Shown here: one piece after another, positions 1 to 64,000 of the stretch | Position numbering within the stretch: the stretch's first letter is position 1 | Layout of the letters: the number at the start of each line of letters is the position of its first letter | The notes under the pieces: generated by a model | What the model saw: only the letters and a program-made list of their open reading frames with translations | Told to the model about the DNA's origin: nothing | The model's database searches: none | Translations under genes and position numbers: made by a program | Virus record (IMG/VR): IMGVR_UViG_3300037054_000044 | Location: 1-64,000 of that record | Strand: one strand, 5' to 3' | Length of the DNA: 64,000 nt | Source: a virus

Positions 1-430
1 ATGGACCTTCTCCTAATGGAGAACTGGTACATCGGTGAGTTGTCTCCTCTGGAACTGTATGATTTCGGCGGCGGCAACGTTGTGGCCCCAGTGCCTGACG
101 TGAACACCACGAACGGTACGTACTTGACCTCGCATAAACTGTGAAAGCGACATGTGCGAGTAAAATTTCTTCTGATTGACTCGAACGCTGAGATGCCAAC
201 GAGGCGGAACCCGAAAGGGACCGTGAGAGACTAAGCGAAGAAACATCCGAAAGGATGATGCAATAGTCCGAACATTACGGGAACACAACCGTAAGAGTGC
301 AACAGAAATGACTGCACCACGCAATGCGTGTAACAAAATGATGTTTGCATACAACACTTGTTTCAATCTTGCAAACGCTGCGCCACGCGCTGGCTTATAT
401 ATCCAAAACGCAGCAGTTCCTACTATCTGA
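1..430 (+). CDS. 3' part of an intron-split gene (exons 1-135 and 341-430), probably the major capsid protein C-terminus
   Basis: Frame 1 reads MDLLLMENWYIGEL...YLTSH. Joining 135 to 341 continues in frame as MFAYNTCFNLANAAPRAGLYIQNAAVPTI*. The capsid call is inferred from the C-terminal pattern and position upstream of groES and tail genes. Confidence 0.6.
136..340 (+). ncRNA. Minimal ORF-less group I intron (205 nt)
   Basis: P1: exon CTCGCAU(135) pairs with GTGCGAG 154-160 with the U.G splice pair. P10: GACAT/ATGTT. P3: TTTCTTC/GAAGAAA. P7: GACTA 229-233/TAGTC 264-268. P8 has a GAAA tetraloop. Terminal G340. Removal restores the frame. Confidence 0.9.
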
Positions 431-506
431 TTGATTCTAAAGCACTTAGATAGTATTAGAAGTTCGATGACTTGGTGTAGAGACCTGTCATCCCTCAGTG
501 TAGTAC

Positions 507-535
507 TTGATGCTCTACACATCTTGTGCTATACT
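507..535 (+). promoter_or_regulatory. sigma70-like promoter
   Basis: TTGATG-17 nt-TATACT with extended -10 TG, upstream of the endonuclease at 628. Confidence 0.6.
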
Positions 536-551
536 GTTGTAGTTAAGACAT

Positions 552-620
552 TGCTGGATTTATAAACCAGCACTAGCGCGGCGGGTGCCTAGAACACTCG
601 CCGTGCGATCTTTCTAGGAG
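552..620 (+). promoter_or_regulatory. SD-occluding pseudoknot leader, copy 1
   Basis: Stem 576-587/595-606; loop CCTAGAA is complementary to TTCTAGG 612-618, which overlaps the SD. Confidence 0.8.
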
Positions 621-627
621 AATACAA

Positions 628-1116
628 ATGCCGTACAAGAGCCAAGAAGACCGAAGGACAAACAGCAGGAAACGCTACGCTGAAGACCCAGAGTTTCGCC
701 GCAAGACACAAGAGGCGACAGCAGCATGGGAAGCAACACTACCAACAGGTAAATGGTACACACCTGAGTATGGGCGTAGGAAGCAACTGGAACGACGCCA
801 CAAGATGACACCTGAGCAATATGACACTCAGTTGAAAGAGCAAGGTGACCACTGTGCTCTTTGCCCAGCAAGGCAGGGAGATGACAAGCGCCGTATGGCG
901 GTGGACCATGATCACGAATGCTGTGACAAAGAATTAACCTGTGGCAATTGCAACCGTGGAATACTCTGTGCAGACTGCAACCGCATGGTGGGATTCTTAG
1001 AACAAGTACTGAAAGACACCAGAGGAGAACTCAAACCTTTGTGGAATACGTGGACAGCCCGTGCAATGGACTACCTAGCGTATTGGCGTAGTTTTAGACT
1101 CGGACCAAACGCTTAG
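628..1116 (+). CDS. Endonuclease VII-like (His-Me) putative homing endonuclease
   Basis: Q..CALC...AVDHDH...RGILC..CN motifs. Confidence 0.85.
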   Translation: MPYKSQEDRRTNSRKRYAEDPEFRRKTQEATAAWEATLPTGKWYTPEYGRRKQLERRHKMTPEQYDTQLKEQGDHCALCPARQGDDKRRMAVDHDHECCDKELTCGNCNRGILCADCNRMVGFLEQVLKDTRGELKPLWNTWTARAMDYLAYWRSFRLGPNA

Positions 1117-1134
1117 ACAACTCGATTTTAACCC

Positions 1135-1172
1135 AAGGCATTGCTCTTAACTGAGCAGTGCCTTTTGTTTTT
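1135..1172 (+). terminator. Intrinsic terminator
   Basis: AAGGCATTGCTC/GAGCAGTGCCTT hairpin followed by a T-run. Confidence 0.8.
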
Positions 1173-1181
1173 ACATGATCT

Positions 1182-1268
1182 TCGTCTCGCCTAGTTTGCG
1201 CTAGAGCGAGCGATTTCCTTGGCCCCCAGCCCTTTCGCGCAAACGGACGGGGCTGTTGAGCCGGGGAG
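1182..1268 (+). ncRNA. Two hairpins with complementary (kissing) loops
   Basis: Loop TTTGCG 1195-1200 is complementary to loop CGCAAA 1238-1243. Confidence 0.55.
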
Positions 1269-1298
1269 TAACTAAACTAAGACTCAGGAGAACTCAGA

Positions 1299-1910
1299 AT
1301 GACACTCAGAGGTGGAGACCAACTCGCAGCAGGCGCTCGCACGGCCCAATTCTCAGCAGGTGGCAGTGCGGTGAACGATGCAATCGAATTGAAGAACGTA
1401 GCACCAGAAGTAGAGGAACTAGGCAGCGGAATCACGGTGATTGATCGCCGCTCGCGGTTCGACTCAGAACCAGTGAAGAAGGCAGAGCCTAAGTTTCCAG
1501 AGAAGGAATACGGAGCGTTTCAACCCATACTTGACCGTGTGCTAGTCAAACGTGTGGCAGAAGACAAGAACATGGAGCAGTTGGAAGATGGCTCTATGCG
1601 TGACAAACGCACCGGGTTCATCATACCAGCGAAGTACAGACAACATTCAAACGTGGGGGTAGTCCTAGCGGTTGGTGACTTCGTAGTCATGGGTGGAGTC
1701 AAGACTCCCCTATCGGACATCATCAAGCCAGGGGACAGGGTTCTGTTTGGAGAATACAATGCCGAGAAGCTGAAGATTCCTGATGCACAAGTCCAAGCGA
1801 TGTGCGATGCGATTGGCGTAGAGTTCGAAGCCAGCGAAGACTTGGACGTAGTTAGAGTGCAGGACATCCGTGGTGTTTACAAACCAGTGGAGGTCACCAA
1901 TTATGTCTAA
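1299..1910 (+). CDS. groES: GroES/Cpn10-like co-chaperonin with N-terminal extension
   Basis: FQPILDRVLVKR...GFIIP...GVVLAVG...IKPGDRVLFGEY...VQDIRGV. Confidence 0.8.
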   Translation: MTLRGGDQLAAGARTAQFSAGGSAVNDAIELKNVAPEVEELGSGITVIDRRSRFDSEPVKKAEPKFPEKEYGAFQPILDRVLVKRVAEDKNMEQLEDGSMRDKRTGFIIPAKYRQHSNVGVVLAVGDFVVMGGVKTPLSDIIKPGDRVLFGEYNAEKLKIPDAQVQAMCDAIGVEFEASEDLDVVRVQDIRGVYKPVEVTNYV

Positions 1911-2202
1911 CCTAATCATTGACGCAAATGATTCTCCGATCCAGCCAGCGTTCGATCCATACTGGGATAAGCCGATGTCTAGGCGTGAGGCTCATAAGTT
2001 ATTCATGAGACTAGCAGCAAATGACAACGAACTGATGGGTATGGCAGACACTGCAGCCTTATTGCTTAATTTCATCTTGGAGAAGAAGCTAGTTATCGTG
2101 GATCGCAAAGAGGTTGACGATTACGTTGAACTGAAGAAATCACAGATGGCGGCCCAGCGCGAGCAAATGAAGAAGGACTCAGATGTCCAGCCCAACGGAT
2201 AG
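1903..2202 (+). CDS. Hypothetical protein
   Basis: ORF with GGAGG RBS, overlapping its neighbours. Confidence 0.6.
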   Translation: MSNLIIDANDSPIQPAFDPYWDKPMSRREAHKLFMRLAANDNELMGMADTAALLLNFILEKKLVIVDRKEVDDYVELKKSQMAAQREQMKKDSDVQPNG

Positions 2203-2917
2203 TTACAAGCAGTATCAATGCCCCGAATGGTTCCAAGAAGAACTCACACGTATTGGCGGGACTAATCGCTATGATACTCCCAACTTTATTGTGCGTTGGG
2301 GAATGGGCGGTGAACCTGAATGCGTGTATCGCGCAGGCGGTGACTGGAGCGTTGAAGGGCAGCCTAACTATCGAGGTTATAGAGACCTTCTGATAGGAGG
2401 TGGCACACCGTCGTGGATGCTGATGCAATGGCAAGACGCCATAGCGTACGGCACACCAGAGTCCTACTACGTAGGGAACTGGGACGAGGATACTTCTTTG
2501 CAGACGTTAGGGGAATATCCGTACTCAGGAAAGTACACGCTGCTGTACAACATGTGCTGGCGTGACATGCAGAATGGCAAGATGCGTATCGAGGCAATGC
2601 CCCTGAACTCCTTTGTTCTGGACACTATAGTACCCATCATAATGCAGTCCAAGGAAATCTCCTATGAGAAAACCATGGCGGCACTGAAGGAACAAAAAGA
2701 CAAGGACGATGCAGCAGACTTGGCTATGATCGAGGACGTGATGCGAGACGCTAAGATGGCTTTCAAAGGTCCAGTGTCGTACGCACGGCAAGGGTGTCGC
2801 ACTAGCATTATCGACCGCAAGGTTGAAGCCATGACTCGGAACTGGAATAAAATGGTAACCAATGCGCGGTCCTTAGGGAGAGGGCTTAGCGCACACTCAG
2901 CAAATCCCACAGTTTAG
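2183..2917 (+). CDS. Hypothetical protein
   Basis: 244-aa ORF in the operon. Confidence 0.7.
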   Translation: MSSPTDSYKQYQCPEWFQEELTRIGGTNRYDTPNFIVRWGMGGEPECVYRAGGDWSVEGQPNYRGYRDLLIGGGTPSWMLMQWQDAIAYGTPESYYVGNWDEDTSLQTLGEYPYSGKYTLLYNMCWRDMQNGKMRIEAMPLNSFVLDTIVPIIMQSKEISYEKTMAALKEQKDKDDAADLAMIEDVMRDAKMAFKGPVSYARQGCRTSIIDRKVEAMTRNWNKMVTNARSLGRGLSAHSANPTV

Positions 2918-2961
2918 GCTCAGAAAACTCAGAACGGCGCACAGCGCCAGAAGGACTCAAA

Positions 2962-3795
2962 ATGGACGCAACATGCAGTTCACCCACAACCCGTGGCGAT
3001 CTCAGCGCGGCGATGACTAAGGCAAACAACATCGACTGGAACTTCTCAACAGCAGATTATATGTTGAGCCGACCAGCAGATTTTTTTGTGTACTTATTCA
3101 ACATTGCAAAGCTGGAATACAAAGTTTCTCGTCTGCCCATCATCAAAGAGATGACCATCCCTGCTCGTAAAGAGGGAGAGAAGTATGCTCGCGTTACCAA
3201 GTTGCCATCTCCTTTCAAAATGCCTAAGGGCAATGTAGACTCCAATGACATTGACATCGTTATCCTCGACGGACGGCGCATGGCGATGGACATTGTTAAT
3301 CCAGATAACCTATCCTTAGATCAGGATGCTGTCATCACAGGTTCTTTCTCTGTGGGACAGAACATGGGTAATCTAGGCGTGTTCTGGTCCTTGAATGAGG
3401 AACCAACCGAGGCTGAGTTGGCTGCAGCAACGCGGCGCATGGAAAAGCATTATCGCAGTCTATTGACAGATGCGCGTTCGCTAGAGACATCAAACCCACA
3501 GGCTTTGCCTGCGGTGCTTACACCAACACTGCATGCGGCAGCGGATTACTTCCACGAGACGTTCAACTGGCACAAGAAAGAAGTGCACTTGGAGAACTGC
3601 CCACGTTGCGGTTCACCAGCGCGTGTCGGAGCACCTTTCCATCCGATGGAAGGCGGCGGTCTGTGTATTGGAGATTGGGATGCAGCCATCAAGTCTGGAG
3701 TCCGCAGTCGCGCACAGGCTTACGAAGCAACAGAAGACGAGCGGTATGCACCAAAACAACCAAAGGCAACTAAAAGTTTGCCTATGGAAGAGTAA
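2962..3795 (+). CDS. Hypothetical protein with CxxC
   Basis: 277-aa ORF in the operon. Confidence 0.7.
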   Translation: MDATCSSPTTRGDLSAAMTKANNIDWNFSTADYMLSRPADFFVYLFNIAKLEYKVSRLPIIKEMTIPARKEGEKYARVTKLPSPFKMPKGNVDSNDIDIVILDGRRMAMDIVNPDNLSLDQDAVITGSFSVGQNMGNLGVFWSLNEEPTEAELAAATRRMEKHYRSLLTDARSLETSNPQALPAVLTPTLHAAADYFHETFNWHKKEVHLENCPRCGSPARVGAPFHPMEGGGLCIGDWDAAIKSGVRSRAQAYEATEDERYAPKQPKATKSLPMEE

Positions 3796-3804
3796 TGCCA
3801 AAGT

Positions 3805-4052
3805 CGCGGCCAACAGGTGGATAATAGTGTTGACCATCCCAGACCTGTCTTGGGTTAACACAGCCGCGCACATTTTAGCAACACGATCTTGGCAAACAAA
3901 AGAGCCTACCTTGCGTAGCTGTTCTGAGTCCAGTGAATTTGTGGGCTTTTAAGTTTGCCATGTAATTTCAGCACTTACGACCTTAGGGGGAAGTGTGAAC
4001 TAGTAACGCAGTGATCTGAGTCCACGGCGCAACTTTGTTCCGCTTCCCCCTA
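3805..4052 (+). ncRNA. Structured intergenic RNA: a pseudoknot domain plus two long hairpins with WUCUGAGUC loops
   Basis: Stems 3890-3909/3941-3960 and 3984-4000/4037-4052 contain G.U pairs on the plus strand; near-identical 9-nt loops at 3922-3930 and 4014-4022. Confidence 0.7.
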
Positions 4053-4090
4053 TGCTTATTTTGTACCTGCTCGGTTCATTACCAAGCAGC

Positions 4091-4134
4091 GCGGGATCGA
4101 CTCGTAATCGGTCCCGCAAATCCTTTACGAGGGG
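4091..4134 (+). promoter_or_regulatory. SD-occluding pseudoknot leader, copy 2
   Basis: Stem 4091-4100/4108-4117; loop CTCGTAA pairs with TTACGAG 4125-4131. Confidence 0.8.
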
Positions 4135-4141
4135 AACTACC

Positions 4142-4726
4142 ATGAGACGATTAGATGGAAAACCAGCAAGTTATAAATACAGAAATTTGACTGGAAATAC
4201 TTTTGGAAAACTGACCGCACTTTATACTCTTACTAGAGAGGTAGGAGAGCGTAGGTTTTGGATGTGCCGATGTGAGTGTGGAGTAGAAAAACTAATAAAA
4301 GCGCACAACCTTACCAGTGGAGAAACCAATAGTTGTGGATGTGCAAAGTTAGCATCATCCAGAGCCAATATAGGAATTGCCCACTCAAAGGCTGTGAAGG
4401 AAGGCTCTGCATTTCGTCACTTGTTAGCAATGTACAAGAACAATGCAAAGACTAGAGGTTTTATTTGGGAACTGACAGCAGAAAAGTTCAAAGAGTTGAC
4501 TTCTTCTCCATGCTATTACACAGGAACAGTTCCTAGCAGCATTGTTAAGGCACAATCGGGAGAGGTGTATACGTACAACGGGATAGACCGTTTGGACAAC
4601 ACCAAAGGTTATACCTTAGAGAACTCTGTTGCATGCTGTGGAGAAGTAAACATGATGAAGAAAGCGCTTTCTAAAGAGAACTTCATCGAGTTGTGCAGAA
4701 AGATTACAGAGAGGTTTTCAAAATGA
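4142..4726 (+). CDS. HNH-like putative homing endonuclease
   Basis: LTGNTFGKLT...WMCRCECG N-domain; PCYY...GIDRLDNTKGY..EN.V.CC..N. Confidence 0.8.
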   Translation: MRRLDGKPASYKYRNLTGNTFGKLTALYTLTREVGERRFWMCRCECGVEKLIKAHNLTSGETNSCGCAKLASSRANIGIAHSKAVKEGSAFRHLLAMYKNNAKTRGFIWELTAEKFKELTSSPCYYTGTVPSSIVKAQSGEVYTYNGIDRLDNTKGYTLENSVACCGEVNMMKKALSKENFIELCRKITERFSK

Positions 4727-5577
4727 GTTCTCCAACTATTAATTTACCACAAGCGAGTGGTTCTACGTCCCTTGCTACCATTGCAAATTTGGCACGTAGC
4801 CTTGTCAATGACACGCAAGCAGGTTTGACAAACACTCCCGGAGAAGGCCAGATACTCGTGAACAATCCCGCCGTTGCTCCGTTCATGCAGCCTTTTTTGA
4901 ATTCAGCAATTAGAAAACTATACCGAATGCTGAGAAACGTCGGTGAGCCTGTTTTGATAAAAGACAACATTATACTCACTGGACTTCCGATTATCAACAG
5001 CCCGACGCAGGGACTTGGAGCGGTGGACCCTGCTGTGCAAACTGTACTGTCAACGTCTGGGTACTTCGACGGCACGCAGTTGTGGCCCAACTTCCAACTG
5101 CCAGGGGATATGTTGTACCCCACATCCTTGTGGGAGCGCCAAACTGGAAGCAATGATGTTTTCCATAGGATGGATGCACCGTCCGGTGGCTTGCCTAGCG
5201 CTATGCAAGGTCCGTTTCTAAAACAATGGGAATGGCGCAACAACAACCTGAACTTCCGTGGAGCCACGCAGAACGTGGACATTCGCATGAGGTACTATTG
5301 TGCATTGCCACAGTTCTTCAGTCAAACATTGGATTTCGACTCTACGTATGTGCCTGTATTAGATTGTACGGACTTCTTGGCTTTTGAAGTTGCTGTTTTA
5401 TATGCGTCCATGCTTGGCTCTCCGGGCTTGGCAGCACTACAAGCATCAGTTGCTGATCACATGTTCCAACTCAAAAATGCGAACATTAGGAGAATGCAGC
5501 ACGAGGATTTTGCACGCATTCCCTTTGGAAATAGTGACGGAGATTTGAACAACGAGTTTTCGTTCCTGTCGTGGTAA
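4723..5577 (+). CDS. Probable head-tail adaptor / tail tubular protein A-like
   Basis: N-terminal 'LATIANLARSLVND...FLNSAIRKLY' pattern, size and position (inference). Confidence 0.5.
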   Translation: MSSPTINLPQASGSTSLATIANLARSLVNDTQAGLTNTPGEGQILVNNPAVAPFMQPFLNSAIRKLYRMLRNVGEPVLIKDNIILTGLPIINSPTQGLGAVDPAVQTVLSTSGYFDGTQLWPNFQLPGDMLYPTSLWERQTGSNDVFHRMDAPSGGLPSAMQGPFLKQWEWRNNNLNFRGATQNVDIRMRYYCALPQFFSQTLDFDSTYVPVLDCTDFLAFEVAVLYASMLGSPGLAALQASVADHMFQLKNANIRRMQHEDFARIPFGNSDGDLNNEFSFLSW

Positions 5578-5586
5578 AGGAGTCCC

Positions 5587-5694
5587 ATGGGTGTACCTAT
5601 GTGGGTTCGCAAATGTCCGGTCTGTGGTAAAGAGTTACGCAAGTCAAGTTTAGCCGAAGCGCTGAAATGTGCGTGTGGCTGGTTATGGGGATAG
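5587..5694 (+). CDS. Small Zn-ribbon protein (35 aa)
   Basis: AAGGAG RBS; CPVCG...CACGW; fills the intergenic gap. Confidence 0.55.
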   Translation: MGVPMWVRKCPVCGKELRKSSLAEALKCACGWLWG

Positions 5695-5697
5695 AAA

Positions 5698-6486
5698 ATG
5701 TCAAACTACTTTAGAACAGACGGGTGGGTCAAGAGTTCGTTAGGACCAGCGATCCCCGGTGCCCAAATCTTTGTATGTACGCAACCAGCGAATATAGCTT
5801 CAGTGCCGCCCTCTCCTCTGGCTATGATTTTCTCCGATCCCAACGGACTTGTGCCGATCACGCAGCCCATCATAACGGATGGCTTCGGTCACTACGACTT
5901 CTACACAACGCCTGGGGTTTATACGGTCGTTGTGGCTCTAGGTGGGATCGTACAGCAGGTGTACCCAGACCAATCCGTAGGCGGATTCGGTAGCGGTGGG
6001 TCACTTATTCTGCAAGCAAACGGAGTCTCCGTTGCAGACCAGCTACTACTGAACTTGGTAGGTGCAGGGTCCGTGTCCGTGGCGGATGCTGGAGCAGGAA
6101 CCGTTGTCATAACGGGCGCTACAACCTCTCGTGTCGCAGCCATATGCTATGTCATCGACGGGGGCGGTTCTCTGCCAAGTACAGGGTTAAAAGGACAACT
6201 CAATATACCCGTAGCCTGCACAATTACAGGTTGGGTCATAACCGCAGATGTCAGTGGTTCTGCAGTGGTGGACGTTCTGCGCTCTACCTACGCTGCGTTC
6301 CCAACTACCGTCTCTATCGCAGGTACGGACAAGCCTACATTGGTGACCGCCCAGAGCAACGAAGATTTGACATTGACAGGCTGGGGTTCCGCAGCAATCC
6401 ACGCAGGGGACCAGATTCAGTTTAATCTGATCTCGGCCACATCAGTTTCAAGGTTGAACATCACCCTAAACGTAACTATTCCGTAA
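5698..6486 (+). CDS. Tail spike/fibre adaptor with P22 head-binding-like N-domain
   Basis: GPAIPGAQIFVC...LAMIFSD...QPIITDGFGHY. Confidence 0.6.
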   Translation: MSNYFRTDGWVKSSLGPAIPGAQIFVCTQPANIASVPPSPLAMIFSDPNGLVPITQPIITDGFGHYDFYTTPGVYTVVVALGGIVQQVYPDQSVGGFGSGGSLILQANGVSVADQLLLNLVGAGSVSVADAGAGTVVITGATTSRVAAICYVIDGGGSLPSTGLKGQLNIPVACTITGWVITADVSGSAVVDVLRSTYAAFPTTVSIAGTDKPTLVTAQSNEDLTLTGWGSAAIHAGDQIQFNLISATSVSRLNITLNVTIP

Positions 6487-6502
6487 CACTAAGTGAGCAA
6501 CT

Positions 6503-7168
6503 ATGAGCTATCAAGCCCTGTCAAATTTCGGAGTTAGCGCCACGCAGGTGAGTAAAATAATCTCTCCGCAGAACCCTCATGATCTATTGGTGTTCCTGAC
6601 AAATAACTTGCTGGCAGTTGCTCCCGGTGGTTGGAGTGGTTCCGGTGGGTACTTCCAATTCGACAATTCAGGCAATGCTCTTACTTCCGTCACAACTTCT
6701 GGCAACAGTGGGTCTACAACAAACTGGGTCAATGTGTTCGCCAGTTTTACGACCAACGGTTCGCCCGTCGAAGTGCAAAATCAGGGTATTAGTAGCGGTT
6801 CCTGGAGTAGCGGCACTACGCTAAGCGCTCTGTTTAGTTCTAACGTTGCAGCAGGAGACGCTATTTTCGTCACTGTGCAAGCCACTACTGGTGGAAATGA
6901 CACAACGCCTCCAACTATAACAGATTCGAATGGAAACATCTACATCACAGTAGGAATTGCTACGTTTGATTCCATAAGCAACTTCAATTCAGGCGCTTGG
7001 TTATTCATGGCGCAAAACAATGCAACAGGCCCTGTTACGGTCCATGTAACTACCCACGCTTTTATGAGCAGCGGCAATATGCTCATGTCCGATTGGAGTG
7101 GGGTGACTGGCGTAACTGTCCCTTTCAGTGGGGTTGGAGCAGCGGTGCCTCTGCTGTTTGGGTTTTAA
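6503..7168 (+). CDS. Ser/Thr/Gly-rich putative virion protein
   Basis: Composition and context. Confidence 0.55.
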   Translation: MSYQALSNFGVSATQVSKIISPQNPHDLLVFLTNNLLAVAPGGWSGSGGYFQFDNSGNALTSVTTSGNSGSTTNWVNVFASFTTNGSPVEVQNQGISSGSWSSGTTLSALFSSNVAAGDAIFVTVQATTGGNDTTPPTITDSNGNIYITVGIATFDSISNFNSGAWLFMAQNNATGPVTVHVTTHAFMSSGNMLMSDWSGVTGVTVPFSGVGAAVPLLFGF

Positions 7169-7179
7169 GGAGACTCAGT

Positions 7180-7476
7180 ATGATGGAAAAAGTATGGTCG
7201 TGGCTTGGCCGTGCGTTTAGCGACGAGCACGGACCCAGTTCCTCACGCATCATCAGCGCGTGGCTGAGCGTATCCTCCATGGCATTGATCTGGTGGGTAG
7301 CGCGTCATGCCATGGGTGAACCCGTGGAAAAGTTACAGGTATGGGTTGGAGGTATGCCGCTAATCATAGGAGCATTGGCAACCTTTGCAGTATCCCCGTA
7401 CGGTGTCATGAAATTCACCAGTATGTTCCAGAAGGCTGGCGATAAGGTTGCCGAACACGAGGAGCATAAGGACTAG
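7180..7476 (+). CDS. Two-TM membrane protein, possible holin
   Basis: FSDEHGPSSSR followed by two hydrophobic segments and a charged C-terminus. Confidence 0.5.
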   Translation: MMEKVWSWLGRAFSDEHGPSSSRIISAWLSVSSMALIWWVARHAMGEPVEKLQVWVGGMPLIIGALATFAVSPYGVMKFTSMFQKAGDKVAEHEEHKD

Positions 7477-7478
7477 CA

Positions 7479-8870
7479 ATGAAAGTTCTAATCGCAGTAC
7501 TCAGTTGCGAGTTGTACAGGACTAACGGAAACAACCAAGCGCTCAGGGACACATGGCTTCCTAGCATAAAGGGAGCAGACTACAAAATCTTCATGGGGCA
7601 AGGCAGCACCATAACCCTGCCCGATGAAGTTTACTTAGATGTCCCTGATGACTACAGCAATGTCACCTACAAAACTCGTTCCATATACCAATGGGCTTCG
7701 GAGCATGAATACGACTTCATTTTCAAGTGCTTTTGTGACACCTATGTGTGTCCCGATAGGCTGCTAAGAAGTGGATTTGAACACTACGACTACGTAGGCA
7801 ACTTTGCGTGCAGACCGCAAGGCAGTTTTGCATACTGCACAGGGGGCGCAGGGTATTGGCTCAGCAAGAAGGCTTACAGGCCGCTGGCAACTGCTCATAT
7901 CCCTAAGGGGGACACAGTAGTAGTCATACCGCCAAACAGAAGGCCGCTAAGATCAAGAGCACCACAACGCCCTAACAACACACCAACCACCACAGCGCAA
8001 AACGTCCTAGGGTGGGCAGAGGACAGGTGGACAGGCGGGTTAGTGTATACCCATGAAGACCTAAAAATCTACCACGACACTCGCTACGAGGAGAACGTGT
8101 ATGGGACAGGCCCAACACAAAGCAACAGCACCATAAGCATACACCTGTCTCGTACAAACTACGTAGAAGGCTCACCCGCCAAGTTCGATAAGTCTTGGAT
8201 GTACGACAAGCACAACGAGTGGACACGAGGACTAACTAGCACCGTCTCAGGGTTTCACAATGAAGATATACGTGAGTTTTACGACTGGGAGCACGAGATG
8301 TTTGATTCAACAGGAAGAACAGACGGTGTGAACAAAATAGCAGTGATCACCCCTACCGTTTGCAGTAGAACCTCCTTGTTGGAAGAGTGCAAGCAGTCTG
8401 TGCTGGCGCAGACGTGGAAAGGTGAAATCTTTCACGCAATAGGAGTAGACTCCGAAAAAGAAGGAGCCGCAAAGACTCGCAACAGGATTGTTAGAGGCTT
8501 AGAGCCGTCATACGATTGGTTGGTTTTTTGTGATGACGATGACAACCTCCTGCCAGATCATATTGCCACTCTGGTCTCTGCTAGCAACGGTGCCGACGTA
8601 GTGTATTCCAACTGCCAAGAAGAAGGCTTTACCAAAACGTGGAACACTAGAGAATTCAACTACGATGCCGTAAAGGAAGCCAACTACATACCCGTGACCG
8701 TACTAATGCGGCGCAGCATGTTTGAAAAGGTGGGAGGATTCCAATCCGAACCCTACCCAGGAGAGGATCAGCACCTATGGCTCAGAGCCGCTTTAGCAGG
8801 GGCGAGGTTCGCCTACGTGCCACAAACAACGTGGACGTACCGCCAGCACCCGCAGCACAGAGAGACATAG
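7479..8870 (+). CDS. Two-domain glycosyltransferase (GT31/galactosyltransferase-like + GT2)
   Basis: ALRDTW...DDY..VTYKT...GGAGYWLS; second domain VITPT...SVLAQT...FCDDDD...EDQHLWLR. Confidence 0.8.
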   Translation: MKVLIAVLSCELYRTNGNNQALRDTWLPSIKGADYKIFMGQGSTITLPDEVYLDVPDDYSNVTYKTRSIYQWASEHEYDFIFKCFCDTYVCPDRLLRSGFEHYDYVGNFACRPQGSFAYCTGGAGYWLSKKAYRPLATAHIPKGDTVVVIPPNRRPLRSRAPQRPNNTPTTTAQNVLGWAEDRWTGGLVYTHEDLKIYHDTRYEENVYGTGPTQSNSTISIHLSRTNYVEGSPAKFDKSWMYDKHNEWTRGLTSTVSGFHNEDIREFYDWEHEMFDSTGRTDGVNKIAVITPTVCSRTSLLEECKQSVLAQTWKGEIFHAIGVDSEKEGAAKTRNRIVRGLEPSYDWLVFCDDDDNLLPDHIATLVSASNGADVVYSNCQEEGFTKTWNTREFNYDAVKEANYIPVTVLMRRSMFEKVGGFQSEPYPGEDQHLWLRAALAGARFAYVPQTTWTYRQHPQHRET

Positions 8871-8878
8871 CCTCGCAA

Positions 8879-9550
8879 GTGCCTGTGTACATCAACAACC
8901 GCGATAGGTTGGCAAGCACCAAAGCGCTAACAGAATGGCTGCTTCAGTCAGGAACTAAGAATGTCACCATTCTGGACAACGCGAGTACCTACGGACCCCT
9001 CCTAGAATGGTACAGCAAGCCCCCAGAGGGCGTAGAAGTTGTAAAGCAGGGTAATCTAGGCCCGTGGGGCTTCTGGGGCTGTAACAGGCAGGAAACGCAA
9101 GGAACACCCTATGTGGTGACGGATTCGGACCTTGTACCGTCCGAGTGCTGCCCTTTGGACCTTGTAAATAGGCTTTTGAGTCTGCTTGCGGAGAACCCCG
9201 GTTGCGGCAAGGTTGGCCCCGGACTGCGGCTCGACAACATACCAGACCTAAGTAGGGACTTCATCACTAACGGAGACGGAAAAGGCTGGGAAGGTGAAGG
9301 TGTATTCTGGAAGCGTAGGCACTCCTCGGGAGCATTCAATGCGCCGTTGGACACAACCTTTGCAATTTACAACGCATACTCCCCGTGGGTAGGCGCTGGA
9401 TGGCAGAACCTTCGTATGGATATGCCGTACGTTGTGGAGCACACTCCATGGTACTTAGAAAAACCTTTTTCAGAAGAGGAACAGTATTACCGCGACCACG
9501 CGGACAGGGTATGGTCCCATGTAACTTGGCCCAGCCCAATCAACAGTTAG
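8879..9550 (+). CDS. GT-A fold glycosyltransferase-like protein (start uncertain)
   Basis: INNRDR...ILDNASTY...VVTDSD...APLDTTFAIY. Confidence 0.7.
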   Translation: MPVYINNRDRLASTKALTEWLLQSGTKNVTILDNASTYGPLLEWYSKPPEGVEVVKQGNLGPWGFWGCNRQETQGTPYVVTDSDLVPSECCPLDLVNRLLSLLAENPGCGKVGPGLRLDNIPDLSRDFITNGDGKGWEGEGVFWKRRHSSGAFNAPLDTTFAIYNAYSPWVGAGWQNLRMDMPYVVEHTPWYLEKPFSEEEQYYRDHADRVWSHVTWPSPINS

Positions 9551-9558
9551 GACTCAGA

Positions 9559-10290
9559 ATGGTTACCGTAAACACATGCGGGGGATTAGGCAATCAACTT
9601 TTCCAGTATGCCTTTGCACGCTCGTTGGTAGGAAGATACCATGTGAACCTTACAGACGCTTGCAATCAGTACGGTTTGCAGATAAACCACTTCAACATTA
9701 CTCTTCCCGTCATTCCACACCCAGGCTGGCGCTGGATTGCAGAGCGATCACTTAGGTTTGATCCAATCCCAGAGATAGAAGAGAACTCAATTCTTGCTGG
9801 GTACTGGCAGTGCGAGAAGTATTTCAACCACATCGCAGATACATTGAAAACAGAGTTGACCCTTAGGGACGCGCCAAGCGCAGCGGCCCAGAAGTTTGCA
9901 GAGCAAATAAGCGCAACTCCGAACAGTGTAATGGTTCACGTACGACGTGGCGATTACCTGACGTGGGCGGCTCAAAGGCATGGCGCTCTGCCTATGGGTT
10001 ACTATGAAAGTGCAGCAGCTAGGTTCAAGGGGCACAACTTTTTCCTGTTCTCAGATGACCCAAGTTGCACACTGCCTGTTCCACATACAAAAGTACAGTG
10101 CACCCCGCACGAAGAAATATGGCTGATGAGCAAATGCAAGGATGCAATCATAGCCAATAGCAGTTTTTCATGGTGGGGCGCGTGGCTAGGGGCCGACAAG
10201 ACAGGGACAGTGATAGCCCCCAAGCAGTGGTTCAGAACAGGAAACGAAGACGCAGCGGATATCGTCCCAGATCGTTGGCTCAGATTATGA
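9559..10290 (+). CDS. GT11 alpha-1,2-fucosyl/colitosyl transferase
   Basis: GGLGNQLFQYA, GYWQ, HVRRGDY, FSDD, IANSSFSWWGAWL. Confidence 0.92.
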   Translation: MVTVNTCGGLGNQLFQYAFARSLVGRYHVNLTDACNQYGLQINHFNITLPVIPHPGWRWIAERSLRFDPIPEIEENSILAGYWQCEKYFNHIADTLKTELTLRDAPSAAAQKFAEQISATPNSVMVHVRRGDYLTWAAQRHGALPMGYYESAAARFKGHNFFLFSDDPSCTLPVPHTKVQCTPHEEIWLMSKCKDAIIANSSFSWWGAWLGADKTGTVIAPKQWFRTGNEDAADIVPDRWLRL

Positions 10291-10448
10291 AGTGGAAGAA
10301 AATGGCATTAGAGTTGTACTTCCATGTGCACGGAAGACGTTGTGTGCTCTGCTCTAAACCTGTAACAACACCAGAGGCACACATAGAGATTAGAGAAAAA
10401 GAATACCACCTCATGCACAAGTCGTGTGCTACTCGGGAGAAGGTATGA
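10287..10448 (+). CDS. Small Zn-finger-like hypothetical protein
   Basis: ATGA overlaps on both sides; CVLC...H..C. Confidence 0.5.
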
Positions 10449-11401
10449 AGAAAGCACTTATAACTGGCGTTACGGGCCAAGATGGCTCTTACTTAGCAGA
10501 ACTGCTGCTTAGCAAAGGCTATGAAGTGCACGGCATCGTGCGCCGCTCCTCCTCCCTCAACACGCAGCGTATTGACCACATCTTTGACCAACTGCATCTG
10601 CACTTCGGTGACCTCAGTGATGGCAGTGCACTTGGCTCCCTTCTTTCCAAGGTGAAGCCTGAAGAGGTTTACAACCTTGGTGCGCAGTCGCACGTGCGCG
10701 TGTCATTTGACTGCCCCGAGTATACGGCGGATGTGGACGCCATGGGAACCCTAAGGCTCTTAGAGGCAGTAAAGTCGCATTGCCCAGAGGCGCGGTACTA
10801 CCAAGCCAGTTCTTCGGAACTGTTCGGCAAAGTGTTGGAGACCCCACAGCGAGAGACTACGCCATTCTACCCCAGATCGCCCTATGGAGTAGCTAAGTTA
10901 TTTTCCTACTGGTACACAGTGAACGCTAGGGAGCAGGGCATGTTTGCCTGCAACGGTATCTTGTTCAACCACGAATCCCCACGGCGTGGCGAGACTTTTG
11001 TGACGCATAAAATCACTCTTGCTGCGGCACGTATAAAACTAGGGTTGCAAAATAAGTTGCTTCTTGGTAACCTAGATGCTAGGCGCGATATTGGGTATGC
11101 AGCCGAGTATGTGGAAGGAATGTGGCGCATGCTGCAACAGTCCAAGCCTGACGATTACGTTTTAGCGACCGGAGAGACTCACTCTATAAAAGACATGCTT
11201 GGAGTGGCATTTAATCACGTAGGTTTGGACTGGTCGAAGTACGTAGGTATAGATGAGCGTTACTTTAGACCTACTGAAGTTGATATACTTCAGGGAGATG
11301 CTTCAAAAGCTAAGAGAGAACTTGGGTGGGAACCTAAAGTGAAATGGGATGAGTTGTTAACCATGATGGTCGAAGCCGATTTAAAGGAACTCAGAAAATG
11401 A
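10445..11401 (+). CDS. gmd: GDP-mannose 4,6-dehydratase
   Basis: [48 protein letters not shown]. Confidence 0.97.
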
Positions 11402-11934
11402 ATAAATTTTACACATATATGTGGTTACGGGAAGACGGAACACCATATTATGTAGGAAAAGGTCACGGCAATCGTAGCCATTGGAGAGGTATTAAGTCAA
11501 AATTAAAACCTCCTACTGAAGATAGAATAATAGTGCAAGAATTCGATTCAGAGGAAGATGCGTTTTTTGCAGAACGATTCTTAATTTCTTACTACGGAAG
11601 AAAAGACACAAAACAAGGAATACTAGTAAACCACACGGACGGCGGTGATGGAGTAACAGGCTTACGACACACAGAAGATTCCAAAAAAAGAATAGCAGAA
11701 GGTCTAAAAGGTAGGCACTATGGTATAGGAAGAGTGCCTTGGAACAAAGGGTTAAAGGTATCAAAAACCCTACGTAAACCACTGTCTGAAGAGCACAAGG
11801 AAAGAATAAGGCAAACTTTAAGATCAAAAAATATAAAACCACCAAATCAGACAGGCTACAGACACAGTGAAAGTGCTAAAGTAAAAATAGGAATAGCCGC
11901 TAAGGAAATGTGGAAGAAGGCTGCACATGCTTGA
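11398..11934 (+). CDS. GIY-YIG-like/NUMOD3 putative homing endonuclease
   Basis: [19 protein letters not shown]...[17 protein letters not shown] repeats. Confidence 0.85.
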
Positions 11935-12856
11935 TCTTTCAAATAAACGTGTACTGGTTACTGGTGGGTACGGTTTTTTAGGGTCTTATGTAGTTGATAA
12001 GCTGTGCGAGCGTGAAGCAGAGGTAGTTTCTGTAAGACACTCCCTGTTTGACCTACGCAGACGAGAAGAAGTCTGCGAGATGTACCGAGCGTATCGCCCA
12101 GATGTTGTGATACACGCAGCCGCTATGTGCGGTGGCATACAAGCGTGCTCTGCAAACCCAGCGCGATTCTTGTATGACAATCTAACAATGGGATTGGAAT
12201 TGCTCGAAGGGGCCAGAGAGTATGGCGTGGAAAAGTTCGTGGCGATTAGCAGCGTTTGTGCATACCCACTTAACGTGGCCTTACCAGCAAAAGAAGAAGA
12301 CATTTGGAATGGCTATCCAGAGAGTACCAACGCTCCCTACGGGATTGCTAAGCGTGTCCTTCTGGAACAGTGCAAAGCGTACCGCAAGCAATATGGCATG
12401 AACGCCATAGGTTTGATCCCAGTGAACATGTATGGACCACGAGACAGTTTTGACCCAGAGCGCTCGCACGTCATCCCTTCCCTCATAAGAAAGTGCCTAA
12501 ACGCCAAAGCAAACGAACGCACCCTGGCAGTGTGGGGAACAGGCAGCGCTACTAGGGAGTTCTTGTATGTAGAGGACTGCGCCGAAGCCATTGTTCTGGC
12601 GACCGAGAAGTACGACGGTGAAGAACCCGTCAACATAGCCACGGGGATAGAGACTACTATTAAGTACCTCGTGTACACCATAGCCGACGCAACTGACTTT
12701 CGTGGTGGAATCGTTTGGGATACAACCAGACCAGAGGGGCAGCCACGCAGACTGTTCGACACACGCCGCGCAGAGCAGTTTGGGTTCAAGGCTACAACGT
12801 TCTTACAAGAAGGACTCAGGAAAACAGTGGAGTGGTACAAAAATGTTCAAAGTTAA
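11927..12856 (+). CDS. fcl: GDP-L-fucose synthase / ColC-like epimerase-reductase
   Basis: VTGGYGFLG, AAMCGGI, SSVCAYP, YGIAK, PVNMYGP, WGTGSATREFLYV. Confidence 0.92.
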   Translation: MLDLSNKRVLVTGGYGFLGSYVVDKLCEREAEVVSVRHSLFDLRRREEVCEMYRAYRPDVVIHAAAMCGGIQACSANPARFLYDNLTMGLELLEGAREYGVEKFVAISSVCAYPLNVALPAKEEDIWNGYPESTNAPYGIAKRVLLEQCKAYRKQYGMNAIGLIPVNMYGPRDSFDPERSHVIPSLIRKCLNAKANERTLAVWGTGSATREFLYVEDCAEAIVLATEKYDGEEPVNIATGIETTIKYLVYTIADATDFRGGIVWDTTRPEGQPRRLFDTRRAEQFGFKATTFLQEGLRKTVEWYKNVQS

Positions 12857-13616
12857 AACCGTAGGCGGAACTCTGCACAACCACTTTGCGGATCAAGTTA
12901 GACCCGTGTCCATAGCCACAGATACTTTCGACTTTTCAGACACCACAGAGTACAAGGTGTTCTTTCAACTGGAGCCACCTGACATCGTGCCTACAGAGCA
13001 GCCGTTACTCGATGGGCATACGTTCTACGACCTAATCTTGGCGTGGAATGAAAGAACCTTAGTAGGGTGCCCAAACAACGCGCATAAGTTCATCTTCGGA
13101 ACGTGCCGATGGGCGGAAGACCCAGCCGATGACTGCGATGTGTCTAAGAAGCAGTTTGCCGCGTCTTACCTGACCAGTTCCAAGACGATGTGCAAGGGAC
13201 ATTACTTTAGGCATGACATCTTCAATGTCCTCTCAGCGCAGGTGGGGCAAGTCCCCATAACAAAGCACATGTCTCCTCCATATGTAGAAGACAAGAAGGA
13301 ATTTCTGTACCCTTTCCAGTACGCAATCGTTATGGAGAACGGAAGGCGCACTAACTGGATTACAGAGAAGTTGATAGATTGTTTGGTGTCACGTACGGTA
13401 CCGATATACTGGGGCTGTCCGAACGTTGGAGAATACTTCAACACCGACAGTATCCTGTCATTCGAAACGCAAGACGAACTCATGGCAATCCTAGGGAGCC
13501 TCTCGTCAAGTTTTTATGCAACAAAACTTGATGCTATTGACGAGAACCTGCACGAAGCCATGAAGTACACCAACCTTCATAAGAGGATTGACGAGGAAAT
13601 AAGAAAACGCCTTTAG
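12843..13616 (+). CDS. GT10-like alpha-1,3/4-fucosyltransferase
   Basis: FQYAIVMEN...WITEKLIDC...VPIYWG. Confidence 0.8.
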   Translation: MFKVKTVGGTLHNHFADQVRPVSIATDTFDFSDTTEYKVFFQLEPPDIVPTEQPLLDGHTFYDLILAWNERTLVGCPNNAHKFIFGTCRWAEDPADDCDVSKKQFAASYLTSSKTMCKGHYFRHDIFNVLSAQVGQVPITKHMSPPYVEDKKEFLYPFQYAIVMENGRRTNWITEKLIDCLVSRTVPIYWGCPNVGEYFNTDSILSFETQDELMAILGSLSSSFYATKLDAIDENLHEAMKYTNLHKRIDEEIRKRL

Positions 13617-13630
13617 TAGGAGACGACTCA

Positions 13631-14806
13631 GTGATAACTTTAGGGCAACTCAATATAAGCGAGCAAGGAAAGAAGTACGTCAACGACTGCCTAGACTCAA
13701 ACAGGCTGTCTAAGGGAAAGTACACGGCAAAGTTTGAGCAGGACTTTGCAAAGTTGCATGGCTGTAGCCACGGAGTGTTCTGCAACAGCGGAACATCCGC
13801 CCTGCAAATCGCGTTGGCAGCACTCAAGGAACGCCACAGGTTTGACTACGAAGACGGGGACGAAGTGTTGGTCCCAGCCATTACGTTCATCGCCACATCG
13901 AATGTGGTGTTGCAGAATAACCTGAAGCCCGTGTTCGTGGATGTTGATCCAGTAACGTTCAACATGGACCCAAACAAGATTGCAGAGAAGATTACCCCTA
14001 GGACCAGAGCCATTATTCCTGTTCATCTCTTCGGCCTTCCAGCCGACATGCCGAGGATTATGAGCATCGCCCATCACTACGGACTGGACGTAATAGAAGA
14101 CTCATGTGAAACAATGTTTGCTGGCATTGACGGCAGATCAGTAGGAACGTTTGGAGACATGGCGTGCTTCAGCACCTACGTGGCGCATCTCATTGTAGGT
14201 GGCGTGGGCGGCTTGGTAACAACCAATAACCCAGCGTACGACGAACTGTGCCGCAGCCTCATGGCGCACGGTCGGGACAGCATCTATACCAGCATTGACG
14301 ATGACGACGACATAACCAAGAACATGATAGAGCGTCGTTACAAATTTGACCGCGTAGGGTATTCGTACCGCTGCACAGAGATAGAGGCGGCAATCGCCCT
14401 GTCTGAACTGGAGCGGTGGGCGTTTAGCATCAACCGCAGACGCTGTAATGCTACTCTTCTAACCGTTCTGCTAAAACCATACGAAGATAAACTGCAGCTA
14501 TCAACCATACCTGAAGGGTATGAGCATTCGTATATGATGTTTCCATTTGTCTGCAAGGCAGGGGTGAATCGAGACGCCTTGCTGCTACACATGGAGCAGA
14601 AGGGAATTGAAACCCGCTTTATGTTCCCGTTGTTGAGCCAGCCCATATACAGGAAGTTGTTCCCAGGGCTTGCTGAGCGGTACCCTGTGGCAAGTCGTCT
14701 GGAGAAGCAAGGGTTCTTTATTGGGATGCACCAAGGTCTAACCCCAGCGGATATGCACTTCGTTGCTCAGACAATTGCGGAGGGACTATGCGCCCAGCGA
14801 CAATAG
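13631..14806 (+). CDS. PLP-dependent DegT-family enzyme with His at the Schiff-base Lys position (ColD-like 3-dehydratase)
   Basis: NSGTSAL, PVHLFG, IEDSCE, FSTYVAHLIVGGVGG; lacks the Cys cluster after HGRD. Confidence 0.8.
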   Translation: MITLGQLNISEQGKKYVNDCLDSNRLSKGKYTAKFEQDFAKLHGCSHGVFCNSGTSALQIALAALKERHRFDYEDGDEVLVPAITFIATSNVVLQNNLKPVFVDVDPVTFNMDPNKIAEKITPRTRAIIPVHLFGLPADMPRIMSIAHHYGLDVIEDSCETMFAGIDGRSVGTFGDMACFSTYVAHLIVGGVGGLVTTNNPAYDELCRSLMAHGRDSIYTSIDDDDDITKNMIERRYKFDRVGYSYRCTEIEAAIALSELERWAFSINRRRCNATLLTVLLKPYEDKLQLSTIPEGYEHSYMMFPFVCKAGVNRDALLLHMEQKGIETRFMFPLLSQPIYRKLFPGLAERYPVASRLEKQGFFIGMHQGLTPADMHFVAQTIAEGLCAQRQ

Positions 14807-15234
14807 AAGAGAAGATGGCCTCATGCCATCCCGATAGAGAGTACCATTCAAAAGGGCTGTGTGCTCCTTGTTACCTGCATAAATATAATGCAGAGCACAA
14901 AGATAAGAACAATGTGCGTTGTAGGCAACATAGGGAAGAAAACCAAAGAAACCTTATAACTTACTTTGAAAACCACCCATGTGTAGACTGTGGAGAAACT
15001 GATCCAATAGTTCTAGAGTTTGACCACATTGTACCTAGAAGCGAGAGCAACGCTCCTAAGATTTCTACTGTAATTGCAGGGCACACTTGGGAAAACGTAC
15101 TTAAAGAAATAAGTAAGTGTGAAGTACGATGCGCTAATTGCCACACTAGAAAAACATCTGTTCAGTTTGGTTACTTGAGAGTTAGTGTGGTAAATCAAGG
15201 CTCATTCATGCAATACGTAGGGTCGGGGTGCTAA
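14788..15234 (+). CDS. HNH endonuclease
   Basis: CVDCG...LEFDH...KCEVRCANCH. Confidence 0.85.
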   Translation: MRPATIEEKMASCHPDREYHSKGLCAPCYLHKYNAEHKDKNNVRCRQHREENQRNLITYFENHPCVDCGETDPIVLEFDHIVPRSESNAPKISTVIAGHTWENVLKEISKCEVRCANCHTRKTSVQFGYLRVSVVNQGSFMQYVGSGC

Positions 15235-15235
15235 A

Positions 15236-16015
15236 TTGAAACCAGTGACTATAGCAGTTCTAGGGCGGTTTCCTGATATTTTCGACAGGTTCGTAGAGAG
15301 TGCAAACCAGTACCTTCCTACTATTCCCAAGGTGTTTGTACGGGACGGTGACCTAATCACAATGCCCACTGGTGTAATGTGGACAAGCATACAAGGTGAA
15401 GGTCCATTTTCTAACCCAGCTTTTGCAAACATTGCGTGGCAAGCCGCCGCGCCTGATAGCGACATTCTGTACTGTGGAGACGATGTGCGCTTCCTTCAGC
15501 CCAACACGTGGGAACTGCTGCAGGAGATTGCGTACTCAGACCCAAGCATAGGCGTACTTTCCCCGCGCATCATAGGGGCGGCAGGCAACAACTTGCAACT
15601 ATATCCAATGGCAGAGGGCATCACCTACTCACATCAGCGTCTGGCTTACATCTGTGTGTACATCAAACGAGAAGTCATAGAAAAAGCTGGTTACATGGAT
15701 GAGGAGTTTGGTGGTTCTTACGGATATGATGATGACTCGCACTGTTGGAAAGTACAGCAGTCAGGGTACCAGTTGGCAGTGACCTCAAAAGTGTCCGTAG
15801 AACATAAGAATGCTGGCAGCACCTTTGCTCGCACAGGACCGGGCACAGATTGCCGAACAGGAGCAGAGAAGTTCCAAAATAAATGGGGAATAAAGGCTGT
15901 GTCGCAGATAGCCGCAGACGTGGCTAAGGACATGGTTGTGGTTCGACAAACACTTCCTCCTTTGCAGCCTATCGCAAGGACGGGAAGGTCACCGCAAAGA
16001 CTCAGGAGAGGGTAA
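15236..16015 (+). CDS. GT2-family glycosyltransferase
   Basis: YCGDD, GYMDEEF..YGYDDD...VEH. Confidence 0.8.
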   Translation: MKPVTIAVLGRFPDIFDRFVESANQYLPTIPKVFVRDGDLITMPTGVMWTSIQGEGPFSNPAFANIAWQAAAPDSDILYCGDDVRFLQPNTWELLQEIAYSDPSIGVLSPRIIGAAGNNLQLYPMAEGITYSHQRLAYICVYIKREVIEKAGYMDEEFGGSYGYDDDSHCWKVQQSGYQLAVTSKVSVEHKNAGSTFARTGPGTDCRTGAEKFQNKWGIKAVSQIAADVAKDMVVVRQTLPPLQPIARTGRSPQRLRRG

Positions 16016-16704
16016 TGAAGGTTTTGTTGGCTGTCGTGAATTGCCACACACGCTTGGCGTATCAGCAATGCATACGCGATACGTGGTTGCCACTTGTCAA
16101 CGGAGCGGATGTACGGTTTTTCCTTGGCCCATCCACGCGAGAGCCCCAAGCGGATGAAGTATTTCTAGACTGCGACGATTCCTATCAGGGATTGCCAAGC
16201 AAAGTGAGAGCCATTGTACGATGGGCTCTGGCGCAAGGTTATGATTACGTCCTAAAAATTGACGATGACGTTGTAGTGGTGCCACACAAGTTGCTGGCGT
16301 CAAACTTTCAAAGTTACGACTTTGTGGGCCACAGGAATGACATCAGACCGTACCCTGTACCGTACGGGTTCTGCTACTGGATGTCTAAACGGTCGCTGGC
16401 GCTTGTAGCATCTGCGGAATTGCCCAGAGACAACAATGATGAAGTGTGGGTCACCAGTACGCTGTCCAAAGACGGCATAACACTGCACCATGACAATCGC
16501 TACGTAATCCACACTGGCAGACAAGAAGACTTTGCACCTAAGGTCAGAGGGCTGCGAGCACCTAAGCGTGACAAGGCTTGGGTGGACCCAGTGGATGGTC
16601 CCTTTGCGTGGGTAATGTACATTCCTTGGGTTAACAGCTACGGCAGTCTGCCGCACGACCAAAACATTGCAGAGATGAAGAGGGTATTCAATGTCAATCG
16701 CTGA
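16015..16704 (+). CDS. GT31/galactosyltransferase-like protein, paralog of the 7479 N-domain
   Basis: IRDTW...DDSYQGLPSK...YVLKIDDD. Confidence 0.8.
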   Translation: MKVLLAVVNCHTRLAYQQCIRDTWLPLVNGADVRFFLGPSTREPQADEVFLDCDDSYQGLPSKVRAIVRWALAQGYDYVLKIDDDVVVVPHKLLASNFQSYDFVGHRNDIRPYPVPYGFCYWMSKRSLALVASAELPRDNNDEVWVTSTLSKDGITLHHDNRYVIHTGRQEDFAPKVRGLRAPKRDKAWVDPVDGPFAWVMYIPWVNSYGSLPHDQNIAEMKRVFNVNR

Positions 16705-16921
16705 AGACCAGATGCGTGCGGAAAACGCTGCGCGTAGAGAAGACAACCGCATGGCGGAAATGGACCATCGCATAGAAATGGCTAAGGTTATGCTGACACA
16801 AAACATGCCCAAAGACCCACGTGTGGAAGAGTTCAAAGCAAGACGAGTGTGGAACACTATGCAGGTTCGCAAGTGGATTCCATGCCCACAAGTTTTGTCG
16901 CTGAAGAAGCGGCAATTTTAA
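16691..16921 (+). CDS. Hypothetical protein
   Basis: ORF overlapping the upstream gene. Confidence 0.5.
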   Translation: MSIAEDQMRAENAARREDNRMAEMDHRIEMAKVMLTQNMPKDPRVEEFKARRVWNTMQVRKWIPCPQVLSLKKRQF

Positions 16922-16960
16922 CGACGACGTATCCGCCTTAGCGCGGGGAAAGAAAATCAA

Positions 16961-17338
16961 ATGTCTAGCGTAGTTTCAGTAATCACACTCTCGGAAATTT
17001 GCTTCCCAGATATCACAGGAAAAACTTTGCAGGCGTGGGGCCAAGTAATCTTCTCGGCAGGCACCTATGTTGCTGGGGGACTCGTTATGGGTCTTCTGCA
17101 GTATGCCGACACGTGCACCGTTGACTTCAACGGGTTCCTTCGTTGCACCGCATGGGGTGAGGATGTAATCACTGCCACGGTTGGCGGCTATGAATATCAC
17201 TATAGCCCAGTTGGTGACGTTCTTCAGATCACCCTCAATGGGGTTGAGCTAGTAGCTGGCACACCACTCCCAGCGGCAGTCCTCAATGACACTGTGCTGT
17301 TCTTGGCAGTGTGGAACAGAACCACGGTTCTGGGATAA
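16961..17338 (+). CDS. Putative virion decoration protein
   Basis: Clearly paralogous to the C-domain of the next gene (TLSE.CFPDITGK...AWG...TVD.N.FL.C...YHYSP..D.LQI). Confidence 0.6.
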   Translation: MSSVVSVITLSEICFPDITGKTLQAWGQVIFSAGTYVAGGLVMGLLQYADTCTVDFNGFLRCTAWGEDVITATVGGYEYHYSPVGDVLQITLNGVELVAGTPLPAAVLNDTVLFLAVWNRTTVLG

Positions 17339-17347
17339 GGAGCACAC

Positions 17348-18382
17348 ATGCCTTTAACAATTGATCAACAACTGGCATCGGCAGATGCGTTTGCGATCCT
17401 TGGAGCGTCCACGGTTACCAACTCAGGTGCCACCGTTATCACAGGTGGGAACCTTGGGTTGTCCCCTGGAACTTCGGTGACTGGGTTTCCACCCGGCATC
17501 GTTGTTGCCCCATCGGTACAACACATCACCGACGCAATTGCACTACAAGCACAGACTGATGCTCTGGCAGCTTGGAACGTCTATAAGAACTTGGCTCCAG
17601 GCACGATACTTACTCAACTTGCTGGACAAGTTCTTACCGCTGGAACTTACACAGCGTCTAGCACGTTGGACCTGTCCGTGGGTGGAACCTTAACCCTAAG
17701 TGGACCTGGAAACTTCATTTTCCAAGTAGGATCAGCACTAACCATCAACGTAGGAGCAACGGTGCTTCTGACGAACGGCGCACTCGCCAAGAACGTCTTT
17801 TGGCAAGTAGGCAGTTCGGCCACCATCGGAACATCAGCCGTGATGGTTGGAGATGTCGTTGCACTAGCGTCCGTGTCGTTAGGCACAGGCGCATCCTTGG
17901 CTGGCAGAGCCATCGGATTGACCGGAGCAGTTACATTGCTCGGCAATGCGGTCACTATAGCCGCAGGCGGTGTCATCCCTGTTCCTCCATTCCCAGTAAC
18001 AACTTCCTCAGTAGCGGCTACGGTCTCTACTTTGTCAGAACTTTGCTTTCCTGACATAACGGGAAAAGTTATTAGGGCTTGGGGACTAGTGACACTTACC
18101 CCAGGTGGGTACACTGTAGGCGGCATTCCGTTCGGGTTGTTTCCGTTCTTGGATGTGCGCACTGTGGATGTCAACGCATTCCTGAAGTGCGACGTGTACG
18201 GCGAAGAGCCGCTGACGAGCACCACTGCTGGAATCAAGTACCACTACAGCCCTACGACTGATGCACTCCAGATTCTTTACCTTGGAGTTGAACTTTCAGC
18301 CAGTCAAACACTTCCCGCTGGAGTTTTGGCTGATGTGCTTCTGTTCGAAGCATGGGTTGACCGCACGTCGGTGAGAGGATAA
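17348..18382 (+). CDS. DUF3494 ice-binding-like domain fused to a decoration-like domain
   Basis: FAILGASTVTNSG.T.I.G.LGLSPGTSVTGFPPG, FIFQVGSALT, NGALAKNVFWQVGSSATIG, GR...TGAVTL..N. Confidence 0.9.
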   Translation: MPLTIDQQLASADAFAILGASTVTNSGATVITGGNLGLSPGTSVTGFPPGIVVAPSVQHITDAIALQAQTDALAAWNVYKNLAPGTILTQLAGQVLTAGTYTASSTLDLSVGGTLTLSGPGNFIFQVGSALTINVGATVLLTNGALAKNVFWQVGSSATIGTSAVMVGDVVALASVSLGTGASLAGRAIGLTGAVTLLGNAVTIAAGGVIPVPPFPVTTSSVAATVSTLSELCFPDITGKVIRAWGLVTLTPGGYTVGGIPFGLFPFLDVRTVDVNAFLKCDVYGEEPLTSTTAGIKYHYSPTTDALQILYLGVELSASQTLPAGVLADVLLFEAWVDRTSVRG

Positions 18383-18386
18383 TAAT

Positions 18387-18638
18387 ATGGCTTTAACTGA
18401 ACGAGACATCAACGGGAGTCCCTTCTCCGTTGGTGATGAAGTACAAGTACGTGGCAGAGTTACCTCCATCACGGGGGCTTCTGGTGCCACAGATGGCGTT
18501 GGAGGCGCGGCAGACAGTGTGCTAGTCACAGTGGACATGCCAGGAAACATCGGAGACAAAGTAGCTACCGTAACTGTGAGCCCTGTGCAGTGCCGCAGAG
18601 CCGCAGCCAAGGCAGCTACAGGGGTCAACCCTAGTTAA
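18387..18638 (+). CDS. Small beta-rich protein, related to 46162-46548
   Basis: DING...VGD.V.V.G.V..I.G pattern shared. Confidence 0.55.
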   Translation: MALTERDINGSPFSVGDEVQVRGRVTSITGASGATDGVGGAADSVLVTVDMPGNIGDKVATVTVSPVQCRRAAAKAATGVNPS

Positions 18639-18861
18639 CTTGTAGAAGGACTCGACACCAATCGAGCAGGGCGTGAGATACGCCCAAACGTACACAACTA
18701 AAATCTAAAGCAAGCACCCGTGAGAGTCGGGGGACGACGACGAGATCGCTCGTAGAAAACACTTCGCAAGGTCACCGCTCGGATGCGACCTTGTTCTGCT
18801 GTTGTTTTAAGTTCGCGGCCAGCAGCGCGTACGGCGGGGCACTACCGCTATTGGAGCATAC

Positions 18862-19455
18862 ATGGCATTCTTAACACTAGCACAACTGACCAAAGCGCAG
18901 GCCGAGGCAGAGGGTTTCCAAAACGGACCCCAACCAGCGCTAAACACTGCGAACTTAGAGACGCAGCGCATAGAAGGCAATACGCAAGTTGCGACTACAT
19001 CTCCAACTCCGTATTACCCTTCGCAAGAAACACCAAATTTGCAACTGTCCACACGGGACATGGCATCGGAACTTGCCAACAACTTTGTCATTCTGGACAG
19101 CATCATAGCGAGTGTTCCTGTCATTTCACAGAGACTTCAACTGCTCAACGCCACTACTGCACAATCGGTTTCTTTGACACCTACCTCTACACAGATGGTT
19201 GCCGTGTCTATGTACCTATCATCGGCGGGGCTGTCGGGAGCAGGGCACGAAGTGCTGGCCACCATCAACTACACCTGTGAACTGGGGCCTGAGGTTATCA
19301 CGGTTACTTTACCTCTGGATGCCCGAACTATCATCATGGAAACATATCCATTGTTGGTACTTGGGGGAACAACTGTTACCCTGAGCACCACGTACGCAGG
19401 TGGAGCAACGAATGACCCGTACAACTTGGACGCCAGATTGGTGCAGATGCCATGA
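18862..19455 (+). CDS. Putative virion protein
   Basis: ELANNFVILD N-motif resembles IIAENFLLID of the 38025 fibre. Confidence 0.55.
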   Translation: MAFLTLAQLTKAQAEAEGFQNGPQPALNTANLETQRIEGNTQVATTSPTPYYPSQETPNLQLSTRDMASELANNFVILDSIIASVPVISQRLQLLNATTAQSVSLTPTSTQMVAVSMYLSSAGLSGAGHEVLATINYTCELGPEVITVTLPLDARTIIMETYPLLVLGGTTVTLSTTYAGGATNDPYNLDARLVQMP

Positions 19456-20057
19456 GCGATAACAAGAGAATGGGCAGCACAGCAGTAGACACAAGCACAC
19501 TTGGTGTTCGTTTTGCCGATGGTACGTATCAGACAACAGCCGCAGCTTCATTGAGTCAGTTCGGCAACGTAGTCACTTCGGATGCAACAGGCATTACCAT
19601 TACCGATGCGTTCGGAAACCTGTTCCAGATGACAGACGGCTATGCTTTTTTGTCTCTGGCCAGCAGTGGTGGTGGTCTCTCAGTATTCTACGATGGGACT
19701 ACCTACGGCGCTGCAGTGTCCGATGGAAATGGCAACGCTCTGTTGCTTGGCGATGGATTTGGAAACTTCAACCTATCAAACGAGTCGGGGCACGCAGGTA
19801 TCATAAGTGCATCAGGGGACACCTGCTATGTGTATGGCAGTCCTTTGTACGTTGGAGTAGCTGGCGGGTTCGCTGGATTGAACATCACCACAAGTGGTGT
19901 ATCAATCGTTGGCTCAGTGTTCAGTATACCCAGCAATGTACCAGCCACAGCATCTTCCACTGGAATAGCAGGGCAGATCGCATGGGATTCTACGCGGCTT
20001 TACCTATGCGTGGCCCCCAACACTTGGCTTCGTTCAGCGGTAATGACCACGTGGTAA
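19452..20057 (+). CDS. Tail-fibre-like protein
   Basis: GVRFADGTYQTTAA; C-terminal PATASSTGIAGQIAWD...LYLCVAPNTW.R. Confidence 0.65.
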   Translation: MSDNKRMGSTAVDTSTLGVRFADGTYQTTAAASLSQFGNVVTSDATGITITDAFGNLFQMTDGYAFLSLASSGGGLSVFYDGTTYGAAVSDGNGNALLLGDGFGNFNLSNESGHAGIISASGDTCYVYGSPLYVGVAGGFAGLNITTSGVSIVGSVFSIPSNVPATASSTGIAGQIAWDSTRLYLCVAPNTWLRSAVMTTW

Positions 20058-20076
20058 AAACCAAACGAGGAGCACT

Positions 20077-20256
20077 ATGATGTCAGGAGTTTTGCTGAGA
20101 AAAGGGAAGTCAAACGGACTGGTCAATATGTACCTTGCCGTTCCAGCAGATGACAGTACACACGTGAGCACAGACCGTGTGATCTTTGTACCAGTACCAC
20201 TTGATTCAACATTCAAAGAGTGCGTAGATGCACTTACGAAAACATCGCTGGACTAA
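20077..20256 (+). CDS. Hypothetical protein (59 aa)
   Basis: GAGGAG RBS; open frame. Confidence 0.55.
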   Translation: MMSGVLLRKGKSNGLVNMYLAVPADDSTHVSTDRVIFVPVPLDSTFKECVDALTKTSLD

Positions 20257-20318
20257 TTACCCAGCGCTAGTGTGGGGGCGTCTCATAGCGCTCCCATGCA
20301 ACCTACTATGAGAGGGAG
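20246..20318 (+). promoter_or_regulatory. SD-occluding pseudoknot leader, copy 3
   Basis: Stem 20270-20280/20289-20299; loop TCTCATAG pairs with CTATGAGA 20306-20313. Confidence 0.8.
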
Positions 20319-20320
20319 CA

Positions 20321-20896
20321 ATGAACGTGCAACCAAAGAAGACCGCAGAAGAAATGCGGGAGTACAAACTGAACTGGTACCACGAAAACAAAACACTAAG
20401 CGGTACGCACAGTAACCAGAACACAGGTAAGACCCACTGCATGCACGGGCACGAGTTTACAGAAGAAAATACAATCCTCAAAACGCAACGAGGAAAAGAA
20501 CACAGAGTCTGCAAGATATGCAATAGAAGAGATGCGAGAGTAATGTCAGAGTTTTTGAGAAAGAATTTGGACAAACTGGACCCAGTGCGTAGAGAAAAGT
20601 ACTTGAAGAGAAAACGCAAAGGGCAACTCAAACGTATAGGGTGGACCCCTGAGAGATTCGATGCTGTTTTTGCAGAGCAAGATGAAAAGTGTTGTATTTG
20701 TGGAAAAGTTTTGAATAGAGAAAAAGATCACAACCATGCCGTAGCACACGCTGACCATGAACATTCTGATCCGCCAAAGCCACGAGGCATTCTATGTGGA
20801 AACTGTAACCTTGGAATAGGAAATCTCCAAGAGAACGTAGAAATTATGAAAGCCGCGATATCATACGTGGAGAAATGGAGCAACCTTGGGGCATAA
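20321..20896 (+). CDS. Endonuclease VII-like putative homing endonuclease
   Basis: KTHCMHGHEF; Q..KCCIC...HADHEH...RGILCGNCN. Confidence 0.85.
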   Translation: MNVQPKKTAEEMREYKLNWYHENKTLSGTHSNQNTGKTHCMHGHEFTEENTILKTQRGKEHRVCKICNRRDARVMSEFLRKNLDKLDPVRREKYLKRKRKGQLKRIGWTPERFDAVFAEQDEKCCICGKVLNREKDHNHAVAHADHEHSDPPKPRGILCGNCNLGIGNLQENVEIMKAAISYVEKWSNLGA

Positions 20897-23800
20897 CCTC
20901 GAACAGCTCGGTTAACTAAGAAGTAAATAGCCGCTCTGTATAGCAATATGCAGATGATTCATCGAGAGAATTCAGGGAATCACCTAGTAATAGGTCAATC
21001 CTGAGCCGAGCCGCGTAAGCGGAAGGTGCAACGACTATCCCTTAGCAGGGAGTAGGGAACAGTGTTCCCGAAGCACTCGACACCCGTCAGGGTGATGATA
21101 TAGTCTGAACTTGTGGGTAACTACAAGAGAGAAAATGGAAACGATTTTCTCGCAACATACTTGACAGCTTCTTTAGATACGATGGGCGGTCTGGTCACCA
21201 ACTGCAACGCTCAAGACCTTCCCGAAGGTGCCTCCCCAAGGTGCTGGGATTGCGACTTCATTATCGGCAGCGTGTTCACTCGCGCTGGCCTGTCCTCAGT
21301 CTATTCCTATGCATCATCTTTGAACATCACGATGCTGCAAGTAGGCAGTGGCAGCGTTGGTACATTTTCGTACTCAGGAAATTCGACTCCCACGGTGAAC
21401 GAAGGGTTCGTGCTTCAGGGATTCTCAGGAAGCGCACAGTCTCTGAACGGGCAAACGATCTTCGTGATCTACGTCAACGCCATCGCTGGTACCTTCACAG
21501 CCGACGTTGCGCTCCCAGCAGGGACGTACATTAACCTTACGGGAACTGCCGTGTCAATCGTTGGGCAGTTCCTTGGGCCTAACATTCCTACCGCAGCCGT
21601 GTCCGTTGCGCTGAGCGGTGGAAACGCATGGCAGACGCCCAACAATGTCATGGGTACCGTAGGTTACGCAACGGTACTGTCGGGGTCCACGGTAGTCACA
21701 TCTCAAGTACCGCTGCTAGCAGGCAGCCTTCCAATAGGCGGCACCGTACTGTGGAACAACCCTAGTTTCCTGAACCACCCCAGCGGAGGCAACACCTTCG
21801 CCAGCATAACCATTGCTGCAGGGCAGGCGCAGAACCCACTCATAGCGTACAACGGTGCACTTGCAGTCCCAGCCGACGCGATTGTTAACGGCGTAACGGT
21901 TGCAGTGTACGCTGGTAGCATGAATGCAGGTGGTTCACTGAGCATTCAACTGGCAGATGGAGACACAGACACAGCCGTAGGCACAGCAGTGAACATTCCC
22001 TTAGCTGTTAACTCAGCTAAAGTGTACTCTGTTGGTTCTGCATTTTACCAATGGGGCACCACGCTGACGCCAGCCATGTTAAATGGCACGCACCTAGGCG
22101 TGATCGTCAAAGCCGCAGTTACCAGTGGATCGACATTCATCTGGGCCAACGGTGTTATAGTCACGGTGTACTACACTTTGGCAGGAAGTTCTCAGGTACT
22201 GAAGACAACTGGGTATGTGTTCTCTGCCCCCTCGACTGCAGGCGTCACAGGCTTCGGGGTCACATTCCAAGCCTTCACCACAGCGACCAACACACTGAGT
22301 GTGCAGTTGCTGAAGAACGGCATTGCAGTAGGTCAGCCAAAGACGCTGGCTCTTACCACGACTCCCACCATATACTCTTTGGGAGCCCCCAGTGATCTAT
22401 GGGGCAGCACGTGGACGTACGCTGACATCAACAACACGAGTTTCGGCGTAGCCATTGTAGCTTCCGATAGCGGCACGGTCTCTATCAATGACCTAGACGT
22501 TCTGGCCTACATTACGCCAGCACAAGTCAATTTCAACTACGTCAAGTCATACATACAAGATGACGGACAGATCGACACCTTGGCACTGGATGCCTCAGGG
22601 CTCATGTGGAAGGAAGACGTAACGAGTGCCCCCGGAGCACTGGCAGTGGTACTGTCAGGCATACTCCCCGGTTCATTTGCTAAAAGTGCCACAGCCGATA
22701 ATAACGAGTACATCATGTTTTCGGACCTAGCAATAGGAACGGACAGACCCCGCGTCTATTTCAGAGGCGAGCAGTTCCTTCCCCTATCGCAAGGTGGTCC
22801 CGGTGCACCTCCTACGGTCGTGGCATCACAAAGCACGGCAGGCGGTACGTTAGCGGTCACGGATTACTCTTCTGATGGAACGGTTATCACTTTCACCTTC
22901 ACTGCTGTTGCTGGCTTCACGCCCGTCATCAACTCCCTGTACACCATTCAAGGGACAGGCGTAGCAGCGCTGGACAACCAGACGTTTGAAGTCGTTGCCC
23001 CAGTATCTGGCACAACCTTCACAGCGTCGTTCGTGCACACGCCTATTTCCGGCAGCGGATTGGTAGGAGCAACGGCTGTCCCGACAACCTCCTATGGAAT
23101 CACGTCCATCGTGCAGGATGGAAACACTTCTAGTACCCCACTTCAAGTTGGTTCTGTTCCATTCAATGGACAGATCACAACGTGGAGTGCTCAAGGACAG
23201 TTTGGAACTGCAGGAACCACGGTACGGTTCTACTACGGCAGTGCAAACTCTCCGCAGAACCAAAGCCTGTTGGACACCATAGCGGCGTATGGCACAGCGT
23301 ACGTGTACATCGTAAGTACTGCAGCATGGCCGACAGCCACCACCATAGGAAGTGGAACATACCAAGTTATTAATACTGGAACTGCTATACCGGGATTCGG
23401 TGAGCACCAACCTGTGCCGTGGTTTGAAATTGCATACGGCTCCTCTAGCGCAGTAGGTGGTCAGCACTGGGGCGATGCTCTAAACACGGGCAACACAGGG
23501 CATTGGCAACAGACGTTGGCAACCGTCACTACTGCAGTGGCTATACCGGGATTAGGTCCGGGTGGCAACCTTACCATACAAGGTGTGAACACATCTTGGG
23601 ATAAAACTTGGACAGTTCTGCAAGCCTTAAAAAGCAATGTGATGAGCATTAGTAGCGTTTCCATGGATGGAAGCGGTGTGGCAACATACGACTACAATGT
23701 GACCAGCGTTCCTGCGGTACTACCTGCGGCTGGTGAAGAAGTCACCATCACAGGCACTACCAATAGTATTGGTGCTCCGGGGATATTCAACACCGTAGGC

Positions 23801-26221
23801 ATCATCTCCAGTGCCAGCGGAACACAGTTTACAGTCGCAGGGTTTACACCCCCTGCAGGAGGTATTCCAAGTACCCCCCAGTCGGGAGCACAAGCCTCAA
23901 CATCTGGCACACAGTTCACGTTTGATCCGGGTCAGACAGTGCCCAATGGAAGCAGCATCAACACCATCTACGGGAACGTAGGGGCTACTGGTTCAGTGTC
24001 CGTTACTAACGGGGCATTTACCCCCATCGGACAGGGCACCAGACAGGCCGTGGTGTTCTTCATCACAACCAGCGGCTACGAGACAACGCCGTCTTACCCC
24101 GTCACCTTCGACACGACGGCTAATTCTAACTTCCTCACTTTTTCAGGTGTTCCAATAGGACCGCCAGACACCGTGGCGAGGGGAATTGCCATCACCGAGG
24201 CTGGACAAAACGGAGTACCGGGAGCAAACTTCTACGTCATCATGCAACCTGTTAAGGACATAGTAAACAGCGTGCCAGTGACGTACAGTTCTACGATCAT
24301 CAACGACAACACAACCACCGACAACATCCAGTTTACTTTCACCGATGCAGTTCTCTTGAATTCCAGAGAGATCGACATTCAAGGTGACAATCTGTTTAAC
24401 TTGATTGAGTTGGGAAGCGCAGCTTGGGTTGTGCCATATGTTGGTCGCAACTTCTACGGCTTGCAACTGAACAAGATTGACAACTGGTGGACAGGTGGTT
24501 CCCTTGCGTTTGACCAAGGATACTTGCCTGCCGCTGGAGGTAACATTCAACCCTTGGGATGGTCTACACTGAACAGCGTAGATCAGACACTGATTGTCAG
24601 TGCCATAACAGGTGATGCTCTGTATATCAAGAACGTGAGTGGAGCAACTGCTCCTATCACAGGAATGGTGTGGCAGACTGCATACCAAGACTACTACGCA
24701 ACGGCGATCCTTAAACCCAACGTCACTTACTCGGTGAGGGTGTCAGCATATATACCCTCGGGCATCACTGTTGGAAACTTAGTGATTGACTTGACGGATT
24801 ACGTCACTGGTATAGGTGCAGGGTTTGCACCTACGTCGTATGGCTCTTTCACCGTGCCGTTCTCAAGCATGTCAACTAACGACCAAGTGTTCACTGGGAC
24901 ACTGCTAACAGTTCCATTCCTGAACCAAGTATCGCCCAACGTACAGATTCGAGTGTATGGGACGAACATGGCAGCGGGAGCGGACCTTGCAGTTGATCGC
25001 ATCGAAGTGTTCGAGACACTGACGCCTTACCTAAAGGCGCAGGTGTACGGCTCCTATGCGAACCAGCCCGAAGCAATCGACGCCTCAGGTACAGGCGGCA
25101 TCATAGACACAACCTCCGAGAATGCACAGCCGTGCATGGGGGCCTTCGTGATGCACAACCTGTTGTACCTGCTGAAGACGCAAAGCTGGTACTCCACTCA
25201 AGACAATCCAAACTCCGAACCCGGAGGTTGGGGGCTTAACGAGGTCTCGAATAAAGTAGGGACAATCGGAATCAACTCCTATGACACAGGAGAAGAGTGG
25301 TGCATCACCGCATGTCGCTCTGGCATCTATGGCTTCGACGGTGGACAACCTACGAAGATATCACAGGAACTGTGGAATCTCTGGGAGTGCATCAACTGGG
25401 ACGCAGGGAACACCATCGTGCTACGCAACGACGTGGTATCCAAGCGTCTCTATGTTGCTATTCCATTACCCACAGGGACTGACCCTGCCACAAGCAAAGC
25501 GCTCCCCTCGGTAAAATGGTTGCCAGCGGCTCCATACAATCCAACTCCAAATTCACCAAACGTTATGCTGATGATGAACTATCAAGGACTAGCTGACATC
25601 AAAGAAATGATGATGTCTCCCGAAGTCCATACTACGATGTTCGGCACTTTGGCAGCAGTTGACATGAAGCGGAAATGGACTATCTGGAACATCGCAACCC
25701 CAGACATGGAATTCATCATGCAGCAGGACGGAGAGTCAACTCCTCTGTACATCTGCAATGGTATCGCATCTTCCAAGATTTATAAGTTGGATCAGAACAA
25801 GTACTCTGATGACGGCCAGCCAATTAACAGCTTGTACACTACGTACGGGTTCGTCAATGCGGCTAAGGCTGCAACGCTGCCGATCTTTGGATTCCATCGT
25901 AAATTATACACTGTTTTCCAAACATCCATCACAGGAGGACAACTGTACAAGAGCACGGCAACCAACGCAAAGATTAGAATGTTGCCAAACACTCTCAATC
26001 CTAAATTCCCGTATACAGTGCCTGTGGGCATACCATTGGTTGATCCTGCTATGGATGACTACTTCCGCCCAATTAACACAGCGGGTAATCGTATGTTTGT
26101 GGAGGTGAGCAGTTTTGCGGTTGGTAGTTGGTTTAATCTTAGTAAGATACTTATTACTGGAAAAGCCGATCCGCACTCTACGCTCAATCCCACGGGCGGT
26201 GGGAACGCAGGTATTGTGTAA
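20886..26221 (+). CDS. Large tail protein (tubular B/nozzle-like with beta-rich insertions), split by an intron (exons 20886-20912 and 21164-26221)
   Basis: GGAG + TTG start gives MGHNLEQLG joined in frame to TASLDTMGGLVTN..DLPEGASP..CDF..GSVFTR. Confidence 0.7.
20913..21163 (+). ncRNA. ORF-less group I intron (251 nt, with P7.1/P7.2 as in IA-type phage introns)
   Basis: P1 CGGU|UA with TAGCCG (U20912.G20930); P3 TCGAG/CTCGA; P7 GACTA 21033-37/TAGTC 21101-05; terminal G21163; frame restored on removal. Confidence 0.9.
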
Positions 26222-26224
26222 GAC

Positions 26225-26253
26225 TTGACTTTATACTAGGAAACTGGTATAAT
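26225..26253 (+). promoter_or_regulatory. sigma70-like promoter
   Basis: TTGACT-17-TATAAT with extended TG. Confidence 0.8.
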
Positions 26254-26257
26254 GATT

Positions 26258-26310
26258 GTAGTGAGGCTCAGCCGTGAACTGCGCCTCACTGCAAATTCCT
26301 TTCACGGAGG
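26258..26310 (+). promoter_or_regulatory. SD-occluding pseudoknot leader, copy 4
   Basis: Stem 26258-26271/26279-26292; loop CCGTGAA pairs with TTCACGG 26301-26307. Confidence 0.8.
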
Positions 26311-26315
26311 AAACT

Positions 26316-26915
26316 ATGTTAAAGAAGTGCACAGTTTGCAATGAAGAGTTTGAAGCATATCGGAGCGGCAAATTATGTTCCGATAAGTGTAGAGAAGAAA
26401 AAGAACTACAAAGAAATAGAAAAAGAGCTAGAACCAAAAAGTACCAAGAGCAGCAACGAAGGTACAGAGAAGAACACCGTGTTGTAGCAGTTAAAAGACA
26501 AAGAACATACTATGCTACTCACAAAGATCGACTCAATTCTACGCGCAGAAAGAAATATGCTAAAAACCCAGAGCCTGCAAAGCTGCAAGCAAAGACTTGG
26601 GCGCAGAAGAACAAACAGAGAAAAACTGCGACTGACAAGGCGTGGGTGAAATCTAACCCTGACAAGTTTAAAGCTGCGCAGCATAGACATCGCACTGCTA
26701 AGAAGAGCAACGGTGGTTCCTTCACCGCCGCTGAGTGGAACGCTCTGTGTAAGCATTACCACAACCGTTGCCTGTGCTGTGGAAAACGTAGGAAACTCAC
26801 AGCAGACCACGTGATCCCCGTGTCCAAAGGTGGATCGAGCAATATTAGCAACATTCAACCTCTTTGCGGACCTTGCAATTCTAGCAAAGGAATAAAGAGC
26901 ACAGATTTTAGGTAG
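26316..26915 (+). CDS. HNH endonuclease
   Basis: CLCCG...TADHVIPVSKGG.SNISNIQPLCGPCNSSKG. Confidence 0.9.
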   Translation: MLKKCTVCNEEFEAYRSGKLCSDKCREEKELQRNRKRARTKKYQEQQRRYREEHRVVAVKRQRTYYATHKDRLNSTRRKKYAKNPEPAKLQAKTWAQKNKQRKTATDKAWVKSNPDKFKAAQHRHRTAKKSNGGSFTAAEWNALCKHYHNRCLCCGKRRKLTADHVIPVSKGGSSNISNIQPLCGPCNSSKGIKSTDFR

Positions 26916-26927
26916 AGGGAGAACTCA

Positions 26928-27554
26928 ATGGCACAAGGTGAAAATCAGCAGGTACAAGGTGGTCGTGAATTGGCGTACATAAACCAACGCGATGCCTATG
27001 CAGGTTCTCTGTTTGGTAGGCTTATAACTGCGATGAACACCCTTGCCAAGAACGCTGGTGTAGCTGCTGTAGGTAAAGTATCACCTCCTCCTCCGATTGA
27101 TGCAATTAACGTACAAGGAGCCTTGTCCGGGGGCATTATGACAGCTCCTTCAGAGATACTTCACTGGACCCTTCAACACTCTCAGGCCATACAGAAGAAC
27201 ATTCATTACTTCAGTGAGATTGACACCGATCCAAACTTCCCAGCACCACACGTCGTTGCCCATGGCGCATCTCGTAGCGCATTTCTTACGCTACCTAAGA
27301 TGGACAACGCAGGAAATGTGCAAACATATTATCTAAGAAGCTACGCGCAGATGCCTGGGTCAAACCCATGTAAACCCAAGGTTCACGGCAACCTTGGTGG
27401 TGCAATAGGAATTCAGATGACAGGTGCTAGTAAAACATCGCTCCTGCCATCAGCAGGAAGTGGCACAGCAAGTCCCAACGGACAGCAGGGTGGGTCGGGG
27501 CTTGGTGTTGTGTTAGACAGACCAGCACCGGGTCCGAAAAGGAATATAGCATGA
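26928..27554 (+). CDS. Hypothetical (probable virion) protein
   Basis: ORF with RBS in the structural module. Confidence 0.6.
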   Translation: MAQGENQQVQGGRELAYINQRDAYAGSLFGRLITAMNTLAKNAGVAAVGKVSPPPPIDAINVQGALSGGIMTAPSEILHWTLQHSQAIQKNIHYFSEIDTDPNFPAPHVVAHGASRSAFLTLPKMDNAGNVQTYYLRSYAQMPGSNPCKPKVHGNLGGAIGIQMTGASKTSLLPSAGSGTASPNGQQGGSGLGVVLDRPAPGPKRNIA

Positions 27555-28057
27555 TTGTTTACTTGGCAACGAACACTGTGAACGGTAAACAATACGTCGG
27601 GCAAACTACGTCAACACTAGAACGACGTTGGCAAAAACATTACCAGTCTGCTCGGGCAAATAATCAACGTCATTACAAGATCAGTAGAGCACTCGTGAAG
27701 TATGGTAAGAATAACTTCACGGTAGAAGTACTTGCTGTCTGTAAGAACAAGACAGATATGGATAAGAAAGAAAAGTACTTCATAAAAACTTTGGAAACCA
27801 GAGAAAAAGGCTACAATATCACCTCTGGTGGAGAAGGCGCGGTAGGGTACAGACATACTTCTGCATCTAAATTAAAAATGCACACCGCACAACTTGGGAA
27901 CACGAAGATGCTAGGCAAGCATACCTCTTTGCTACAAAAGCAGAGAGCAAGTGAGACATGGTTAGGTAGAAAACACACCGCTGAAGCCAAGGCGAAGATG
28001 AGAACCGCAGCCCTGTTACGCCACAGAGAACGCAACAATAAAGGGCAATATTCATAA
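27551..28057 (+). CDS. GIY-YIG/NUMOD3 endonuclease
   Basis: IVYLATNTVNGKQYVGQT...GYNITSGGEG. Confidence 0.9.
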   Translation: MIVYLATNTVNGKQYVGQTTSTLERRWQKHYQSARANNQRHYKISRALVKYGKNNFTVEVLAVCKNKTDMDKKEKYFIKTLETREKGYNITSGGEGAVGYRHTSASKLKMHTAQLGNTKMLGKHTSLLQKQRASETWLGRKHTAEAKAKMRTAALLRHRERNNKGQYS

Positions 28058-28068
28058 AGGAAAATGCA

Positions 28069-28677
28069 ATGATGAAAACAATTTTTGCCCTGATGTTTCA
28101 GGGCGTGTTCCCTTGTTTTATAGGGCTGGGCGGTAGCAAGTTCGCACCTTTAGCAGCGGCCAACACAGCGGCAGCGCAGGGTGCGGTGGGAACGTATGGT
28201 ACTAATGCGGCGACAGAAGGTGCTGCACTAAACCCTTTCTTCACCCAAGAGATGAACGCACAGCATTCCCTAAACCCTAATCAGACAGACGAGATGCTAA
28301 CCGCAGCCGAAAGCGGTGCAGGTGCAGCGACGGGCGCTGAGCAAGGTGCATTGATTAACAACGCCACGCGCACGGGTAATGCTACGGGCGTAACTAAGTC
28401 TCTCGATGAGATGGCTAGGGACAAGGCCAAGGCAGCAGCAGGAGCCAGCGAAGGTATCGCAGCGCAAGACGTAATGGGAGCCAAGGCTCTAAACCAGCAG
28501 GGCGCGGCAGGCATGCAAGGGCTGTACGGCGTCAACACTGGCGCTCAGTTGAACGCTATGAAGCAAGCCAACGCTGATGTACAGACACAACAGGAACTAA
28601 ACCCTGGATGGTTGAAGGGTGTTGAAGGCATTGTAAACACAGCAGCAAACGCGGCTTCGGCTGCAGCCAAATTCTAA
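28069..28677 (+). CDS. Ala/Gly-rich putative ejection protein
   Basis: Composition and position after the tail genes. Confidence 0.55.
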   Translation: MMKTIFALMFQGVFPCFIGLGGSKFAPLAAANTAAAQGAVGTYGTNAATEGAALNPFFTQEMNAQHSLNPNQTDEMLTAAESGAGAATGAEQGALINNATRTGNATGVTKSLDEMARDKAKAAAGASEGIAAQDVMGAKALNQQGAAGMQGLYGVNTGAQLNAMKQANADVQTQQELNPGWLKGVEGIVNTAANAASAAAKF

Positions 28678-28686
28678 GGAGAGACC

Positions 28687-31600
28687 ATGGCAGACACGTT
28701 AACTAAACTTGGCGATAAAGTCAAGGATTACTGGGGCAAGATCAAGTCTCTCCCGCCTGATGAAGGCGAAGCACAAGCCATCAAGGAGAAGCAGGCCAAC
28801 GTCGATGCAGTGACAGCCAAGCCTACTCCAGAGCCAGAGCACACTGGAAGTGAACCTATGCCGCAGGGCAACTATGGATCACGCCCTGGTGAGAAACGAC
28901 TAGACTGGGCAATGAAGCCAGAGGCACCTGTTTACGACAATGGTGGGGATGTAGCCATGTCAGGCTTTAAAAAGATGGCACCATCTCTTGACGAGGAAGA
29001 CCCACATCTTAAAGAGGAACAGATTCCTCAGTACACGCATGGCAATGACCCTGCAAGAGCCAAACCACAGCCGAAGGACTTCAATGGAGGCTCCGTGGGA
29101 GGTGTGCAAGACACAGCCCTGGCAACTCCTATGTATGCTCCTGGGCAAGCCCCAGCTATGGCTGCACCAATAATGGACAACGGCGGCGACGTGAAGAACA
29201 TCAACGATGGGCAGCATCAGGTGGCGATCCTGCAGACAGGTGAGCGAGTGCTCGACCGCGACGAAGCAGCACGCTATCGTCAGATGCACGGCTCAAAGAT
29301 GCCGACCATGCATGAGTCTATGGACGTGAACACAGGGAAGCCTTCATCGTCTTTGCCTGAGTTGACACCTGCGATTAAGCCGACACCCACAGCACCACTG
29401 TATGACCAAGGTGGCATTGTAGGTGGCAGCAACCTGCGTAAGCTGGGAGCACCTGTCTACGACAACGGTGGGGAAGTGAAGACACAGCCTAGTTATGAGG
29501 AGAGAATTGCACCTTACCAACTTCCTCGGGGATATGAAGATGCAAAACCTGTGCATGACACATTGCAACTTCCTAGGGGCTATGAGGACGCACAGCCTGT
29601 TTCACGTTATGGCGAGGCTCAGGCTGTGGCAAATCGACCTAGAATTGGCATGCCAAAGATTAGCATGGAAGAGGATCACTCTACAGAGAAAAGATCAACA
29701 CTTCCTGTCTATGATGACGGCGGTAGCGTGGACGTGAATGATGGGCAACACCAAGCAGCTATCTTAAAAGACGGAGAGCGCGTGCTCACCCCAGAAGAGA
29801 ATGCACAGTACAAAGCAGAGCACCCAGAGAAGGGTGCGCCTGCAGACTTCGGTGGACGTGTAATACCTAATCCCAAAGGCATAAAGCCTATGGACAGCGA
29901 TGCACCTCATGCACCGACACCCATGACTTACCCAGGCGGGGCAAAGATGAACATCGACAACGCTCCTCTGGATGACAAGGAGAGCGAGAAGACGTTCCCT
30001 ACGGTCATGCCTACGGAAGCCAGTGCCAAAAGTCCAGCACGGCCTTACGCAGAGGTGGAAGCAGAGCAGAAGAAAGCAGCCGAAGCCAAAGTGAATGGAG
30101 ATCAAGGTGCGCAAGTTGCTCCTGCTCCTACACAGGAGTCAGTACCTGAGCAGTTGCCTACCGCAACGCACGAAGAGCGCGTGGCGATTAAGCATGACGA
30201 GCAAGAGGCTATGGGCAAAGGCATCCAAGGGTTGACGCAACTTGGAATGTCAAAGATTCACGCTAAGCAGTTAGGCATCAATGAAGAGCCTAGCACCGAA
30301 GGCGTTACTGCCCCCAAGGAATTCGCACGGCCTGAGCAGGGTGGCTTCCCCAAGATGGGCGAAGCAACCCCCGAGGCAGCCGCACCCGCAGCACCCGCTG
30401 CTGGAGCACCTGCAGCACCTACTACTACCTCTGAGCGTTCCCCAGACTTCAAAGCTAAGCTGGCACAGTTGAACCAAGACCATGCCAATGCATTAGCAGA
30501 GCGTACGCCTGAAGGCAAAGTTCGAGCGGATTATATTCAAGAGCAAATAAACGATCTGCACAAGAACAACCCATGGGGTACCGCTGGAAACAGACCAGGA
30601 GCGCTCGGGCGGCTGGGGCACATCGCTTCTAAGTTCGGTAACTTGGCGGGAGATGTTTTTGCTCCAGCCACGATGGAACTAATCCCTGGCACTGACCTGA
30701 ACAAACGAGTTCAGGAAGCTGGTCTGCAGAAGCAGACGCAAGCCGACGTTCAAGAAGCCACAGCACGTGAGGCTGAAGAGAATAAAGCAGGAAAAGTAGC
30801 GCCACAAGACACCTACAAGGAAGCCACACAGGGAGGCATAACTGACCCTGCGCATCCTGAACTAGGACCGCAACAGGCGTATGTAGATGAGAAAGACCCA
30901 AGCAAGATTCACTTCGCAGGGCCTATGCCTCCCAAGGCAGGGGCAGAGAAGGACCAACCTGCCAACGTGGATCAGCAGAAGGATTACCAACAGCGCATTG
31001 CTAACTCTGGGTTGACTGGACAAGCATTGCAAACTTATGGTACAGTACCTAAGGGAGCTACTACAGCCGAACTGGATAAGCGCTTCGATGAGGCTACTAA
31101 ACTGCGTGGCATGAACCAGAAGGACCAAGAAACCGCAATCCAGAACCAAGCACGTAAGGACGCTGCCGATGAGAAGCAGTTTGAGCACGAACAGGCACGT
31201 GCTGACAAGTTGGAGAACCAACACTTCAGTTACGTAGATGAAAAGGGACAGACACAAATCACCACTGGCGATAAAGTAAAAGAGTTGCCAGAAGGTACAC
31301 AAACTATCCCAATAAAAGACGTAGCCAATCTCGTTGGAGAAGCACGCTCTATGAACGCTGTGCAGGAGAACATGAATGTTCTGCACAAAGACATAGAAGA
31401 GCACCCAGAAGTGTTCGACAACGCAGCAGCACGCACTATTGTTCAAACTACTACTAAGGAAATGAACCGAGCATCTATAGGTCTGTTAGTTGCTGGCACA
31501 GGCATGAATTTGCCTATTCCAGAAGGTTTTAACAACATGATAGATACAGCCCTGCAGAACAATGCACTGGACGCAAAAACAGCCAAGTCCGTAAAGAACT

Positions 31601-31944
31601 ACATCGCAGACTACAAAGCCTTAAAAGACAAGGCAATGGTCATCCAGATGATGATGCAGAACGGCAAGATGGGTAGAGGTGGAATGCAGGCATTTGATTC
31701 CATCGTTAACCAACTGCCTGGAGGTTCAACTCCAGACAGCGCCACAGCCGCTCGTCAAATGGGAGCACTGCAGAACACAGTCAAGGGACTGATGGGTAAA
31801 TACCCAGAAAAGTACGCTGACTACACCAAGGCTAAGCCGTATGAAGCCAAGGAGCAGGGTGCTGCCCCCAAGCAGGGTGACAAGCATCAATACGCTGGTG
31901 CCAACTATACGTTTGACGGTAAACAGTGGGTGCAGCAAAAGTAG
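28687..31944 (+). CDS. Large putative ejection/internal virion protein with YDxGG repeats
   Basis: 1085 aa; five (Y/M)D(N/Q/D)GG motifs. Confidence 0.6.
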   Translation: MADTLTKLGDKVKDYWGKIKSLPPDEGEAQAIKEKQANVDAVTAKPTPEPEHTGSEPMPQGNYGSRPGEKRLDWAMKPEAPVYDNGGDVAMSGFKKMAPSLDEEDPHLKEEQIPQYTHGNDPARAKPQPKDFNGGSVGGVQDTALATPMYAPGQAPAMAAPIMDNGGDVKNINDGQHQVAILQTGERVLDRDEAARYRQMHGSKMPTMHESMDVNTGKPSSSLPELTPAIKPTPTAPLYDQGGIVGGSNLRKLGAPVYDNGGEVKTQPSYEERIAPYQLPRGYEDAKPVHDTLQLPRGYEDAQPVSRYGEAQAVANRPRIGMPKISMEEDHSTEKRSTLPVYDDGGSVDVNDGQHQAAILKDGERVLTPEENAQYKAEHPEKGAPADFGGRVIPNPKGIKPMDSDAPHAPTPMTYPGGAKMNIDNAPLDDKESEKTFPTVMPTEASAKSPARPYAEVEAEQKKAAEAKVNGDQGAQVAPAPTQESVPEQLPTATHEERVAIKHDEQEAMGKGIQGLTQLGMSKIHAKQLGINEEPSTEGVTAPKEFARPEQGGFPKMGEATPEAAAPAAPAAGAPAAPTTTSERSPDFKAKLAQLNQDHANALAERTPEGKVRADYIQEQINDLHKNNPWGTAGNRPGALGRLGHIASKFGNLAGDVFAPATMELIPGTDLNKRVQEAGLQKQTQADVQEATAREAEENKAGKVAPQDTYKEATQGGITDPAHPELGPQQAYVDEKDPSKIHFAGPMPPKAGAEKDQPANVDQQKDYQQRIANSGLTGQALQTYGTVPKGATTAELDKRFDEATKLRGMNQKDQETAIQNQARKDAADEKQFEHEQARADKLENQHFSYVDEKGQTQITTGDKVKELPEGTQTIPIKDVANLVGEARSMNAVQENMNVLHKDIEEHPEVFDNAAARTIVQTTTKEMNRASIGLLVAGTGMNLPIPEGFNNMIDTALQNNALDAKTAKSVKNYIADYKALKDKAMVIQMMMQNGKMGRGGMQAFDSIVNQLPGGSTPDSATAARQMGALQNTVKGLMGKYPEKYADYTKAKPYEAKEQGAAPKQGDKHQYAGANYTFDGKQWVQQK

Positions 31945-31951
31945 AAGAAAT

Positions 31952-32025
31952 CTCAGGGCCTCGAACCCTGGGCTAGAGTCGGGAGGTGCCAGTTACACCT
32001 CCCTTCTCGACCTTAACTGGAGGAG
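31952..32025 (+). promoter_or_regulatory. SD-occluding pseudoknot leader, copy 5
   Basis: Stem 31976-31988/31996-32008; loop CCAGTTA pairs with TAACTGG 32014-32020. Confidence 0.8.
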
Positions 32026-32027
32026 CA

Positions 32028-32660
32028 ATGTATTACACGTATTTGTGGTTAAGAGAAGACAGCACTCCGTACTATGTTGGAAAAGGTTCAAAGAATAGAG
32101 CCTACATTAGTTTTTCGCATGGTGTTCATAAGCCTACAGATAAAAGTAGAATCATCATCTATCCAGCAGAGTCTGAAACCAATGCGTTTGAAACAGAGAT
32201 AGCGCTAATTTGGTATTATGGAAGAAAAGATTTAGGGTTAGGCTGCTTAAGAAACCTAACAGATGGTGGAGAAAATCCTCCTAAGATGTATGGCAAAAGG
32301 TCCAAAGAAACTTGCAGAAGGATCAGTGAAGCCCTTAAGGGCGGAGTAAGAACAGAAGAGCATCGTAAAAAGATAAGTGATACTCTTAAAGCCTATACCA
32401 TACCAGAGTCGGTGCGCATTAAAATGGTTACTGCACTTAGGCTAAAACTGGTAGGCAAAAAGCACCCCATATCTGAAGAAACTAGAAAAAAGATAAGTAT
32501 GTCCCTTACAGGAAAACCAGGGCACAAGTCAACAGAAGAAACAAATCAAAAGATACGTTTAAAAGCTACAGGAAGAAAGCATTCGGCTGAGACTCGCTTA
32601 AAAATGAGTATATCAGCAAAGAACAGAGGAAAAAATGGCAGACACACAGGTAGCACCTGA
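32028..32660 (+). CDS. GIY-YIG-like/NUMOD3 endonuclease
   Basis: [19 protein letters not shown]...NLTDGGE; paralog of 11398. Confidence 0.85.
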   Translation: MYYTYLWLREDSTPYYVGKGSKNRAYISFSHGVHKPTDKSRIIIYPAESETNAFETEIALIWYYGRKDLGLGCLRNLTDGGENPPKMYGKRSKETCRRISEALKGGVRTEEHRKKISDTLKAYTIPESVRIKMVTALRLKLVGKKHPISEETRKKISMSLTGKPGHKSTEETNQKIRLKATGRKHSAETRLKMSISAKNRGKNGRHTGST

Positions 32661-35103
32661 TCAGCAACAGGCACCCGACACATTACCTGCTGACTTTTTC
32701 CAAACCAAAGGTACAGCCACAAGTGCGCCTGATACGCTCCCAGCAGATTTCAAGTTCAAAGAAACTCCTGAGGAAAAACCCCAGCCATCTGTTATGCACA
32801 ATGTTGGGGAGTATGGAAAAGGCTTAGCACACTCCGTGGGACTTCCTGAGTCTATGCAAGAGGCAGAAGAAGGAACCAAAGCGGCTACTGAAGTAACTCC
32901 CATGAACGCTATCCGCGCAGTAGGCGGCCCTGCCGTGAGCGCAGGAGAGCAAGTTTACAATGCTGGCAAGGGATACCTGAAAGGTTTGTGGAACACAGGA
33001 AAAGAAGCCTACGAAGCAGGGCAGAATATTGCCAAGGGTGGTCCTGTACTTCAGAACATAGCAAAACCAGCTTCTGAGTATCTGAATACCAATGTAGGAG
33101 CAGTTCCGTTCATCGGACAACCTACCGTAGAAGCAGGCAAGGATATCGCCGCAGGAACCAAAGATATTGTAGGAATGACACCACGAGCCGCAGGTGAACT
33201 GACTGGAGCAATTGGTCAGGTTGCGTTGCCTGAAGTGCTAGACAGAGTGCATCCTGAGCAAACCATGGACTTCCACAATAAAGCCGTGGAAACTGCACAG
33301 AAGAAACTAGACACCGCCAAAAAGGCGGCTCTACCGTATGCGGACTCTGTGGATAAAGGTGTGCAGCCTCCCGCTAAAATTCAGAAGCCAATTGACAAGG
33401 CACAGACCGAGTTGAATGAGGCCATTTACCACCGTGATACGCATAGGGATGCGATGGATGCACGGCGTACACACGTCACCAATCCCAAAGCCCCTGCTGC
33501 TGCCCCTGAGGTGCCTACAGAGCAGATTGAAGCAATGCCGCGCCCTGGTGCTCCTAAGCCAGCCGCTGCACCCGAGAACGTCAAAGTCCCAGGACAGGTT
33601 CAGCCAGAGGTAGTGCCACAGCCTCTGCTTGAACAGCCGCGCACTCCTATAGGACGCATGCAGCTTCCCGATGAGCAAGGCACAATGGGCAAGCCACGGC
33701 AACTCACCGCAGGTGCCAATCCTCCCACAGGCTCATCGAACCTAGAGGATGTAGTAAAGGCTACGGAAGAGAAAGAAAAGCCGGGAATGCCACAGATGAG
33801 GTTGCCTGAAGAGGCACCGAAGTCGGGAATGCCACAGATGACGGATGAGGCCGCGCTGCGAGCATTGGAAGCTAAAGAAGGAAAGGTTGTAACGAATCCT
33901 AAGAAGTTAGTAGGCGAGCAACTGAAGGAAGCGTTGAAGCCGGGAGAAGCAGCTAAGCCTGTTGCCGAGAAGGCACCAGCAGTTGCTGAGAAGCCTGCTG
34001 AGCCGCCCGTTGCCAAGGCCGAGGAAAAGCCTGTTCTTCCCAAGGAAGAGCCCACTGGCTATACTCCCAAAGCAGAAGAAGTTGTAAAAGCTGGAGAAGA
34101 AGGCCGCACACCTGCAAAGAGTGCAGCAGAGTATCACCCTGCCGTGCAGCAGAAGGTCAACGAACTGTCCGATGAGAAACTTCGTACGCTCGCAAAGGCG
34201 CACGGCTTGAATCCTGACGAGTATGATTTCAATGCACGTGACGAAGGCCGTCATCGCACTGAGCGTGACCGATTAGCGCGGGAAGTTACCGAACAGATGG
34301 GCGATGACGAAAAGATCAACCTAGGCCGTGCAGCAGAGAAGGCGGATAAGGAAGGTCTATTCCAAGGCGCAGATACGTCTTCCAAAGGGCGTGCAGCACG
34401 TGCGGAGAAGATGTTCCCACGTCTACGCGGTCCCGTTGATGAGCACGGTAATCCTAAGATTGGCGGTGGGTCACAAGCTGCCACAGCTACTGCCAAGGAA
34501 AAGTACGCAGGAGAAGAACGGCGTACTGCTGAACGTAAGGCACCGCTTAATTCTAAGGAAACGGAAGAGGCTATAAAAAGCCGTAAACCATTCACCAACC
34601 CATTCGACGAAACCGAGGGTGCTTCCAAAACTATAGCCAAGGACAAGAACATGCCCGTCCACCCGGCTGAGGAAGCCAAGGCAGTAACTAAGGCTGATAA
34701 CTACCATGGTGAGCCCATGTCCTATGAGCACCACCCCATGGGAGAAGAAGGTAGCAATCAGCAACATCACGTCACAACCAAGGATACAAACGGTCGTAAG
34801 ATTGGAGAACTAGTAGCACAGGACACAAAGTCCGGTGTAGCTACTGTGCGCTCCAACCAAATTTACGATAAAGAGTTGCAAGGCAAAGGCCGGGGTGTTG
34901 ACCAAATTACTCACTTCCTGAACAACGTAGGGAAAGACATCCACACTGTGCATAGCGACATCAGCACATCTGACCAAGCGAGGGGAGCATGGGATAAACT
35001 TGAGAAAGCATATCCTGAGTCCGTGACTAAGAAGACGTACAAAGATGGCCAAACTCGCTACACCGTGGATATGGAAAAGTACCAAGAAGAACTAAAGAAA
35101 TAA
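32635..35103 (+). CDS. Large putative ejection protein with C-terminal GNAT-like domain
   Basis: APDTLPADF twice; C-terminal ELQGKGRG...SD...S..ARGAWDKL. Confidence 0.55.
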   Translation: MADTQVAPDQQQAPDTLPADFFQTKGTATSAPDTLPADFKFKETPEEKPQPSVMHNVGEYGKGLAHSVGLPESMQEAEEGTKAATEVTPMNAIRAVGGPAVSAGEQVYNAGKGYLKGLWNTGKEAYEAGQNIAKGGPVLQNIAKPASEYLNTNVGAVPFIGQPTVEAGKDIAAGTKDIVGMTPRAAGELTGAIGQVALPEVLDRVHPEQTMDFHNKAVETAQKKLDTAKKAALPYADSVDKGVQPPAKIQKPIDKAQTELNEAIYHRDTHRDAMDARRTHVTNPKAPAAAPEVPTEQIEAMPRPGAPKPAAAPENVKVPGQVQPEVVPQPLLEQPRTPIGRMQLPDEQGTMGKPRQLTAGANPPTGSSNLEDVVKATEEKEKPGMPQMRLPEEAPKSGMPQMTDEAALRALEAKEGKVVTNPKKLVGEQLKEALKPGEAAKPVAEKAPAVAEKPAEPPVAKAEEKPVLPKEEPTGYTPKAEEVVKAGEEGRTPAKSAAEYHPAVQQKVNELSDEKLRTLAKAHGLNPDEYDFNARDEGRHRTERDRLAREVTEQMGDDEKINLGRAAEKADKEGLFQGADTSSKGRAARAEKMFPRLRGPVDEHGNPKIGGGSQAATATAKEKYAGEERRTAERKAPLNSKETEEAIKSRKPFTNPFDETEGASKTIAKDKNMPVHPAEEAKAVTKADNYHGEPMSYEHHPMGEEGSNQQHHVTTKDTNGRKIGELVAQDTKSGVATVRSNQIYDKELQGKGRGVDQITHFLNNVGKDIHTVHSDISTSDQARGAWDKLEKAYPESVTKKTYKDGQTRYTVDMEKYQEELKK

Positions 35104-35109
35104 CAGAAT

Positions 35110-35181
35110 CTCAGGGGTTGCTCCCTGAGCCAGTGCTGGGCGGTGCTCGTTACACCGCTCAGTGCAACCTTAACGAGGGGG
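35110..35181 (+). promoter_or_regulatory. SD-occluding pseudoknot leader, copy 6
   Basis: Stem 35133-35145/35153-35165; loop CTCGTTA pairs with TAACGAG 35171-35177. Confidence 0.8.
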
Positions 35182-35185
35182 AATT

Positions 35186-35731
35186 ATGTACAAGAACCCA
35201 GAAGATAGTAAAGCTAACAACGCAAAGTGGAGAAAGTCTCACAGGGAAGAGGACTTGGCTAGGAAGAGAAAATGGTACCTAAAGAACCGTATTTACTTAT
35301 TACAGCAAGCGCACCTTTGGAGAATCAACAATAGAGAAACTTCCCGTGAAAGCAATAGAAAATGGAAGAAGAACAACCCAGAGATAGTACTAAGAGAAGG
35401 ACGGGAGTGGAGAAAAAACAATCCAGACAAGGTAAAAGTGAACGACCACAGGCGCTTGGCTCTTAAAGCAGGCAACGGAGGTTCTTTTACCGCTGCTGAG
35501 TGGAACTCTTTGTGTAAGCACTATAGGCATCACTGTCTGTGCTGCAACAAGAAAAGAAAACTGACAGCAGATCATGTTGTCCCTTTGTCCAAGGGAGGCA
35601 CAAGTAATATAGAAAATATTCAACCCTTATGCGGCCCTTGTAATTCAAGGAAGGGAACAAAAACAATAGACTACCGCAAACAAAATCCTGAAAGTCCTGC
35701 CATTACGCAGGGGAATGCGAGTACATTTTGA
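35186..35731 (+). CDS. HNH endonuclease
   Basis: C-domain nearly identical to that of 26316. Confidence 0.9.
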   Translation: MYKNPEDSKANNAKWRKSHREEDLARKRKWYLKNRIYLLQQAHLWRINNRETSRESNRKWKKNNPEIVLREGREWRKNNPDKVKVNDHRRLALKAGNGGSFTAAEWNSLCKHYRHHCLCCNKKRKLTADHVVPLSKGGTSNIENIQPLCGPCNSRKGTKTIDYRKQNPESPAITQGNASTF

Positions 35732-36483
35732 GCCTATACACTAAGTCACCGTTTAAACCGTCACCAACTCTGCTCGTGCAGGGCAGACCAGAATACACAT
35801 TCGGAAGCTGGCTCGACAAGACAGGCCCAACTTTGGGCTATGTAATTTCAGACTCAGCGGTAACAACCACTGGAACTTTAACGTTTCGCATAGCCTCAGG
35901 AAATGTCCCAGTCGTGGGTAGCCTGATTACTGTGATTGGCACTGTCAATGGCAGTGGAAACCTGAATGTGACCAACGCACAGATTTTGTCTGCAACGACT
36001 ACGAACGCCGGAATTTCCACGGTGACTTTCACCATCACCTCCTCGACCGTAGCAGCGGGAACGCCTGACGGTGGCCAAGTATCTATACCGCAGCCTGAAC
36101 TTGGGGATGTCCTATCGTCATTCCCAGCGTCATCCATTGCAGTTGCTTGCCCATCATCCCCTGGCAATCAGTCAGGCAAATCCCTTAGCGCCACTGTTAA
36201 GCTGCCAGCGCAGCAACTCGGTGTTGCGAGTACCTTGTCAGCAGTTACGGTTCTTATTCAAGGCGCGAACTTCGATGAAGATGCGCAGTATAACACCATA
36301 GGAACTATCACTGCAGCAGGCACAGCATCGGGTGGGCCAAACGTTTATGACTGGCAATCAGGACAAGGTAACTCCGGTACACTAGCCTCAGGCGATGTTG
36401 ATTTGATCAACTTCAGGTTTTACAGACTACAAGTATCTGCGGCGACGGGCTCTGGACCTGTTGTCGGAACCATAATGTTCTAG
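35728..36483 (+). CDS. Putative virion protein (Thr/Ser/Gly-rich)
   Basis: Composition and context. Confidence 0.55.
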   Translation: MSLYTKSPFKPSPTLLVQGRPEYTFGSWLDKTGPTLGYVISDSAVTTTGTLTFRIASGNVPVVGSLITVIGTVNGSGNLNVTNAQILSATTTNAGISTVTFTITSSTVAAGTPDGGQVSIPQPELGDVLSSFPASSIAVACPSSPGNQSGKSLSATVKLPAQQLGVASTLSAVTVLIQGANFDEDAQYNTIGTITAAGTASGGPNVYDWQSGQGNSGTLASGDVDLINFRFYRLQVSAATGSGPVVGTIMF

Positions 36484-36555
36484 TATCGGTAATATGCGCA
36501 ATTCATAGCAAGCGGGGTAAAAGCCCTCGCAGACATTTGAACTCAGGAGACTCAT

Positions 36556-37002
36556 ATGGAACTCAAAGAAATTGCGTTGCAGTTAGCAGAGCAATCTGCA
36601 CAGTTGGAACAAGAGGGACAGGCCGCTCAGCGGACTGCTATGGAAGAAACTGCTAAGGCTCTAAAGTTAGAAGAAGAGCGAAGAGCCGCAGAGAAGAAAG
36701 CAGCGGACGTAGCCAATGCACGCGCCGAGAAGAAAGCAGCGGACAAGCGCGAGGCCGAGGCTGAGCAATTGCGTACGGAATCCGAAGCACGCCGCCGCAT
36801 AGAGCAGGCAGCGGATAAGCAACGAGAAGACATTGAAAAGGCCATGTATATCAAGGAAGGCATTGCTAGGCAGATGGCTGAGATAGAGCACGCGGCGGAT
36901 GTCGCTGTGCGTCAGATTGAAGATGCAAAAAATCGCATCGTAGTAGCAGAGGTCACACCAGAGCATCCGCTCAAGCGTTTCTTACAACACGCACCAGAAT
37001 AA
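36556..37002 (+). CDS. Coiled-coil protein
   Basis: E/A/K/R-rich helical sequence. Confidence 0.65.
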   Translation: MELKEIALQLAEQSAQLEQEGQAAQRTAMEETAKALKLEEERRAAEKKAADVANARAEKKAADKREAEAEQLRTESEARRRIEQAADKQREDIEKAMYIKEGIARQMAEIEHAADVAVRQIEDAKNRIVVAEVTPEHPLKRFLQHAPE

Positions 37003-37011
37003 GGAGTACGC

Positions 37012-37191
37012 ATGGCAACGTTTAGCCCAGATGGAAATGAACGAAACCGTATGGTAACGCTCTGGAACCAAGGCAAAACCTTGGCGCAGATTGCTACCAC
37101 GTTTGGTTGCTCTACTGCTATAGTAGATGCAACTATTAAGGCACTTTCTACAGAAGGGTGTTTTTCAGCTATAGACTACACAGGTTTGTAA
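37012..37191 (+). CDS. Small HTH protein
   Basis: AAGGAG RBS; LWNQGKTLAQIATTFGCS. Confidence 0.6.
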   Translation: MATFSPDGNERNRMVTLWNQGKTLAQIATTFGCSTAIVDATIKALSTEGCFSAIDYTGL

Positions 37192-37196
37192 ACATC

Positions 37197-37270
37197 CCAA
37201 GGCTTAGCGGCTTTGGAGCAGAGCAGGGGAGTGTCCTCAAAGCCTCCCCGCTCGACCTACTTTGAGGAGG
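37197..37270 (+). promoter_or_regulatory. SD-occluding pseudoknot leader, copy 7
   Basis: Stem 37221-37231/37244-37253; loop CCTCAAAG pairs with CTTTGAGG 37260-37267. Confidence 0.75.
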
Positions 37271-37276
37271 AACAAT

Positions 37277-37999
37277 ATGCCAGCAAAAGGTTTTAGGAAA
37301 GAAAAGTGTATAAGAGGCCATCTCAGGACACCAGACAACGTACGATTAAACGGAAACTGTGTACAGTGCCAATTGCCGTTGCAGTCTCGGACTAAGAAAA
37401 CCCACTGTTTGCGTGGGCATGAAAAAACAAGCGACAACACAACTAAAAGTGGAAATTGCAGAACGTGTTCATTGGAGCACAGCAGAAGTTACTACCAAGA
37501 AAACTTAGAGTCCGAAAAAGAAAAAGCACGATTGCGACAGGCATCGCATCCAGAAGAACGCAGGGAAAGTGTTAAGAGGTTTCTTTCAACGCATCCTGGC
37601 TATGCTTTGGAATACCACAGAGCGTGGGCTAAGGCGAACCCAGATAGAAAAGCTGAGCATGCCCGTAGGACGCGCAAAAAGCACCCTGAAACAAAAAAGG
37701 CAGCCCATCACCGACGTAAAGCATGGAAGTTAGGCAACGGCGGTTCTTGGACGCCCAGAGAGTGGCTAGAACTTAAAGTGGTATATGGGCTTAAGTGCCT
37801 ATGCTGTCTTCACAGCGAAGAAGCCTTGTTTGAGGTAGGTTTAAAACTGGTACCAGACCATATACAGCCTTTAGCAAAAGGCGGAAGAAATAGCATTGAA
37901 AATTTGCAACCACTTTGCCACGGCAAGGGTGGATGTAACAACAGTAAGTCTATCAGATGGATAGACTATCGTCCCGGTTTCCCGTTAGAAATTGTGTAA
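37277..37999 (+). CDS. HNH endonuclease
   Basis: C.RGH repeats; PDHIQPLAKGGRNSIENLQPLC...CNNSK. Confidence 0.9.
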   Translation: MPAKGFRKEKCIRGHLRTPDNVRLNGNCVQCQLPLQSRTKKTHCLRGHEKTSDNTTKSGNCRTCSLEHSRSYYQENLESEKEKARLRQASHPEERRESVKRFLSTHPGYALEYHRAWAKANPDRKAEHARRTRKKHPETKKAAHHRRKAWKLGNGGSWTPREWLELKVVYGLKCLCCLHSEEALFEVGLKLVPDHIQPLAKGGRNSIENLQPLCHGKGGCNNSKSIRWIDYRPGFPLEIV

Positions 38000-38024
38000 A
38001 ATACAAGTTCGTTGAGGTAGCCCC

Positions 38025-39725
38025 ATGTCACTATTTGCATATCCAAACCAGAGATACACCAGTCAACTGGGCTTAGCCCTCTTCGGACAAGAAGAGATAA
38101 TTGCGGAGAACTTCCTACTGATCGACGCAGCTTACGCGGCTGGTTCTTCAATTTCAGTTAACGGCACATTGGTGCCTTCCCCAAACCTGTCCTCCACCCT
38201 GCCCCTTGCGCCGTTGGGCGAGCAGCTAGTTACGTTCCAGTTTGACATCAATGGGAACATCTCAGCGTACGTTCCGATACCTGCCGCAGGAGGAGTGACT
38301 TCGTTCTCAGGGGACTCCGTTGTGTATAACAACGCACTGTCCGCTGGAGCGGTCACATTGTCTCTCATTGCGCAGGCAGCAAACTTTGTACTTGCAGGGC
38401 CAGCATCTGCTGGACCAACAGCACCTACCTTCCGCGCACTAGTTGCAGCGGACATCCCTTCACTATCGGGTACGTATTTGCCCTTGGCAGGTGGAACCCT
38501 TACAGGGAACCTGCTATTCAGTTTAGACAATGCACACACCATAGGAGCGGTGGGCGCAACGCGGCCTAGCATCATCTACGCAGGTACCTCTGTAATCGCT
38601 CCGCTCTTCAACGCAGCTACAGGCTTTCAAATCGCAGGTGCAGCACCCTCTGGACACTTCCTAGTCGGCAATGGCACAAACTACGTGGACGCCACGGCTC
38701 TGCCTTCCGGTACTGTTACATGGAACCAAATTGGCAACGCCGCCGCCGCCCTGTCCCTGTCCAATGCGAATTACGCTACGACATTCAACCAGACATCTGC
38801 AGTGGCGTGGACGTGGGCAAACACCACGGTCGGGACTGTAGGGTCCACCAACGCATCCCCATTGCTTGAACTCGCAGCTAACTACTGGGCAACTGGTGGC
38901 GCTACTGGCGTGGATTTGTGGACAATCGGTACTGCTGCGATAGTGGCAGGTTTGAACGGCAGAAGCAACCTGACTTTCACCCATACGGGTAGCACAGGAC
39001 AAGCCGCCGTTCAGGTACCATTGCTTGACATCGGTGGAACCGATGCAGGCATCTCTCGCCTCGGTGCAGCATCCTTAGCAATCGGCAATGGGACTGCTGG
39101 GGATTACTCTGGCAACTTGACTCTAGGAACCTTAGTCACAACAAGGTCAACTACTTTTATCAACGGAGCATCCTTCGGCGGCAATGGCTCTAGTGCAGGA
39201 ACCTTTATTCAACTCTATGCAGCAGCCAGTGATGGTAGCGCGGCCACAATCCTAGCAAACTTCTACGGATCAACACAGGGCATTCTGTACATCGGTAACT
39301 ACGCCCACCAAAACGCAATCGGAATCAACACAGATGGGACGTTCATCTTTGGTGCTGCACATGACTCGGGCATCTCCCGCCTCGGTGCAGCATCCTTAGC
39401 AATCGGCAATGGGACTGCTGGGGATTACTCTGGCAACTTGAGTTTCAACAGAGTTAGCCTTGCAGGTGCGGACTATGCTGGACAAGCAACTGTTACTGCT
39501 GCGGCAACGACCAAAGCAGTTACCTTTGCAGCTAACTATACTGGTACAGCACAGCCCGTGATTGTGCTGACGCCAACGTCTGACCCACTCGCTCTGGGGG
39601 TGCCGGTCGGATACTGGGTTACGTACAGTGGAGGCGCAGGCGCGTGGACTGGATTCACAGTGAACATACAAACAGCACTAGCAGGAAATGTGACGTTCAA
39701 TTACATTGTTATTGGCAAAGCATAA
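38025..39725 (+). CDS. Tail fibre protein
   Basis: PTFRALVAADIP, YLPLAGGTLTG motifs; Ala/Gly/Thr-rich. Confidence 0.8.
   Translation: MSLFAYPNQRYTSQLGLALFGQEEIIAENFLLIDAAYAAGSSISVNGTLVPSPNLSSTLPLAPLGEQLVTFQFDINGNISAYVPIPAAGGVTSFSGDSVVYNNALSAGAVTLSLIAQAANFVLAGPASAGPTAPTFRALVAADIPSLSGTYLPLAGGTLTGNLLFSLDNAHTIGAVGATRPSIIYAGTSVIAPLFNAATGFQIAGAAPSGHFLVGNGTNYVDATALPSGTVTWNQIGNAAAALSLSNANYATTFNQTSAVAWTWANTTVGTVGSTNASPLLELAANYWATGGATGVDLWTIGTAAIVAGLNGRSNLTFTHTGSTGQAAVQVPLLDIGGTDAGISRLGAASLAIGNGTAGDYSGNLTLGTLVTTRSTTFINGASFGGNGSSAGTFIQLYAAASDGSAATILANFYGSTQGILYIGNYAHQNAIGINTDGTFIFGAAHDSGISRLGAASLAIGNGTAGDYSGNLSFNRVSLAGADYAGQATVTAAATTKAVTFAANYTGTAQPVIVLTPTSDPLALGVPVGYWVTYSGGAGAWTGFTVNIQTALAGNVTFNYIVIGKA
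39048..39441 (+). repeat. 73-bp direct repeat (39048-39120 and 39369-39441, one mismatch)
   Basis: Both copies encode GISRLGAASLAIGNGTAGDYSGNL; period 321 bp, in frame. Confidence 0.95.
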
Positions 39726-39734
39726 GGATAAAAC

Positions 39735-40076
39735 ATGATCACACTTTCACCAGCATCTATCACCACCACCACAGCCGTGTTCAACGGCACCACACTGGTT
39801 ACGACTACGGATACCCTGCGCGTGTCCTATGTGGAGCTAAACCTCCCCGCAGGTTCCGTCGTGGCAATGCTCGACCGTGGTACAATGGTTGACGGTGTAT
39901 TCACGCCTAACCAGCCTCGGCTCCGCGTCGATGTTGCAGCGGACGGTACGTTCCGTTCTAACGACGGCGTATGGTCAGGCACACTGCCTAACTGGTCCAC
40001 GGCACTCACAGCACTTGCCTCGTCATTAGACGGGCTACTGCTAAGCGCTGGCCTAGTATCTGGCACAGCGGTGTAA
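39735..40076 (+). CDS. Hypothetical protein (possible fibre chaperone)
   Basis: Follows the fibre gene; RBS present. Confidence 0.55.
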   Translation: MITLSPASITTTTAVFNGTTLVTTTDTLRVSYVELNLPAGSVVAMLDRGTMVDGVFTPNQPRLRVDVAADGTFRSNDGVWSGTLPNWSTALTALASSLDGLLLSAGLVSGTAV

Positions 40077-40079
40077 GCT

Positions 40080-40376
40080 GTGCAACCAGACCAAATCAAC
40101 GTAGCACAGCAGGAAGCCCAAGCAGCGGCAGAGGGATACCCCCACCGCTGCTTAGTGGCAATCGACGTATGTGCCAATGTAATTTTGCTACGCGGTAGAC
40201 AGGGAGAAACTATATCTGCCCATGCGTACCGCGCAGCATTGCAGAACAAACTGTGGGGCCGTATACTAAACGGTGCCCTCAACCTCATTCAAAGCAATCA
40301 CGGCGCGAAGGCTGCGGCGGGAGACCTAGAACGGGCGACTTCAATCGCAGATACCGAAGAGAAAATCTTGAAGTAG
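40080..40376 (+). CDS. Hypothetical phage protein
   Basis: AIDV.ANV...G...ETISA pattern. Confidence 0.6.
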   Translation: MQPDQINVAQQEAQAAAEGYPHRCLVAIDVCANVILLRGRQGETISAHAYRAALQNKLWGRILNGALNLIQSNHGAKAAAGDLERATSIADTEEKILK

Positions 40377-40385
40377 GAGCATGCT

Positions 40386-40712
40386 GTGTTTAGTCCAGAG
40401 CTAGCAGCATTCGGATACAAGTTGGCTGCAAGTGCAGCCGTAGGAGCAATCATGGCCATTATCCTTTGGCCGTTCCGTAAGATAAAAAAAGAATGGGCTG
40501 TGTTGAAAACGGAGCAAGCATCCATTCACACTGAACTGGTAAAGCAACGAGAAAATCACCTTACTCATATTGAAGAGTATGGCAAGCGGCAGATTGAACT
40601 GCTAGGGGAAGTTTCGAAGACCCTGACAAGTATGGCCCTGTCCCAAGCAGAACAGACTGGCTTCCTCCGTGCATCCGCTATGCCCATGCGCCGCAGGACC
40701 GCTAAGAAATGA
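40386..40712 (+). CDS. Membrane protein, possible holin
   Basis: N-terminal TM segment, basic C-terminus. Confidence 0.5.
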   Translation: MFSPELAAFGYKLAASAAVGAIMAIILWPFRKIKKEWAVLKTEQASIHTELVKQRENHLTHIEEYGKRQIELLGEVSKTLTSMALSQAEQTGFLRASAMPMRRRTAKK

Positions 40713-41125
40713 AGGAAACACCTATGGTAAACGGTAACAGTACATTAGTAGAGGTATTAGCAGAGCGCATCTCCAACCTTTCGAGACGAGTCGATGAGCA
40801 GGTAGTAATCTCGAAAACATCAGTTGACGCCGCACTCACGGCTATCAGCGTAGCCAAGCTGGATCAAGAACGCACGGTTTCCGTAGCCTTCTCCGCTGCC
40901 GAAAAGGCCAACGCTAAGACTGAAGAGTCACAGAAGGAAAGCAATCGGGCTATCGGCGTCCTACAGAACGATGTGGTCAGTTTGAAGGAAAGCCGCTCAC
41001 AGAACGTGGGTGATAGAACCGCCAAAACAGAGGATAAGCAGCAATTCAACCTCAATACCGGCCTACTGGTCACCATCGGCCTTGCGTTGATTGCGCTGGT
41101 CTTCAAGATGTTCCTAATGAAATAA
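40709..41125 (+). CDS. Coiled-coil protein with C-terminal TM segment
   Basis: Sequence pattern. Confidence 0.55.
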   Translation: MKETPMVNGNSTLVEVLAERISNLSRRVDEQVVISKTSVDAALTAISVAKLDQERTVSVAFSAAEKANAKTEESQKESNRAIGVLQNDVVSLKESRSQNVGDRTAKTEDKQQFNLNTGLLVTIGLALIALVFKMFLMK

Positions 41126-41129
41126 AGCA

Positions 41130-41159
41130 TTGACAACTCCACATACCGTGTGGTAGACT
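41130..41159 (+). promoter_or_regulatory. sigma70-like promoter
   Basis: TTGACA-18-TAGACT. Confidence 0.6.
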
Positions 41160-41192
41160 TTAACTGTGGTACAACTCCAATTTGAGGAATCA

Positions 41193-42818
41193 ATGAAAGA
41201 GAAGAGTAAACAGCAGCAGCACGGCGAAGAGCAACGCAAGCGGATTGCCGAACTTTATGCAAAACATGCAGGCAAAGTTCCAGACATTGCGAGAGCAATG
41301 GGACTGGCGCGGAGCACTGTGTGGGAGCATCTTCAAAAGTTAGGCATTAAAAAGCCGCTTGCAGGTGGTAAGCAACGTGCAGCAGAAATTAAGGAACCTC
41401 TACCTATCTCTGGGAGCGTCAAACGCTACATCCTGACATCTGCCCAGAACAACACGTTCGTCCATGAAGACTTTTGGGAGAACGTCGAAGCAATGGCAAA
41501 GTATTACAAGGCACAGATTCTTGTCGGCACCTTCAGCTACAACCAGAACAACTTTGGTAAGCTGGCCGTCAAGAACGGCACCAAGAAAGCGTACGAAGAT
41601 GACTTGTGGTATGACCCCAAGGTCACGCCGTACATCAGCGATGCTCCTAGGGAGCTAGCGCCGGGGCTCAAATGGTGTGGCAATCTCAATGTGCTACCCA
41701 CGGAAGACAACCCGATATCTGGGTTGGAAACCTACGGCGGTTCGGCAAGCATCATCTTCCCACACACGAAGATAGAGATGCGGTCTATTGCTACAATGCC
41801 GGATATGCCTGTCAAGATGGTTTATACCACGGGTGCTTGCACCCTTATGAACTATCTGCAGAAGAAACTGGGCATCAAAGCGGAGCATCACCATCGCTAC
41901 GCCTTCCTCCTCGTAGAGGTAGACGGTGAAGGCAACTGGTGGGTCAGACAAGTCGCGGCTAGGAAGAACGGGCGCAGCATTCAAGACTTGAATGTTGTTG
42001 TCGAAGACGGAGTGGTTTATACGGATGGAACAGCCGAAGCAATTACATGGGGTGATCTACACTCAACGATAGCACAGCCTGAGGTTGTAGAGTCTTCTCT
42101 GAACATGCTGGACACTTTACGTCCAAAGTACCAGTTTTTGCATGACATCATGGAGGGCGCATCCACCAACAGACACTTGCAAGGTAAGGTAGAACCCTAC
42201 AAACGCTTCCACACATGGCTTAGGGGTCTGCACAGAGTAGATGAGGAATTGCGACAGACGAGAGTTATGGTTGAAAAGTACCTCCGTCCATGGTGCAAGA
42301 CTATTGTGCCGGATTCAAATCACGACAGGGCATGGTTGAGGTCATGGTTGGAGAACTACGACTATCGGTTCGATCCTGCAAACTCAGAGTTGTTCTTGCG
42401 TCTTCAGAACTTTGCATACGCTGAAATTCGCGGCGGAAAACTTCCGAAGAACATCAACTTTTCAGAGCATGCCTTTGAGGTAGAAGCTGGCATGAAACAT
42501 GGAGCAGTAAAGTTCCTGTTGCCAGACGAATCCTTCGAGGTCAAGGAAGTAGAATGTGGCTGCCACGGGCATTTGGGTCCGAACGGGGCGTTCGGGAGTC
42601 CATCTAACCTTTCCAAAATTGGCAAGAAAGCCACCACAGCACACACTCACTCTTGCGGAATCTTTCACGGACTTTACGTGGCAGGAACCTCAACTAAGTT
42701 AACAAAGGACTGGACGTACACGAGCGGACCTAGCTCGTGGAGTCACAGTCACGTAGCACTCTACCCAAATGGGCAGAGAACTATAATTACTGTGAAGAAC
42801 GGGAAGTGGAGAGCCTAA
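41193..42818 (+). CDS. HTH + metallophosphoesterase-like protein resembling phage T5 A1-family proteins
   Basis: IARAMGLARSTV; YILTSAQNNT; WGDLH, SNHD, HGHLGPNG, AHTHS. Confidence 0.6.
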   Translation: MKEKSKQQQHGEEQRKRIAELYAKHAGKVPDIARAMGLARSTVWEHLQKLGIKKPLAGGKQRAAEIKEPLPISGSVKRYILTSAQNNTFVHEDFWENVEAMAKYYKAQILVGTFSYNQNNFGKLAVKNGTKKAYEDDLWYDPKVTPYISDAPRELAPGLKWCGNLNVLPTEDNPISGLETYGGSASIIFPHTKIEMRSIATMPDMPVKMVYTTGACTLMNYLQKKLGIKAEHHHRYAFLLVEVDGEGNWWVRQVAARKNGRSIQDLNVVVEDGVVYTDGTAEAITWGDLHSTIAQPEVVESSLNMLDTLRPKYQFLHDIMEGASTNRHLQGKVEPYKRFHTWLRGLHRVDEELRQTRVMVEKYLRPWCKTIVPDSNHDRAWLRSWLENYDYRFDPANSELFLRLQNFAYAEIRGGKLPKNINFSEHAFEVEAGMKHGAVKFLLPDESFEVKEVECGCHGHLGPNGAFGSPSNLSKIGKKATTAHTHSCGIFHGLYVAGTSTKLTKDWTYTSGPSSWSHSHVALYPNGQRTIITVKNGKWRA

Positions 42819-43354
42819 TGCGATGCGCATGTGGTTGCGGTACAGATGCAGGCGTATACAAACGCACCCACAAGTCCTCGGGACACGTAGAGGGTGAACC
42901 TAAGAGATTCGTGCAAGGACACAACTCCATGCATGGAACGCATATTAAAGTATGCAAGAGAGGTCACCCTAGGGTCGAAGGGGAGTTAAAGTGCAGGGTT
43001 TGCAGAGCAGCGGCTTGTAGAAATTGGGGAAAGAACAACCCAGAGAAACTAAGAGCATTGAATCTGAAGTTCAAATTCAAAATAACACCTGAAGTAATTG
43101 ATGAGAAACTTACGAAGCAGAACAATAGGTGTGCTTTATGTGACTCTTTATTTTGCTCTGAAAATCTTCCTTGCGTAGACCACAGCCATAAGTGTTGCTC
43201 AGGCGACCGCAGTTGCGGCAAATGCGTACGTGGCTTGCTTTGCAGTACCTGCAATTCTGGGCTAGGTTATCTGCATGATGATGTAACGTTGTTGGAAAAA
43301 GGCATTCAGTACCTCAAGAAATGGGAGACTCAGTGGAACAACAGGAATACATAA
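42818..43354 (+). CDS. Endonuclease VII-like putative homing endonuclease
   Basis: CACGCG N-module; QNNRCALC...VDHSH...VRGLLC..CN. Confidence 0.85.
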   Translation: MRCACGCGTDAGVYKRTHKSSGHVEGEPKRFVQGHNSMHGTHIKVCKRGHPRVEGELKCRVCRAAACRNWGKNNPEKLRALNLKFKFKITPEVIDEKLTKQNNRCALCDSLFCSENLPCVDHSHKCCSGDRSCGKCVRGLLCSTCNSGLGYLHDDVTLLEKGIQYLKKWETQWNNRNT

Positions 43355-43503
43355 TTCGCACCGAATCTGCAAGGTCGTACACCTACGGACTCGGCAAGGT
43401 CGTGAGCCCCGGCGTTGCGTACTTCGAACGGGGAACATACGGCTTAACCAAGGAAGAACTCAACGCTGCATTGAAGAAGGTCGGAAAGGTGACTCTACGA
43501 TGA
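43333..43503 (+). CDS. Hypothetical protein
   Basis: GGGAG RBS + GTG start. Confidence 0.5.
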   Translation: MEQQEYIIRTESARSYTYGLGKVVSPGVAYFERGTYGLTKEELNAALKKVGKVTLR

Positions 43504-43626
43504 GATACGAAGAGAAGGACTTGTTCACAGGCATTGAGGGCATGGACCCAGTAATGATTGACGGCTGGGATGGCATCACCGATTGCGACATTACCGTGGG
43601 CCTCATTGGTGGAGTCATCATCTAAC

Positions 43627-44349
43627 ATGGCAATTGACTCAGTGATATTTGGATTCGGCTATCGGGCTCGCTCTGGTAAAGACACAGCCGTTGCCGAGAT
43701 AATTAAACAGCGCGGATTGCTGCCAGTTGGACCCCAAGAAGACGGGTATACAATTGGAGCAAACGTAAACAACGACCGCTACGACATCCGCAAGTACTCC
43801 TTTGCAGACGCATTGCGTAGCGAAGTGGATGCCGAGTACCGCAAGGCAGGTAGTGTGGAGAAAGTTTTTAGTCCTGACTACTGCTTCGCAAAGAAGGGGT
43901 ACGTTGTGACTCTGCCTGAATGGGTTCAGTATGACCCCAATGGGGAAGTCAACGAACAGTACCCACGCGGTAAGCAGCGCTCCTTCCTGCAATGGTGGGG
44001 CACAGAGTATCGCCGCTCAGATGACGACAACTATTGGGTCAAGCGATTGGCCGAACAGATCGAACTGGAGAAACCCCAGATCGCGCTGATCACGGACATG
44101 AGATTCCCGAACGAGATGTCGTTTGTACTGCAGTATGGCGAGACAGTTCGCGTGGATCGTGCAGGGCTTCCGCCTAGCACCCACGCATCGGAAACGGCTC
44201 TACAAGATGTGTCGGACGAGGACTGGTCAATAATTTTGGAGAACAATGGGACTTTAGAGGAGTTTCTGGAAGGTGCGGTCACGGCCTTCGATGAACTCTT
44301 GCTGAACTTTCCACAACAACGAAATGTAAGACAGGCGCTTGGAGTCTAG
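43627..44349 (+). CDS. Deoxynucleoside monophosphate kinase
   Basis: GYRARSGKDT, SFADALR, LQWWGTEYRR, ITDMRFPNE, HASE. Confidence 0.9.
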   Translation: MAIDSVIFGFGYRARSGKDTAVAEIIKQRGLLPVGPQEDGYTIGANVNNDRYDIRKYSFADALRSEVDAEYRKAGSVEKVFSPDYCFAKKGYVVTLPEWVQYDPNGEVNEQYPRGKQRSFLQWWGTEYRRSDDDNYWVKRLAEQIELEKPQIALITDMRFPNEMSFVLQYGETVRVDRAGLPPSTHASETALQDVSDEDWSIILENNGTLEEFLEGAVTAFDELLLNFPQQRNVRQALGV

Positions 44350-44359
44350 AACCGCCTAT

Positions 44360-44400
44360 GCCCTGCCACAGTTCCAAGAACTGGCAGGGCTTTGATTTTT
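44360..44400 (+). terminator. Intrinsic terminator
   Basis: GCCCTGCCA/TGGCAGGGC hairpin followed by a T-run. Confidence 0.7.
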
Positions 44401-44468
44401 GCTAAGGAGTCGAACAGAGGGCCACATAAAGTGGGCGACTATAAATTGTGCTCTTGGGTGAGAACATT

Positions 44469-45173
44469 ATGCGTAAGATTTTCAGAAGTCTAGCCAGCCT
44501 AGTGATCATTGCGACACTGGCAATCAGCCCTGCTTTCGGCATCCACAAGAAGCAGCTAACCAAATTACAAGAGAACCAGCACAAGTCCATGCACGAGATT
44601 GTCATGGTCAACCGCGACGAGAACGGCAAGGTCATTGGTGGAGGACTCTGCACAGCATATGCAGTCGGACCCCATACCCTGCTCACCGCAGAGCATTGCA
44701 ACGATGAGTATGCCACAGGCGTCTACATTGATGCCCCGCTGCAACTCATCCGCCCACAGCAGGTGATGTCCTACAAGATCATCAGCCGCACGTTCGACAA
44801 GCAGGATCATATGCTGCTAGATGTCTCTGGCATCTACTTCAAGAACACCATCGAACTGACTGACCACGTACGAGTACCGCGCCAGGGCGAGCACACTTAC
44901 CAATGGGGCAACCCTGGTGGGATACGTGACCAGTACCGCGAAGGCGTAGTCATGGGAAACATGCCTAGTTCCGGTGACGATGAAATTGACGCCACAGGAG
45001 TTGTGTACCTCATCCAAGAGACAGTCATTGGTGGCGACTCCGGTAGCTCAGTCTTCTCCGCAGAGGATGGACAACTCATCGGCATCATCACGTACGGAAT
45101 TGACGATGGAAAACTAGCAGGTGTGTACGCCATCGCCTTCACGCAGGCACAGATCACAGCATCAATGAAGTAA
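44469..45173 (+). CDS. Secreted trypsin-like serine protease
   Basis: Signal peptide; LLTAEHC, GGDSGS. Confidence 0.85.
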   Translation: MRKIFRSLASLVIIATLAISPAFGIHKKQLTKLQENQHKSMHEIVMVNRDENGKVIGGGLCTAYAVGPHTLLTAEHCNDEYATGVYIDAPLQLIRPQQVMSYKIISRTFDKQDHMLLDVSGIYFKNTIELTDHVRVPRQGEHTYQWGNPGGIRDQYREGVVMGNMPSSGDDEIDATGVVYLIQETVIGGDSGSSVFSAEDGQLIGIITYGIDDGKLAGVYAIAFTQAQITASMK

Positions 45174-45189
45174 TCCAAAGGAGACTCAG

Positions 45190-45906
45190 ATGACCATTGC
45201 AACAATCAGTACATACGTAAAGGCGCACGAGCGGCTAGTCCTAGCAGGGATCGCCGCCGTGCTCCTGTGGTTCGCTGTAGGGCATGTGGAAAGCATTATC
45301 GCCGCACATGACAACGCAAATCTCACACAGGCGAAGGTCGTAGCGCAAAGCCAAGCGGACAAGACCGCTGCGCTCGCCGCACAGGTGGAACAACAATCGG
45401 CGCAGTATCAGGCACTGGCCACTAAGCTAGACGCACAGAATGCGGCATTGGTAGCAGCCAACACACAGCTTGCCACAGCGCTCGCGCAGCAGCAACGCAC
45501 GGACGCTGGTTTACCGCCTAGCGAACTCGCCCAGCGGTGGAACACCCTTGTCCCTTCAGCGAATGTCACTGTTTCAACAAACGGTGAAACCCTCCCAACG
45601 AGTGGCGCTATAGCGACCGTGCAGAGCCTCGAACAGGTACCCGTGCTGCAGAAGCAACTAGGCAACACACAGGATGAGCTAAAGAGCGCCCAGCAGCTTC
45701 TAGGTTTGTCTCAGAATGAGAATACAACGCTCAATTCCGAGGTTTCTAGCCTAAACGTTCAGCTAAAAGACAATCAAACCGTATGTAATCAACAGATTGC
45801 AGTTATTAAGGCCGAGGGACGGCGCAGCAAAAGGCGCTGGTTCGCCATTGGCTTCGTCTCGGGCTTCATTACAAGGCAGTGGATCAAGACCAGCACAGGG
45901 CTATAA
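45190..45906 (+). CDS. Membrane-anchored coiled-coil protein (spanin-like)
   Basis: N-terminal TM segment and long Q/A coiled coil. Confidence 0.5.
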   Translation: MTIATISTYVKAHERLVLAGIAAVLLWFAVGHVESIIAAHDNANLTQAKVVAQSQADKTAALAAQVEQQSAQYQALATKLDAQNAALVAANTQLATALAQQQRTDAGLPPSELAQRWNTLVPSANVTVSTNGETLPTSGAIATVQSLEQVPVLQKQLGNTQDELKSAQQLLGLSQNENTTLNSEVSSLNVQLKDNQTVCNQQIAVIKAEGRRSKRRWFAIGFVSGFITRQWIKTSTGL

Positions 45907-46056
45907 AGTGCCCAAAGGAGCCCGTACAGCGATGTTTAGGGAGCGGCCACAGCAGAGTGGCTTAGCATGCCTCGCGCTCGCGTAGCGGTCTGCAATGCGA
46001 AATACAGAGTTTGCCACCTGAGCAGGTCGGACCATTACCTCAGAACGGCTCCAAAT

Positions 46057-46132
46057 AGGGGGATAAGATAACTGACTAATCGGCTCGTTTCCAAAACCTG
46101 CAATCTGGGTTCAAATCCCAGTCGCCCTACCA
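46057..46132 (+). tRNA. Degenerate tRNA-Trp(CCA)-like gene
   Basis: AGGGGGA/TCGCCCT-A-CCA acceptor; perfect T arm CTGGG-TTCAAAT-CCCAG; TTCCAAA loop; anticodon stem mispaired. Confidence 0.65.
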
Positions 46133-46161
46133 AAGTTTAGAATCAAGAAAAGGAATAACAC

Positions 46162-46548
46162 ATGTCCACCGGAATCAATAAAAATGGAAAAGCAGTAAAC
46201 ATCAACGATGCAGTCAGCATCATAGGCAAGGTAGTGGCTGTGAGTGGCATTGGATCACTCGCTTCGGTTACTGTGCAATCCCCTCTCGATGCCGGAACCT
46301 ATGTTATCACCTCGTATGATGCGTACGCAGTGCAGCAAGAGTATAACTCCACTAACCCCGACGCTCTATACCCAGCGGTTTCCATTGACGGAAAGCACTA
46401 CGGCCAAGCTGGGGACGACCTTACAGCGCTTGGTGTTTGCACAGCGATTAGTGGTTCTGGTCTCAATGCAATCCTCACGGTACTGTTGAAGACTAGCCAG
46501 ACATCCATCAACACTGCTGCAGGTAATTGCTCGTCTGACAACGTCTAA
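46162..46548 (+). CDS. Two-repeat beta-rich protein related to 18387
   Basis: Internal duplication ..NG/DG...D...G...A.SG.G..A..TV. Confidence 0.6.
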   Translation: MSTGINKNGKAVNINDAVSIIGKVVAVSGIGSLASVTVQSPLDAGTYVITSYDAYAVQQEYNSTNPDALYPAVSIDGKHYGQAGDDLTALGVCTAISGSGLNAILTVLLKTSQTSINTAAGNCSSDNV

Positions 46549-46563
46549 ACTGAGGTGACCCCC

Positions 46564-46728
46564 ATGCCTTCTGTCGGGCAGCTAATAGCGGCACGCGCAC
46601 AGCGTGACGTTGTGTTCCGCAAAGAAGTACTAAGGGCTCTGTACAAGAGATTAGCCGAGGCAGAACCCAAGACGCCGCTGTGGAGGAACCTAGACAAAGC
46701 CATCACAGCGTTCGAGAGAATGAAATAG
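46564..46728 (+). CDS. Hypothetical protein
   Basis: GAGGTG RBS; open frame. Confidence 0.5.
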   Translation: MPSVGQLIAARAQRDVVFRKEVLRALYKRLAEAEPKTPLWRNLDKAITAFERMK

Positions 46729-46735
46729 AAACGAC

Positions 46736-46778
46736 AAATGCCCCACAAACCCTTTCGGGAATGTGGGGCATTTTTTTT
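46736..46778. terminator. Terminator at the convergence of the two genome arms
   Basis: AAATGCCCCACA/TGTGGGGCATTT hairpin followed by T8. Confidence 0.85.
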
Positions 46779-46780
46779 GT

Positions 46781-46996
46781 CTATGCTAGGTTTTCTTTGT
46801 AGTTGCGAAGGGCCTTCTTGGCGTAGAACGAAGCCTCCTCCAGTTTAGTACGGATGATGGATACTTCCCGTGAGCCACCGGGGAGAAGTTCTTCCAGTTC
46901 ATATAAGAAAGCTGTGAACTTCTCGGCAACGGCAACAGCCTTTTCTCGGCCTACTGTACTGTAGGGTGCGAAGCTAAAGAGAGGGTCAACGCTCAT
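46781..46996 (-). CDS. Acb2/Tad1-hairpin-like small protein (candidate anti-defence nucleotide sponge)
   Basis: F.F....A..F......LP.SRE.SI..TKLEEASFYAKKA. Confidence 0.55.
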   Translation of the reverse strand: MSVDPLFSFAPYSTVGREKAVAVAEKFTAFLYELEELLPGGSREVSIIRTKLEEASFYAKKALRNYKENLA

Positions 46997-47304
46997 AGCA
47001 AAGCCCATGGTGTCGGCACCATCTTCTTTGCCACGATGAGTAGGTCTTTCTTGTTGTTCTCGGTTTCGAGGATGATCTGTTCTCCTGTGCCTTCGCTCAG
47101 GTTGACAAGCATGACCAACTCAGGGATCGTCAGACCGTTAATCAAGCCCTTTTCATTAGCAGGAGCAATGGACATCAACCTGCGTCTGTTGGAACTGCTG
47201 CCGACCGCTATAGTGTACGCACGGACCTTTGCACGGTATTCCTCGTAGTTCAGTTGCAAACCTTCGTACAGTTTCTTTGCGGATGGTGCCTTGCACTTCT
47301 TCAT
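46993..47304 (-). CDS. Hypothetical protein
   Basis: AAGGAG RBS before MKKCKAP. Confidence 0.55.
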   Translation of the reverse strand: MKKCKAPSAKKLYEGLQLNYEEYRAKVRAYTIAVGSSSNRRRLMSIAPANEKGLINGLTIPELVMLVNLSEGTGEQIILETENNKKDLLIVAKKMVPTPWALL

Positions 47305-47476
47305 AGTTCTCCTTTGAGTTGGAAAGCAATCGGTACAACTTTTTTCTTCACAATCACATCTCATAGCCACCTCTACCTGTTGGCGTTTCAGGGGTGAAAA
47401 TAATTATCACTAGCACCACCAGTACTGCCCATCCCCACCAAGGAACACTGCTTAGAGTACTCATAGAATGTCCCCT

Positions 47477-47749
47477 TTACTCGTTCACTACTTTTACAAC
47501 GTTCCAAACGCCATTGTACTTTGGGGAAAACTCTTTGGCGTATTTAAGGTACGCTGTGCCTTTCCATGGAACACTGAATGCCATGCGTTTAACGATGCCT
47601 TCTGGAGTGATCACAAGAAACTTCTGTGGACCGTTACCAGTAGACTCGTTGTCAATGAAAATTCCAATTGACCCGTCAGAGTGCTGCTTCATTGAAAAAA
47701 CAACTTCAACTTGTCTCTCGTGTCTGTTCTGAGTTACTGCCTTTAACAC
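47477..47749 (-). CDS. Hypothetical protein
   Basis: ORF co-oriented with neighbours. Confidence 0.45.
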   Translation of the reverse strand: MLKAVTQNRHERQVEVVFSMKQHSDGSIGIFIDNESTGNGPQKFLVITPEGIVKRMAFSVPWKGTAYLKYAKEFSPKYNGVWNVVKVVNE

Positions 47750-47761
47750 TTACATTGAACT

Positions 47762-48826
47762 TCATAGTATATTCTCCACGTCTGTGAATTTTACATCTGT
47801 GCTGCTCAACTTCTGAATCGAAAACTCGAACTGTGTGTCCTTGGGGCTTGCTTGGTCAATGACCACGGTGTTACCCGGAAGGATTTGCCCAGATGATACT
47901 AGGCCAGCCAACGGCAGCCGCACACGGCGTTCGATGGCACGTTTCAGGTTACGTGCACCGTACTCGATGCTGTAGCCTTCCTCCATTAGCGTGAACTTCG
48001 CCGCAGGAGTTAGCTGGTACAGGAACCTTGCCTTGGTGTAGAACATCTGCTGGACAATGCCCAGTTCGATGTGCATGACTTCCGCCGCCTGTAGCTTTGT
48101 CAGAGTCTTGAAGACCTCCACGTGGTCAAGGCGGTTCATGAACTCAGGTGTGAAGTGCTTCTTGGCAGCCTCCATTGCTACTGCTTTGTTCTTCTCGTCG
48201 TCTAGTACCTCAACTTCATTGCCCTGTTTGAACCCATACTTCTGTGCGTGCATCTGCTTCGCACCGAGGTTCGAGGTCATAATGATGAGCACCTGCTCGA
48301 AGTTCACCTTGCGGTTGTCGCCTAGCGTGAGCGTAGCCTTATCCAGCACGCCCAGCAGCAATTGCCACAGGGAGTCCGAAGCCTTCTCTATCTCATCGAA
48401 CAGGAGCACGCTCAGGGGCATGCCTTCCTTGTGCCACTGGTTTAACGCTTCCTGAGTGAGCAGAGGATGCGTCTCGCGGTGCCCCAGGTAGCCGGGAGGC
48501 GAGCCGATTAGCTTGGCAATCTCATGGCTGTGCTGGAACTCCGCACAGTCAATCTTGATGCAGGCGCGAGCATCCCCTACCAAGCCCTCGCATAGCACCT
48601 CCACGGCGTGCGTCTTGCCTGACCCTGTAGGGCCTAGCAACAGCGCATTGCCTGCTGGCCTGCCAGGGGCACTGAAACCTGATAGATGGGTTGACACCAT
48701 GTCCACCAGAACCTGCGCAGCGCCGTCCTGCCCTACCAGACGCTCGTGCATCTTCTTCAGCAGTGGATCGAGAATGGGATTGCGCTTGGTTAGGTCTAGC
48801 ACTTTCTTTGCTGTCCCGGTGGTCAT
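47762..48826 (-). CDS. ClpA/ClpB second AAA+ module (D2 only)
   Basis: LVGQD, GPTGSGKT, KLIGSPPGYLG, LFDEIEKA, IMTSNLG, PEFMNRLD, YGARNLKR. Confidence 0.92.
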   Translation of the reverse strand: MTTGTAKKVLDLTKRNPILDPLLKKMHERLVGQDGAAQVLVDMVSTHLSGFSAPGRPAGNALLLGPTGSGKTHAVEVLCEGLVGDARACIKIDCAEFQHSHEIAKLIGSPPGYLGHRETHPLLTQEALNQWHKEGMPLSVLLFDEIEKASDSLWQLLLGVLDKATLTLGDNRKVNFEQVLIIMTSNLGAKQMHAQKYGFKQGNEVEVLDDEKNKAVAMEAAKKHFTPEFMNRLDHVEVFKTLTKLQAAEVMHIELGIVQQMFYTKARFLYQLTPAAKFTLMEEGYSIEYGARNLKRAIERRVRLPLAGLVSSGQILPGNTVVIDQASPKDTQFEFSIQKLSSTDVKFTDVENIL

Positions 48827-48841
48827 GGAGCCTCCTATTTG

Positions 48842-49447
48842 TTATACGCCCAGATACGCCCAGTTATAGTACACGTCGCTCATGCCGCAGTCGTTGCACA
48901 CGCTGTAACCCTTGCCTGTTCCTACGAACAAGTGGCAGTGCTCAGCACACTGTGGTGGTATAGGTGTCACTTTGGGATGATAGAACTCCCAGTTGGTGTC
49001 ATTGCATGTGTGCGTATGCTTCGAGCGATTTGGATGCTCACTTAGTCCACAGATACACTTGAAATTGCCCTTGTCCACCTGTGTTACGGTTGTGCCGTCG
49101 CTGGGGAAGCGCCCACCTACTGACCCGCCTACAGTACTACCGATGCGAGATATGCCCACTGTAGAGCCCGTAGCCGTGCGCATAGGGGCATTAGTGATAA
49201 GCCCTCCGAACATCGCTGGGGTTATGTCCTTTGCTTCATCTATGAACACTTCCATGCCTTGCCATGGTCGGGGCTTGGCAATGTACAAGGGCTTGATACA
49301 TCGGTCTGCGTGCATGGTAGCCGCTAGTATGGCTGCCTGCCGCAGTTCCGCTGGTGTGATCTCGTACTCACTCAGGTAAGCGCACATCAGGTTCACCACG
49401 CGGCGGAAGGTTGAATCGTACTGGTACGCTTCATTTGGTGTTAGCAT
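48842..49447 (-). CDS. Hypothetical Cys/His-containing protein
   Basis: 201-aa ORF. Confidence 0.55.
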   Translation of the reverse strand: MLTPNEAYQYDSTFRRVVNLMCAYLSEYEITPAELRQAAILAATMHADRCIKPLYIAKPRPWQGMEVFIDEAKDITPAMFGGLITNAPMRTATGSTVGISRIGSTVGGSVGGRFPSDGTTVTQVDKGNFKCICGLSEHPNRSKHTHTCNDTNWEFYHPKVTPIPPQCAEHCHLFVGTGKGYSVCNDCGMSDVYYNWAYLGV

Positions 49448-49875
49448 TATTGAAAGTCCTCCACGCTATTGTATAGCATACAGCGAAGCAGCGTATACAG
49501 TGCTGCCTTGTCTGGCACATGAATCCTAGACTCAAAGCGGTCGAACAGGCTTTGATTACCACCTACGACAATGATGGTTTTTCCCAAAGCATACGCCATG
49601 CCTGTCTCTTCGAAACGCGAGGCAGTTCCCCAGCGCGAGGGTATGGTAGCGGTAGTCAAATCATCGCTAAAGCGGACTAGGATGTCGCAGGCGTACACGT
49701 CATTCCTGTCCAGCGTTGCCCTGTCTCGCAGCACAGTCTCCGAAGGGTTTGCACCTTCTTCCTGCACAATCCAGTGCGATACATCGTCATAGCCTAGCGC
49801 CTGCACTGCAGTTGATACGTCTTTCATCTCTTCTCTGCGGTCAAAGCGAGATGAAATGTAAACTCTTTGTTTCAT
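49447..49875 (-). CDS. Nucleoside 2-deoxyribosyltransferase-like protein
   Basis: VYISS...DRNDVYACDILV...EETGMAYALGKTIIVVG. Confidence 0.75.
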   Translation of the reverse strand: MKQRVYISSRFDRREEMKDVSTAVQALGYDDVSHWIVQEEGANPSETVLRDRATLDRNDVYACDILVRFSDDLTTATIPSRWGTASRFEETGMAYALGKTIIVVGGNQSLFDRFESRIHVPDKAALYTLLRCMLYNSVEDFQ

Positions 49876-49878
49876 AGG

Positions 49879-50247
49879 TTAGCTCCCCAGCAATGGCTGG
49901 ATGACAACGAAGTCTACACCATGGCTCTTGAGTCCCAAGGTTGTAGCGGCGTGCTCCGACAAATCTAGAACTCTTCCCTTCACCCACGGCCCACGGTCAT
50001 TCACGCGGACCACAACGAAGGTACCCATGCGAGGGTACTTTACCATGAGCCACGTCCCTAATGGGTAGGTGTGGCTCGCGCAGGTGAATCTATGGCGGTC
50101 GAAGCGCTCGCCACTGGCAGTCTTTTTGCCTTGTTCTCTGCGCCCATAAAACGACGCCAATCCTTCAGTTTTAGGAAGAGCAATATTCAAACCGTTCTTA
50201 GCCTGACACAGCACCGTTAGTACCAGAAGCGCCACTATTAATCTCAT
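49879..50247 (-). CDS. rlpA: RlpA-like (DPBB) lytic transglycosylase
   Basis: GLASFYG, TASGERFD, VRVNDRGPW..GRVLDLS. Confidence 0.9.
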   Translation of the reverse strand: MRLIVALLVLTVLCQAKNGLNIALPKTEGLASFYGRREQGKKTASGERFDRHRFTCASHTYPLGTWLMVKYPRMGTFVVVRVNDRGPWVKGRVLDLSEHAATTLGLKSHGVDFVVIQPLLGS

Positions 50248-50361
50248 TGATTTTCCTTTCTGATCTTAGAGTTTTTAGAAGTGCTCCTATCCTTTCCATC
50301 TCCTGTACAGTAAACCTGTTGGCTCGCACCCAATTTCTCCCTACTTACAGCTTACCAAAGT

Positions 50362-50625
50362 TCAGGACTTCTTGTCAACCCCTTCGTTTATGACCACAGC
50401 GTAACGTGTCTCATCGAACTCGGCAGTTATGTGGTTCTGTAGCAGGCTCAGTGCGATTTCTAGTTGCAAGGCACGTGCTTGCTCCAATTCCGTGTGGAAC
50501 AGATTAGGGCGCGTCAGTATGCCGTAGACATCGGACCAGAGCATCTGAAGGTCCATCATATGCTGCAAACGAGTTCCAACGTCGTCACCATGGAGCACTT
50601 TGCGGTACGTCGGTTCTCCCATCAC
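50362..50625 (-). CDS. Hypothetical protein
   Basis: GTGA overlap with the endolysin. Confidence 0.5.
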   Translation of the reverse strand: MMGEPTYRKVLHGDDVGTRLQHMMDLQMLWSDVYGILTRPNLFHTELEQARALQLEIALSLLQNHITAEFDETRYAVVINEGVDKKS

Positions 50626-51050
50626 GAGTTGAACTCCTGTTCCTCTGCTATGCGTCTGCGGAGCAGTCCCGCTACGACTTTACCCGAAGCATGGTCCCAC
50701 TTCTCAAACTCATTGGCAGCCCCAGCAAAGTCCCCTTGATTGAGCAGGACAAGCATAGTAGAGCCTCTGAATGCCCCTACGCCACAGTTGTAGCAAAAGT
50801 CTACTAATCCATCGTATTGACCTTGAGATAGAGGAACAGTTACCAATGTATTTACAGCGTGCTCTGCTTTGGTAAGGTCGAGTATGAGTTGACTATCGGC
50901 TGAATTCTGATCCCACGTTAGTCCCTCTACGACTTCAGGTCCAACGTGCCCAAAACCAATCGTCCATATGCCCTTAATGTCTTGGTAAGCCGTGAGACGA
51001 CAAGATTCAAAACTCTTGGTTAACGCTATCCCTTCTTTTGAGTACTGCAT
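50622..51050 (-). CDS. GH24 lysozyme / endolysin
   Basis: FES.RL.AYQD..GIWTIGFGH...GLLRRR.AE. Confidence 0.92.
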   Translation of the reverse strand: MQYSKEGIALTKSFESCRLTAYQDIKGIWTIGFGHVGPEVVEGLTWDQNSADSQLILDLTKAEHAVNTLVTVPLSQGQYDGLVDFCYNCGVGAFRGSTMLVLLNQGDFAGAANEFEKWDHASGKVVAGLLRRRIAEEQEFNS

Positions 51051-51439
51051 AGTTTGCACCCTTTCTTTATGATGCCTCTTGATGTGTGCCAGCGATTGTG
51101 TGCGAGTGCTCCTGCTTGTCCAGTTCTACGGGCTAGTTGCCCTGCTGCTTTGGCAGCTTTCCTGTTGTGCTGTAACTTTGCCTCGGTCATTCTCTGGTTC
51201 TTCTTTGAATCCCCTGCGCTTGCCCATCGCACGTTTCCCGGTTCGTAGTTTCCATCGTTGTCTTTGCGGTCTAACAAGAATGAAGGGTCTGGTTTCTTTC
51301 CAACACACTTCAAGAACTGTTCAAAACTTTTGAACAGGAATTTTATGCCACGTCCGGCGTAGTCTTCATAATCTGGTTCCCCCGGCTTGCGAGAGCACCT
51401 AGACTTTGCGTTTAGGAAAGCAGAGTATTCCACTGTCAT
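51026..51439 (-). CDS. HNH-like putative endonuclease (5' end possibly frameshifted)
   Basis: YAGRGIKF...LDRKDNDGNYEPGNVRWA. Confidence 0.75.
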   Translation of the reverse strand: MTVEYSAFLNAKSRCSRKPGEPDYEDYAGRGIKFLFKSFEQFLKCVGKKPDPSFLLDRKDNDGNYEPGNVRWASAGDSKKNQRMTEAKLQHNRKAAKAAGQLARRTGQAGALAHNRWHTSRGIIKKGCKLCSTQKKG

Positions 51440-51519
51440 CCTACGACGTGGCCGCGAGTGGTACCTTATAGTGTTTTCGGTTTTGGTCCCGGTTTCATAG
51501 ACACACTCCTCCTAGTTTT

Positions 51520-51548
51520 AGGATACCAAGTTTTGGCACCTTTGTCAA
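51520..51548 (-). promoter_or_regulatory. sigma70-like promoter
   Basis: TTGACA-17-TATCCT. Confidence 0.65.
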
Positions 51549-51692
51549 CTTATCTCGGGTGCGTCATGATGTAGTGCAATCCGAAGATTTGCACCCCAAG
51601 CGTGACCAGTTGCAGCACAACACTAACGATGGAGTCCAGCGTACGAATGAACTCCTCTCGGTTATGGTCTCCTAATAACTTTTTTACCCACA

Positions 51693-52094
51693 TCAGTTTC
51701 TGCCCTCCTTCATCTCATCGACGCGCACAAGGTCATGGCAACCTATGCCCTGCACCATGTGTGACGCTTTCGTTTTGTAGGTCAGCAGCAAAGGGTTGTG
51801 CTTGCCCTCGAACATCTCCGCAAGTTTCTTCTTGTCACACAGTAGAATATCCTCAGTGAACAAGTTGTAGGTCGCCAGCGGCTGGATGCGGACTACAACC
51901 GCGTCGTCCACGATGCCAGAAACCGATATCTCTCCCGCCTTGTACGTGTACGGATTCAGCGTGTACTGCGTGACGCAGCCCTCGGGAAGCCAGCACGTTG
52001 TGTCACTCTTCTTTGAGTTGGTTGAGCAGCGTGACATCTCTGAGAGTCCCAACAGGAGCACTAAGAGCATGGCTATAACGATTAGAGATTTCAT
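51693..52094 (-). CDS. Secreted/membrane hypothetical protein
   Basis: N-terminal signal/TM segment. Confidence 0.55.
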   Translation of the reverse strand: MKSLIVIAMLLVLLLGLSEMSRCSTNSKKSDTTCWLPEGCVTQYTLNPYTYKAGEISVSGIVDDAVVVRIQPLATYNLFTEDILLCDKKKLAEMFEGKHNPLLLTYKTKASHMVQGIGCHDLVRVDEMKEGRN

Positions 52095-52235
52095 AGCAAG
52101 TCACCTAGGATGCCGCCCAGCATGGCTATGCCAGCCCCCGCTGCCGCCAGCAATGCTGACGGCCAGAAGCCTGTGTACTTGTACAAGCCAAGGTTGATGA
52201 TGGCTAGGATGACCCAGCCGATTGCAACGAGTAGT

Positions 52236-52760
52236 CTATGCGGTAGCAACGGGCACCTCCATAAGTTGCTGTGTAAGTCCCTGTGGAAGGCCAGCGCCTC
52301 CTTCAAACACAACATTCACCTTAGGTGCTTCCTTCGGCTCAGGCTTCTGTGGCGTGACCTTGGCAACCTTGCCACATGCTGTGCAGCGCCAGTGACCCAA
52401 GCCCTTCGGCTTGTCTTTCGTTTTGCCGGTCTCAGGGTCTTTCACCGACTCCTTCATACCAGCGCGAGGCTTGCGTGAAGGTGCGGAGCAGCATGCCGAG
52501 ATGTACTCATGCACGGGACCGCGCTGTACGATGGGCTTTGCTACGGGCTTTGCTTTTTTGGCCCAGCGTGCTCTCTTCTGGTTCCGTGACGGTTCGTTGG
52601 GTCTCTGTGCGCTGCCCGAGGACTTCTGCACGGTAGGCTTTGCGGTCTGTTTTCCGGCTGAAGACTTGTTCTGTTGTTTCATCTTGAGCCACTTCGGCAC
52701 TGGCTTGGTGGCACTCGTTGAAGAGGTCGGTACGGTCGTTGAATTGGGTGCTGCGCACAT
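52236..52760 (-). CDS. Basic Zn-ribbon-containing hypothetical protein
   Basis: AAGGAG RBS; SACCSA...WRCTACGK. Confidence 0.6.
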   Translation of the reverse strand: MCAAPNSTTVPTSSTSATKPVPKWLKMKQQNKSSAGKQTAKPTVQKSSGSAQRPNEPSRNQKRARWAKKAKPVAKPIVQRGPVHEYISACCSAPSRKPRAGMKESVKDPETGKTKDKPKGLGHWRCTACGKVAKVTPQKPEPKEAPKVNVVFEGGAGLPQGLTQQLMEVPVATA

Positions 52761-52780
52761 TATTAGCTCCTTTTAGGTTT

Positions 52781-53356
52781 TTAGTCTAACAGTCTGAATT
52801 TTGGAAGTTGTGATCTATATTGTCGAAACCTATGCATGAACTCCATAGGTACTCGACCGCTCGCTTCAAGCATGTCCTCGTAGGTGTATTCTTTCACATA
52901 TTTAAAGATCAGTTCCTCAGCCTCACCGCAGGGTGGATAGAACTCTTGCAATGCCACGTTTCCTGTTGTGTAAATCTCTCCGCGAAACGCCTTGCGGTCT
53001 GCTTCTTTCACTTCCTTGCAGGCGTGTTCGTCAGGAAAAGTGATTCCATGGTACTCGTAAATGGAATGCAACAGTTCCTTCTCGAATGCCTCTATTTCTT
53101 CTGTTTTGGCGGGTTTTGGCGTGTCTCCGGTAATTGTCTCCGGTGAATCATGAAGTAGCCCATCGAACTGTAGAGATGTAGGCAGCAGGTCACACACCAC
53201 GAAAGTGTGTAGTGCTACCGAAAAGAATCTGCGCCCAGCCCCAGCAAACCTTCCCTCCCTAGACAACGAAATTGCTGTATCAAGGAGGGAAGGTGCTCCA
53301 CCGGGGAACGCTATCTTGCCGGAGTAGGTGTATAGTGTACCACGATGTTCAGACAA
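52781..53356 (-). CDS. HD-domain nucleotidase (YfbR/YfdR-like)
   Basis: RFAG...FSVALH...LLHDSPETITGD.PKP.K...VKEAD. Confidence 0.8.
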   Translation of the reverse strand: MSEHRGTLYTYSGKIAFPGGAPSLLDTAISLSREGRFAGAGRRFFSVALHTFVVCDLLPTSLQFDGLLHDSPETITGDTPKPAKTEEIEAFEKELLHSIYEYHGITFPDEHACKEVKEADRKAFRGEIYTTGNVALQEFYPPCGEAEELIFKYVKEYTYEDMLEASGRVPMEFMHRFRQYRSQLPKFRLLD

Positions 53357-54467
53357 TAGGTGCTCCTGAGACGGGTTGCGTCTCTTCCTTCTTGATCAGC
53401 GCGGCCACATCATTTCGTAGACGCTCTACCACTTCGAAGTGACTTGCCAAGTACAGTTTCAGGTTATCCATTCCGTTAGCAATTTTTTCTGGCCCTATAG
53501 GCACGGGCTTTCCTTTTACTTCAGTTGTGCTGCCTACATCATACCAGAACCAGCTTCCCTTCTGCTCAAACAACTTACGACCAACTGCAAACTCTATAAG
53601 GTTGTCTGTTTTGTCAAAGCCGGGTGTCCTTCCCTTACCGGGGTAAATGAGGTTGATCTGTGTGCGCCGGAAGGGTATGCCCCCACCGTTCTTCACACAC
53701 CTTAGGTCAATGCTGTGGCCTATGATGTTTTCCTTGGTGCCTTCCCAAATTGCCTCTTTACGGCTAATGCTTAGGCGCACACTGGAGTAGAACTTCAAGG
53801 CGCGTCCACCGGGAGTCGTTTCGGGATTACCATAGACAATGCCAATCTTGTCCCTCACTTGATTCAGCCACAGTATGGTAGTTTGGCTACGCGAGCACTT
53901 TCCTGTCAGGATGCGCATAGCCTGACTGAACATCCTAGCCTGCAGACCCATGTGTTGGTCTCCGATGTCACCAGCAAGTTCGGCTTCAGGAACTAAAGCA
54001 GCGGCAGAATCAATCACGATCAAGGTGACCGCCCCTGACTCTACTAACTTGTCTACAGTGTCAAGTGCTTCTTCTCCACTGTTAGGCTGATTGAATAGCA
54101 GGTTGTCGATGTTTACACCTAGCACCTGTGCGTAGGTTGGCTCCAGTTTATGCTCTGCGTCTACATAGGCTACGATGCCTCCTGCGTTCTGTTCTTGTGC
54201 TGTGATATGTAGCGCCGTTGTAGTTTTCCCAGAGGCTTCCGCCCCGAAGATTTCTACGATACGGCCACGTGGTACGCCTCCGTATTGGAGGACATCGTAG
54301 TCAAACGTAGGAAGGTTGGTCTTGATGCAGGGCACACGCAGTACAGGCTTGTCCCCTAGGCGCACTATGGAATTCTTAACCTCTCTTCCAATCTTTGTAA
54401 TCGTGTGCGCCTCGTCTAGTTGTTTGCTGAGTGCTGCGATTTGTCGAAACTTATCTGCGTTGCTCAT
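53349..54467 (-). CDS. recA: RecA recombinase
   Basis: GGVPRGRIVEIFGAEASGKTT, DAEH, IDSAAALVP, GNPETTPGGRALKFYSSVRL. Confidence 0.97.
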   Translation of the reverse strand: MSNADKFRQIAALSKQLDEAHTITKIGREVKNSIVRLGDKPVLRVPCIKTNLPTFDYDVLQYGGVPRGRIVEIFGAEASGKTTTALHITAQEQNAGGIVAYVDAEHKLEPTYAQVLGVNIDNLLFNQPNSGEEALDTVDKLVESGAVTLIVIDSAAALVPEAELAGDIGDQHMGLQARMFSQAMRILTGKCSRSQTTILWLNQVRDKIGIVYGNPETTPGGRALKFYSSVRLSISRKEAIWEGTKENIIGHSIDLRCVKNGGGIPFRRTQINLIYPGKGRTPGFDKTDNLIEFAVGRKLFEQKGSWFWYDVGSTTEVKGKPVPIGPEKIANGMDNLKLYLASHFEVVERLRNDVAALIKKEETQPVSGAPIV

Positions 54468-54876
54468 CCAGTGCCCTTTCCCGTGCTTCCTTGGCTTCCT
54501 TCTTCGTGTCAAAAGTACCTAGCCAAGTTTCCTTGTCGTTCCTGTGTATCCTTGCGTACCACTTACCAGAGGCTTCGTGCCACCCGTACCCTTTGCCGTA
54601 GGCTCTCTTGTTCTTCTGTTGCTGGCTTCGTGTTGCCCAGCGTACATTCCCCGGTTCGTAGTTGCCGTCGTTATCGGGGTAGCGGTCTAGCGAGTGCTCG
54701 GGGGTAGGGCGCGGTCCTATTTCCGCAATGAGTTCCAAGATGTGTTTGAACAGGAACTTTATGCCGCGCCCTCCGTGTGAGTGCCAGCGTTGACTGTTTG
54801 GGTTGGTGCAGCGGTCCTTAGCCGTCTGGTAGACTTGGTATTCCGGTGTGCCCGATATTCCTTTGTTTTTTGACAT
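54451..54876 (-). CDS. HNH-like + AP2 putative homing endonuclease
   Basis: GGRGIKF...DNDGNYEPGNVRWAT; KWYARI...WLGTFDTKKEA. Confidence 0.85.
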   Translation of the reverse strand: MSKNKGISGTPEYQVYQTAKDRCTNPNSQRWHSHGGRGIKFLFKHILELIAEIGPRPTPEHSLDRYPDNDGNYEPGNVRWATRSQQQKNKRAYGKGYGWHEASGKWYARIHRNDKETWLGTFDTKKEAKEARERALDEQRR

Positions 54877-54902
54877 TTTTAACCTTTTCTCTAACTGATT
54901 AA

Positions 54903-54931
54903 AGTATAACACACTTTGAGAGGAAAGTCAA
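54903..54931 (-). promoter_or_regulatory. sigma70-like promoter
   Basis: TTGACT-17-TATACT. Confidence 0.7.
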
Positions 54932-54933
54932 GT

Positions 54934-55197
54934 CTAATCTGGCAGTCCACGCGGGTCTACTCCAATGTATGACCTTCCTTCGTAGGAATGGTCGTTATCT
55001 TCACTGTTGCCTTGGTATGCCGTCCATGACACAGGCAGAGACTTGTGTTTCTCCTGATAATCTTCTAATGCTTTTCTTGTCTCTGCTATGCGTTTACTAG
55101 CATAGGTTTTAGCCTCTTCTGTAGTGGCTCTACCCATCAACAGTAGAGCACCTTCACAGTCGCTCTGCAATATTCTTTCATCCCAGTTACTCGCCAA
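54934..55197 (-). CDS. Hypothetical protein
   Basis: GGAGG RBS; ORF. Confidence 0.5.
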   Translation of the reverse strand: MASNWDERILQSDCEGALLLMGRATTEEAKTYASKRIAETRKALEDYQEKHKSLPVSWTAYQGNSEDNDHSYEGRSYIGVDPRGLPD

Positions 55198-55618
55198 ACG
55201 TGCCTCCTACGATAGTTGCTGGGGCCTCGTCCTGAGGCTTGACGGTGATCTCCGCTGCGAGCGCAGGGAGTAATTGAGAACTGATAAAACCATGGAACAT
55301 GCGAACGAACTTCGTGCCCTTCATGGCGACCAGTGCCTTGACACCTTTCGTGGTCAGCACGGCGTGGATGAAGTCCAGATCGACGCTGGTAGCAAAGTAT
55401 GCAGACCAGCAGTCAACGCAGTTGCTCTTAGGATCATGATCCTTGCTGAACCGCGCTTTGTGTTCGCAGGCTTTGACGGTGCCGTGTGTAATGGTCAGGT
55501 ACTGACGGCGCAACTGTCCAAGCTGCTTCCGCGTTAGCTTTTCAGGAGGTGCAGCAGGAAGCGTAGGTTCTTCAGTCGAACTGGTTAGGCTCTGTTCCAT
55601 CTGCTCTAAAGATTCCAT
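55187..55618 (-). CDS. Hypothetical protein
   Basis: ORF in the operon. Confidence 0.55.
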   Translation of the reverse strand: MESLEQMEQSLTSSTEEPTLPAAPPEKLTRKQLGQLRRQYLTITHGTVKACEHKARFSKDHDPKSNCVDCWSAYFATSVDLDFIHAVLTTKGVKALVAMKGTKFVRMFHGFISSQLLPALAAEITVKPQDEAPATIVGGTFGE

Positions 55619-56003
55619 TGGCTGACCCTTTCATGTAACTGCGGATTTGGTCGTTTTTAATCTTGTAATAGAGCCTTGCGTACGTGCCATCCGGCCCCAG
55701 GCCATACTCAGCGAACGTTCTACCGAGTGCTTCGCGTAGCGTCTCTGAGAGAATGTCAATGTTCTCATTGTAGACGGCTCGAAGGAATATATCGTAGAAC
55801 CTTTGGCCAACCGCTCGCTTCACTTTCACTTCCACGTCGATGATGAAGTCAATAGGCTCGGCGGCTACTTCGTCCTGCTTGTACACCGCCTGCTTCACTC
55901 GCAGGGACATGCTGTTGGTTTTCAACACAGAATACAACGCCACAACGCTATTAAACTCTTCGAGATAATCGCGCTTCTGCGTTACTTCATTGATCGTTGT
56001 CAT
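55572..56003 (-). CDS. Hypothetical protein
   Basis: ORF in the operon. Confidence 0.55.
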   Translation of the reverse strand: MTTINEVTQKRDYLEEFNSVVALYSVLKTNSMSLRVKQAVYKQDEVAAEPIDFIIDVEVKVKRAVGQRFYDIFLRAVYNENIDILSETLREALGRTFAEYGLGPDGTYARLYYKIKNDQIRSYMKGSANGIFRADGTEPNQFD

Positions 56004-56006
56004 TTC

Positions 56007-56648
56007 TCACTTTCTTTTGTTAATCTCTAACACCTTAAACAGCGTTTGTGCAGGGGGATTTTCTAGGTATGCCACTGCGTTCTTGAGCCATTCCACATTG
56101 TCTACGCGTCCTAACTTTGCATTACACCCTGCATAACGACCACCGCACAACAGTCCTCTTACCGTAGACTTCTTGTCAGGCTGTGGTTTTGTTTTCTTTG
56201 TAACGTGTCTGTGGTCTACTTCAGCACGTGTTGGATCGCCCTCTGTAGGAGGAACCACTGAAAATGCCCCATTTATCAGCAACGCCCTGCCACAAATTGC
56301 GCAGTTCCCACTTTGGTAGGTAAACAAAGCAAGGTACTCATCGAGAGACATCCCGTAAGCACGACGGATGTGGCCTTCTACTGTGCAGAGTTTGCATTTA
56401 TAGTCCTCTGCTCTTCCACAGAATTCAGTGTCGTGTCCTTTTTTGCAGATTCTCCTTTTTATGCAGCTTTTGCATCCTGTAGAAAAACCACCCTTCAAGT
56501 GATAATAGTCCACTTTGCAAATTGCCCCACACATACATTTGCACCAGTAGTGTATGTGTTTTCCGTTTGCTTCGGGAAGCAACTCTTCCCCTACAGTCCA
56601 GTTCCCAAACTGCTTACCAGTTAGACTGGGAACAGTGCGTTTCTTCAT
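56007..56648 (-). CDS. Endonuclease VII-like putative homing endonuclease
   Basis: LTGKQFGNWTV..WCKCMCG; Q..NCAICG...VDHRH...VRGLLC...CN. Confidence 0.85.
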   Translation of the reverse strand: MKKRTVPSLTGKQFGNWTVGEELLPEANGKHIHYWCKCMCGAICKVDYYHLKGGFSTGCKSCIKRRICKKGHDTEFCGRAEDYKCKLCTVEGHIRRAYGMSLDEYLALFTYQSGNCAICGRALLINGAFSVVPPTEGDPTRAEVDHRHVTKKTKPQPDKKSTVRGLLCGGRYAGCNAKLGRVDNVEWLKNAVAYLENPPAQTLFKVLEINKRK

Positions 56649-56811
56649 TGCTTGCCTTCCTGTACAGCGCCAAGTCTCCAACCTTGTAGGCGTCCTTCTT
56701 GATGACACACTGGTATCCGCCGATGAACACGATGCCTAGGGTATCGGCATTGCTGTGCGGCAGAATCTCTTCGATGCGAACTACGTTGACTCTGTGTGTG
56801 CTGTTGCTCAT
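56614..56811 (-). pseudogene. N-terminal fragment of a DRB0094-type RNA ligase
   Basis: VVRIEEILPHSNADTL....IGGYQCVIKK..YKVGDLALY, then runs into the endonuclease. Confidence 0.65.
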
Positions 56812-56862
56812 GTTCCCTCCAAACTAAAATGGTGCCCCGGAATTTTCACCGGGGCGATTTGT

Positions 56863-57063
56863 CTAGCGTGTGTAATGCGATTTGCTGAACCGAAGCCCAA
56901 TCCACTCAGGGGTAGGTGCGTCGATCAGTGCTTGTAAAGACTCAATGGCTGCACGGTAGTATGCATAACCTTTGCGTTGCTTTGCAGTGAACACCTGCGT
57001 AACGGAAACTTTGTGCAGTATGTTTTGTGCGTGGTCTTTGTACTGCTCAAGAACTCTCTTCAT
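56863..57063 (-). CDS. Hypothetical protein
   Basis: AAGGAG RBS. Confidence 0.5.
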   Translation of the reverse strand: MKRVLEQYKDHAQNILHKVSVTQVFTAKQRKGYAYYRAAIESLQALIDAPTPEWIGLRFSKSHYTR

Positions 57064-57072
57064 GGGGTCTCC

Positions 57073-57258
57073 TTAGTGTTTGAATGGACTGCCATAGCGG
57101 ATGAGGTAGTAAACTACGTAAATCCACCCGCCGAACAAAGCCTGTCCCAGCGCTAACCAGAACGAGGCCCACTTTGCGTACGAGAAGGCAAAGGCTAGAA
57201 TGAACCCCACTGATGCAACCCAGTCTCTTGCATAACTTACCTTTGTTGATGTACTCAT
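57073..57258 (-). CDS. Small membrane protein
   Basis: AAGGAG RBS; hydrophobic, ...FGGWIYVVYYLI. Confidence 0.6.
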   Translation of the reverse strand: MSTSTKVSYARDWVASVGFILAFAFSYAKWASFWLALGQALFGGWIYVVYYLIRYGSPFKH

Positions 57259-57268
57259 GCGATCTCCT

Positions 57269-59242
57269 TTAGATTGGAATGTTGGCCGTAGCCACGGGAA
57301 CTGCATTGCCGTTCTCCATGGGAATCACATTGTTGAACGTCTGGAGGTTGGCGTTGAGTTTGCCCTTCTCTTCTGCTGAGTAAGAACGGAACTGGCTACG
57401 CGCACCATCGCAGAATACATAGCAACTACCCCCAGCAGAATACCGGGACAGGCCGACTGTGAGTTTCGTTTTGGGATCAAAGGACTGAGAAGTCTCAGCG
57501 AAGCCAACGGACTGCTCGTCGTATTCTGACTTTTTCATCTCTCCGAGTACGCTACGCCACATTAAAATCATCGAGTCGCAATCCTTGGCGACCTGACTGC
57601 TACCGTCAATATCATTGCTAGATATAATCAGTCCTTTCTCGATGCGTTTTGGCTGCAGGATACGAATCAACTTGATGCGATAATCTTTGGCGATTTTCGC
57701 AAACTGTTTACTGATTTGAGACAGGTGAACTGTGCGGTGCCCTTGGTTGCGCAGAGTATCATCCGCCAACCTCTGCACATTGTCAAACACAACCCATTGA
57801 ACGCCGTATCTCCTGATGCAGTCCCTAATCAACTTGAATACATCCTCAGGCTCCTTGACTAATGCCGGATAGGCGAAGTACAAGTCAGCACTACGGGATT
57901 GCTGTATCTCCCTAGCTTTTACCACAGCAGTCTTCAGTTCTGCCAGTTTAGTTTTAGACTCCTCTGTTCCCGGTGCAGTGATTGTGTCTTCAAAGCCTGT
58001 AACAAGGGAAACCCATTTTCGTGCGAGTCGAGCCGAAGTCATCTCCAGACAAACGAACAATCCGTCTTCTCCATAGGTTTTCACCATATGATCTAGGATG
58101 TTGAGTCCTAAAGTTGTCTTACCTACCTTCTCCGGGGCCACTATGTCTATGACATCCCCCGCTTCGAACCCCACTAGCTTATTCAGTTCAGGCCACGGGG
58201 AAATATAGGTTGGAGCCAAATCGGCTTTGCCATTCAATTCGTCCTCAAGTTGTTGTAAGGCATCTTTGGAGGAAGTGACCCCTGTTACATCAAAGAATAC
58301 CGCACGTCTCTTCAACTCTTCGAACCCTTCTACTGTGCCTCCACTTTGAAAATAAGCGTTGATGTCTTTGGTTCCCTTCGGCAATACAATTTTCAAGCAC
58401 TTCTCAATGCCAATACGGCTGGCGAGTTCCTGCGCTCCTTTGGTACCTGCTTGGTCGCTGTCATAGAGTATGTACACTTTAGGAGCCACACGATCAAGTA
58501 TTTCGATCCATGCTGCCTTGCGTACATTGGCTCCCGGCACTCCCACTACGTTATCCACACCATGGGACATTAAAGCCAGAGCATCTGCTTCTCCTTCTAC
58601 CATGATGATTTCTTTGCACTCTTCATCTAAGGCAGGGGCATTGTACAAACCTGCTTCATGACCGCTGGGGCAAGTGAAATCTTTTTCTGCAGGGGGAAGG
58701 GTTCGCATCTTAGCGAAAGTTACGTTGCCTTCGACTGACAAGTAGGGAATAACCAGTGCGCGTGTCTCCCCCGCTTTGTGGAAGTATACTTTCTCTTTTA
58801 AGCCCAACTTCTGCCGTTCGATAATCTCCTTGGTGAAACCGCGCACGTTAAGTAGATAGTCCATAGCCGAGGCATCCCCTAGAAGGGTAGCGTGGCAAAT
58901 GTCGGCATCTGGCAAAGCATCCTGCTTCTCTTTTTTCCCAGACCATTCGGCGCGGGAGTCCACATTTGCTATGCGATCTCCACAGTGTTCTTGCAGAGTC
59001 CTCAGGTTTCCTGTTTTTCCGCAACTGCCGTGATAGCAGAAAAATAACCCATCACGTGTGCTTTCCTCGGGATCATTGCAAGCCACGTAGAACTTGAACC
59101 CGCCTTTTTTGCAGAACGGGCAAGTCTCCACCTGCACCTGTCCACCTGCAGGTCCTTGCCAGTTCCACCCTTTTTTGGTTATATACTGGATTGTGGGGCT
59201 GTTCCTTAATTCTGCTGGGATTGCTTGACTTGGCATTTCCAC
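57269..59242 (-). CDS. Primase-helicase (T7 gp4/Twinkle-like)
   Basis: Zn finger CPFC..C.H.SCG; TOPRIM VEGEADAL, YDSDQAG; APEKVGKT; DGSSQVAKDCD. Confidence 0.92.
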   Translation of the reverse strand: MEMPSQAIPAELRNSPTIQYITKKGWNWQGPAGGQVQVETCPFCKKGGFKFYVACNDPEESTRDGLFFCYHGSCGKTGNLRTLQEHCGDRIANVDSRAEWSGKKEKQDALPDADICHATLLGDASAMDYLLNVRGFTKEIIERQKLGLKEKVYFHKAGETRALVIPYLSVEGNVTFAKMRTLPPAEKDFTCPSGHEAGLYNAPALDEECKEIIMVEGEADALALMSHGVDNVVGVPGANVRKAAWIEILDRVAPKVYILYDSDQAGTKGAQELASRIGIEKCLKIVLPKGTKDINAYFQSGGTVEGFEELKRRAVFFDVTGVTSSKDALQQLEDELNGKADLAPTYISPWPELNKLVGFEAGDVIDIVAPEKVGKTTLGLNILDHMVKTYGEDGLFVCLEMTSARLARKWVSLVTGFEDTITAPGTEESKTKLAELKTAVVKAREIQQSRSADLYFAYPALVKEPEDVFKLIRDCIRRYGVQWVVFDNVQRLADDTLRNQGHRTVHLSQISKQFAKIAKDYRIKLIRILQPKRIEKGLIISSNDIDGSSQVAKDCDSMILMWRSVLGEMKKSEYDEQSVGFAETSQSFDPKTKLTVGLSRYSAGGSCYVFCDGARSQFRSYSAEEKGKLNANLQTFNNVIPMENGNAVPVATANIPI

Positions 59243-59796
59243 CTTCTCCTATTACGGTTGCTTTCTTTTCTGGTTACCCAGCGTACATTACCCGGTTCAT
59301 AGTGTCCGTCATTGTTCCTTCTGTCGAGTATGTAACCCTGAGGTTTGACACCAATTTCTTCAAAGAATTGCTCGAAACTGGTGAATAGAAACCTTATTCC
59401 GCGACCTCCATAGTTCTTCCAATCCTTACGCCTTGGATTAGTGCAGCGAGTTTGCGCATTCGTGTACGCTCTGTATTCTGGTGTGATTTTACCTCTACGA
59501 GTCTGTCCGTGTTTAAGCGGAGAGTGTCCTAAGATGAAAAACTTAGGCTGTCCCTTAGTGTAGCCGTTTGCGGTTTTTAATCCTGTAGCAATCTCTGTTT
59601 TACCACCGCATCCACACTGGCATAGACCTATGGGGATGTCAGGATTCAGGTTTTGTTTTGGAGGAGCAGCTTCCCAGCGGTAGGGTTTATGTCCAGACAG
59701 GAATACCTTAGGCGCTCCCTCTACTTGTCCCCGTTCCTTCCTTGTTTTTGCATAAACTCCCGTTTCTTTGCCGCATCCGCACTGGCATTGTGTCAT
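59206..59796 (-). CDS. HNH-like putative endonuclease with two CQCGCG modules
   Basis: YGGRGIRF...LDRRNNDGHYEPGNVRW. Confidence 0.8.
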   Translation of the reverse strand: MTQCQCGCGKETGVYAKTRKERGQVEGAPKVFLSGHKPYRWEAAPPKQNLNPDIPIGLCQCGCGGKTEIATGLKTANGYTKGQPKFFILGHSPLKHGQTRRGKITPEYRAYTNAQTRCTNPRRKDWKNYGGRGIRFLFTSFEQFFEEIGVKPQGYILDRRNNDGHYEPGNVRWVTRKESNRNRRRWKCQVKQSQQN

Positions 59797-59805
59797 GGGT
59801 TCCTC

Positions 59806-60204
59806 CTATTGAACCTTGCGTTCATTTGCTTGGCTGAACATCTTGCGCCCGATCTCGGTTAACTCGTAGACTCGGAACAGGCGGTTAGTCATAGCAAATA
59901 TGGTTGCTAGTTTGTCCTTGGTTGCTGGCTCCTCTGTGATCTCTTTGATGAGACCAAGTATCACCAGCTGCTCATTGTCCATCATAGTTCGCATGGCCTC
60001 GTGGTAATCGTTCACCGTGTCCAGTTTAGGGTCAGGCACGGCCTGAGAGAATGCTCCCAAGCCGTTTACCATGCTTTCCAGCAATGCCACTTGCTCTGCG
60101 TTTAGTTGCGGAATACTCACTTCTTTCGCCTCGCTTTCATCGTGTTGATGGCTACGCTTGCTTGTCCTGCAGTAATGCCCGTTTCCAAGTGGCACGTTGG
60201 ACAC
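59806..60204 (-). CDS. Hypothetical protein (start uncertain)
   Basis: ORF overlapping the helicase end. Confidence 0.45.
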   Translation of the reverse strand: MSNVPLGNGHYCRTSKRSHQHDESEAKEVSIPQLNAEQVALLESMVNGLGAFSQAVPDPKLDTVNDYHEAMRTMMDNEQLVILGLIKEITEEPATKDKLATIFAMTNRLFRVYELTEIGRKMFSQANERKVQ

Positions 60205-61886
60205 ATCTTAGCAGACTGCTGACCGGGACACAAGCACTTTAGCAATGGACGGTTCCTGCTCAGTGACCTTAGTAGTTTCTTAGCAGGCTCACTGGCAGGG
60301 TACGTATGCCACTCTGCTTCGCGTGTAACCAGCTTCATTCGGTCGGGACGGCACCGCTGCATCACTTCATCTGCCGAGGCAAACGCCTCTTGAAGTGAGT
60401 TGTAGATGCCTAGTTGCTTGTCCACGTTCACTGCTGAGATTGATAGAACGTATTCGCCTAGCTCATTCTCAGCAATTGCCAAGCGTTCGTGCTTATGAGC
60501 GTAGAACATACCTTTGAGTTCCTGCTTCTCGGGGATTTGCAGAGTATAGCCCCCTGCGCTATCTGCCATCCATGCTAACTTGGAGAATTCTAAGACTTCT
60601 TCTCCGTAGGGCTTGGCAAACAAATCTACACTCTCTACGTATGCGTTTATTTTGGAGATATCAGTGAGTTGTGTGAAATCTATGCCGGGGAACTTTTCCT
60701 GCATAGCTTCCAACTTCTCTGCTGCATCAGTGAGTGATCCTCCTTGTAGATTTAACTCAGGACTCATCCCTAACAGCGATGGCAAAGTTACTAAACTGCA
60801 GCGTTTGTAGTTGTCCACCACGTCAATCACGGAGCAGTCCGTTTTGCCGTCCATAATACGTGTTCCACGTCCAACCATCTGCGTGTACAAAGAACCACTT
60901 TTAGTAGGCCGCGCAAGTACGATGCAAGCCACAGAAGGACTATCGAACCCTTCAGTGAGCAGCGCACAGTTGCACAGCACCTGTACCTTTCCAGATTCAA
61001 ACCAGTTCAACTTATCAGCGCGTTGGGGATCGTCCCCGTAGATGGGCTGCGCCATCACTCCGTTGCGTAGAAACATCTCCGCAAGGTCTTTGCCGTGCTG
61101 CACGTCCACAGTAAAGCACAGAGTCGGTCTGTTATTGGTATTCTCCTTCCATGCCTTGACTACCTGTAGATTACGTTCCGGTGTATTAACAGCCTCTGAA
61201 AGCTGCTCCGTGGCAAAGTCACCGGCAACAGTCTTTACTGCATCGAGGTTAGTCTGCGTGCCTACCCTAAAGCCTTTCAGTGGGCACAGGAAGCCTTCTT
61301 TTATGCCGCGCCGGATTGGGAAGCTGTAGACGATTTTGCTGAACACACTTTTCAGCGTCAGCAGATCGTCGTCGTCTAGTGTGTTGATTTGCTTTCCGCG
61401 TGCTTTGTTGCGCCTGCGCGGTGTGGCGGTGAACCCAACCAGCAATTTATCGCTAGCTGGCAGGAGAACACCTGAGTCCTCAAGAATGTTGAGGTAGCTC
61501 CCGCCTAAAACGTGGTGGCACTCATCTATTACGATTGTGCCGATGTCGTCCCAGAAGTGCTCTAAACGCTTGGAACCTGCGCGACCTACCGAGGCGTTGC
61601 ACGCGACTATTACGTCGCAGTCGGCCTCGGCATGGTGCCCTGCTTTCTCAAGTCCTACTTTGAGCGTGGGGTTCCAGTGTTGAATCTTGTCTACCGCTTG
61701 ATCCAGCAACTCACTGCGATGAGCAATGACCAGCATCTTCCCCTTGTTCAATCGCGCAGGAAGGTTGCTGAATACCACGGTCTTGCCCAGCCCTGTTGCC
61801 ATAACCACTAATTGATGGCGTACGCCTGCTTGCATGTTCTCTACGATAGCATCCAAACAGTCTTCTTGATATTTTCGTAGCTGCAC
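60117..61886 (-). CDS. Superfamily II DNA helicase
   Basis: ATGLGKT, IDECHH, GFTATP, LTEGFD, QMVGRGTR. Confidence 0.95.
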   Translation of the reverse strand: MQLRKYQEDCLDAIVENMQAGVRHQLVVMATGLGKTVVFSNLPARLNKGKMLVIAHRSELLDQAVDKIQHWNPTLKVGLEKAGHHAEADCDVIVACNASVGRAGSKRLEHFWDDIGTIVIDECHHVLGGSYLNILEDSGVLLPASDKLLVGFTATPRRRNKARGKQINTLDDDDLLTLKSVFSKIVYSFPIRRGIKEGFLCPLKGFRVGTQTNLDAVKTVAGDFATEQLSEAVNTPERNLQVVKAWKENTNNRPTLCFTVDVQHGKDLAEMFLRNGVMAQPIYGDDPQRADKLNWFESGKVQVLCNCALLTEGFDSPSVACIVLARPTKSGSLYTQMVGRGTRIMDGKTDCSVIDVVDNYKRCSLVTLPSLLGMSPELNLQGGSLTDAAEKLEAMQEKFPGIDFTQLTDISKINAYVESVDLFAKPYGEEVLEFSKLAWMADSAGGYTLQIPEKQELKGMFYAHKHERLAIAENELGEYVLSISAVNVDKQLGIYNSLQEAFASADEVMQRCRPDRMKLVTREAEWHTYPASEPAKKLLRSLSRNRPLLKCLCPGQQSAKMCPTCHLETGITAGQASVAINTMKARRKK

Positions 61887-61899
61887 AGGCGTCCTCCTT

Positions 61900-62436
61900 T
61901 CAGTTTGTTCTCATTTTGTTTAGCAGTTTTCCTATTTCCACAAACTGCTCGTATGTAAAGCGGTTTCCTCGGGTAAGGTTGCACACCGTGCAGCACACTA
62001 CACAATTCTCCGTGGAGTATCCCTTGGAATTGTCTTTGCGGTCTAGGTTGTAGTTGCCGCGTTTTCTTGTCCCTATGTTATGCTGCGCCCATGTTACAGT
62101 GGCGTTGCAGTAGTGACATGTTGATACCTTGGTGTATTCCAAGAACTGCTTGAAAGTTAGGGCACATGCATGTCCTTGTGTCGCGGACGACTTCCTCAGT
62201 TTGTGGTACAAGGATGCGTACGGCACTCCGCGTACTGCCTCCAAATTTAAACACTTGCAACTTCTTACAGGTTTGGTTTTGTTCCGCAGGCTATTTGCTC
62301 TTACTCCCTTATAATTACCGCAGTCACATAAGCATAACCACCATCTCCCTGCCCCTAAAGACTGTAACTCTGCGGTTACTAGTAGCCTGCCGAAACGTTC
62401 GCCCAGCAAGTCATTTCCTTTACGGCCAACTTTCAT
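61900..62436 (-). CDS. HNH-like putative homing endonuclease
   Basis: GERFGRL..WLCLCDCG; CHYC...LDRKDNSKGYS.ENCVVCC..CN; paralog of 4142. Confidence 0.85.
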   Translation of the reverse strand: MKVGRKGNDLLGERFGRLLVTAELQSLGAGRWWLCLCDCGNYKGVRANSLRNKTKPVRSCKCLNLEAVRGVPYASLYHKLRKSSATQGHACALTFKQFLEYTKVSTCHYCNATVTWAQHNIGTRKRGNYNLDRKDNSKGYSTENCVVCCTVCNLTRGNRFTYEQFVEIGKLLNKMRTN

Positions 62437-62555
62437 AGTTTCGCCTTGCCAATTCCCGTGGCGGCTACGACGAGTTGCTGGTAGCAACCTGCCAAGTATT
62501 CGTTGCGGATTGATTCCAAGCATTCTACTTGGCGTGGGCGTAGCGATAGAGCCAT
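62433..62555 (-). pseudogene. Second, truncated helicase N-terminus (40 aa) ending at Walker A
   Basis: AGGAGG + MALSLRPRQVECLESIRNEYLAGCYQQLVVAATGIGKAKL*. Confidence 0.85.
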
Positions 62556-62567
62556 GGTAACCTCCTT

Positions 62568-63140
62568 TCAGTTTTTAATCCACCCAACACCTTTGCATTG
62601 TGGGCATTGCTTTCCTGTTACTTTTTCTGGGCGCTCCCAGACTCCTTCAGTCTCATCACTTTCCCACTCTTGATAATCGGAAAACTCTAAAGGTGTCCTT
62701 GGAGGGAACCCTTTAACCCAGCCCTTTACTGGTTTGAAGTTTGGGTCTGTGTTGTCGTACTCTTTTGGGTATGCAGGGGTGTACTCTTTGGTTATAGGCG
62801 AAACTGTTTCGCCTCTGCTGTGATTACCTCCATCGAGCATATACTGCACTGCACGTATAGAGCGTCCTAAATGTTTTTCACAAAACTCAGTTTTGGTTTT
62901 GCATCCTCGTATTGTTTCTTGTGGTTGAAGTTTTTCAAACTCTTTCCACAGGTTTTTGATGTCTGTTTTGTGTGCTGCAAGTTTAGCGAACGCTGCTACC
63001 ACTTTCTCTGCTAAGGCTTCTCTTTTTTTCTGGTCCACCTTCACCTCGTGGTATCTCGTAGTACTCCATACCCTCGAACAAATCTTTAATATGGAGAATT
63101 TTTCCTTCTTCCTTTTCAAGTGTAGCTGCTCCGCTGGCAA
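62568..63140 (-). CDS. Hypothetical protein (start uncertain)
   Basis: ORF with C-terminal CPQCKGVG. Confidence 0.5.
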   Translation of the reverse strand: MPAEQLHLKRKKEKFSILKICSRVWSTTRYHEVKVDQKKREALAEKVVAAFAKLAAHKTDIKNLWKEFEKLQPQETIRGCKTKTEFCEKHLGRSIRAVQYMLDGGNHSRGETVSPITKEYTPAYPKEYDNTDPNFKPVKGWVKGFPPRTPLEFSDYQEWESDETEGVWERPEKVTGKQCPQCKGVGWIKN

Positions 63141-63891
63141 TAGCCGCTCGCAATCTAACTGACAAAGAAGTTAAATACTCAGGAGTTTTAATAACGTACA
63201 CCAATCGCCCCGTTGCTCGTTCTGTCCAGCATATAGCCCTAGGTTTTTCAAGGGAGACTGCTGTTTTCCAATCATGCAGTACTTTAGGGTCTAATTCACT
63301 TTCAGAGCGTACTCGGAAGTTTTGGTACTGATCCAAGTTGCGTATAGGAAGACGCCTGCCCTTCTTAAAAGTTTTACCATCTACGGTGAAGTCTTTTTGC
63401 ATGATAGCGGCTCTAGTGCTTCCAGCCTCTTTGACCAGATGAAAACCGCTAGCACAGTAGATTAGCCCTGTATGTTTACCGTCTGGGTGCTCAGGTCGTT
63501 TTTGATTGGGGTCAGCATAGGATATTACTCTTTCTACTCCCAAAGTAGCTAGTTTTTGAAGCATTCTCCCTAAGAGGAAACTTTCGCTGTTCTTTGGTAA
63601 CTCATCCAGTAGCACTAGCCGTCGCAACTCAACTGCAATAACACCCGGACGAGTCTCTTGTTTGGAAGCAGAGTATTCTCCGTATTTTCTTTCTGTTTGA
63701 GTCTGTCCGGGCATTCCAAAAATGGCTGCTCCCACTTGTTTTTGAAAGTCATCTTTTAGAACCACCTCAAAAGACATGAAAGGCGTTATGCCTTTTACAG
63801 AGTGGGAGTAATGGTGCTCCTCTACAAACTTCCTGATGTCTCCCATGGAAGTGCAAGGGCGTATCCATAGGTTTTCTAGTTCAACAGTCAC
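62983..63891 (-). CDS. Mom-like DNA modification enzyme (GNAT fold)
   Basis: EHHYSH, GAAIFG, VELRRL, NSESF, ISYADP, HTGLIYCASGF. Confidence 0.8.
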   Translation of the reverse strand: MTVELENLWIRPCTSMGDIRKFVEEHHYSHSVKGITPFMSFEVVLKDDFQKQVGAAIFGMPGQTQTERKYGEYSASKQETRPGVIAVELRRLVLLDELPKNSESFLLGRMLQKLATLGVERVISYADPNQKRPEHPDGKHTGLIYCASGFHLVKEAGSTRAAIMQKDFTVDGKTFKKGRRLPIRNLDQYQNFRVRSESELDPKVLHDWKTAVSLEKPRAICWTERATGRLVYVIKTPEYLTSLSVRLRAAIASGAATLEKEEGKILHIKDLFEGMEYYEIPRGEGGPEKKRSLSRESGSSVR

Positions 63892-63911
63892 GTTTTTCCT
63901 TTCTTTGAAAA

Positions 63912-63983
63912 TGGAGCGGGGTGGTCGGTTCGATACGCCATCTCCTGACGGGTAGTCAGGTGTCCTGCTTAGACGAACCCCGC
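63912..63983 (-). tRNA. Atypical tRNA-Gly-like gene (anticodon loop CTACCCG, degenerate T arm)
   Basis: Perfect GCGGGGT/ACCCCGC-T-CCA acceptor; GTC/GAC D stem; CCTGA/TCAGG anticodon stem. Confidence 0.7.
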
Positions 63984-64000
63984 ATATTGATTATACAGCC

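Follow-up and report, generated by a model that had tools for sequence, protein, structure and literature searches.

A widespread leader RNA with complementary hairpin loops before phage homing-endonuclease genes, and its probable masking of the ribosome-binding site

Seven nuclease genes of an uncultured peat phage, all located in the 64,000-nt stretch of DNA analysed here (the window), are preceded by copies of a widespread structured leader RNA, which is also found in many related uncultured phages. The explanation that best accounts for the whole is that the fold of the leader occludes the ribosome-binding site and limits translation of the nuclease, a reading that we consider probable judging from the sequences. 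The most likely purpose would be to keep risky DNA-cutting enzymes scarce.

The original prediction had placed a pseudoknot between a stem-loop and the Shine-Dalgarno (SD) region in front of these genes; the observation was confirmed, and the interpretation is partly supported. At each of the seven sites a G-rich stem of 10–13 bp with G·T wobbles and a loop of 7–8 nt is present, followed after 5–11 nt by a perfect complement of the loop, which runs into GGAG or GGGG and then ATG, and the seven loop/partner pairs listed proved correct throughout. When the whole 85,205-nt genome was scanned under strict conditions (stem ≥8 bp, loop of 7–12 nt, 7-nt Watson-Crick complement within 14 nt), six loci emerged on the plus strand and none on the minus strand. 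Among them are five of the seven listed sites; sites 4 and 7 escaped owing to a stem mismatch or bulge. The seven leaders are far above chance, as 30 dinucleotide shuffles of the genome gave a mean of 1.07 strict-scan loci per genome with both strands pooled. The sixth locus, at 14545, is not a leader, since it lies inside an aminotransferase ORF without SD or start codon.

Sharing of the leader between several nuclease families was likewise borne out, with Endonuclease_7 genes at 628 and 20321 and HNH genes at 26316, 35186 and 37277. The remaining two downstream ORFs are also nucleases: the one at 4142, for which the Pfam search returned no match, is assigned to endonuclease VII/HNH PHROGs, and the one at 32028 carries NUMOD3 and matches a homing-endonuclease PHROG. 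The plus-strand nuclease ORFs lacking a leader (11398, 14788, 27551 and 42818) each overlap the upstream gene, as had been noted. Leader 1 has a sigma70-like promoter on its 5' side (507–535), leader 2 is the most divergent of the seven copies, and leader 4 carries a sigma70-like promoter (26225–26253; 11/12 matches, TG) in place of the first hairpin. The 5' splice site of a group I intron lies 16 nt past the end of nuclease gene 3, and the 3' end of nuclease gene 5 overlaps the start of an 822-aa gene at 32635.

Table 1. Leaders and downstream nuclease genes in the window (bit scores from covariance model R1).
Feature	Position	Strand	Details
Leader 1	548..630	+	hpA 552-572; CTAG 573-576; 57.2 bits
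Leader 1 S1	576-606	+	12 bp; loop 588-594 CCTAGAA
Leader 1 hp2		+	5' arm 609-611 TCT; loop 2 612-618 TTCTAGG; 3' arm 619-621 AGA; ATG 628
Nuclease gene 1	628..1116	+	162 aa; Endonuclease_7 domain (Pfam)
Leader 2	4063..4144	+	upstream hairpin ~4067-4089; 35.1 bits
Leader 2 S1	4091-4117	+	10 bp; loop 4101-4107 CTCGTAA
Leader 2 hp2		+	5' arm 4121-4124 TCCT; loop 2 4125-4131 TTACGAG; 3' arm 4132-4135 GGGA; ATG 4142
Nuclease gene 2	4142..4726	+	194 aa; PHROGs endonuclease VII / HNH endonuclease
Leader 3	20242..20323	+	hpA 20246-20266; 52 bits
Leader 3 S1	20270-20299	+	11 bp; loop 20281-20288 TCTCATAG
Leader 3 hp2		+	5' arm 20302-20304 CCT; loop 2 20306-20313 CTATGAGA; 3' arm 20314-20316 GGG; ATG 20321
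Nuclease gene 3	20321..20896	+	191 aa; Endonuclease_7 (Pfam); free-standing
Leader 4	26256..26318	+	without hpA
Leader 4 S1	26256-26294	+	12 bp + mismatch + 3 bp; loop 26272-26278 CCGTGAA
Leader 4 hp2		+	5' arm 26296-26300 TTCCT; loop 2 26301-26307 TTCACGG; 3' arm 26308-26312 AGGAA; ATG 26316
Nuclease gene 4	26316..26915	+	199 aa; HNH (Pfam)
Leader 5	31948..32030	+	hpA 31952-31972; CTAG 31973-31976; 82.3 bits
Leader 5 S1		+	lower 31976-31978/32006-32008; upper 31981-31988/31996-32003; loop 31989-31995 CCAGTTA
Leader 5 hp2		+	5' arm 32011-32013 CCT; loop 2 32014-32020 TAACTGG; 3' arm 32021-32023 AGG; ATG 32028
Nuclease gene 5	32028..32660	+	210 aa; NUMOD3 (Pfam); PHROG 'homing endonuclease'
Leader 6	35106..35188	+	hpA 35110-35129; 69.6 bits
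Leader 6 S1	35133-35165	+	13 bp incl. 3 G·T; loop 35146-35152 CTCGTTA
Leader 6 hp2		+	5' arm 35168-35170 CCT; loop 2 35171-35177 TAACGAG; 3' arm 35178-35180 GGG; ATG 35186
Nuclease gene 6	35186..35731	+	181 aa; HNH (Pfam)
Leader 7	37192..37279	+	hpA 37197-37216; 61.2 bits
Leader 7 S1		+	lower 37221-37224/37250-37253; bulge 37225; upper 37226-37231/37244-37249
Leader 7 S1 loop		+	contains CCTCAAAG at 37235-37242
Leader 7 hp2		+	5' arm 37256-37258 CCT; loop 2 37260-37267 CTTTGAGG; 3' arm 37268-37270 AGG; ATG 37277
Nuclease gene 7	37277..37999	+	240 aa; HNH (Pfam)

The element as originally delimited was real but too short. The leader spans about 85 nt and is read from the plus strand in the order hairpin hpA, YAG, hairpin S1, hp2 and start codon, with the nearly invariant YAG directly 3' of hpA. 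S1 mostly comprises 12–13 bp (10–13 bp across the seven leaders) and a loop of 6–8 nt that mostly begins with CC, and it is followed after 0–2 nt by hp2, a weak hairpin of 3–5 bp whose loop is exactly complementary to that of S1. What had been taken for a short linker ending in CT or CTA is in fact the 5' arm of this second covarying hairpin, and its conservation, in which the original prediction had seen a hint of a ligand or protein, is accounted for by base pairs to the SD core (CCT/AGG, TCT/AGA, GTCC/GGAC, GTCT/AGAC, ACCT/AGGT and others). The proposed simple H-type topology thus gives way to a pair of hairpins whose loops are complementary. The SD sequence GGAGG is made up of the 3' arm of hp2 and the last bases of its loop, with the start codon approximately 8 nt downstream. 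The SD faces a split anti-SD: its first GG is bound by the CC of loop 1, and its AGG by the CCT in the 5' arm of hp2. Median folding energies were −18.5 kcal/mol for S1, −2.7 kcal/mol for hp2 and −7.1 kcal/mol for the loop-loop duplex.

The size of the family was assessed with covariance models. A model of hpA and S1 only (R1), applied to 338 kb comprising the window, the rest of the genome and 80 HNH loci, gave 43 matches (31 distinct), every one on the nuclease strand. A second scan, in which an hpA pattern (the CTTAGCGG loop class) was searched blind to ORF type before R1 was applied, added 85 matches (73 distinct), and model R2 gave 109 matches, which reduce to 96 distinct copies from this genome and from IMG/VR contigs. 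Leader 4 was missed by both models, which were built with hpA. The pairing between the two loops was absent from every search model and consequently provides an independent test: perfect complementarity over 6 nt or more was present in 30/31, 64/71 and 89/96 distinct copies of the three successive sets. Each copy has its own loop pair, and when the loop of one copy was compared with the downstream region of another, 6 nt was reached in only 42 of 930 combinations.

All four helices covary, including the predicted pairing between the loop and the SD region. Of 2717 cells, 88.5% were paired, compared to 67.2 ± 0.6% in shuffles, none of 500 reaching the observed value; sliding the 3' partner by 1–3 columns reduced pairing to 38–52%. 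Changes on both sides occurred in 29 of 30 base pairs, and the cells paired per helix amounted to 94.9% for hpA, 89.1% for S1, 77.6% and 91.1% for S2, and 89.7% for hp2, although the counts for hpA, S1 and hp2 lean towards the model, the underlying alignment (A6) having been fitted to these three helices. An hp2-like helix was nevertheless predicted unprompted by RNAalifold from a plain MAFFT alignment, and the top mutual-information column pairs all fell within the four helices or inside the hpA loop. In hpA and S1, G·T pairs outnumbered A·C pairs by 174 to 37, which points to the RNA of the plus strand as the folded molecule. Selection acts on S1, hp2 and the loop-loop helix alike. As predicted, this is a genuine structured-RNA family for which the Rfam search gave no match, and no description of such a leader was found in the literature searched.

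Among 55 ORFs of at least 100 aa located downstream in the ORF-blind scan, 15 were GIY-YIG, 14 Endonuclease_7, 14 NUMOD3 and 7 HNH (plus 2 HNH_3), and only one matched a non-nuclease family, TerL. Two naive alleles (L184 and L099:631-689) lack both leader and nuclease gene, showing that the two form one unit, and leader and free-standing homing-endonuclease gene usually arrive as a pair. The tie to nucleases is not strict, however. Some copies are solo; whole or partial leaders (hpA alone, or hpA and S1) persist in alleles that have lost the nuclease gene, and two copies precede ordinary genes, namely a 160-aa gene (L004) and a terminase gene (L132). Its function is therefore not specific to nucleases. 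Furthermore, different nuclease ORFs stand behind identical leaders (L004/L009), and the borders of indels between alleles with and without nuclease coincide with module borders of the leader: they fall behind hpA-CTAG, where a 6-nt direct repeat is seen, behind the 5' arm of hp2, and immediately 3' of the ATG.

Damping of translation, as first suggested, is the most reasonable reading of these sequences: occlusion of the ribosome-binding site would keep nuclease translation low, and hpA and S1 probably also shield the nuclease gene from ribosomes terminating on the upstream gene. How the loops meet is constrained by geometry. The strong covariation of loop and partner, which begins a median of 5 nt after S1 on the same RNA, would fit a one-molecule H-type pseudoknot, in which S1 is fully formed and a short linker crosses it. 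Such a linker, 5 nt long in 58/89 copies, offers about six spans of at most ~7 Å each; an estimate with idealised A-form helix parameters puts the straight P–P distance over 12–13 bp of S1 at 43.6–45.3 Å, along a line that would run through the helix. A coaxial pseudoknot in one molecule would have to bridge ~44 Å, and the steric caveat raised in the original prediction was thus well founded. Moreover, the linker bases pair with the SD core, which would be impossible for a stretched linker, and we regard this pseudoknot as unlikely.

By the same idealised estimate, S1, hp2 and the loop-loop helix should not be able to coexist in one molecule, so that the loops would pair either across two molecules or once S1 has opened in part. 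Occlusion of the ribosome-binding site could accordingly take two forms. Loop 1 of one transcript may kiss loop 2 of another, a form of self-silencing that would depend on concentration. Alternatively, S1 may open in its lower part and permit a strained pseudoknot inside a single molecule; a nearly continuous S1 of 12–13 bp in 48/89 copies argues against easy opening. Against occlusion in general stand the weakness of hp2 on its own and the apparent exclusion of the loop-loop helix from a single molecule with both stems intact.

The loops could also meet if cleavage between the A and G of YAG, and/or after S1, released the S1 hairpin as a cis-encoded, trans-acting antisense RNA that kisses loop 2 of nuclease mRNAs, as in the c4 RNA of phages P1 and P7. 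Antisense kissing systems typically present the target as a hairpin loop, as hp2 does, and the near-invariance of YAG, the individual loop pair of every copy and the promoter of leader 4, which puts the likely transcript start at YAG, are consistent with this. The gap of 0–2 nt between S1 and hp2 leaves little room for a cleavage site, though, and the Rfam search gave no match to c4 or another antisense RNA, making such processing improbable. A similarly improbable alternative is that mRNA fate rather than translation is affected, with hpA and S1 stabilising the nuclease mRNA at its 5' end and serving the upstream gene as a 3' stabiliser or pseudo-terminator, thereby limiting polar effects of insertion. 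The stability of S1, the survival of partial leaders after gene loss and the position of hpA, which begins 3–7 nt past the upstream stop codon in 43 of the 73 copies preceded by an open frame of 60 codons or more, would agree with such a role. Neither the exact loop complementarity nor the covariation of the hp2 arms with the SD core is explained by it, however, and neither hairpin is followed by a T-run, a terminator-like pattern being found only in leader 1 through the T's of loop 2. Finally, a DNA-level signal, for example a site where nuclease cassettes recombine or land, or one that a nuclease recognises, would account for the indel borders and the identical leaders with different ORFs, but is very improbable given the G·T excess and compensatory changes in four helices, which point to selection on the plus-strand RNA fold, and leader sequences too unlike for a single recognition site.

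In antisense kissing-loop systems, regulator and target loops of 6–8 nt pair exactly and mask the ribosome-binding site, their specificity loops covary between relatives, and in c4 RNA both partners lie on one transcript. In the present leader, by contrast, regulator and target would be adjacent hairpins 0–2 nt apart. Head-to-tail joining through complementary loops is known from domain III of the bicoid 3' UTR, retroviral dimerisation hairpins and designed dumbbell RNA rings with 7-nt kissing loops; as in these, a loop and its complement are placed in one molecule so as not to pair internally. Many hpA loop classes contain a palindrome (TGATCA, TAATTA, TTATAA, TCGA), but the commonest in the collected set, CTTAGCGG, is not self-complementary.

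Pseudoknotted 5' leaders that control initiation are described for T4 gene 32 and E. coli rpsO/S15 in sections of PMC3014915. Those operators bind protein and have conserved sequences, whereas here the paired loops vary freely without an unpaired conserved pocket, and steric reasons make a compact pseudoknot within one molecule doubtful. The closest precedent for occlusion is offered by the cis-acting leader hairpins of phage homing-endonuclease genes of T-even type (I-TevI, I-TevII, I-TevIII, segB and Aeh1 mobE), which, as outlined in parts of PMC3014915 and PMC2988022, pair with the SD, sequester the ribosome-binding site and limit translation. These are single hairpins, whereas the present leader has three and would mask the SD by a weak hairpin plus loop-loop pairing. 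In the T-even-type cases a late promoter inside the hairpin yields transcripts without the 5' half, freeing the ribosome-binding site; no internal promoter was found in the present leaders, and the sole clear one, at leader 4, leaves S1 and hp2 intact. S1 itself resembles, by description only, the hairpin of seg43(25) in Aeromonas phage 25, which according to a portion of PMC2988022 is very stable and lies immediately 5' of the ribosome-binding site of a free-standing endonuclease gene without sequestering it.

The seven leaders, RNA elements of about 85 nt in front of the nuclease ORFs (leaders and nuclease genes being numbered 1–7 from 5' to 3'), were confirmed. When the sites were read directly, each displayed a G-rich stem of 10–13 bp with several G·T wobbles and a loop of 7–8 nt, and at all seven the loop's perfect complement was found a few bases past the stem, continuing into GGAG or GGGG and then ATG. 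The seven loop/partner pairs of the original prediction were all correct, the seven downstream ORFs were assigned to nucleases by Pfam and PHROGs as foreseen, and the overlap with the upstream gene that had been described for four leaderless plus-strand nuclease ORFs was borne out. The interpretation that came with these observations was supported in part: a structured RNA matching no Rfam family stood, while a classical pseudoknot and a ligand or protein site in the linker did not. The whole genome (85,205 nt) was scanned mechanically under strict criteria, which returned six loci on the plus strand and none on the minus strand. Five of these six were claimed sites; sites 4 and 7, with a stem mismatch or bulge, were absent. 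Thirty dinucleotide shuffles yielded a mean of 1.07 loci per genome over both strands. The remaining locus, 14545–14569, lies inside an aminotransferase ORF without SD, start codon or model match, and was taken as chance since about one such locus is expected from the shuffles. The sequence comes from an uncultured virus recorded in IMG/VR, whose genome is an estimated 77% complete; no close relative was matched by megablast in the phage collection, no relative of its 822-aa protein was found in IMG/VR, and RNA libraries labelled peat metagenome contain sequence of the phage.

Homologues of nuclease 6 were collected and the strict scan was repeated on 80 IMG/VR loci, in 10 of which the same arrangement preceded start codons, 12 copies in all and each with its own loop pair. 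A looser scan combined with inspection showed that the "small hairpin" and "YAG" of the original description belong to one conserved unit of about 85 nt, which consists of an A-rich spacer with ATC(T)C, a first hairpin (hpA), YAG, a stable stem (S1) with loop 1, 0–2 nt, the 5' arm of a weak hairpin (hp2), loop 2, the hp2 3' arm, about 8 nt and the start codon. R1, a covariance model limited to hpA and S1, gave 43 matches, 31 of them distinct, in 338 kb, every one on the nuclease strand. It recovered six of the seven window sites and missed site 4, where a sigma70-like promoter stands in place of hpA. An ORF-blind scan of IMG/VR by hpA-loop pattern gave 117 stretches, and R1 had 85 matches (73 distinct) on 80 loci among the matches listed. 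The model extended by hp2 (R2) gave 109 matches, 96 distinct, from 66 sources, and 38 matches on 77 sources comprising the remaining loci and a few near-duplicates. Four or more nuclease families are preceded by the leader, which is spread over many uncultured phages of soil and peat. On each of L099, L090/L134, L098, L109 and L156, a stretch of no more than 14 kb holds between three and seven model matches, and L099 (13.6 kb) has seven, two of them partial; two L090 leaders share the loop pair CCTATCA, so that loop pairs are not always unique per genome. At four loci of cultured phages with nuclease 5 homologues (two Rhizobium phages, one Sinorhizobium phage and Synechococcus phage S-SRM01), no R2 match was obtained at E up to 10, and blastn of one leader returned chance-level hits only (E of at least 3).

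Loop–loop pairing is absent from both R1 and R2. A perfect Watson–Crick loop complement of at least 6 nt was found in 30 of 31, 64 of 71 and 89 of 96 distinct copies in three successive sets, compared to 42 of 930 cross-copy controls from the first set, in which a loop was set against another copy's downstream region. The seven exceptions among the 96 comprise one copy cut by a contig end (L125), three that read as remnants without loop 2 (L082, L099:2990 and L097:3118) and three without a loop complement (L103:10190, L099:1316 and L100:787), two of which are low-scoring matches; in L130 the loop pair is present in the alignment row, though the automatic parse reported "no hairpin". Over the four helices of the 96-row alignment (A6), 88.5% of the cells were paired, as opposed to 67.2 ± 0.6% after shuffling (none of 500 shuffles reached the observed value) and 38–52% in slid-partner controls, with double changes at 29 of 30 pairs; because hpA, S1 and hp2 were the structures to which this alignment was fitted, the pair counts for these three helices are biased in favour of the model. 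Beforehand, hpA and S1, together with a helix resembling hp2, had been predicted by RNAalifold from a plain MAFFT alignment. Judging from this covariation, S1, hp2 and the loop–loop helix (S2) are all under selection. The excess of G·T over A·C in hpA and S1 (174 vs 37) indicates that the fold is selected in the plus-strand RNA.

The arms of hp2 covary as CCT/AGG, TCT/AGA, CCT/GGG, GTCC/GGAC and GTCT/AGAC, and further as CGCCT/AGGCG, ACCT/AGGT, AACT/AGTT, CTCT/AGAG and TTCT/AGAA. The "linker ending in CT or CTA" therefore forms one strand of a helix whose other strand is the SD core, and on this covariation the ligand or protein binding that had been suggested for a conserved linker was rejected. 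Conservation beyond the helices is limited to ATC(T)C, YAG and the hpA loop classes, while loop and partner vary freely, and among the top 45 mutual-information pairs no further covarying columns, such as hpA with S1, were present. An RNase P-type minihelix (12 bp, 7-nt loop and RACC tail) was dismissed, as the tail varies (TCT, ACT, CTT and others) along with its pairing partner.

The hpA stems also covary, with wobble pairs, and their loops (columns 13–23 of A6) fall into the discrete classes CTTAGCGG, CTTGATCA, CCTCGAA, CTAATTA, CTTATAA and GTTGCT, which do not follow the nuclease family. The commonest classes, CTTAGCGG and GTTGCT, hold no palindrome, whereas most of the others contain one of 4–8 nt; TGATCA, TAATTA, TTATAA and TCGA are the palindromes of many classes. 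Where an open frame of at least 60 codons lies upstream, hpA starts 3–7 nt past its stop in 43 of 73 cases. That hpA might be a general intergenic hairpin or promoter of the phage was rejected, hairpins of the hpA class flanked by CAT(C) and YAG being confined to leaders in this genome.

Typically, S1 has 12 bp, loop 1 has 6–7 nt, hp2 has 3–5 bp and the distance from loop 2 to the start codon is 8 nt; the spacing from S1 to loop 2 is 5 nt in 58 of 89 copies. Nested folds of the window's seven leaders contained hpA and S1 wherever these exist, with a weak or variable hp2, and the median energies were -18.5 kcal/mol for S1, -2.7 for hp2 and -7.1 for the loop–loop duplex. As in known kissing complexes, a fully paired loop forces the loop–loop helix to stack on its own stem. 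A continuous stack of S1, the loop–loop helix and hp2 would put an estimated 22 bp between the S1 3' end and the hp2 5' end, which in the leader are joined by 0–2 nt. Even without hp2, a coaxial pseudoknot would demand that a 5-nt bridge span roughly 44–45 Å across an S1 of 12–13 bp, by a rough estimate on idealised geometry from fibre parameters that reproduces groove widths of 10.0 and 16.9 Å. The classical H-type pseudoknot originally put forward, which with a fully paired S1 loop would have a first connecting loop of 0 nt, thus fails by this estimate.

The geometry would leave two arrangements, loop pairing from one molecule to another or an opening of the lower 3–5 bp of S1. The two positions separating lower and upper S1 are unpaired in about one third of the copies, and S1 is nearly continuous in 48 of 89. 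It is conceivable, if rather doubtful, that the leader is a self-associating mRNA element, an RNA-only dosage control in which transcripts kiss head to tail. Loops 1 and 2 would then cap the two ends of a rod of some 16 bp made up of S1 and hp2, and would for that reason be unable to meet within one molecule; loop 1 of one transcript would pair with loop 2 of the next. Each kissing contact would complete the masking of an SD and might form a coaxial helix of about 23 bp cleavable by double-strand RNases, and in many variants the palindromic hpA loops could aid the association. If such self-association is true, nuclease output would be capped by the transcript's own concentration, without protein or ligand, and a selfish gene would bear an RNA-only dosage control. 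Two exactly complementary loops, apparently unable to meet in one molecule, offer a concrete and cheap test case for RNA–RNA self-association as a mode of bacterial and phage regulation, and the naturally orthogonal loop pairs are on offer for RNA engineering.

Homing endonucleases must be expressed sufficiently to spread yet without harm to their own phage, a balance that to our knowledge has so far been explained only by simple RBS hairpins in T4-like phages. The leader is a compact, strongly covarying RNA, and like the T-even hairpins it holds the SD base-paired in a structure directly before a homing-endonuclease ORF, the SD core forming the hp2 3' arm and its first GG pairing with loop 1. 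Unlike the single stable hairpin that holds the RBS in T-even phages, the stable S1 is devoid of the SD, which resides in the weak hp2. The leader also differs from the preQ1 and SAM-II pseudoknot riboswitches in having no conserved unpaired nucleotides for a ligand pocket. According to passages of T4 reviews, I-TevI, I-TevII, I-TevIII, segB and mobE each have a single hairpin that sequesters the RBS, and a late promoter inside it yields transcripts without the inhibitory 5' half (PMC3014915, PMC2988022); one of the reviews mentions a stable hairpin, as yet unexplained, directly before the RBS of seg43(25) (PMC2988022). As the original prediction required of a novel family, no Rfam 15 family matched any leader, neither in the whole window nor in positions 1–45000 at E up to 5. 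When leaders 5 and 7 were searched individually with E of 10 or less, the only matches scored 8–15 bits and lay for the most part on the minus strand; the models concerned (microRNA, snoRNA, sRNA and lncRNA) have gathering scores of 35–90 bits. No published description was found in the literature searched, which includes parts of a 2023 catalogue of more than ten thousand candidate structured RNAs in viruses whose supplementary tables may list the motif (PMC10690425). With no Rfam match or literature description, and the T4 hairpins being single, the function class is therefore known and the architecture new.

Among 55 ORFs of at least 100 aa behind the leaders of the ORF-blind scan, matches were to GIY-YIG (15), Endonuclease_7 (14), NUMOD3 (14), HNH (7) and HNH_3 (2); one ORF was a terminase large subunit. 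On L132 the leader thus stands directly before an essential, non-nuclease gene. The coordinates of this and the other features are collected in the table.

Positions of leader variants, promoters and the intron
Feature	Position	Strand	Score or loop	Remark
Eighth leader copy	L082:5606-5683 (region 5400-5720; ~69,300-69,620 of genome, outside window)	minus	loop CCTAAGA	hpA and S1 intact
Intact leader before terminase large-subunit gene	L132:2617-4530		loop pair CTGATAC/GTATCAG	TTG start
Leader shared by two nearly identical contigs	L004:2682-3245 vs L009:1273-2369			
Sigma70-like promoter, TG-extended -10	window 26225-26253		11/12 matches	replaces hpA of leader 4
Sigma70-like promoter, TG-extended -10	window 507-535		9/12 matches	upstream of whole leader 1
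Group I intron	window 20903-21127		Rfam RF00028, 66.1 bits	directly after nuclease gene 3

Seven pairs of alleles with and without the nuclease gene were read. Two naive alleles (L184 and L099:631-689) lack both leader and nuclease gene. L004 retains the whole leader, whose ATG now leads into an ordinary 160-aa gene; L009 has a nuclease ORF body of 533 nt in between, beginning right behind the leader's ATG, and there the host gene starts anew from its second ATG. The L099:2990 allele retains hpA, S1 and the hp2 5' arm, the L168:2584 allele breaks within loop 1, the L141 allele keeps an hpA-CTAG remnant only, with a 6-nt direct repeat flanking both insert ends, and the L097 allele is a complex replacement. 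We read these alleles as a joint arrival of leader and nuclease gene, followed by decay or exchange of the gene, with a leader that can stay in place. The selfish genes would accordingly carry a portable translational governor, able to persist once the nuclease gene is lost and to be co-opted by ordinary phage genes. The site neighbouring the L004/L009 leader holds different nuclease genes in the two contigs, one HNH and the other of GIY-YIG type as judged from residues alone, and two more inter-allele indels (L099:1898-2435 and L150:2218-2539) are not adjacent to any leader match.

The eighth copy in the same phage lacks loop 2 and the SD, and is followed by a nuclease-gene 3' fragment, a short frame whose residues look AP2-like by eye; it is probably a decayed nuclease cassette. 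Two contigs from RNA libraries of two peat studies (X3 and X4) keep leader 5 up to GGAG (window 31900–32764), with nuclease gene 5 (32023–32634) replaced by 51 other letters and then the ATG of the next gene. These RNA runs are contigs, from which no strand, level or transcript ends, such as would reveal a separately released regulator of the c4-like antisense kissing-loop kind, can be read and whose uncovered parts are uninformative.

From its sequence, the promoter at leader 4 would start the transcript at about the YAG at the base of S1. Both promoters, found with sigma70-type patterns from which the phage's own late-promoter type may differ, leave S1 and hp2 intact, and (G)TTGTAG follows the -10 box of each. 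Beside the other six leaders Rfam gave no intron match. That leader 3 might lie inside the group I intron was rejected: in the Rfam alignment P1 with its U·G pair is at 20907–20915, past the nuclease gene 3 stop codon (20894–20896), which places the 5' splice site after 20912, the end of exon 1, and the conserved terminal G of the intron at 21127. The RNA-library contig X1 leaves the window sequence at 20912 and rejoins it at 21164. For the 1702-aa gene, TTG 20886 is a possible start; it has GGAG 5 nt upstream and lies nine codons before the intron, which would make the gene overlap the end of the nuclease gene.

Follow-up and report, generated by a model that had tools for sequence, protein, structure and literature searches.

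The DNA analysed here, referred to as the window, is the first 64 kb (64,000 nucleotides) of an 85,205-bp phage genome contained in a single contig. Up to about 46.7 kb the genes lie on the plus strand and belong to virion, chaperonin and sugar-modification functions, and beyond this point they lie on the minus strand and are of replication type. The phage sequence was present in peat and permafrost metagenomes (16 studies) and in five metatranscriptome runs (X14 and X17-X20), and among deposited phage genomes neither DNA nor protein similarity to the phage was found. The bacterial and archaeal genomes searched held no copy of the RNA element described below and no relative of the 277-aa protein encoded beside it. 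The phage family is one of uncultured peat-soil phages. The RNA element lies between the gene of the 277-aa protein and an endonuclease gene, and the locus contains the following features.

2962-3795, plus strand: gene of the 277-aa protein, with a CxxC motif; the RNA element is always downstream of it
3796-3880, plus strand: hairpin 0, a GC-rich stem-loop after the stop codon of the 277-aa gene, followed by a short U run
3871-3887, plus strand: single-stranded A/U-rich linker of the AUUUUAGCAAC type, 5' of seed hairpin A and conserved in the alignments
3888-3962, plus strand: seed hairpin A, with a conserved CUU...AUG base and covarying basal and apical stems
3922-3930, plus strand: loop A, TTCTGAGTC, 9 nt, the complement of GACTCAGAA
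3983-4052, plus strand: seed hairpin B, with a G5/C5 base
4014-4022, plus strand: loop B, ATCTGAGTC, 9 nt, the complement of GACTCAGAT
4053-4065, plus strand: U-rich tail after hairpin B, a conserved tail in relatives
4142-4726, plus strand: HNH/EndoVII-like homing-endonuclease gene, downstream of the spacer that holds the RNA element

The two 9-nt loops were located exactly where the sequence-only reading, an earlier inspection of the letters, had placed them. Loop A is closed by CUG/CAG and one G-U pair, and loop B by GUG/CAC. A conserved A/U-rich word of the AUUUCAGUA type stands ahead of every seed hairpin and could be a processing or chaperone-binding site, and a word similar to the linker also follows hairpin A at 3963-3975. 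Hairpin 0 is possibly a leaky terminator; a counterpart exists in relatives with a different sequence. The U-rich tail is a possible 3' end of the RNA. In relatives without the endonuclease gene, the tail of hairpin B joins the Shine-Dalgarno (SD) sequence of the next gene directly. Thus, the endonuclease gene is a free-standing insertion, and a group I intron bearing it was considered and rejected on the same ground. Two small hairpins at 4065-4122 come and go with this insertion.

The 347-nt intergenic spacer between the 277-aa gene and the endonuclease gene folded better than 100 of 100 shuffles (z -4.67), and its minus strand folded about equally well (z -4.32). Neither a sigma-70 promoter nor a classic terminator was called at the RNA element, it had no promoter of its own in the scan, and hairpin B of this window was not called in the terminator scan. 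When positions 3000-5000 were searched with cmscan against 4227 Rfam families, C4 included, at E values up to 10, the single match was a chance one to an unrelated lncRNA; a scan of the whole window at gathering scores gave a group I intron, a tRNA and nothing else. The 277-aa protein had no match in Pfam, PHROG, NCBIfam or a PDB profile search, and a protein atlas gave nothing usable. It has at least 179 homologues, every one of them unnamed.

A search with the 277-aa protein retrieved seven viral contigs, and the element lay downstream of the gene in all seven. Pattern scans added further metagenome contigs to the hairpin set; since such scans impose the loop, these contigs were not counted as evidence of loop conservation. 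The alignment of 20 distinct twin-hairpin versions contained 26 consensus pairs, 18 of which showed compensatory changes. Paired cells accounted for 93.8% of this alignment, compared with 76.3% in shuffles and approximately 48% in slid controls, and its covariation score of 0.508 (0.179 in shuffles) was reached by 0 of 500 shuffles. A covariance model, which the sequence-only reading had proposed as a check, found exactly one copy of the RNA per genome, with loops that are invariant while the stems covary.

More remote relatives were reached with a 20-sequence alignment of homologues of the 277-aa protein, which led to 24 distant viral loci at 39-57% identity. At 22 of the 24, a hairpin lies downstream on the same strand and presents an 8-10-nt loop containing CTGAGTC. 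In the protein-retrieved set this word never varies: 24 of 24 distinct versions of hairpin A have it and, with hairpin B added, 32 of 32 distinct hairpins, the loci having been retrieved through the neighbouring protein and not through the loop. All eight pairs of the basal stem in this set carry compensatory changes. The five pairs of the apical stem were 85% paired, compared with 47%, and their covariation of 0.90 (versus 0.20) was reached by 0 of 500 shuffles. Either one or two seed hairpins are present in relatives. The RNA had been assigned to the plus strand from G.U pairs in the stems, and the alignment of relatives agrees, with U-G or G-U pairs at columns 10/78 (n=4), 12/76 (n=6), 13/75 (n=5), 116/168 (n=8) and 133/149 (n=4). 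Read from the opposite strand, such pairs would become A-C mismatches, which favours the plus strand.

The position of the element relative to the 277-aa gene was informative. At four loci (L211, L212, L225 and L226), 5-13 nt separate the stop codon of this gene from the seed hairpin, and in most distant relatives there is one seed hairpin, behind which stands a GC-rich hairpin with a U-rich tail. This GC-rich hairpin was called terminator-like at two of the four loci scanned and not at the other two. With a seed hairpin directly behind the stop codon and a terminator-like hairpin after it, the RNA element appears as a 3'-UTR structure of the 277-aa message; accordingly, it may act within this message or after processing. 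In this window, hairpin 0 intervenes between the stop codon and seed hairpin A. Hairpin B occupies the position that the terminator-like hairpin has in single-hairpin relatives, and the tails are similar; hence, it may derive from a terminator stem that acquired a second seed loop.

The complement of the loops recurs as a short tag at translation starts, with the consensus (G)GACTCAG(A). It lies between the SD and the start codon and often also just upstream of the SD, and its typical forms are AAGGACTCAGATG and GGAGACTCAGATG. A double form, ACTCAGGAGACTCAG, recurs and brackets the SD, an arrangement that fits two loops. The tagged sites in the window are listed below.

1280-1309, plus strand: three tag copies around the start (1299) of a GroES-like gene; two of them flank the SD
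2175-2184, plus strand: tag GGACTCAGAT, running into the ATG of a 244-aa gene (2183); 10-bp match to loop B
2953-2960, plus strand: weakened tag GGACTCAA at the start site of the 277-aa gene
7171-7178, plus strand: tag before a 98-aa gene (7180)
9550-9559, plus strand: tag GGACTCAGAA before a GT11 glycosyltransferase gene (9559); 10-bp match to loop A
11387-11394, plus strand: tag before a homing-endonuclease-like gene (11398)
13624-13631, plus strand: tag overlapping the GTG start of a DegT-family aminotransferase gene
15998-16005, plus strand: tag just 5' of the SD of a galactosyltransferase-like gene (16015); kept in the relative G001
26921-26927, plus strand: shortened tag GAACTCA before a 208-aa gene (26928)
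36539-36555, plus strand: double tag flanking the SD of a 148-aa gene (36556)
43326-43333, plus strand: tag overlapping the GTG of a possible 56-aa gene, a weak gene call
45182-45189, plus strand: tag before a 238-aa gene (45190)

Every start-site motif that had been pointed out from the letters exists, and two of them are weaker: the motif at 10277 (GGCTCAGAT) has no well-supported start, and that at 43636 lies downstream of the ATG. In G001, the tagged start that matches 11387-11394 serves the orthologue of the next gene (11927). The tagged genes are functionally mixed and comprise a co-chaperonin, glycosyltransferases, a DegT aminotransferase and several unknowns, and those of relatives include nucleotide-sugar epimerases. 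Of the target classes suggested earlier, chaperonin and glycosylation genes are represented by the GroES-like gene and the sugar-modification genes, whereas no lysis gene was found among the tagged genes. The 277-aa gene and, in relatives, a gene of about 500 aa, both probable targets, resemble abundantly expressed structural genes, which would be odd for simple repression.

To what extent the tag is concentrated at starts was determined by counting. ACTCAG is enriched at starts, as the sequence-only reading had expected, though not across the window, where 50 copies were present versus 41.9 expected and 12 of 100 shuffles reached 50. Among 53 plus-block starts curated by hand, of which 9559, 13631 and 43333 were chosen with the motif known, ACTCAG lay within 12 nt upstream of 8 (binomial p 1e-10) and ACTCA of 11 (p 3e-11). 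The complement TGAGT was found in this 12-nt stretch at none of these 53 starts. Similarly, ACTCA was found there at 0 of 60 minus-block starts, in line with the earlier remark that minus-strand starts showed no comparable enrichment. A count independent of gene calls, in which any ATG or GTG that has an SD-like word and opens a frame of at least 60 codons was taken as a candidate start, gave a similar picture in this genome and in three relatives. Approximately 12 of the 26 plus-strand copies of ACTCAG in the block lie away from starts, and about 11 were reckoned by chance; tags inside coding sequence are at chance level.

The tag was also followed in relatives. This genome and three full relatives (83-104 kb) have 8-12 tagged candidate starts each, mostly on the strand of the RNA. 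Among the 601 candidate starts of 16 distinct distant loci, 60 were tagged versus 7.2 expected (p 4e-35), and the enrichment at same-strand starts extends to relatives whose neighbouring protein is only 42% identical. The tag is present at 8 of 8 orthologues of the GroES-like gene, 9 of 10 of the 277-aa gene and 3 of 3 of the GT11 gene, with diverged flanks in each case. Turnover was seen at the 244-aa gene and the 98-aa gene, each tagged in 3 of 9 orthologues.

All 22 hairpin-bearing distant loci also have the tag. The two distant loci that lack the hairpin are L232, which is also without the tag, and L231, a complete 48-kb genome (G009) that has TAACTCAGGAGAA at three starts and six CTGAGTC sites, none of them in a recognisable seed hairpin. 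It may therefore be that the tag can function in the absence of the RNA, and the expectation that relatives would not keep the motif without the loops held in the 22 loci and failed in G009. The terminase-related phages G004-G006 and G008 had 0-2 tagged starts and no match to the covariance model except a weak one in G008 (E 0.008), and they are weak controls because they share little beyond the terminase with this phage.

SD words aside, the top word at start sites is exactly complementary to the invariant word of the loops. In the predicted pairing, the loops are complementary to 8-10 nt over the end of the SD, the spacer and the start codon. The predicted duplexes have 10 contiguous bp at 2183 with loop B (-17.7 kcal/mol) and at 9559 with loop A (-17.4 kcal/mol), and five further sites gave -12.4 to -13.9 kcal/mol, the value at 45190 being -13.9. 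Loop A ends in the complement of ...GAA and loop B in that of ...GAU, which fit the two common spacings ACTCAGAATG and ACTCAGATG. Joint variation of loop and start motif in relatives had been suggested as a check on this pairing and was not observed: the two never change together, and both are invariant across the family. Thus, the comparative support is co-presence and not compensatory change between partners. Within one subclade (L215, L219, L220, L222 and L224), the loop of hairpin 0 carries the target-like word CTCAGA and its stems covary; hairpin 0 of this window and of its close relatives has no CTCAGA-type loop. This loop is a third, independent site at which the complementarity is preserved, and it hints at an internal kissing contact.

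The RNA runs consist of assembled contigs that carry neither strand nor ends and may include DNA carry-over. Of the parts covered by four of these runs, the 277-aa gene had the deepest contigs, with maximum depths of 207, 44 and 37 in three runs. A 421-nt contig of an RNA library, from a relative of the L002 type, spans hairpins A and B and reaches into the next gene, and in run X20 hairpin B was covered only through the contig of a relative. Runs X17-X19 had no contig over 3813-4214, a lack of cover that proves nothing, and in metatranscriptome run X14 0.92 of the words were present. Such cover is at most compatible with transcription through the element.

From the structure of the RNA, its conservation, its complementarity to the tag, the position of the tag at starts and the co-occurrence of both, we infer that a phage-encoded RNA accumulates and pairs with the tagged start sites in the cell, most likely repressing them, and we regard this as the probable explanation. 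The RNA would consist of one or, as here, two seed hairpins, each showing (N)NCUGAGUC in an open 8-10-nt loop, and it would be carried in the 3' UTR of a conserved and well-transcribed virion-block gene, that of the 277-aa protein. Its loops would base-pair with the private tag (G)GACUCAG(A) at about a dozen same-strand genes, among them the GroES-like co-chaperonin gene, the 277-aa gene itself and several genes of sugar-modification enzymes. Pairing of 8-10 bp over the spacer and start codon would block 30S binding; since the 30S site would be occluded, repression or damping is the most likely outcome. Tagged frames in the long polycistronic late transcripts would then be repressed or damped, with feedback on the host gene of the RNA. 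Activation through the opening of a closed start site was considered and dropped. Target and non-target starts were predicted to be equally accessible (0.52 versus 0.53 unpaired), and because target starts are not pre-folded, an opening mechanism finds no support and repression is favoured.

The combination of tag and RNA may also be seen as a phage-private addressing system and not a plain repressor, perhaps acting with the co-inherited 277-aa CxxC protein and marking messages for late switching or a positive function. For example, tagged messages could be passed to ribosomes, or their start sites could be shielded from a shut-off nuclease. We consider this version unlikely; if true, it would be a general and undescribed layer of viral translational control.

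Repressive pairing between RNA and tag was also weighed against explanations in which the two are not partners or the pairing has another target. The tag could be a translation signal sufficient in itself, that is, a private enhancer or a site for a phage or host protein, with the hairpin as a secondary modulator or decoy. The three tagged starts of G009, the probably high expression of tagged genes and, for analogous tags, the available text of a previous report that leaves an RNA or protein partner open (PMC3203893) would all suit such a signal. However, a protein that binds single strands cannot read both a sequence and its complement, and if loop and tag were unrelated, the exact 7-8-nt complementarity between the invariant loop and the top non-SD start word would be left unexplained, as would their joint presence in all 22 hairpin-bearing distant loci. 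On balance, this explanation is rather unlikely. An effect confined to the 277-aa message, in which the hairpin is a 3'-UTR stability or termination structure whose loop kisses the tag at its own 5' end or the loop of hairpin 0 and in which the other tags are incidental, would account for a hairpin right behind the stop codon, for the tag at 9 of 10 orthologous starts of this gene and for the five relatives with CTCAGA in a hairpin 0 loop on covarying stems. It accounts neither for the 8-12 tagged starts that a genome has at unrelated genes, as far as 40 kb away, nor for tag retention at orthologous starts such as that of the GroES-like gene (8/8), and the CTCAGA loop is lacking in this window and its close relatives, so that we judge it decidedly improbable.

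The remaining two explanations are hard to square with the invariant U of the loop, with the strand bias and with stems that covary. The 5' end of 16S rRNA contains GGCUCAGA. If the loops were directed at host RNA, such as this 5' end or a host message, the phage tags would mimic or compete with the host site; the loop could pair with CUCAGA of the 16S 5' region, leaving one bulged U before CC. Nevertheless, this U is invariant in 32 of 32 loops and pairs perfectly with the phage tag GACUCAG, and the phage tags are perfect matches that are positionally enriched, which makes a host target very improbable. A motif acting at the DNA level, either the site of a DNA-binding protein or a methylase site (GANTC) in either orientation, would make the hairpins irrelevant, and tag GACTC and loop GAGTC are the two strands of one word. 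Such a motif hardly comes into consideration in view of the strict orientation bias at starts (11 versus 0 for the complement), and the reverse copies sit exactly in hairpin loops on covarying stems that contain G-U pairs, which points to single-stranded RNA.

If the pairing of RNA and tag is real, one small RNA and a tag of 7-8 nt would sort the frames of late transcripts into two classes, a compact means of obtaining different protein output from co-transcribed genes. The phage would then be a rare case of a virulent-type phage in which RNA regulates an entire set of the phage's genes. As a short orthogonal pair, tag and RNA may also serve as a part for translational control, and the system is simple enough for study outside its host.

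Comparison with known systems is necessary to place these results. The sequence-only reading had recognised no described system, and this agrees with the lack of a match to any Rfam family; it does not hold for the components, since private start-site tags (the start-associated sequences, SAS, of Cluster K mycobacteriophages, PMC3203893) and modular identical-loop sRNAs (cuckoo RNAs, PMC4615179) are, as far as the available text of these reports goes, in print. In the literature searched, no paper was found in which a private tag at start sites is connected with a hairpin RNA complementary to it, and a search on the letters of the motif returned cloning primers only.

The c4 antisense RNA, which we take to be the Rfam family C4 (RF01695), is processed by RNase P. 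In phages P1 and P7, c4 is described in the available part of the source as a structured phage RNA whose loops are complementary to a ribosome-binding region and which blocks translation (PMC12197685). The present RNA resembles it in the predicted complementarity of its loops to the ribosome-binding region of phage messages. However, c4 controls one operon (ant) and immunity, whereas here about a dozen scattered late-block genes share a common tag, with at least 11 tagged starts scattered between 1.3 and 45 kb in the plus block, and no antirepressor was found. In further contrast to c4, the RNA does not match the Rfam C4 model, and it is situated in the 3' UTR of a virion-block gene.

Cuckoo RNAs of Alphaproteobacteria (CcsR, alpha-r14/NfeR1) have, according to the available text on them, adjacent hairpins with a shared loop motif and stems that vary by compensatory change; the number of hairpins varies among relatives, and the loops are thought to occlude the ribosome-binding sites of several messages (PMC4615179). 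Adjacent hairpins with an identical loop motif, compensatory stem changes and a variable hairpin number are likewise found here. The loop words differ in kind, that of the cuckoo RNAs, CCUCCUCCC, being a generic anti-SD word, whereas NNCUGAGUC, present in 32 of 32 hairpins here, mirrors the tag beside the SD. Moreover, cuckoo RNAs are chromosomal and Hfq-bound, with 2-4 hairpins, whereas the present RNA occurs on phage contigs with 1-2 hairpins and has the phage's own genes as putative targets.

Enterobacterial sRNAs of the CpxQ and SroC type derive from the 3' end of a message and share its terminator, and RsaE is a C-rich-loop sRNA of Staphylococcus; 3'-UTR-derived and C-rich-loop sRNAs are cellular, have experimentally mapped ends and involve chaperones. 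RNAIII of Staphylococcus is also described, in the available text, as a C-rich-loop sRNA (PMC4615179). With these the present RNA shares, as a candidate regulator, a location in the 3' part of a message, together with seed motifs that recur unchanged in more than one hairpin loop and are predicted to pair with the start regions of many messages. Unlike those of CpxQ, SroC, RNAIII and RsaE, its putative targets carry a dedicated tag.

The closest counterpart of the tag in kind may be sought in the Cluster K SAS. As far as the available text states, this is a short asymmetric phage-specific repeat located a few nt from the start codons of 11-19 genes, almost always oriented the same way, with one other-strand copy in several phages, and conserved across subclusters at genes of different families (PMC3203893). 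Its function was stated to be unknown in 2011 (PMC3203893) and was still unverified in 2025 (PMC12699233), and in the available text of the latter report the words 'antisense' and 'small RNA' are absent. The present tag is similarly short and asymmetric, and it lies just upstream of the starts of a gene subset in one orientation. It differs in that the SAS word GGGATAGGAGCCC includes the SD, whereas the tag here is (G)GACTCAG(A), and in that SAS is found in the non-structural arm, whereas the tags here are in the virion/late block. Unlike in Cluster K, the reverse copies here sit in the loops of conserved and covarying hairpins, which suggests that they belong to the reader of the tag. The RNA is therefore a concrete candidate reader for private start-site tags, which have been in print without a known function since the 2011 description of Cluster K.

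The gene that lies directly upstream of the RNA element (2962-3795, plus strand) encodes a 277-aa protein with an invariant CxxC motif, one further invariant Cys and an invariant His, for which no family was detectable. The distribution of this protein was the same as that of the RNA element, and among the parts of the stretch covered by four RNA libraries, the deepest contigs were those of the 277-aa gene. Its leader (window 2895-2960) contained four words resembling the tag, namely, ACTCAG, GGCTCAGAA, ACTCAGAA, and GGACTCAA, within 66 nt. The last of them, GGACTCAA, was located at the start site of the 277-aa gene, and the base following ACTCA was other than G in the window and in all nine tagged orthologues.

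A target-like word, (A)CTCAGA, was also observed in five distant loci retrieved via the 277-aa protein (L215, L219, L220, L222, and L224), where it occupied the loop of a hairpin between the 277-aa stop codon and the seed hairpin, with the seed loop following some 60-100 nt downstream. The stems of this hairpin covaried, and its loop may contact that of the seed hairpin. In G009 (loci L233-L235), the complete 48-kb genome of a distant relative, the 13-mer TAACTCAGGAGAA preceded three genes with start codons at contig positions 20186, 23245, and 24383, one of which was a homologue of the 277-aa gene, and a recognisable seed hairpin was not found in this genome.

The following further features were located in the window:
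4142-4726, HNH/EndoVII-like homing-endonuclease gene, with leader hairpins at 4065-4122
11398-11934, homing-endonuclease-like gene with a tagged start
20903-21127, group I intron close to the start of the large tail gene (66.1 bits for Rfam RF00028, whose gathering score is 50)
46057-46132, single tRNA-Trp (CCA) gene, where the plus-strand gene block switches to the minus-strand block

The insertion point of the HNH/EndoVII-like gene was exactly between the U-rich tail of the RNA and the following gene; in relatives without it (L002, L005, L154, L158, and others), the RNA tail led straight into the next gene's SD. In the case of the gene at 11398-11934, region 11387-11934 was compared with the relative's genome G001 (L129), and no homologue was found in six other genomes. 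Since the same tagged start sequence is used in G001 by the orthologue of gene 11927, which follows the endonuclease-like gene in the window, this mobile gene seems to have been inserted directly behind the tag and to have captured the start site.

DNA near-identical to window 1-64000 was contained in peat and permafrost metagenomes of 16 studies (2018-2025), so this lineage of phages has a wide distribution in soils of these types.
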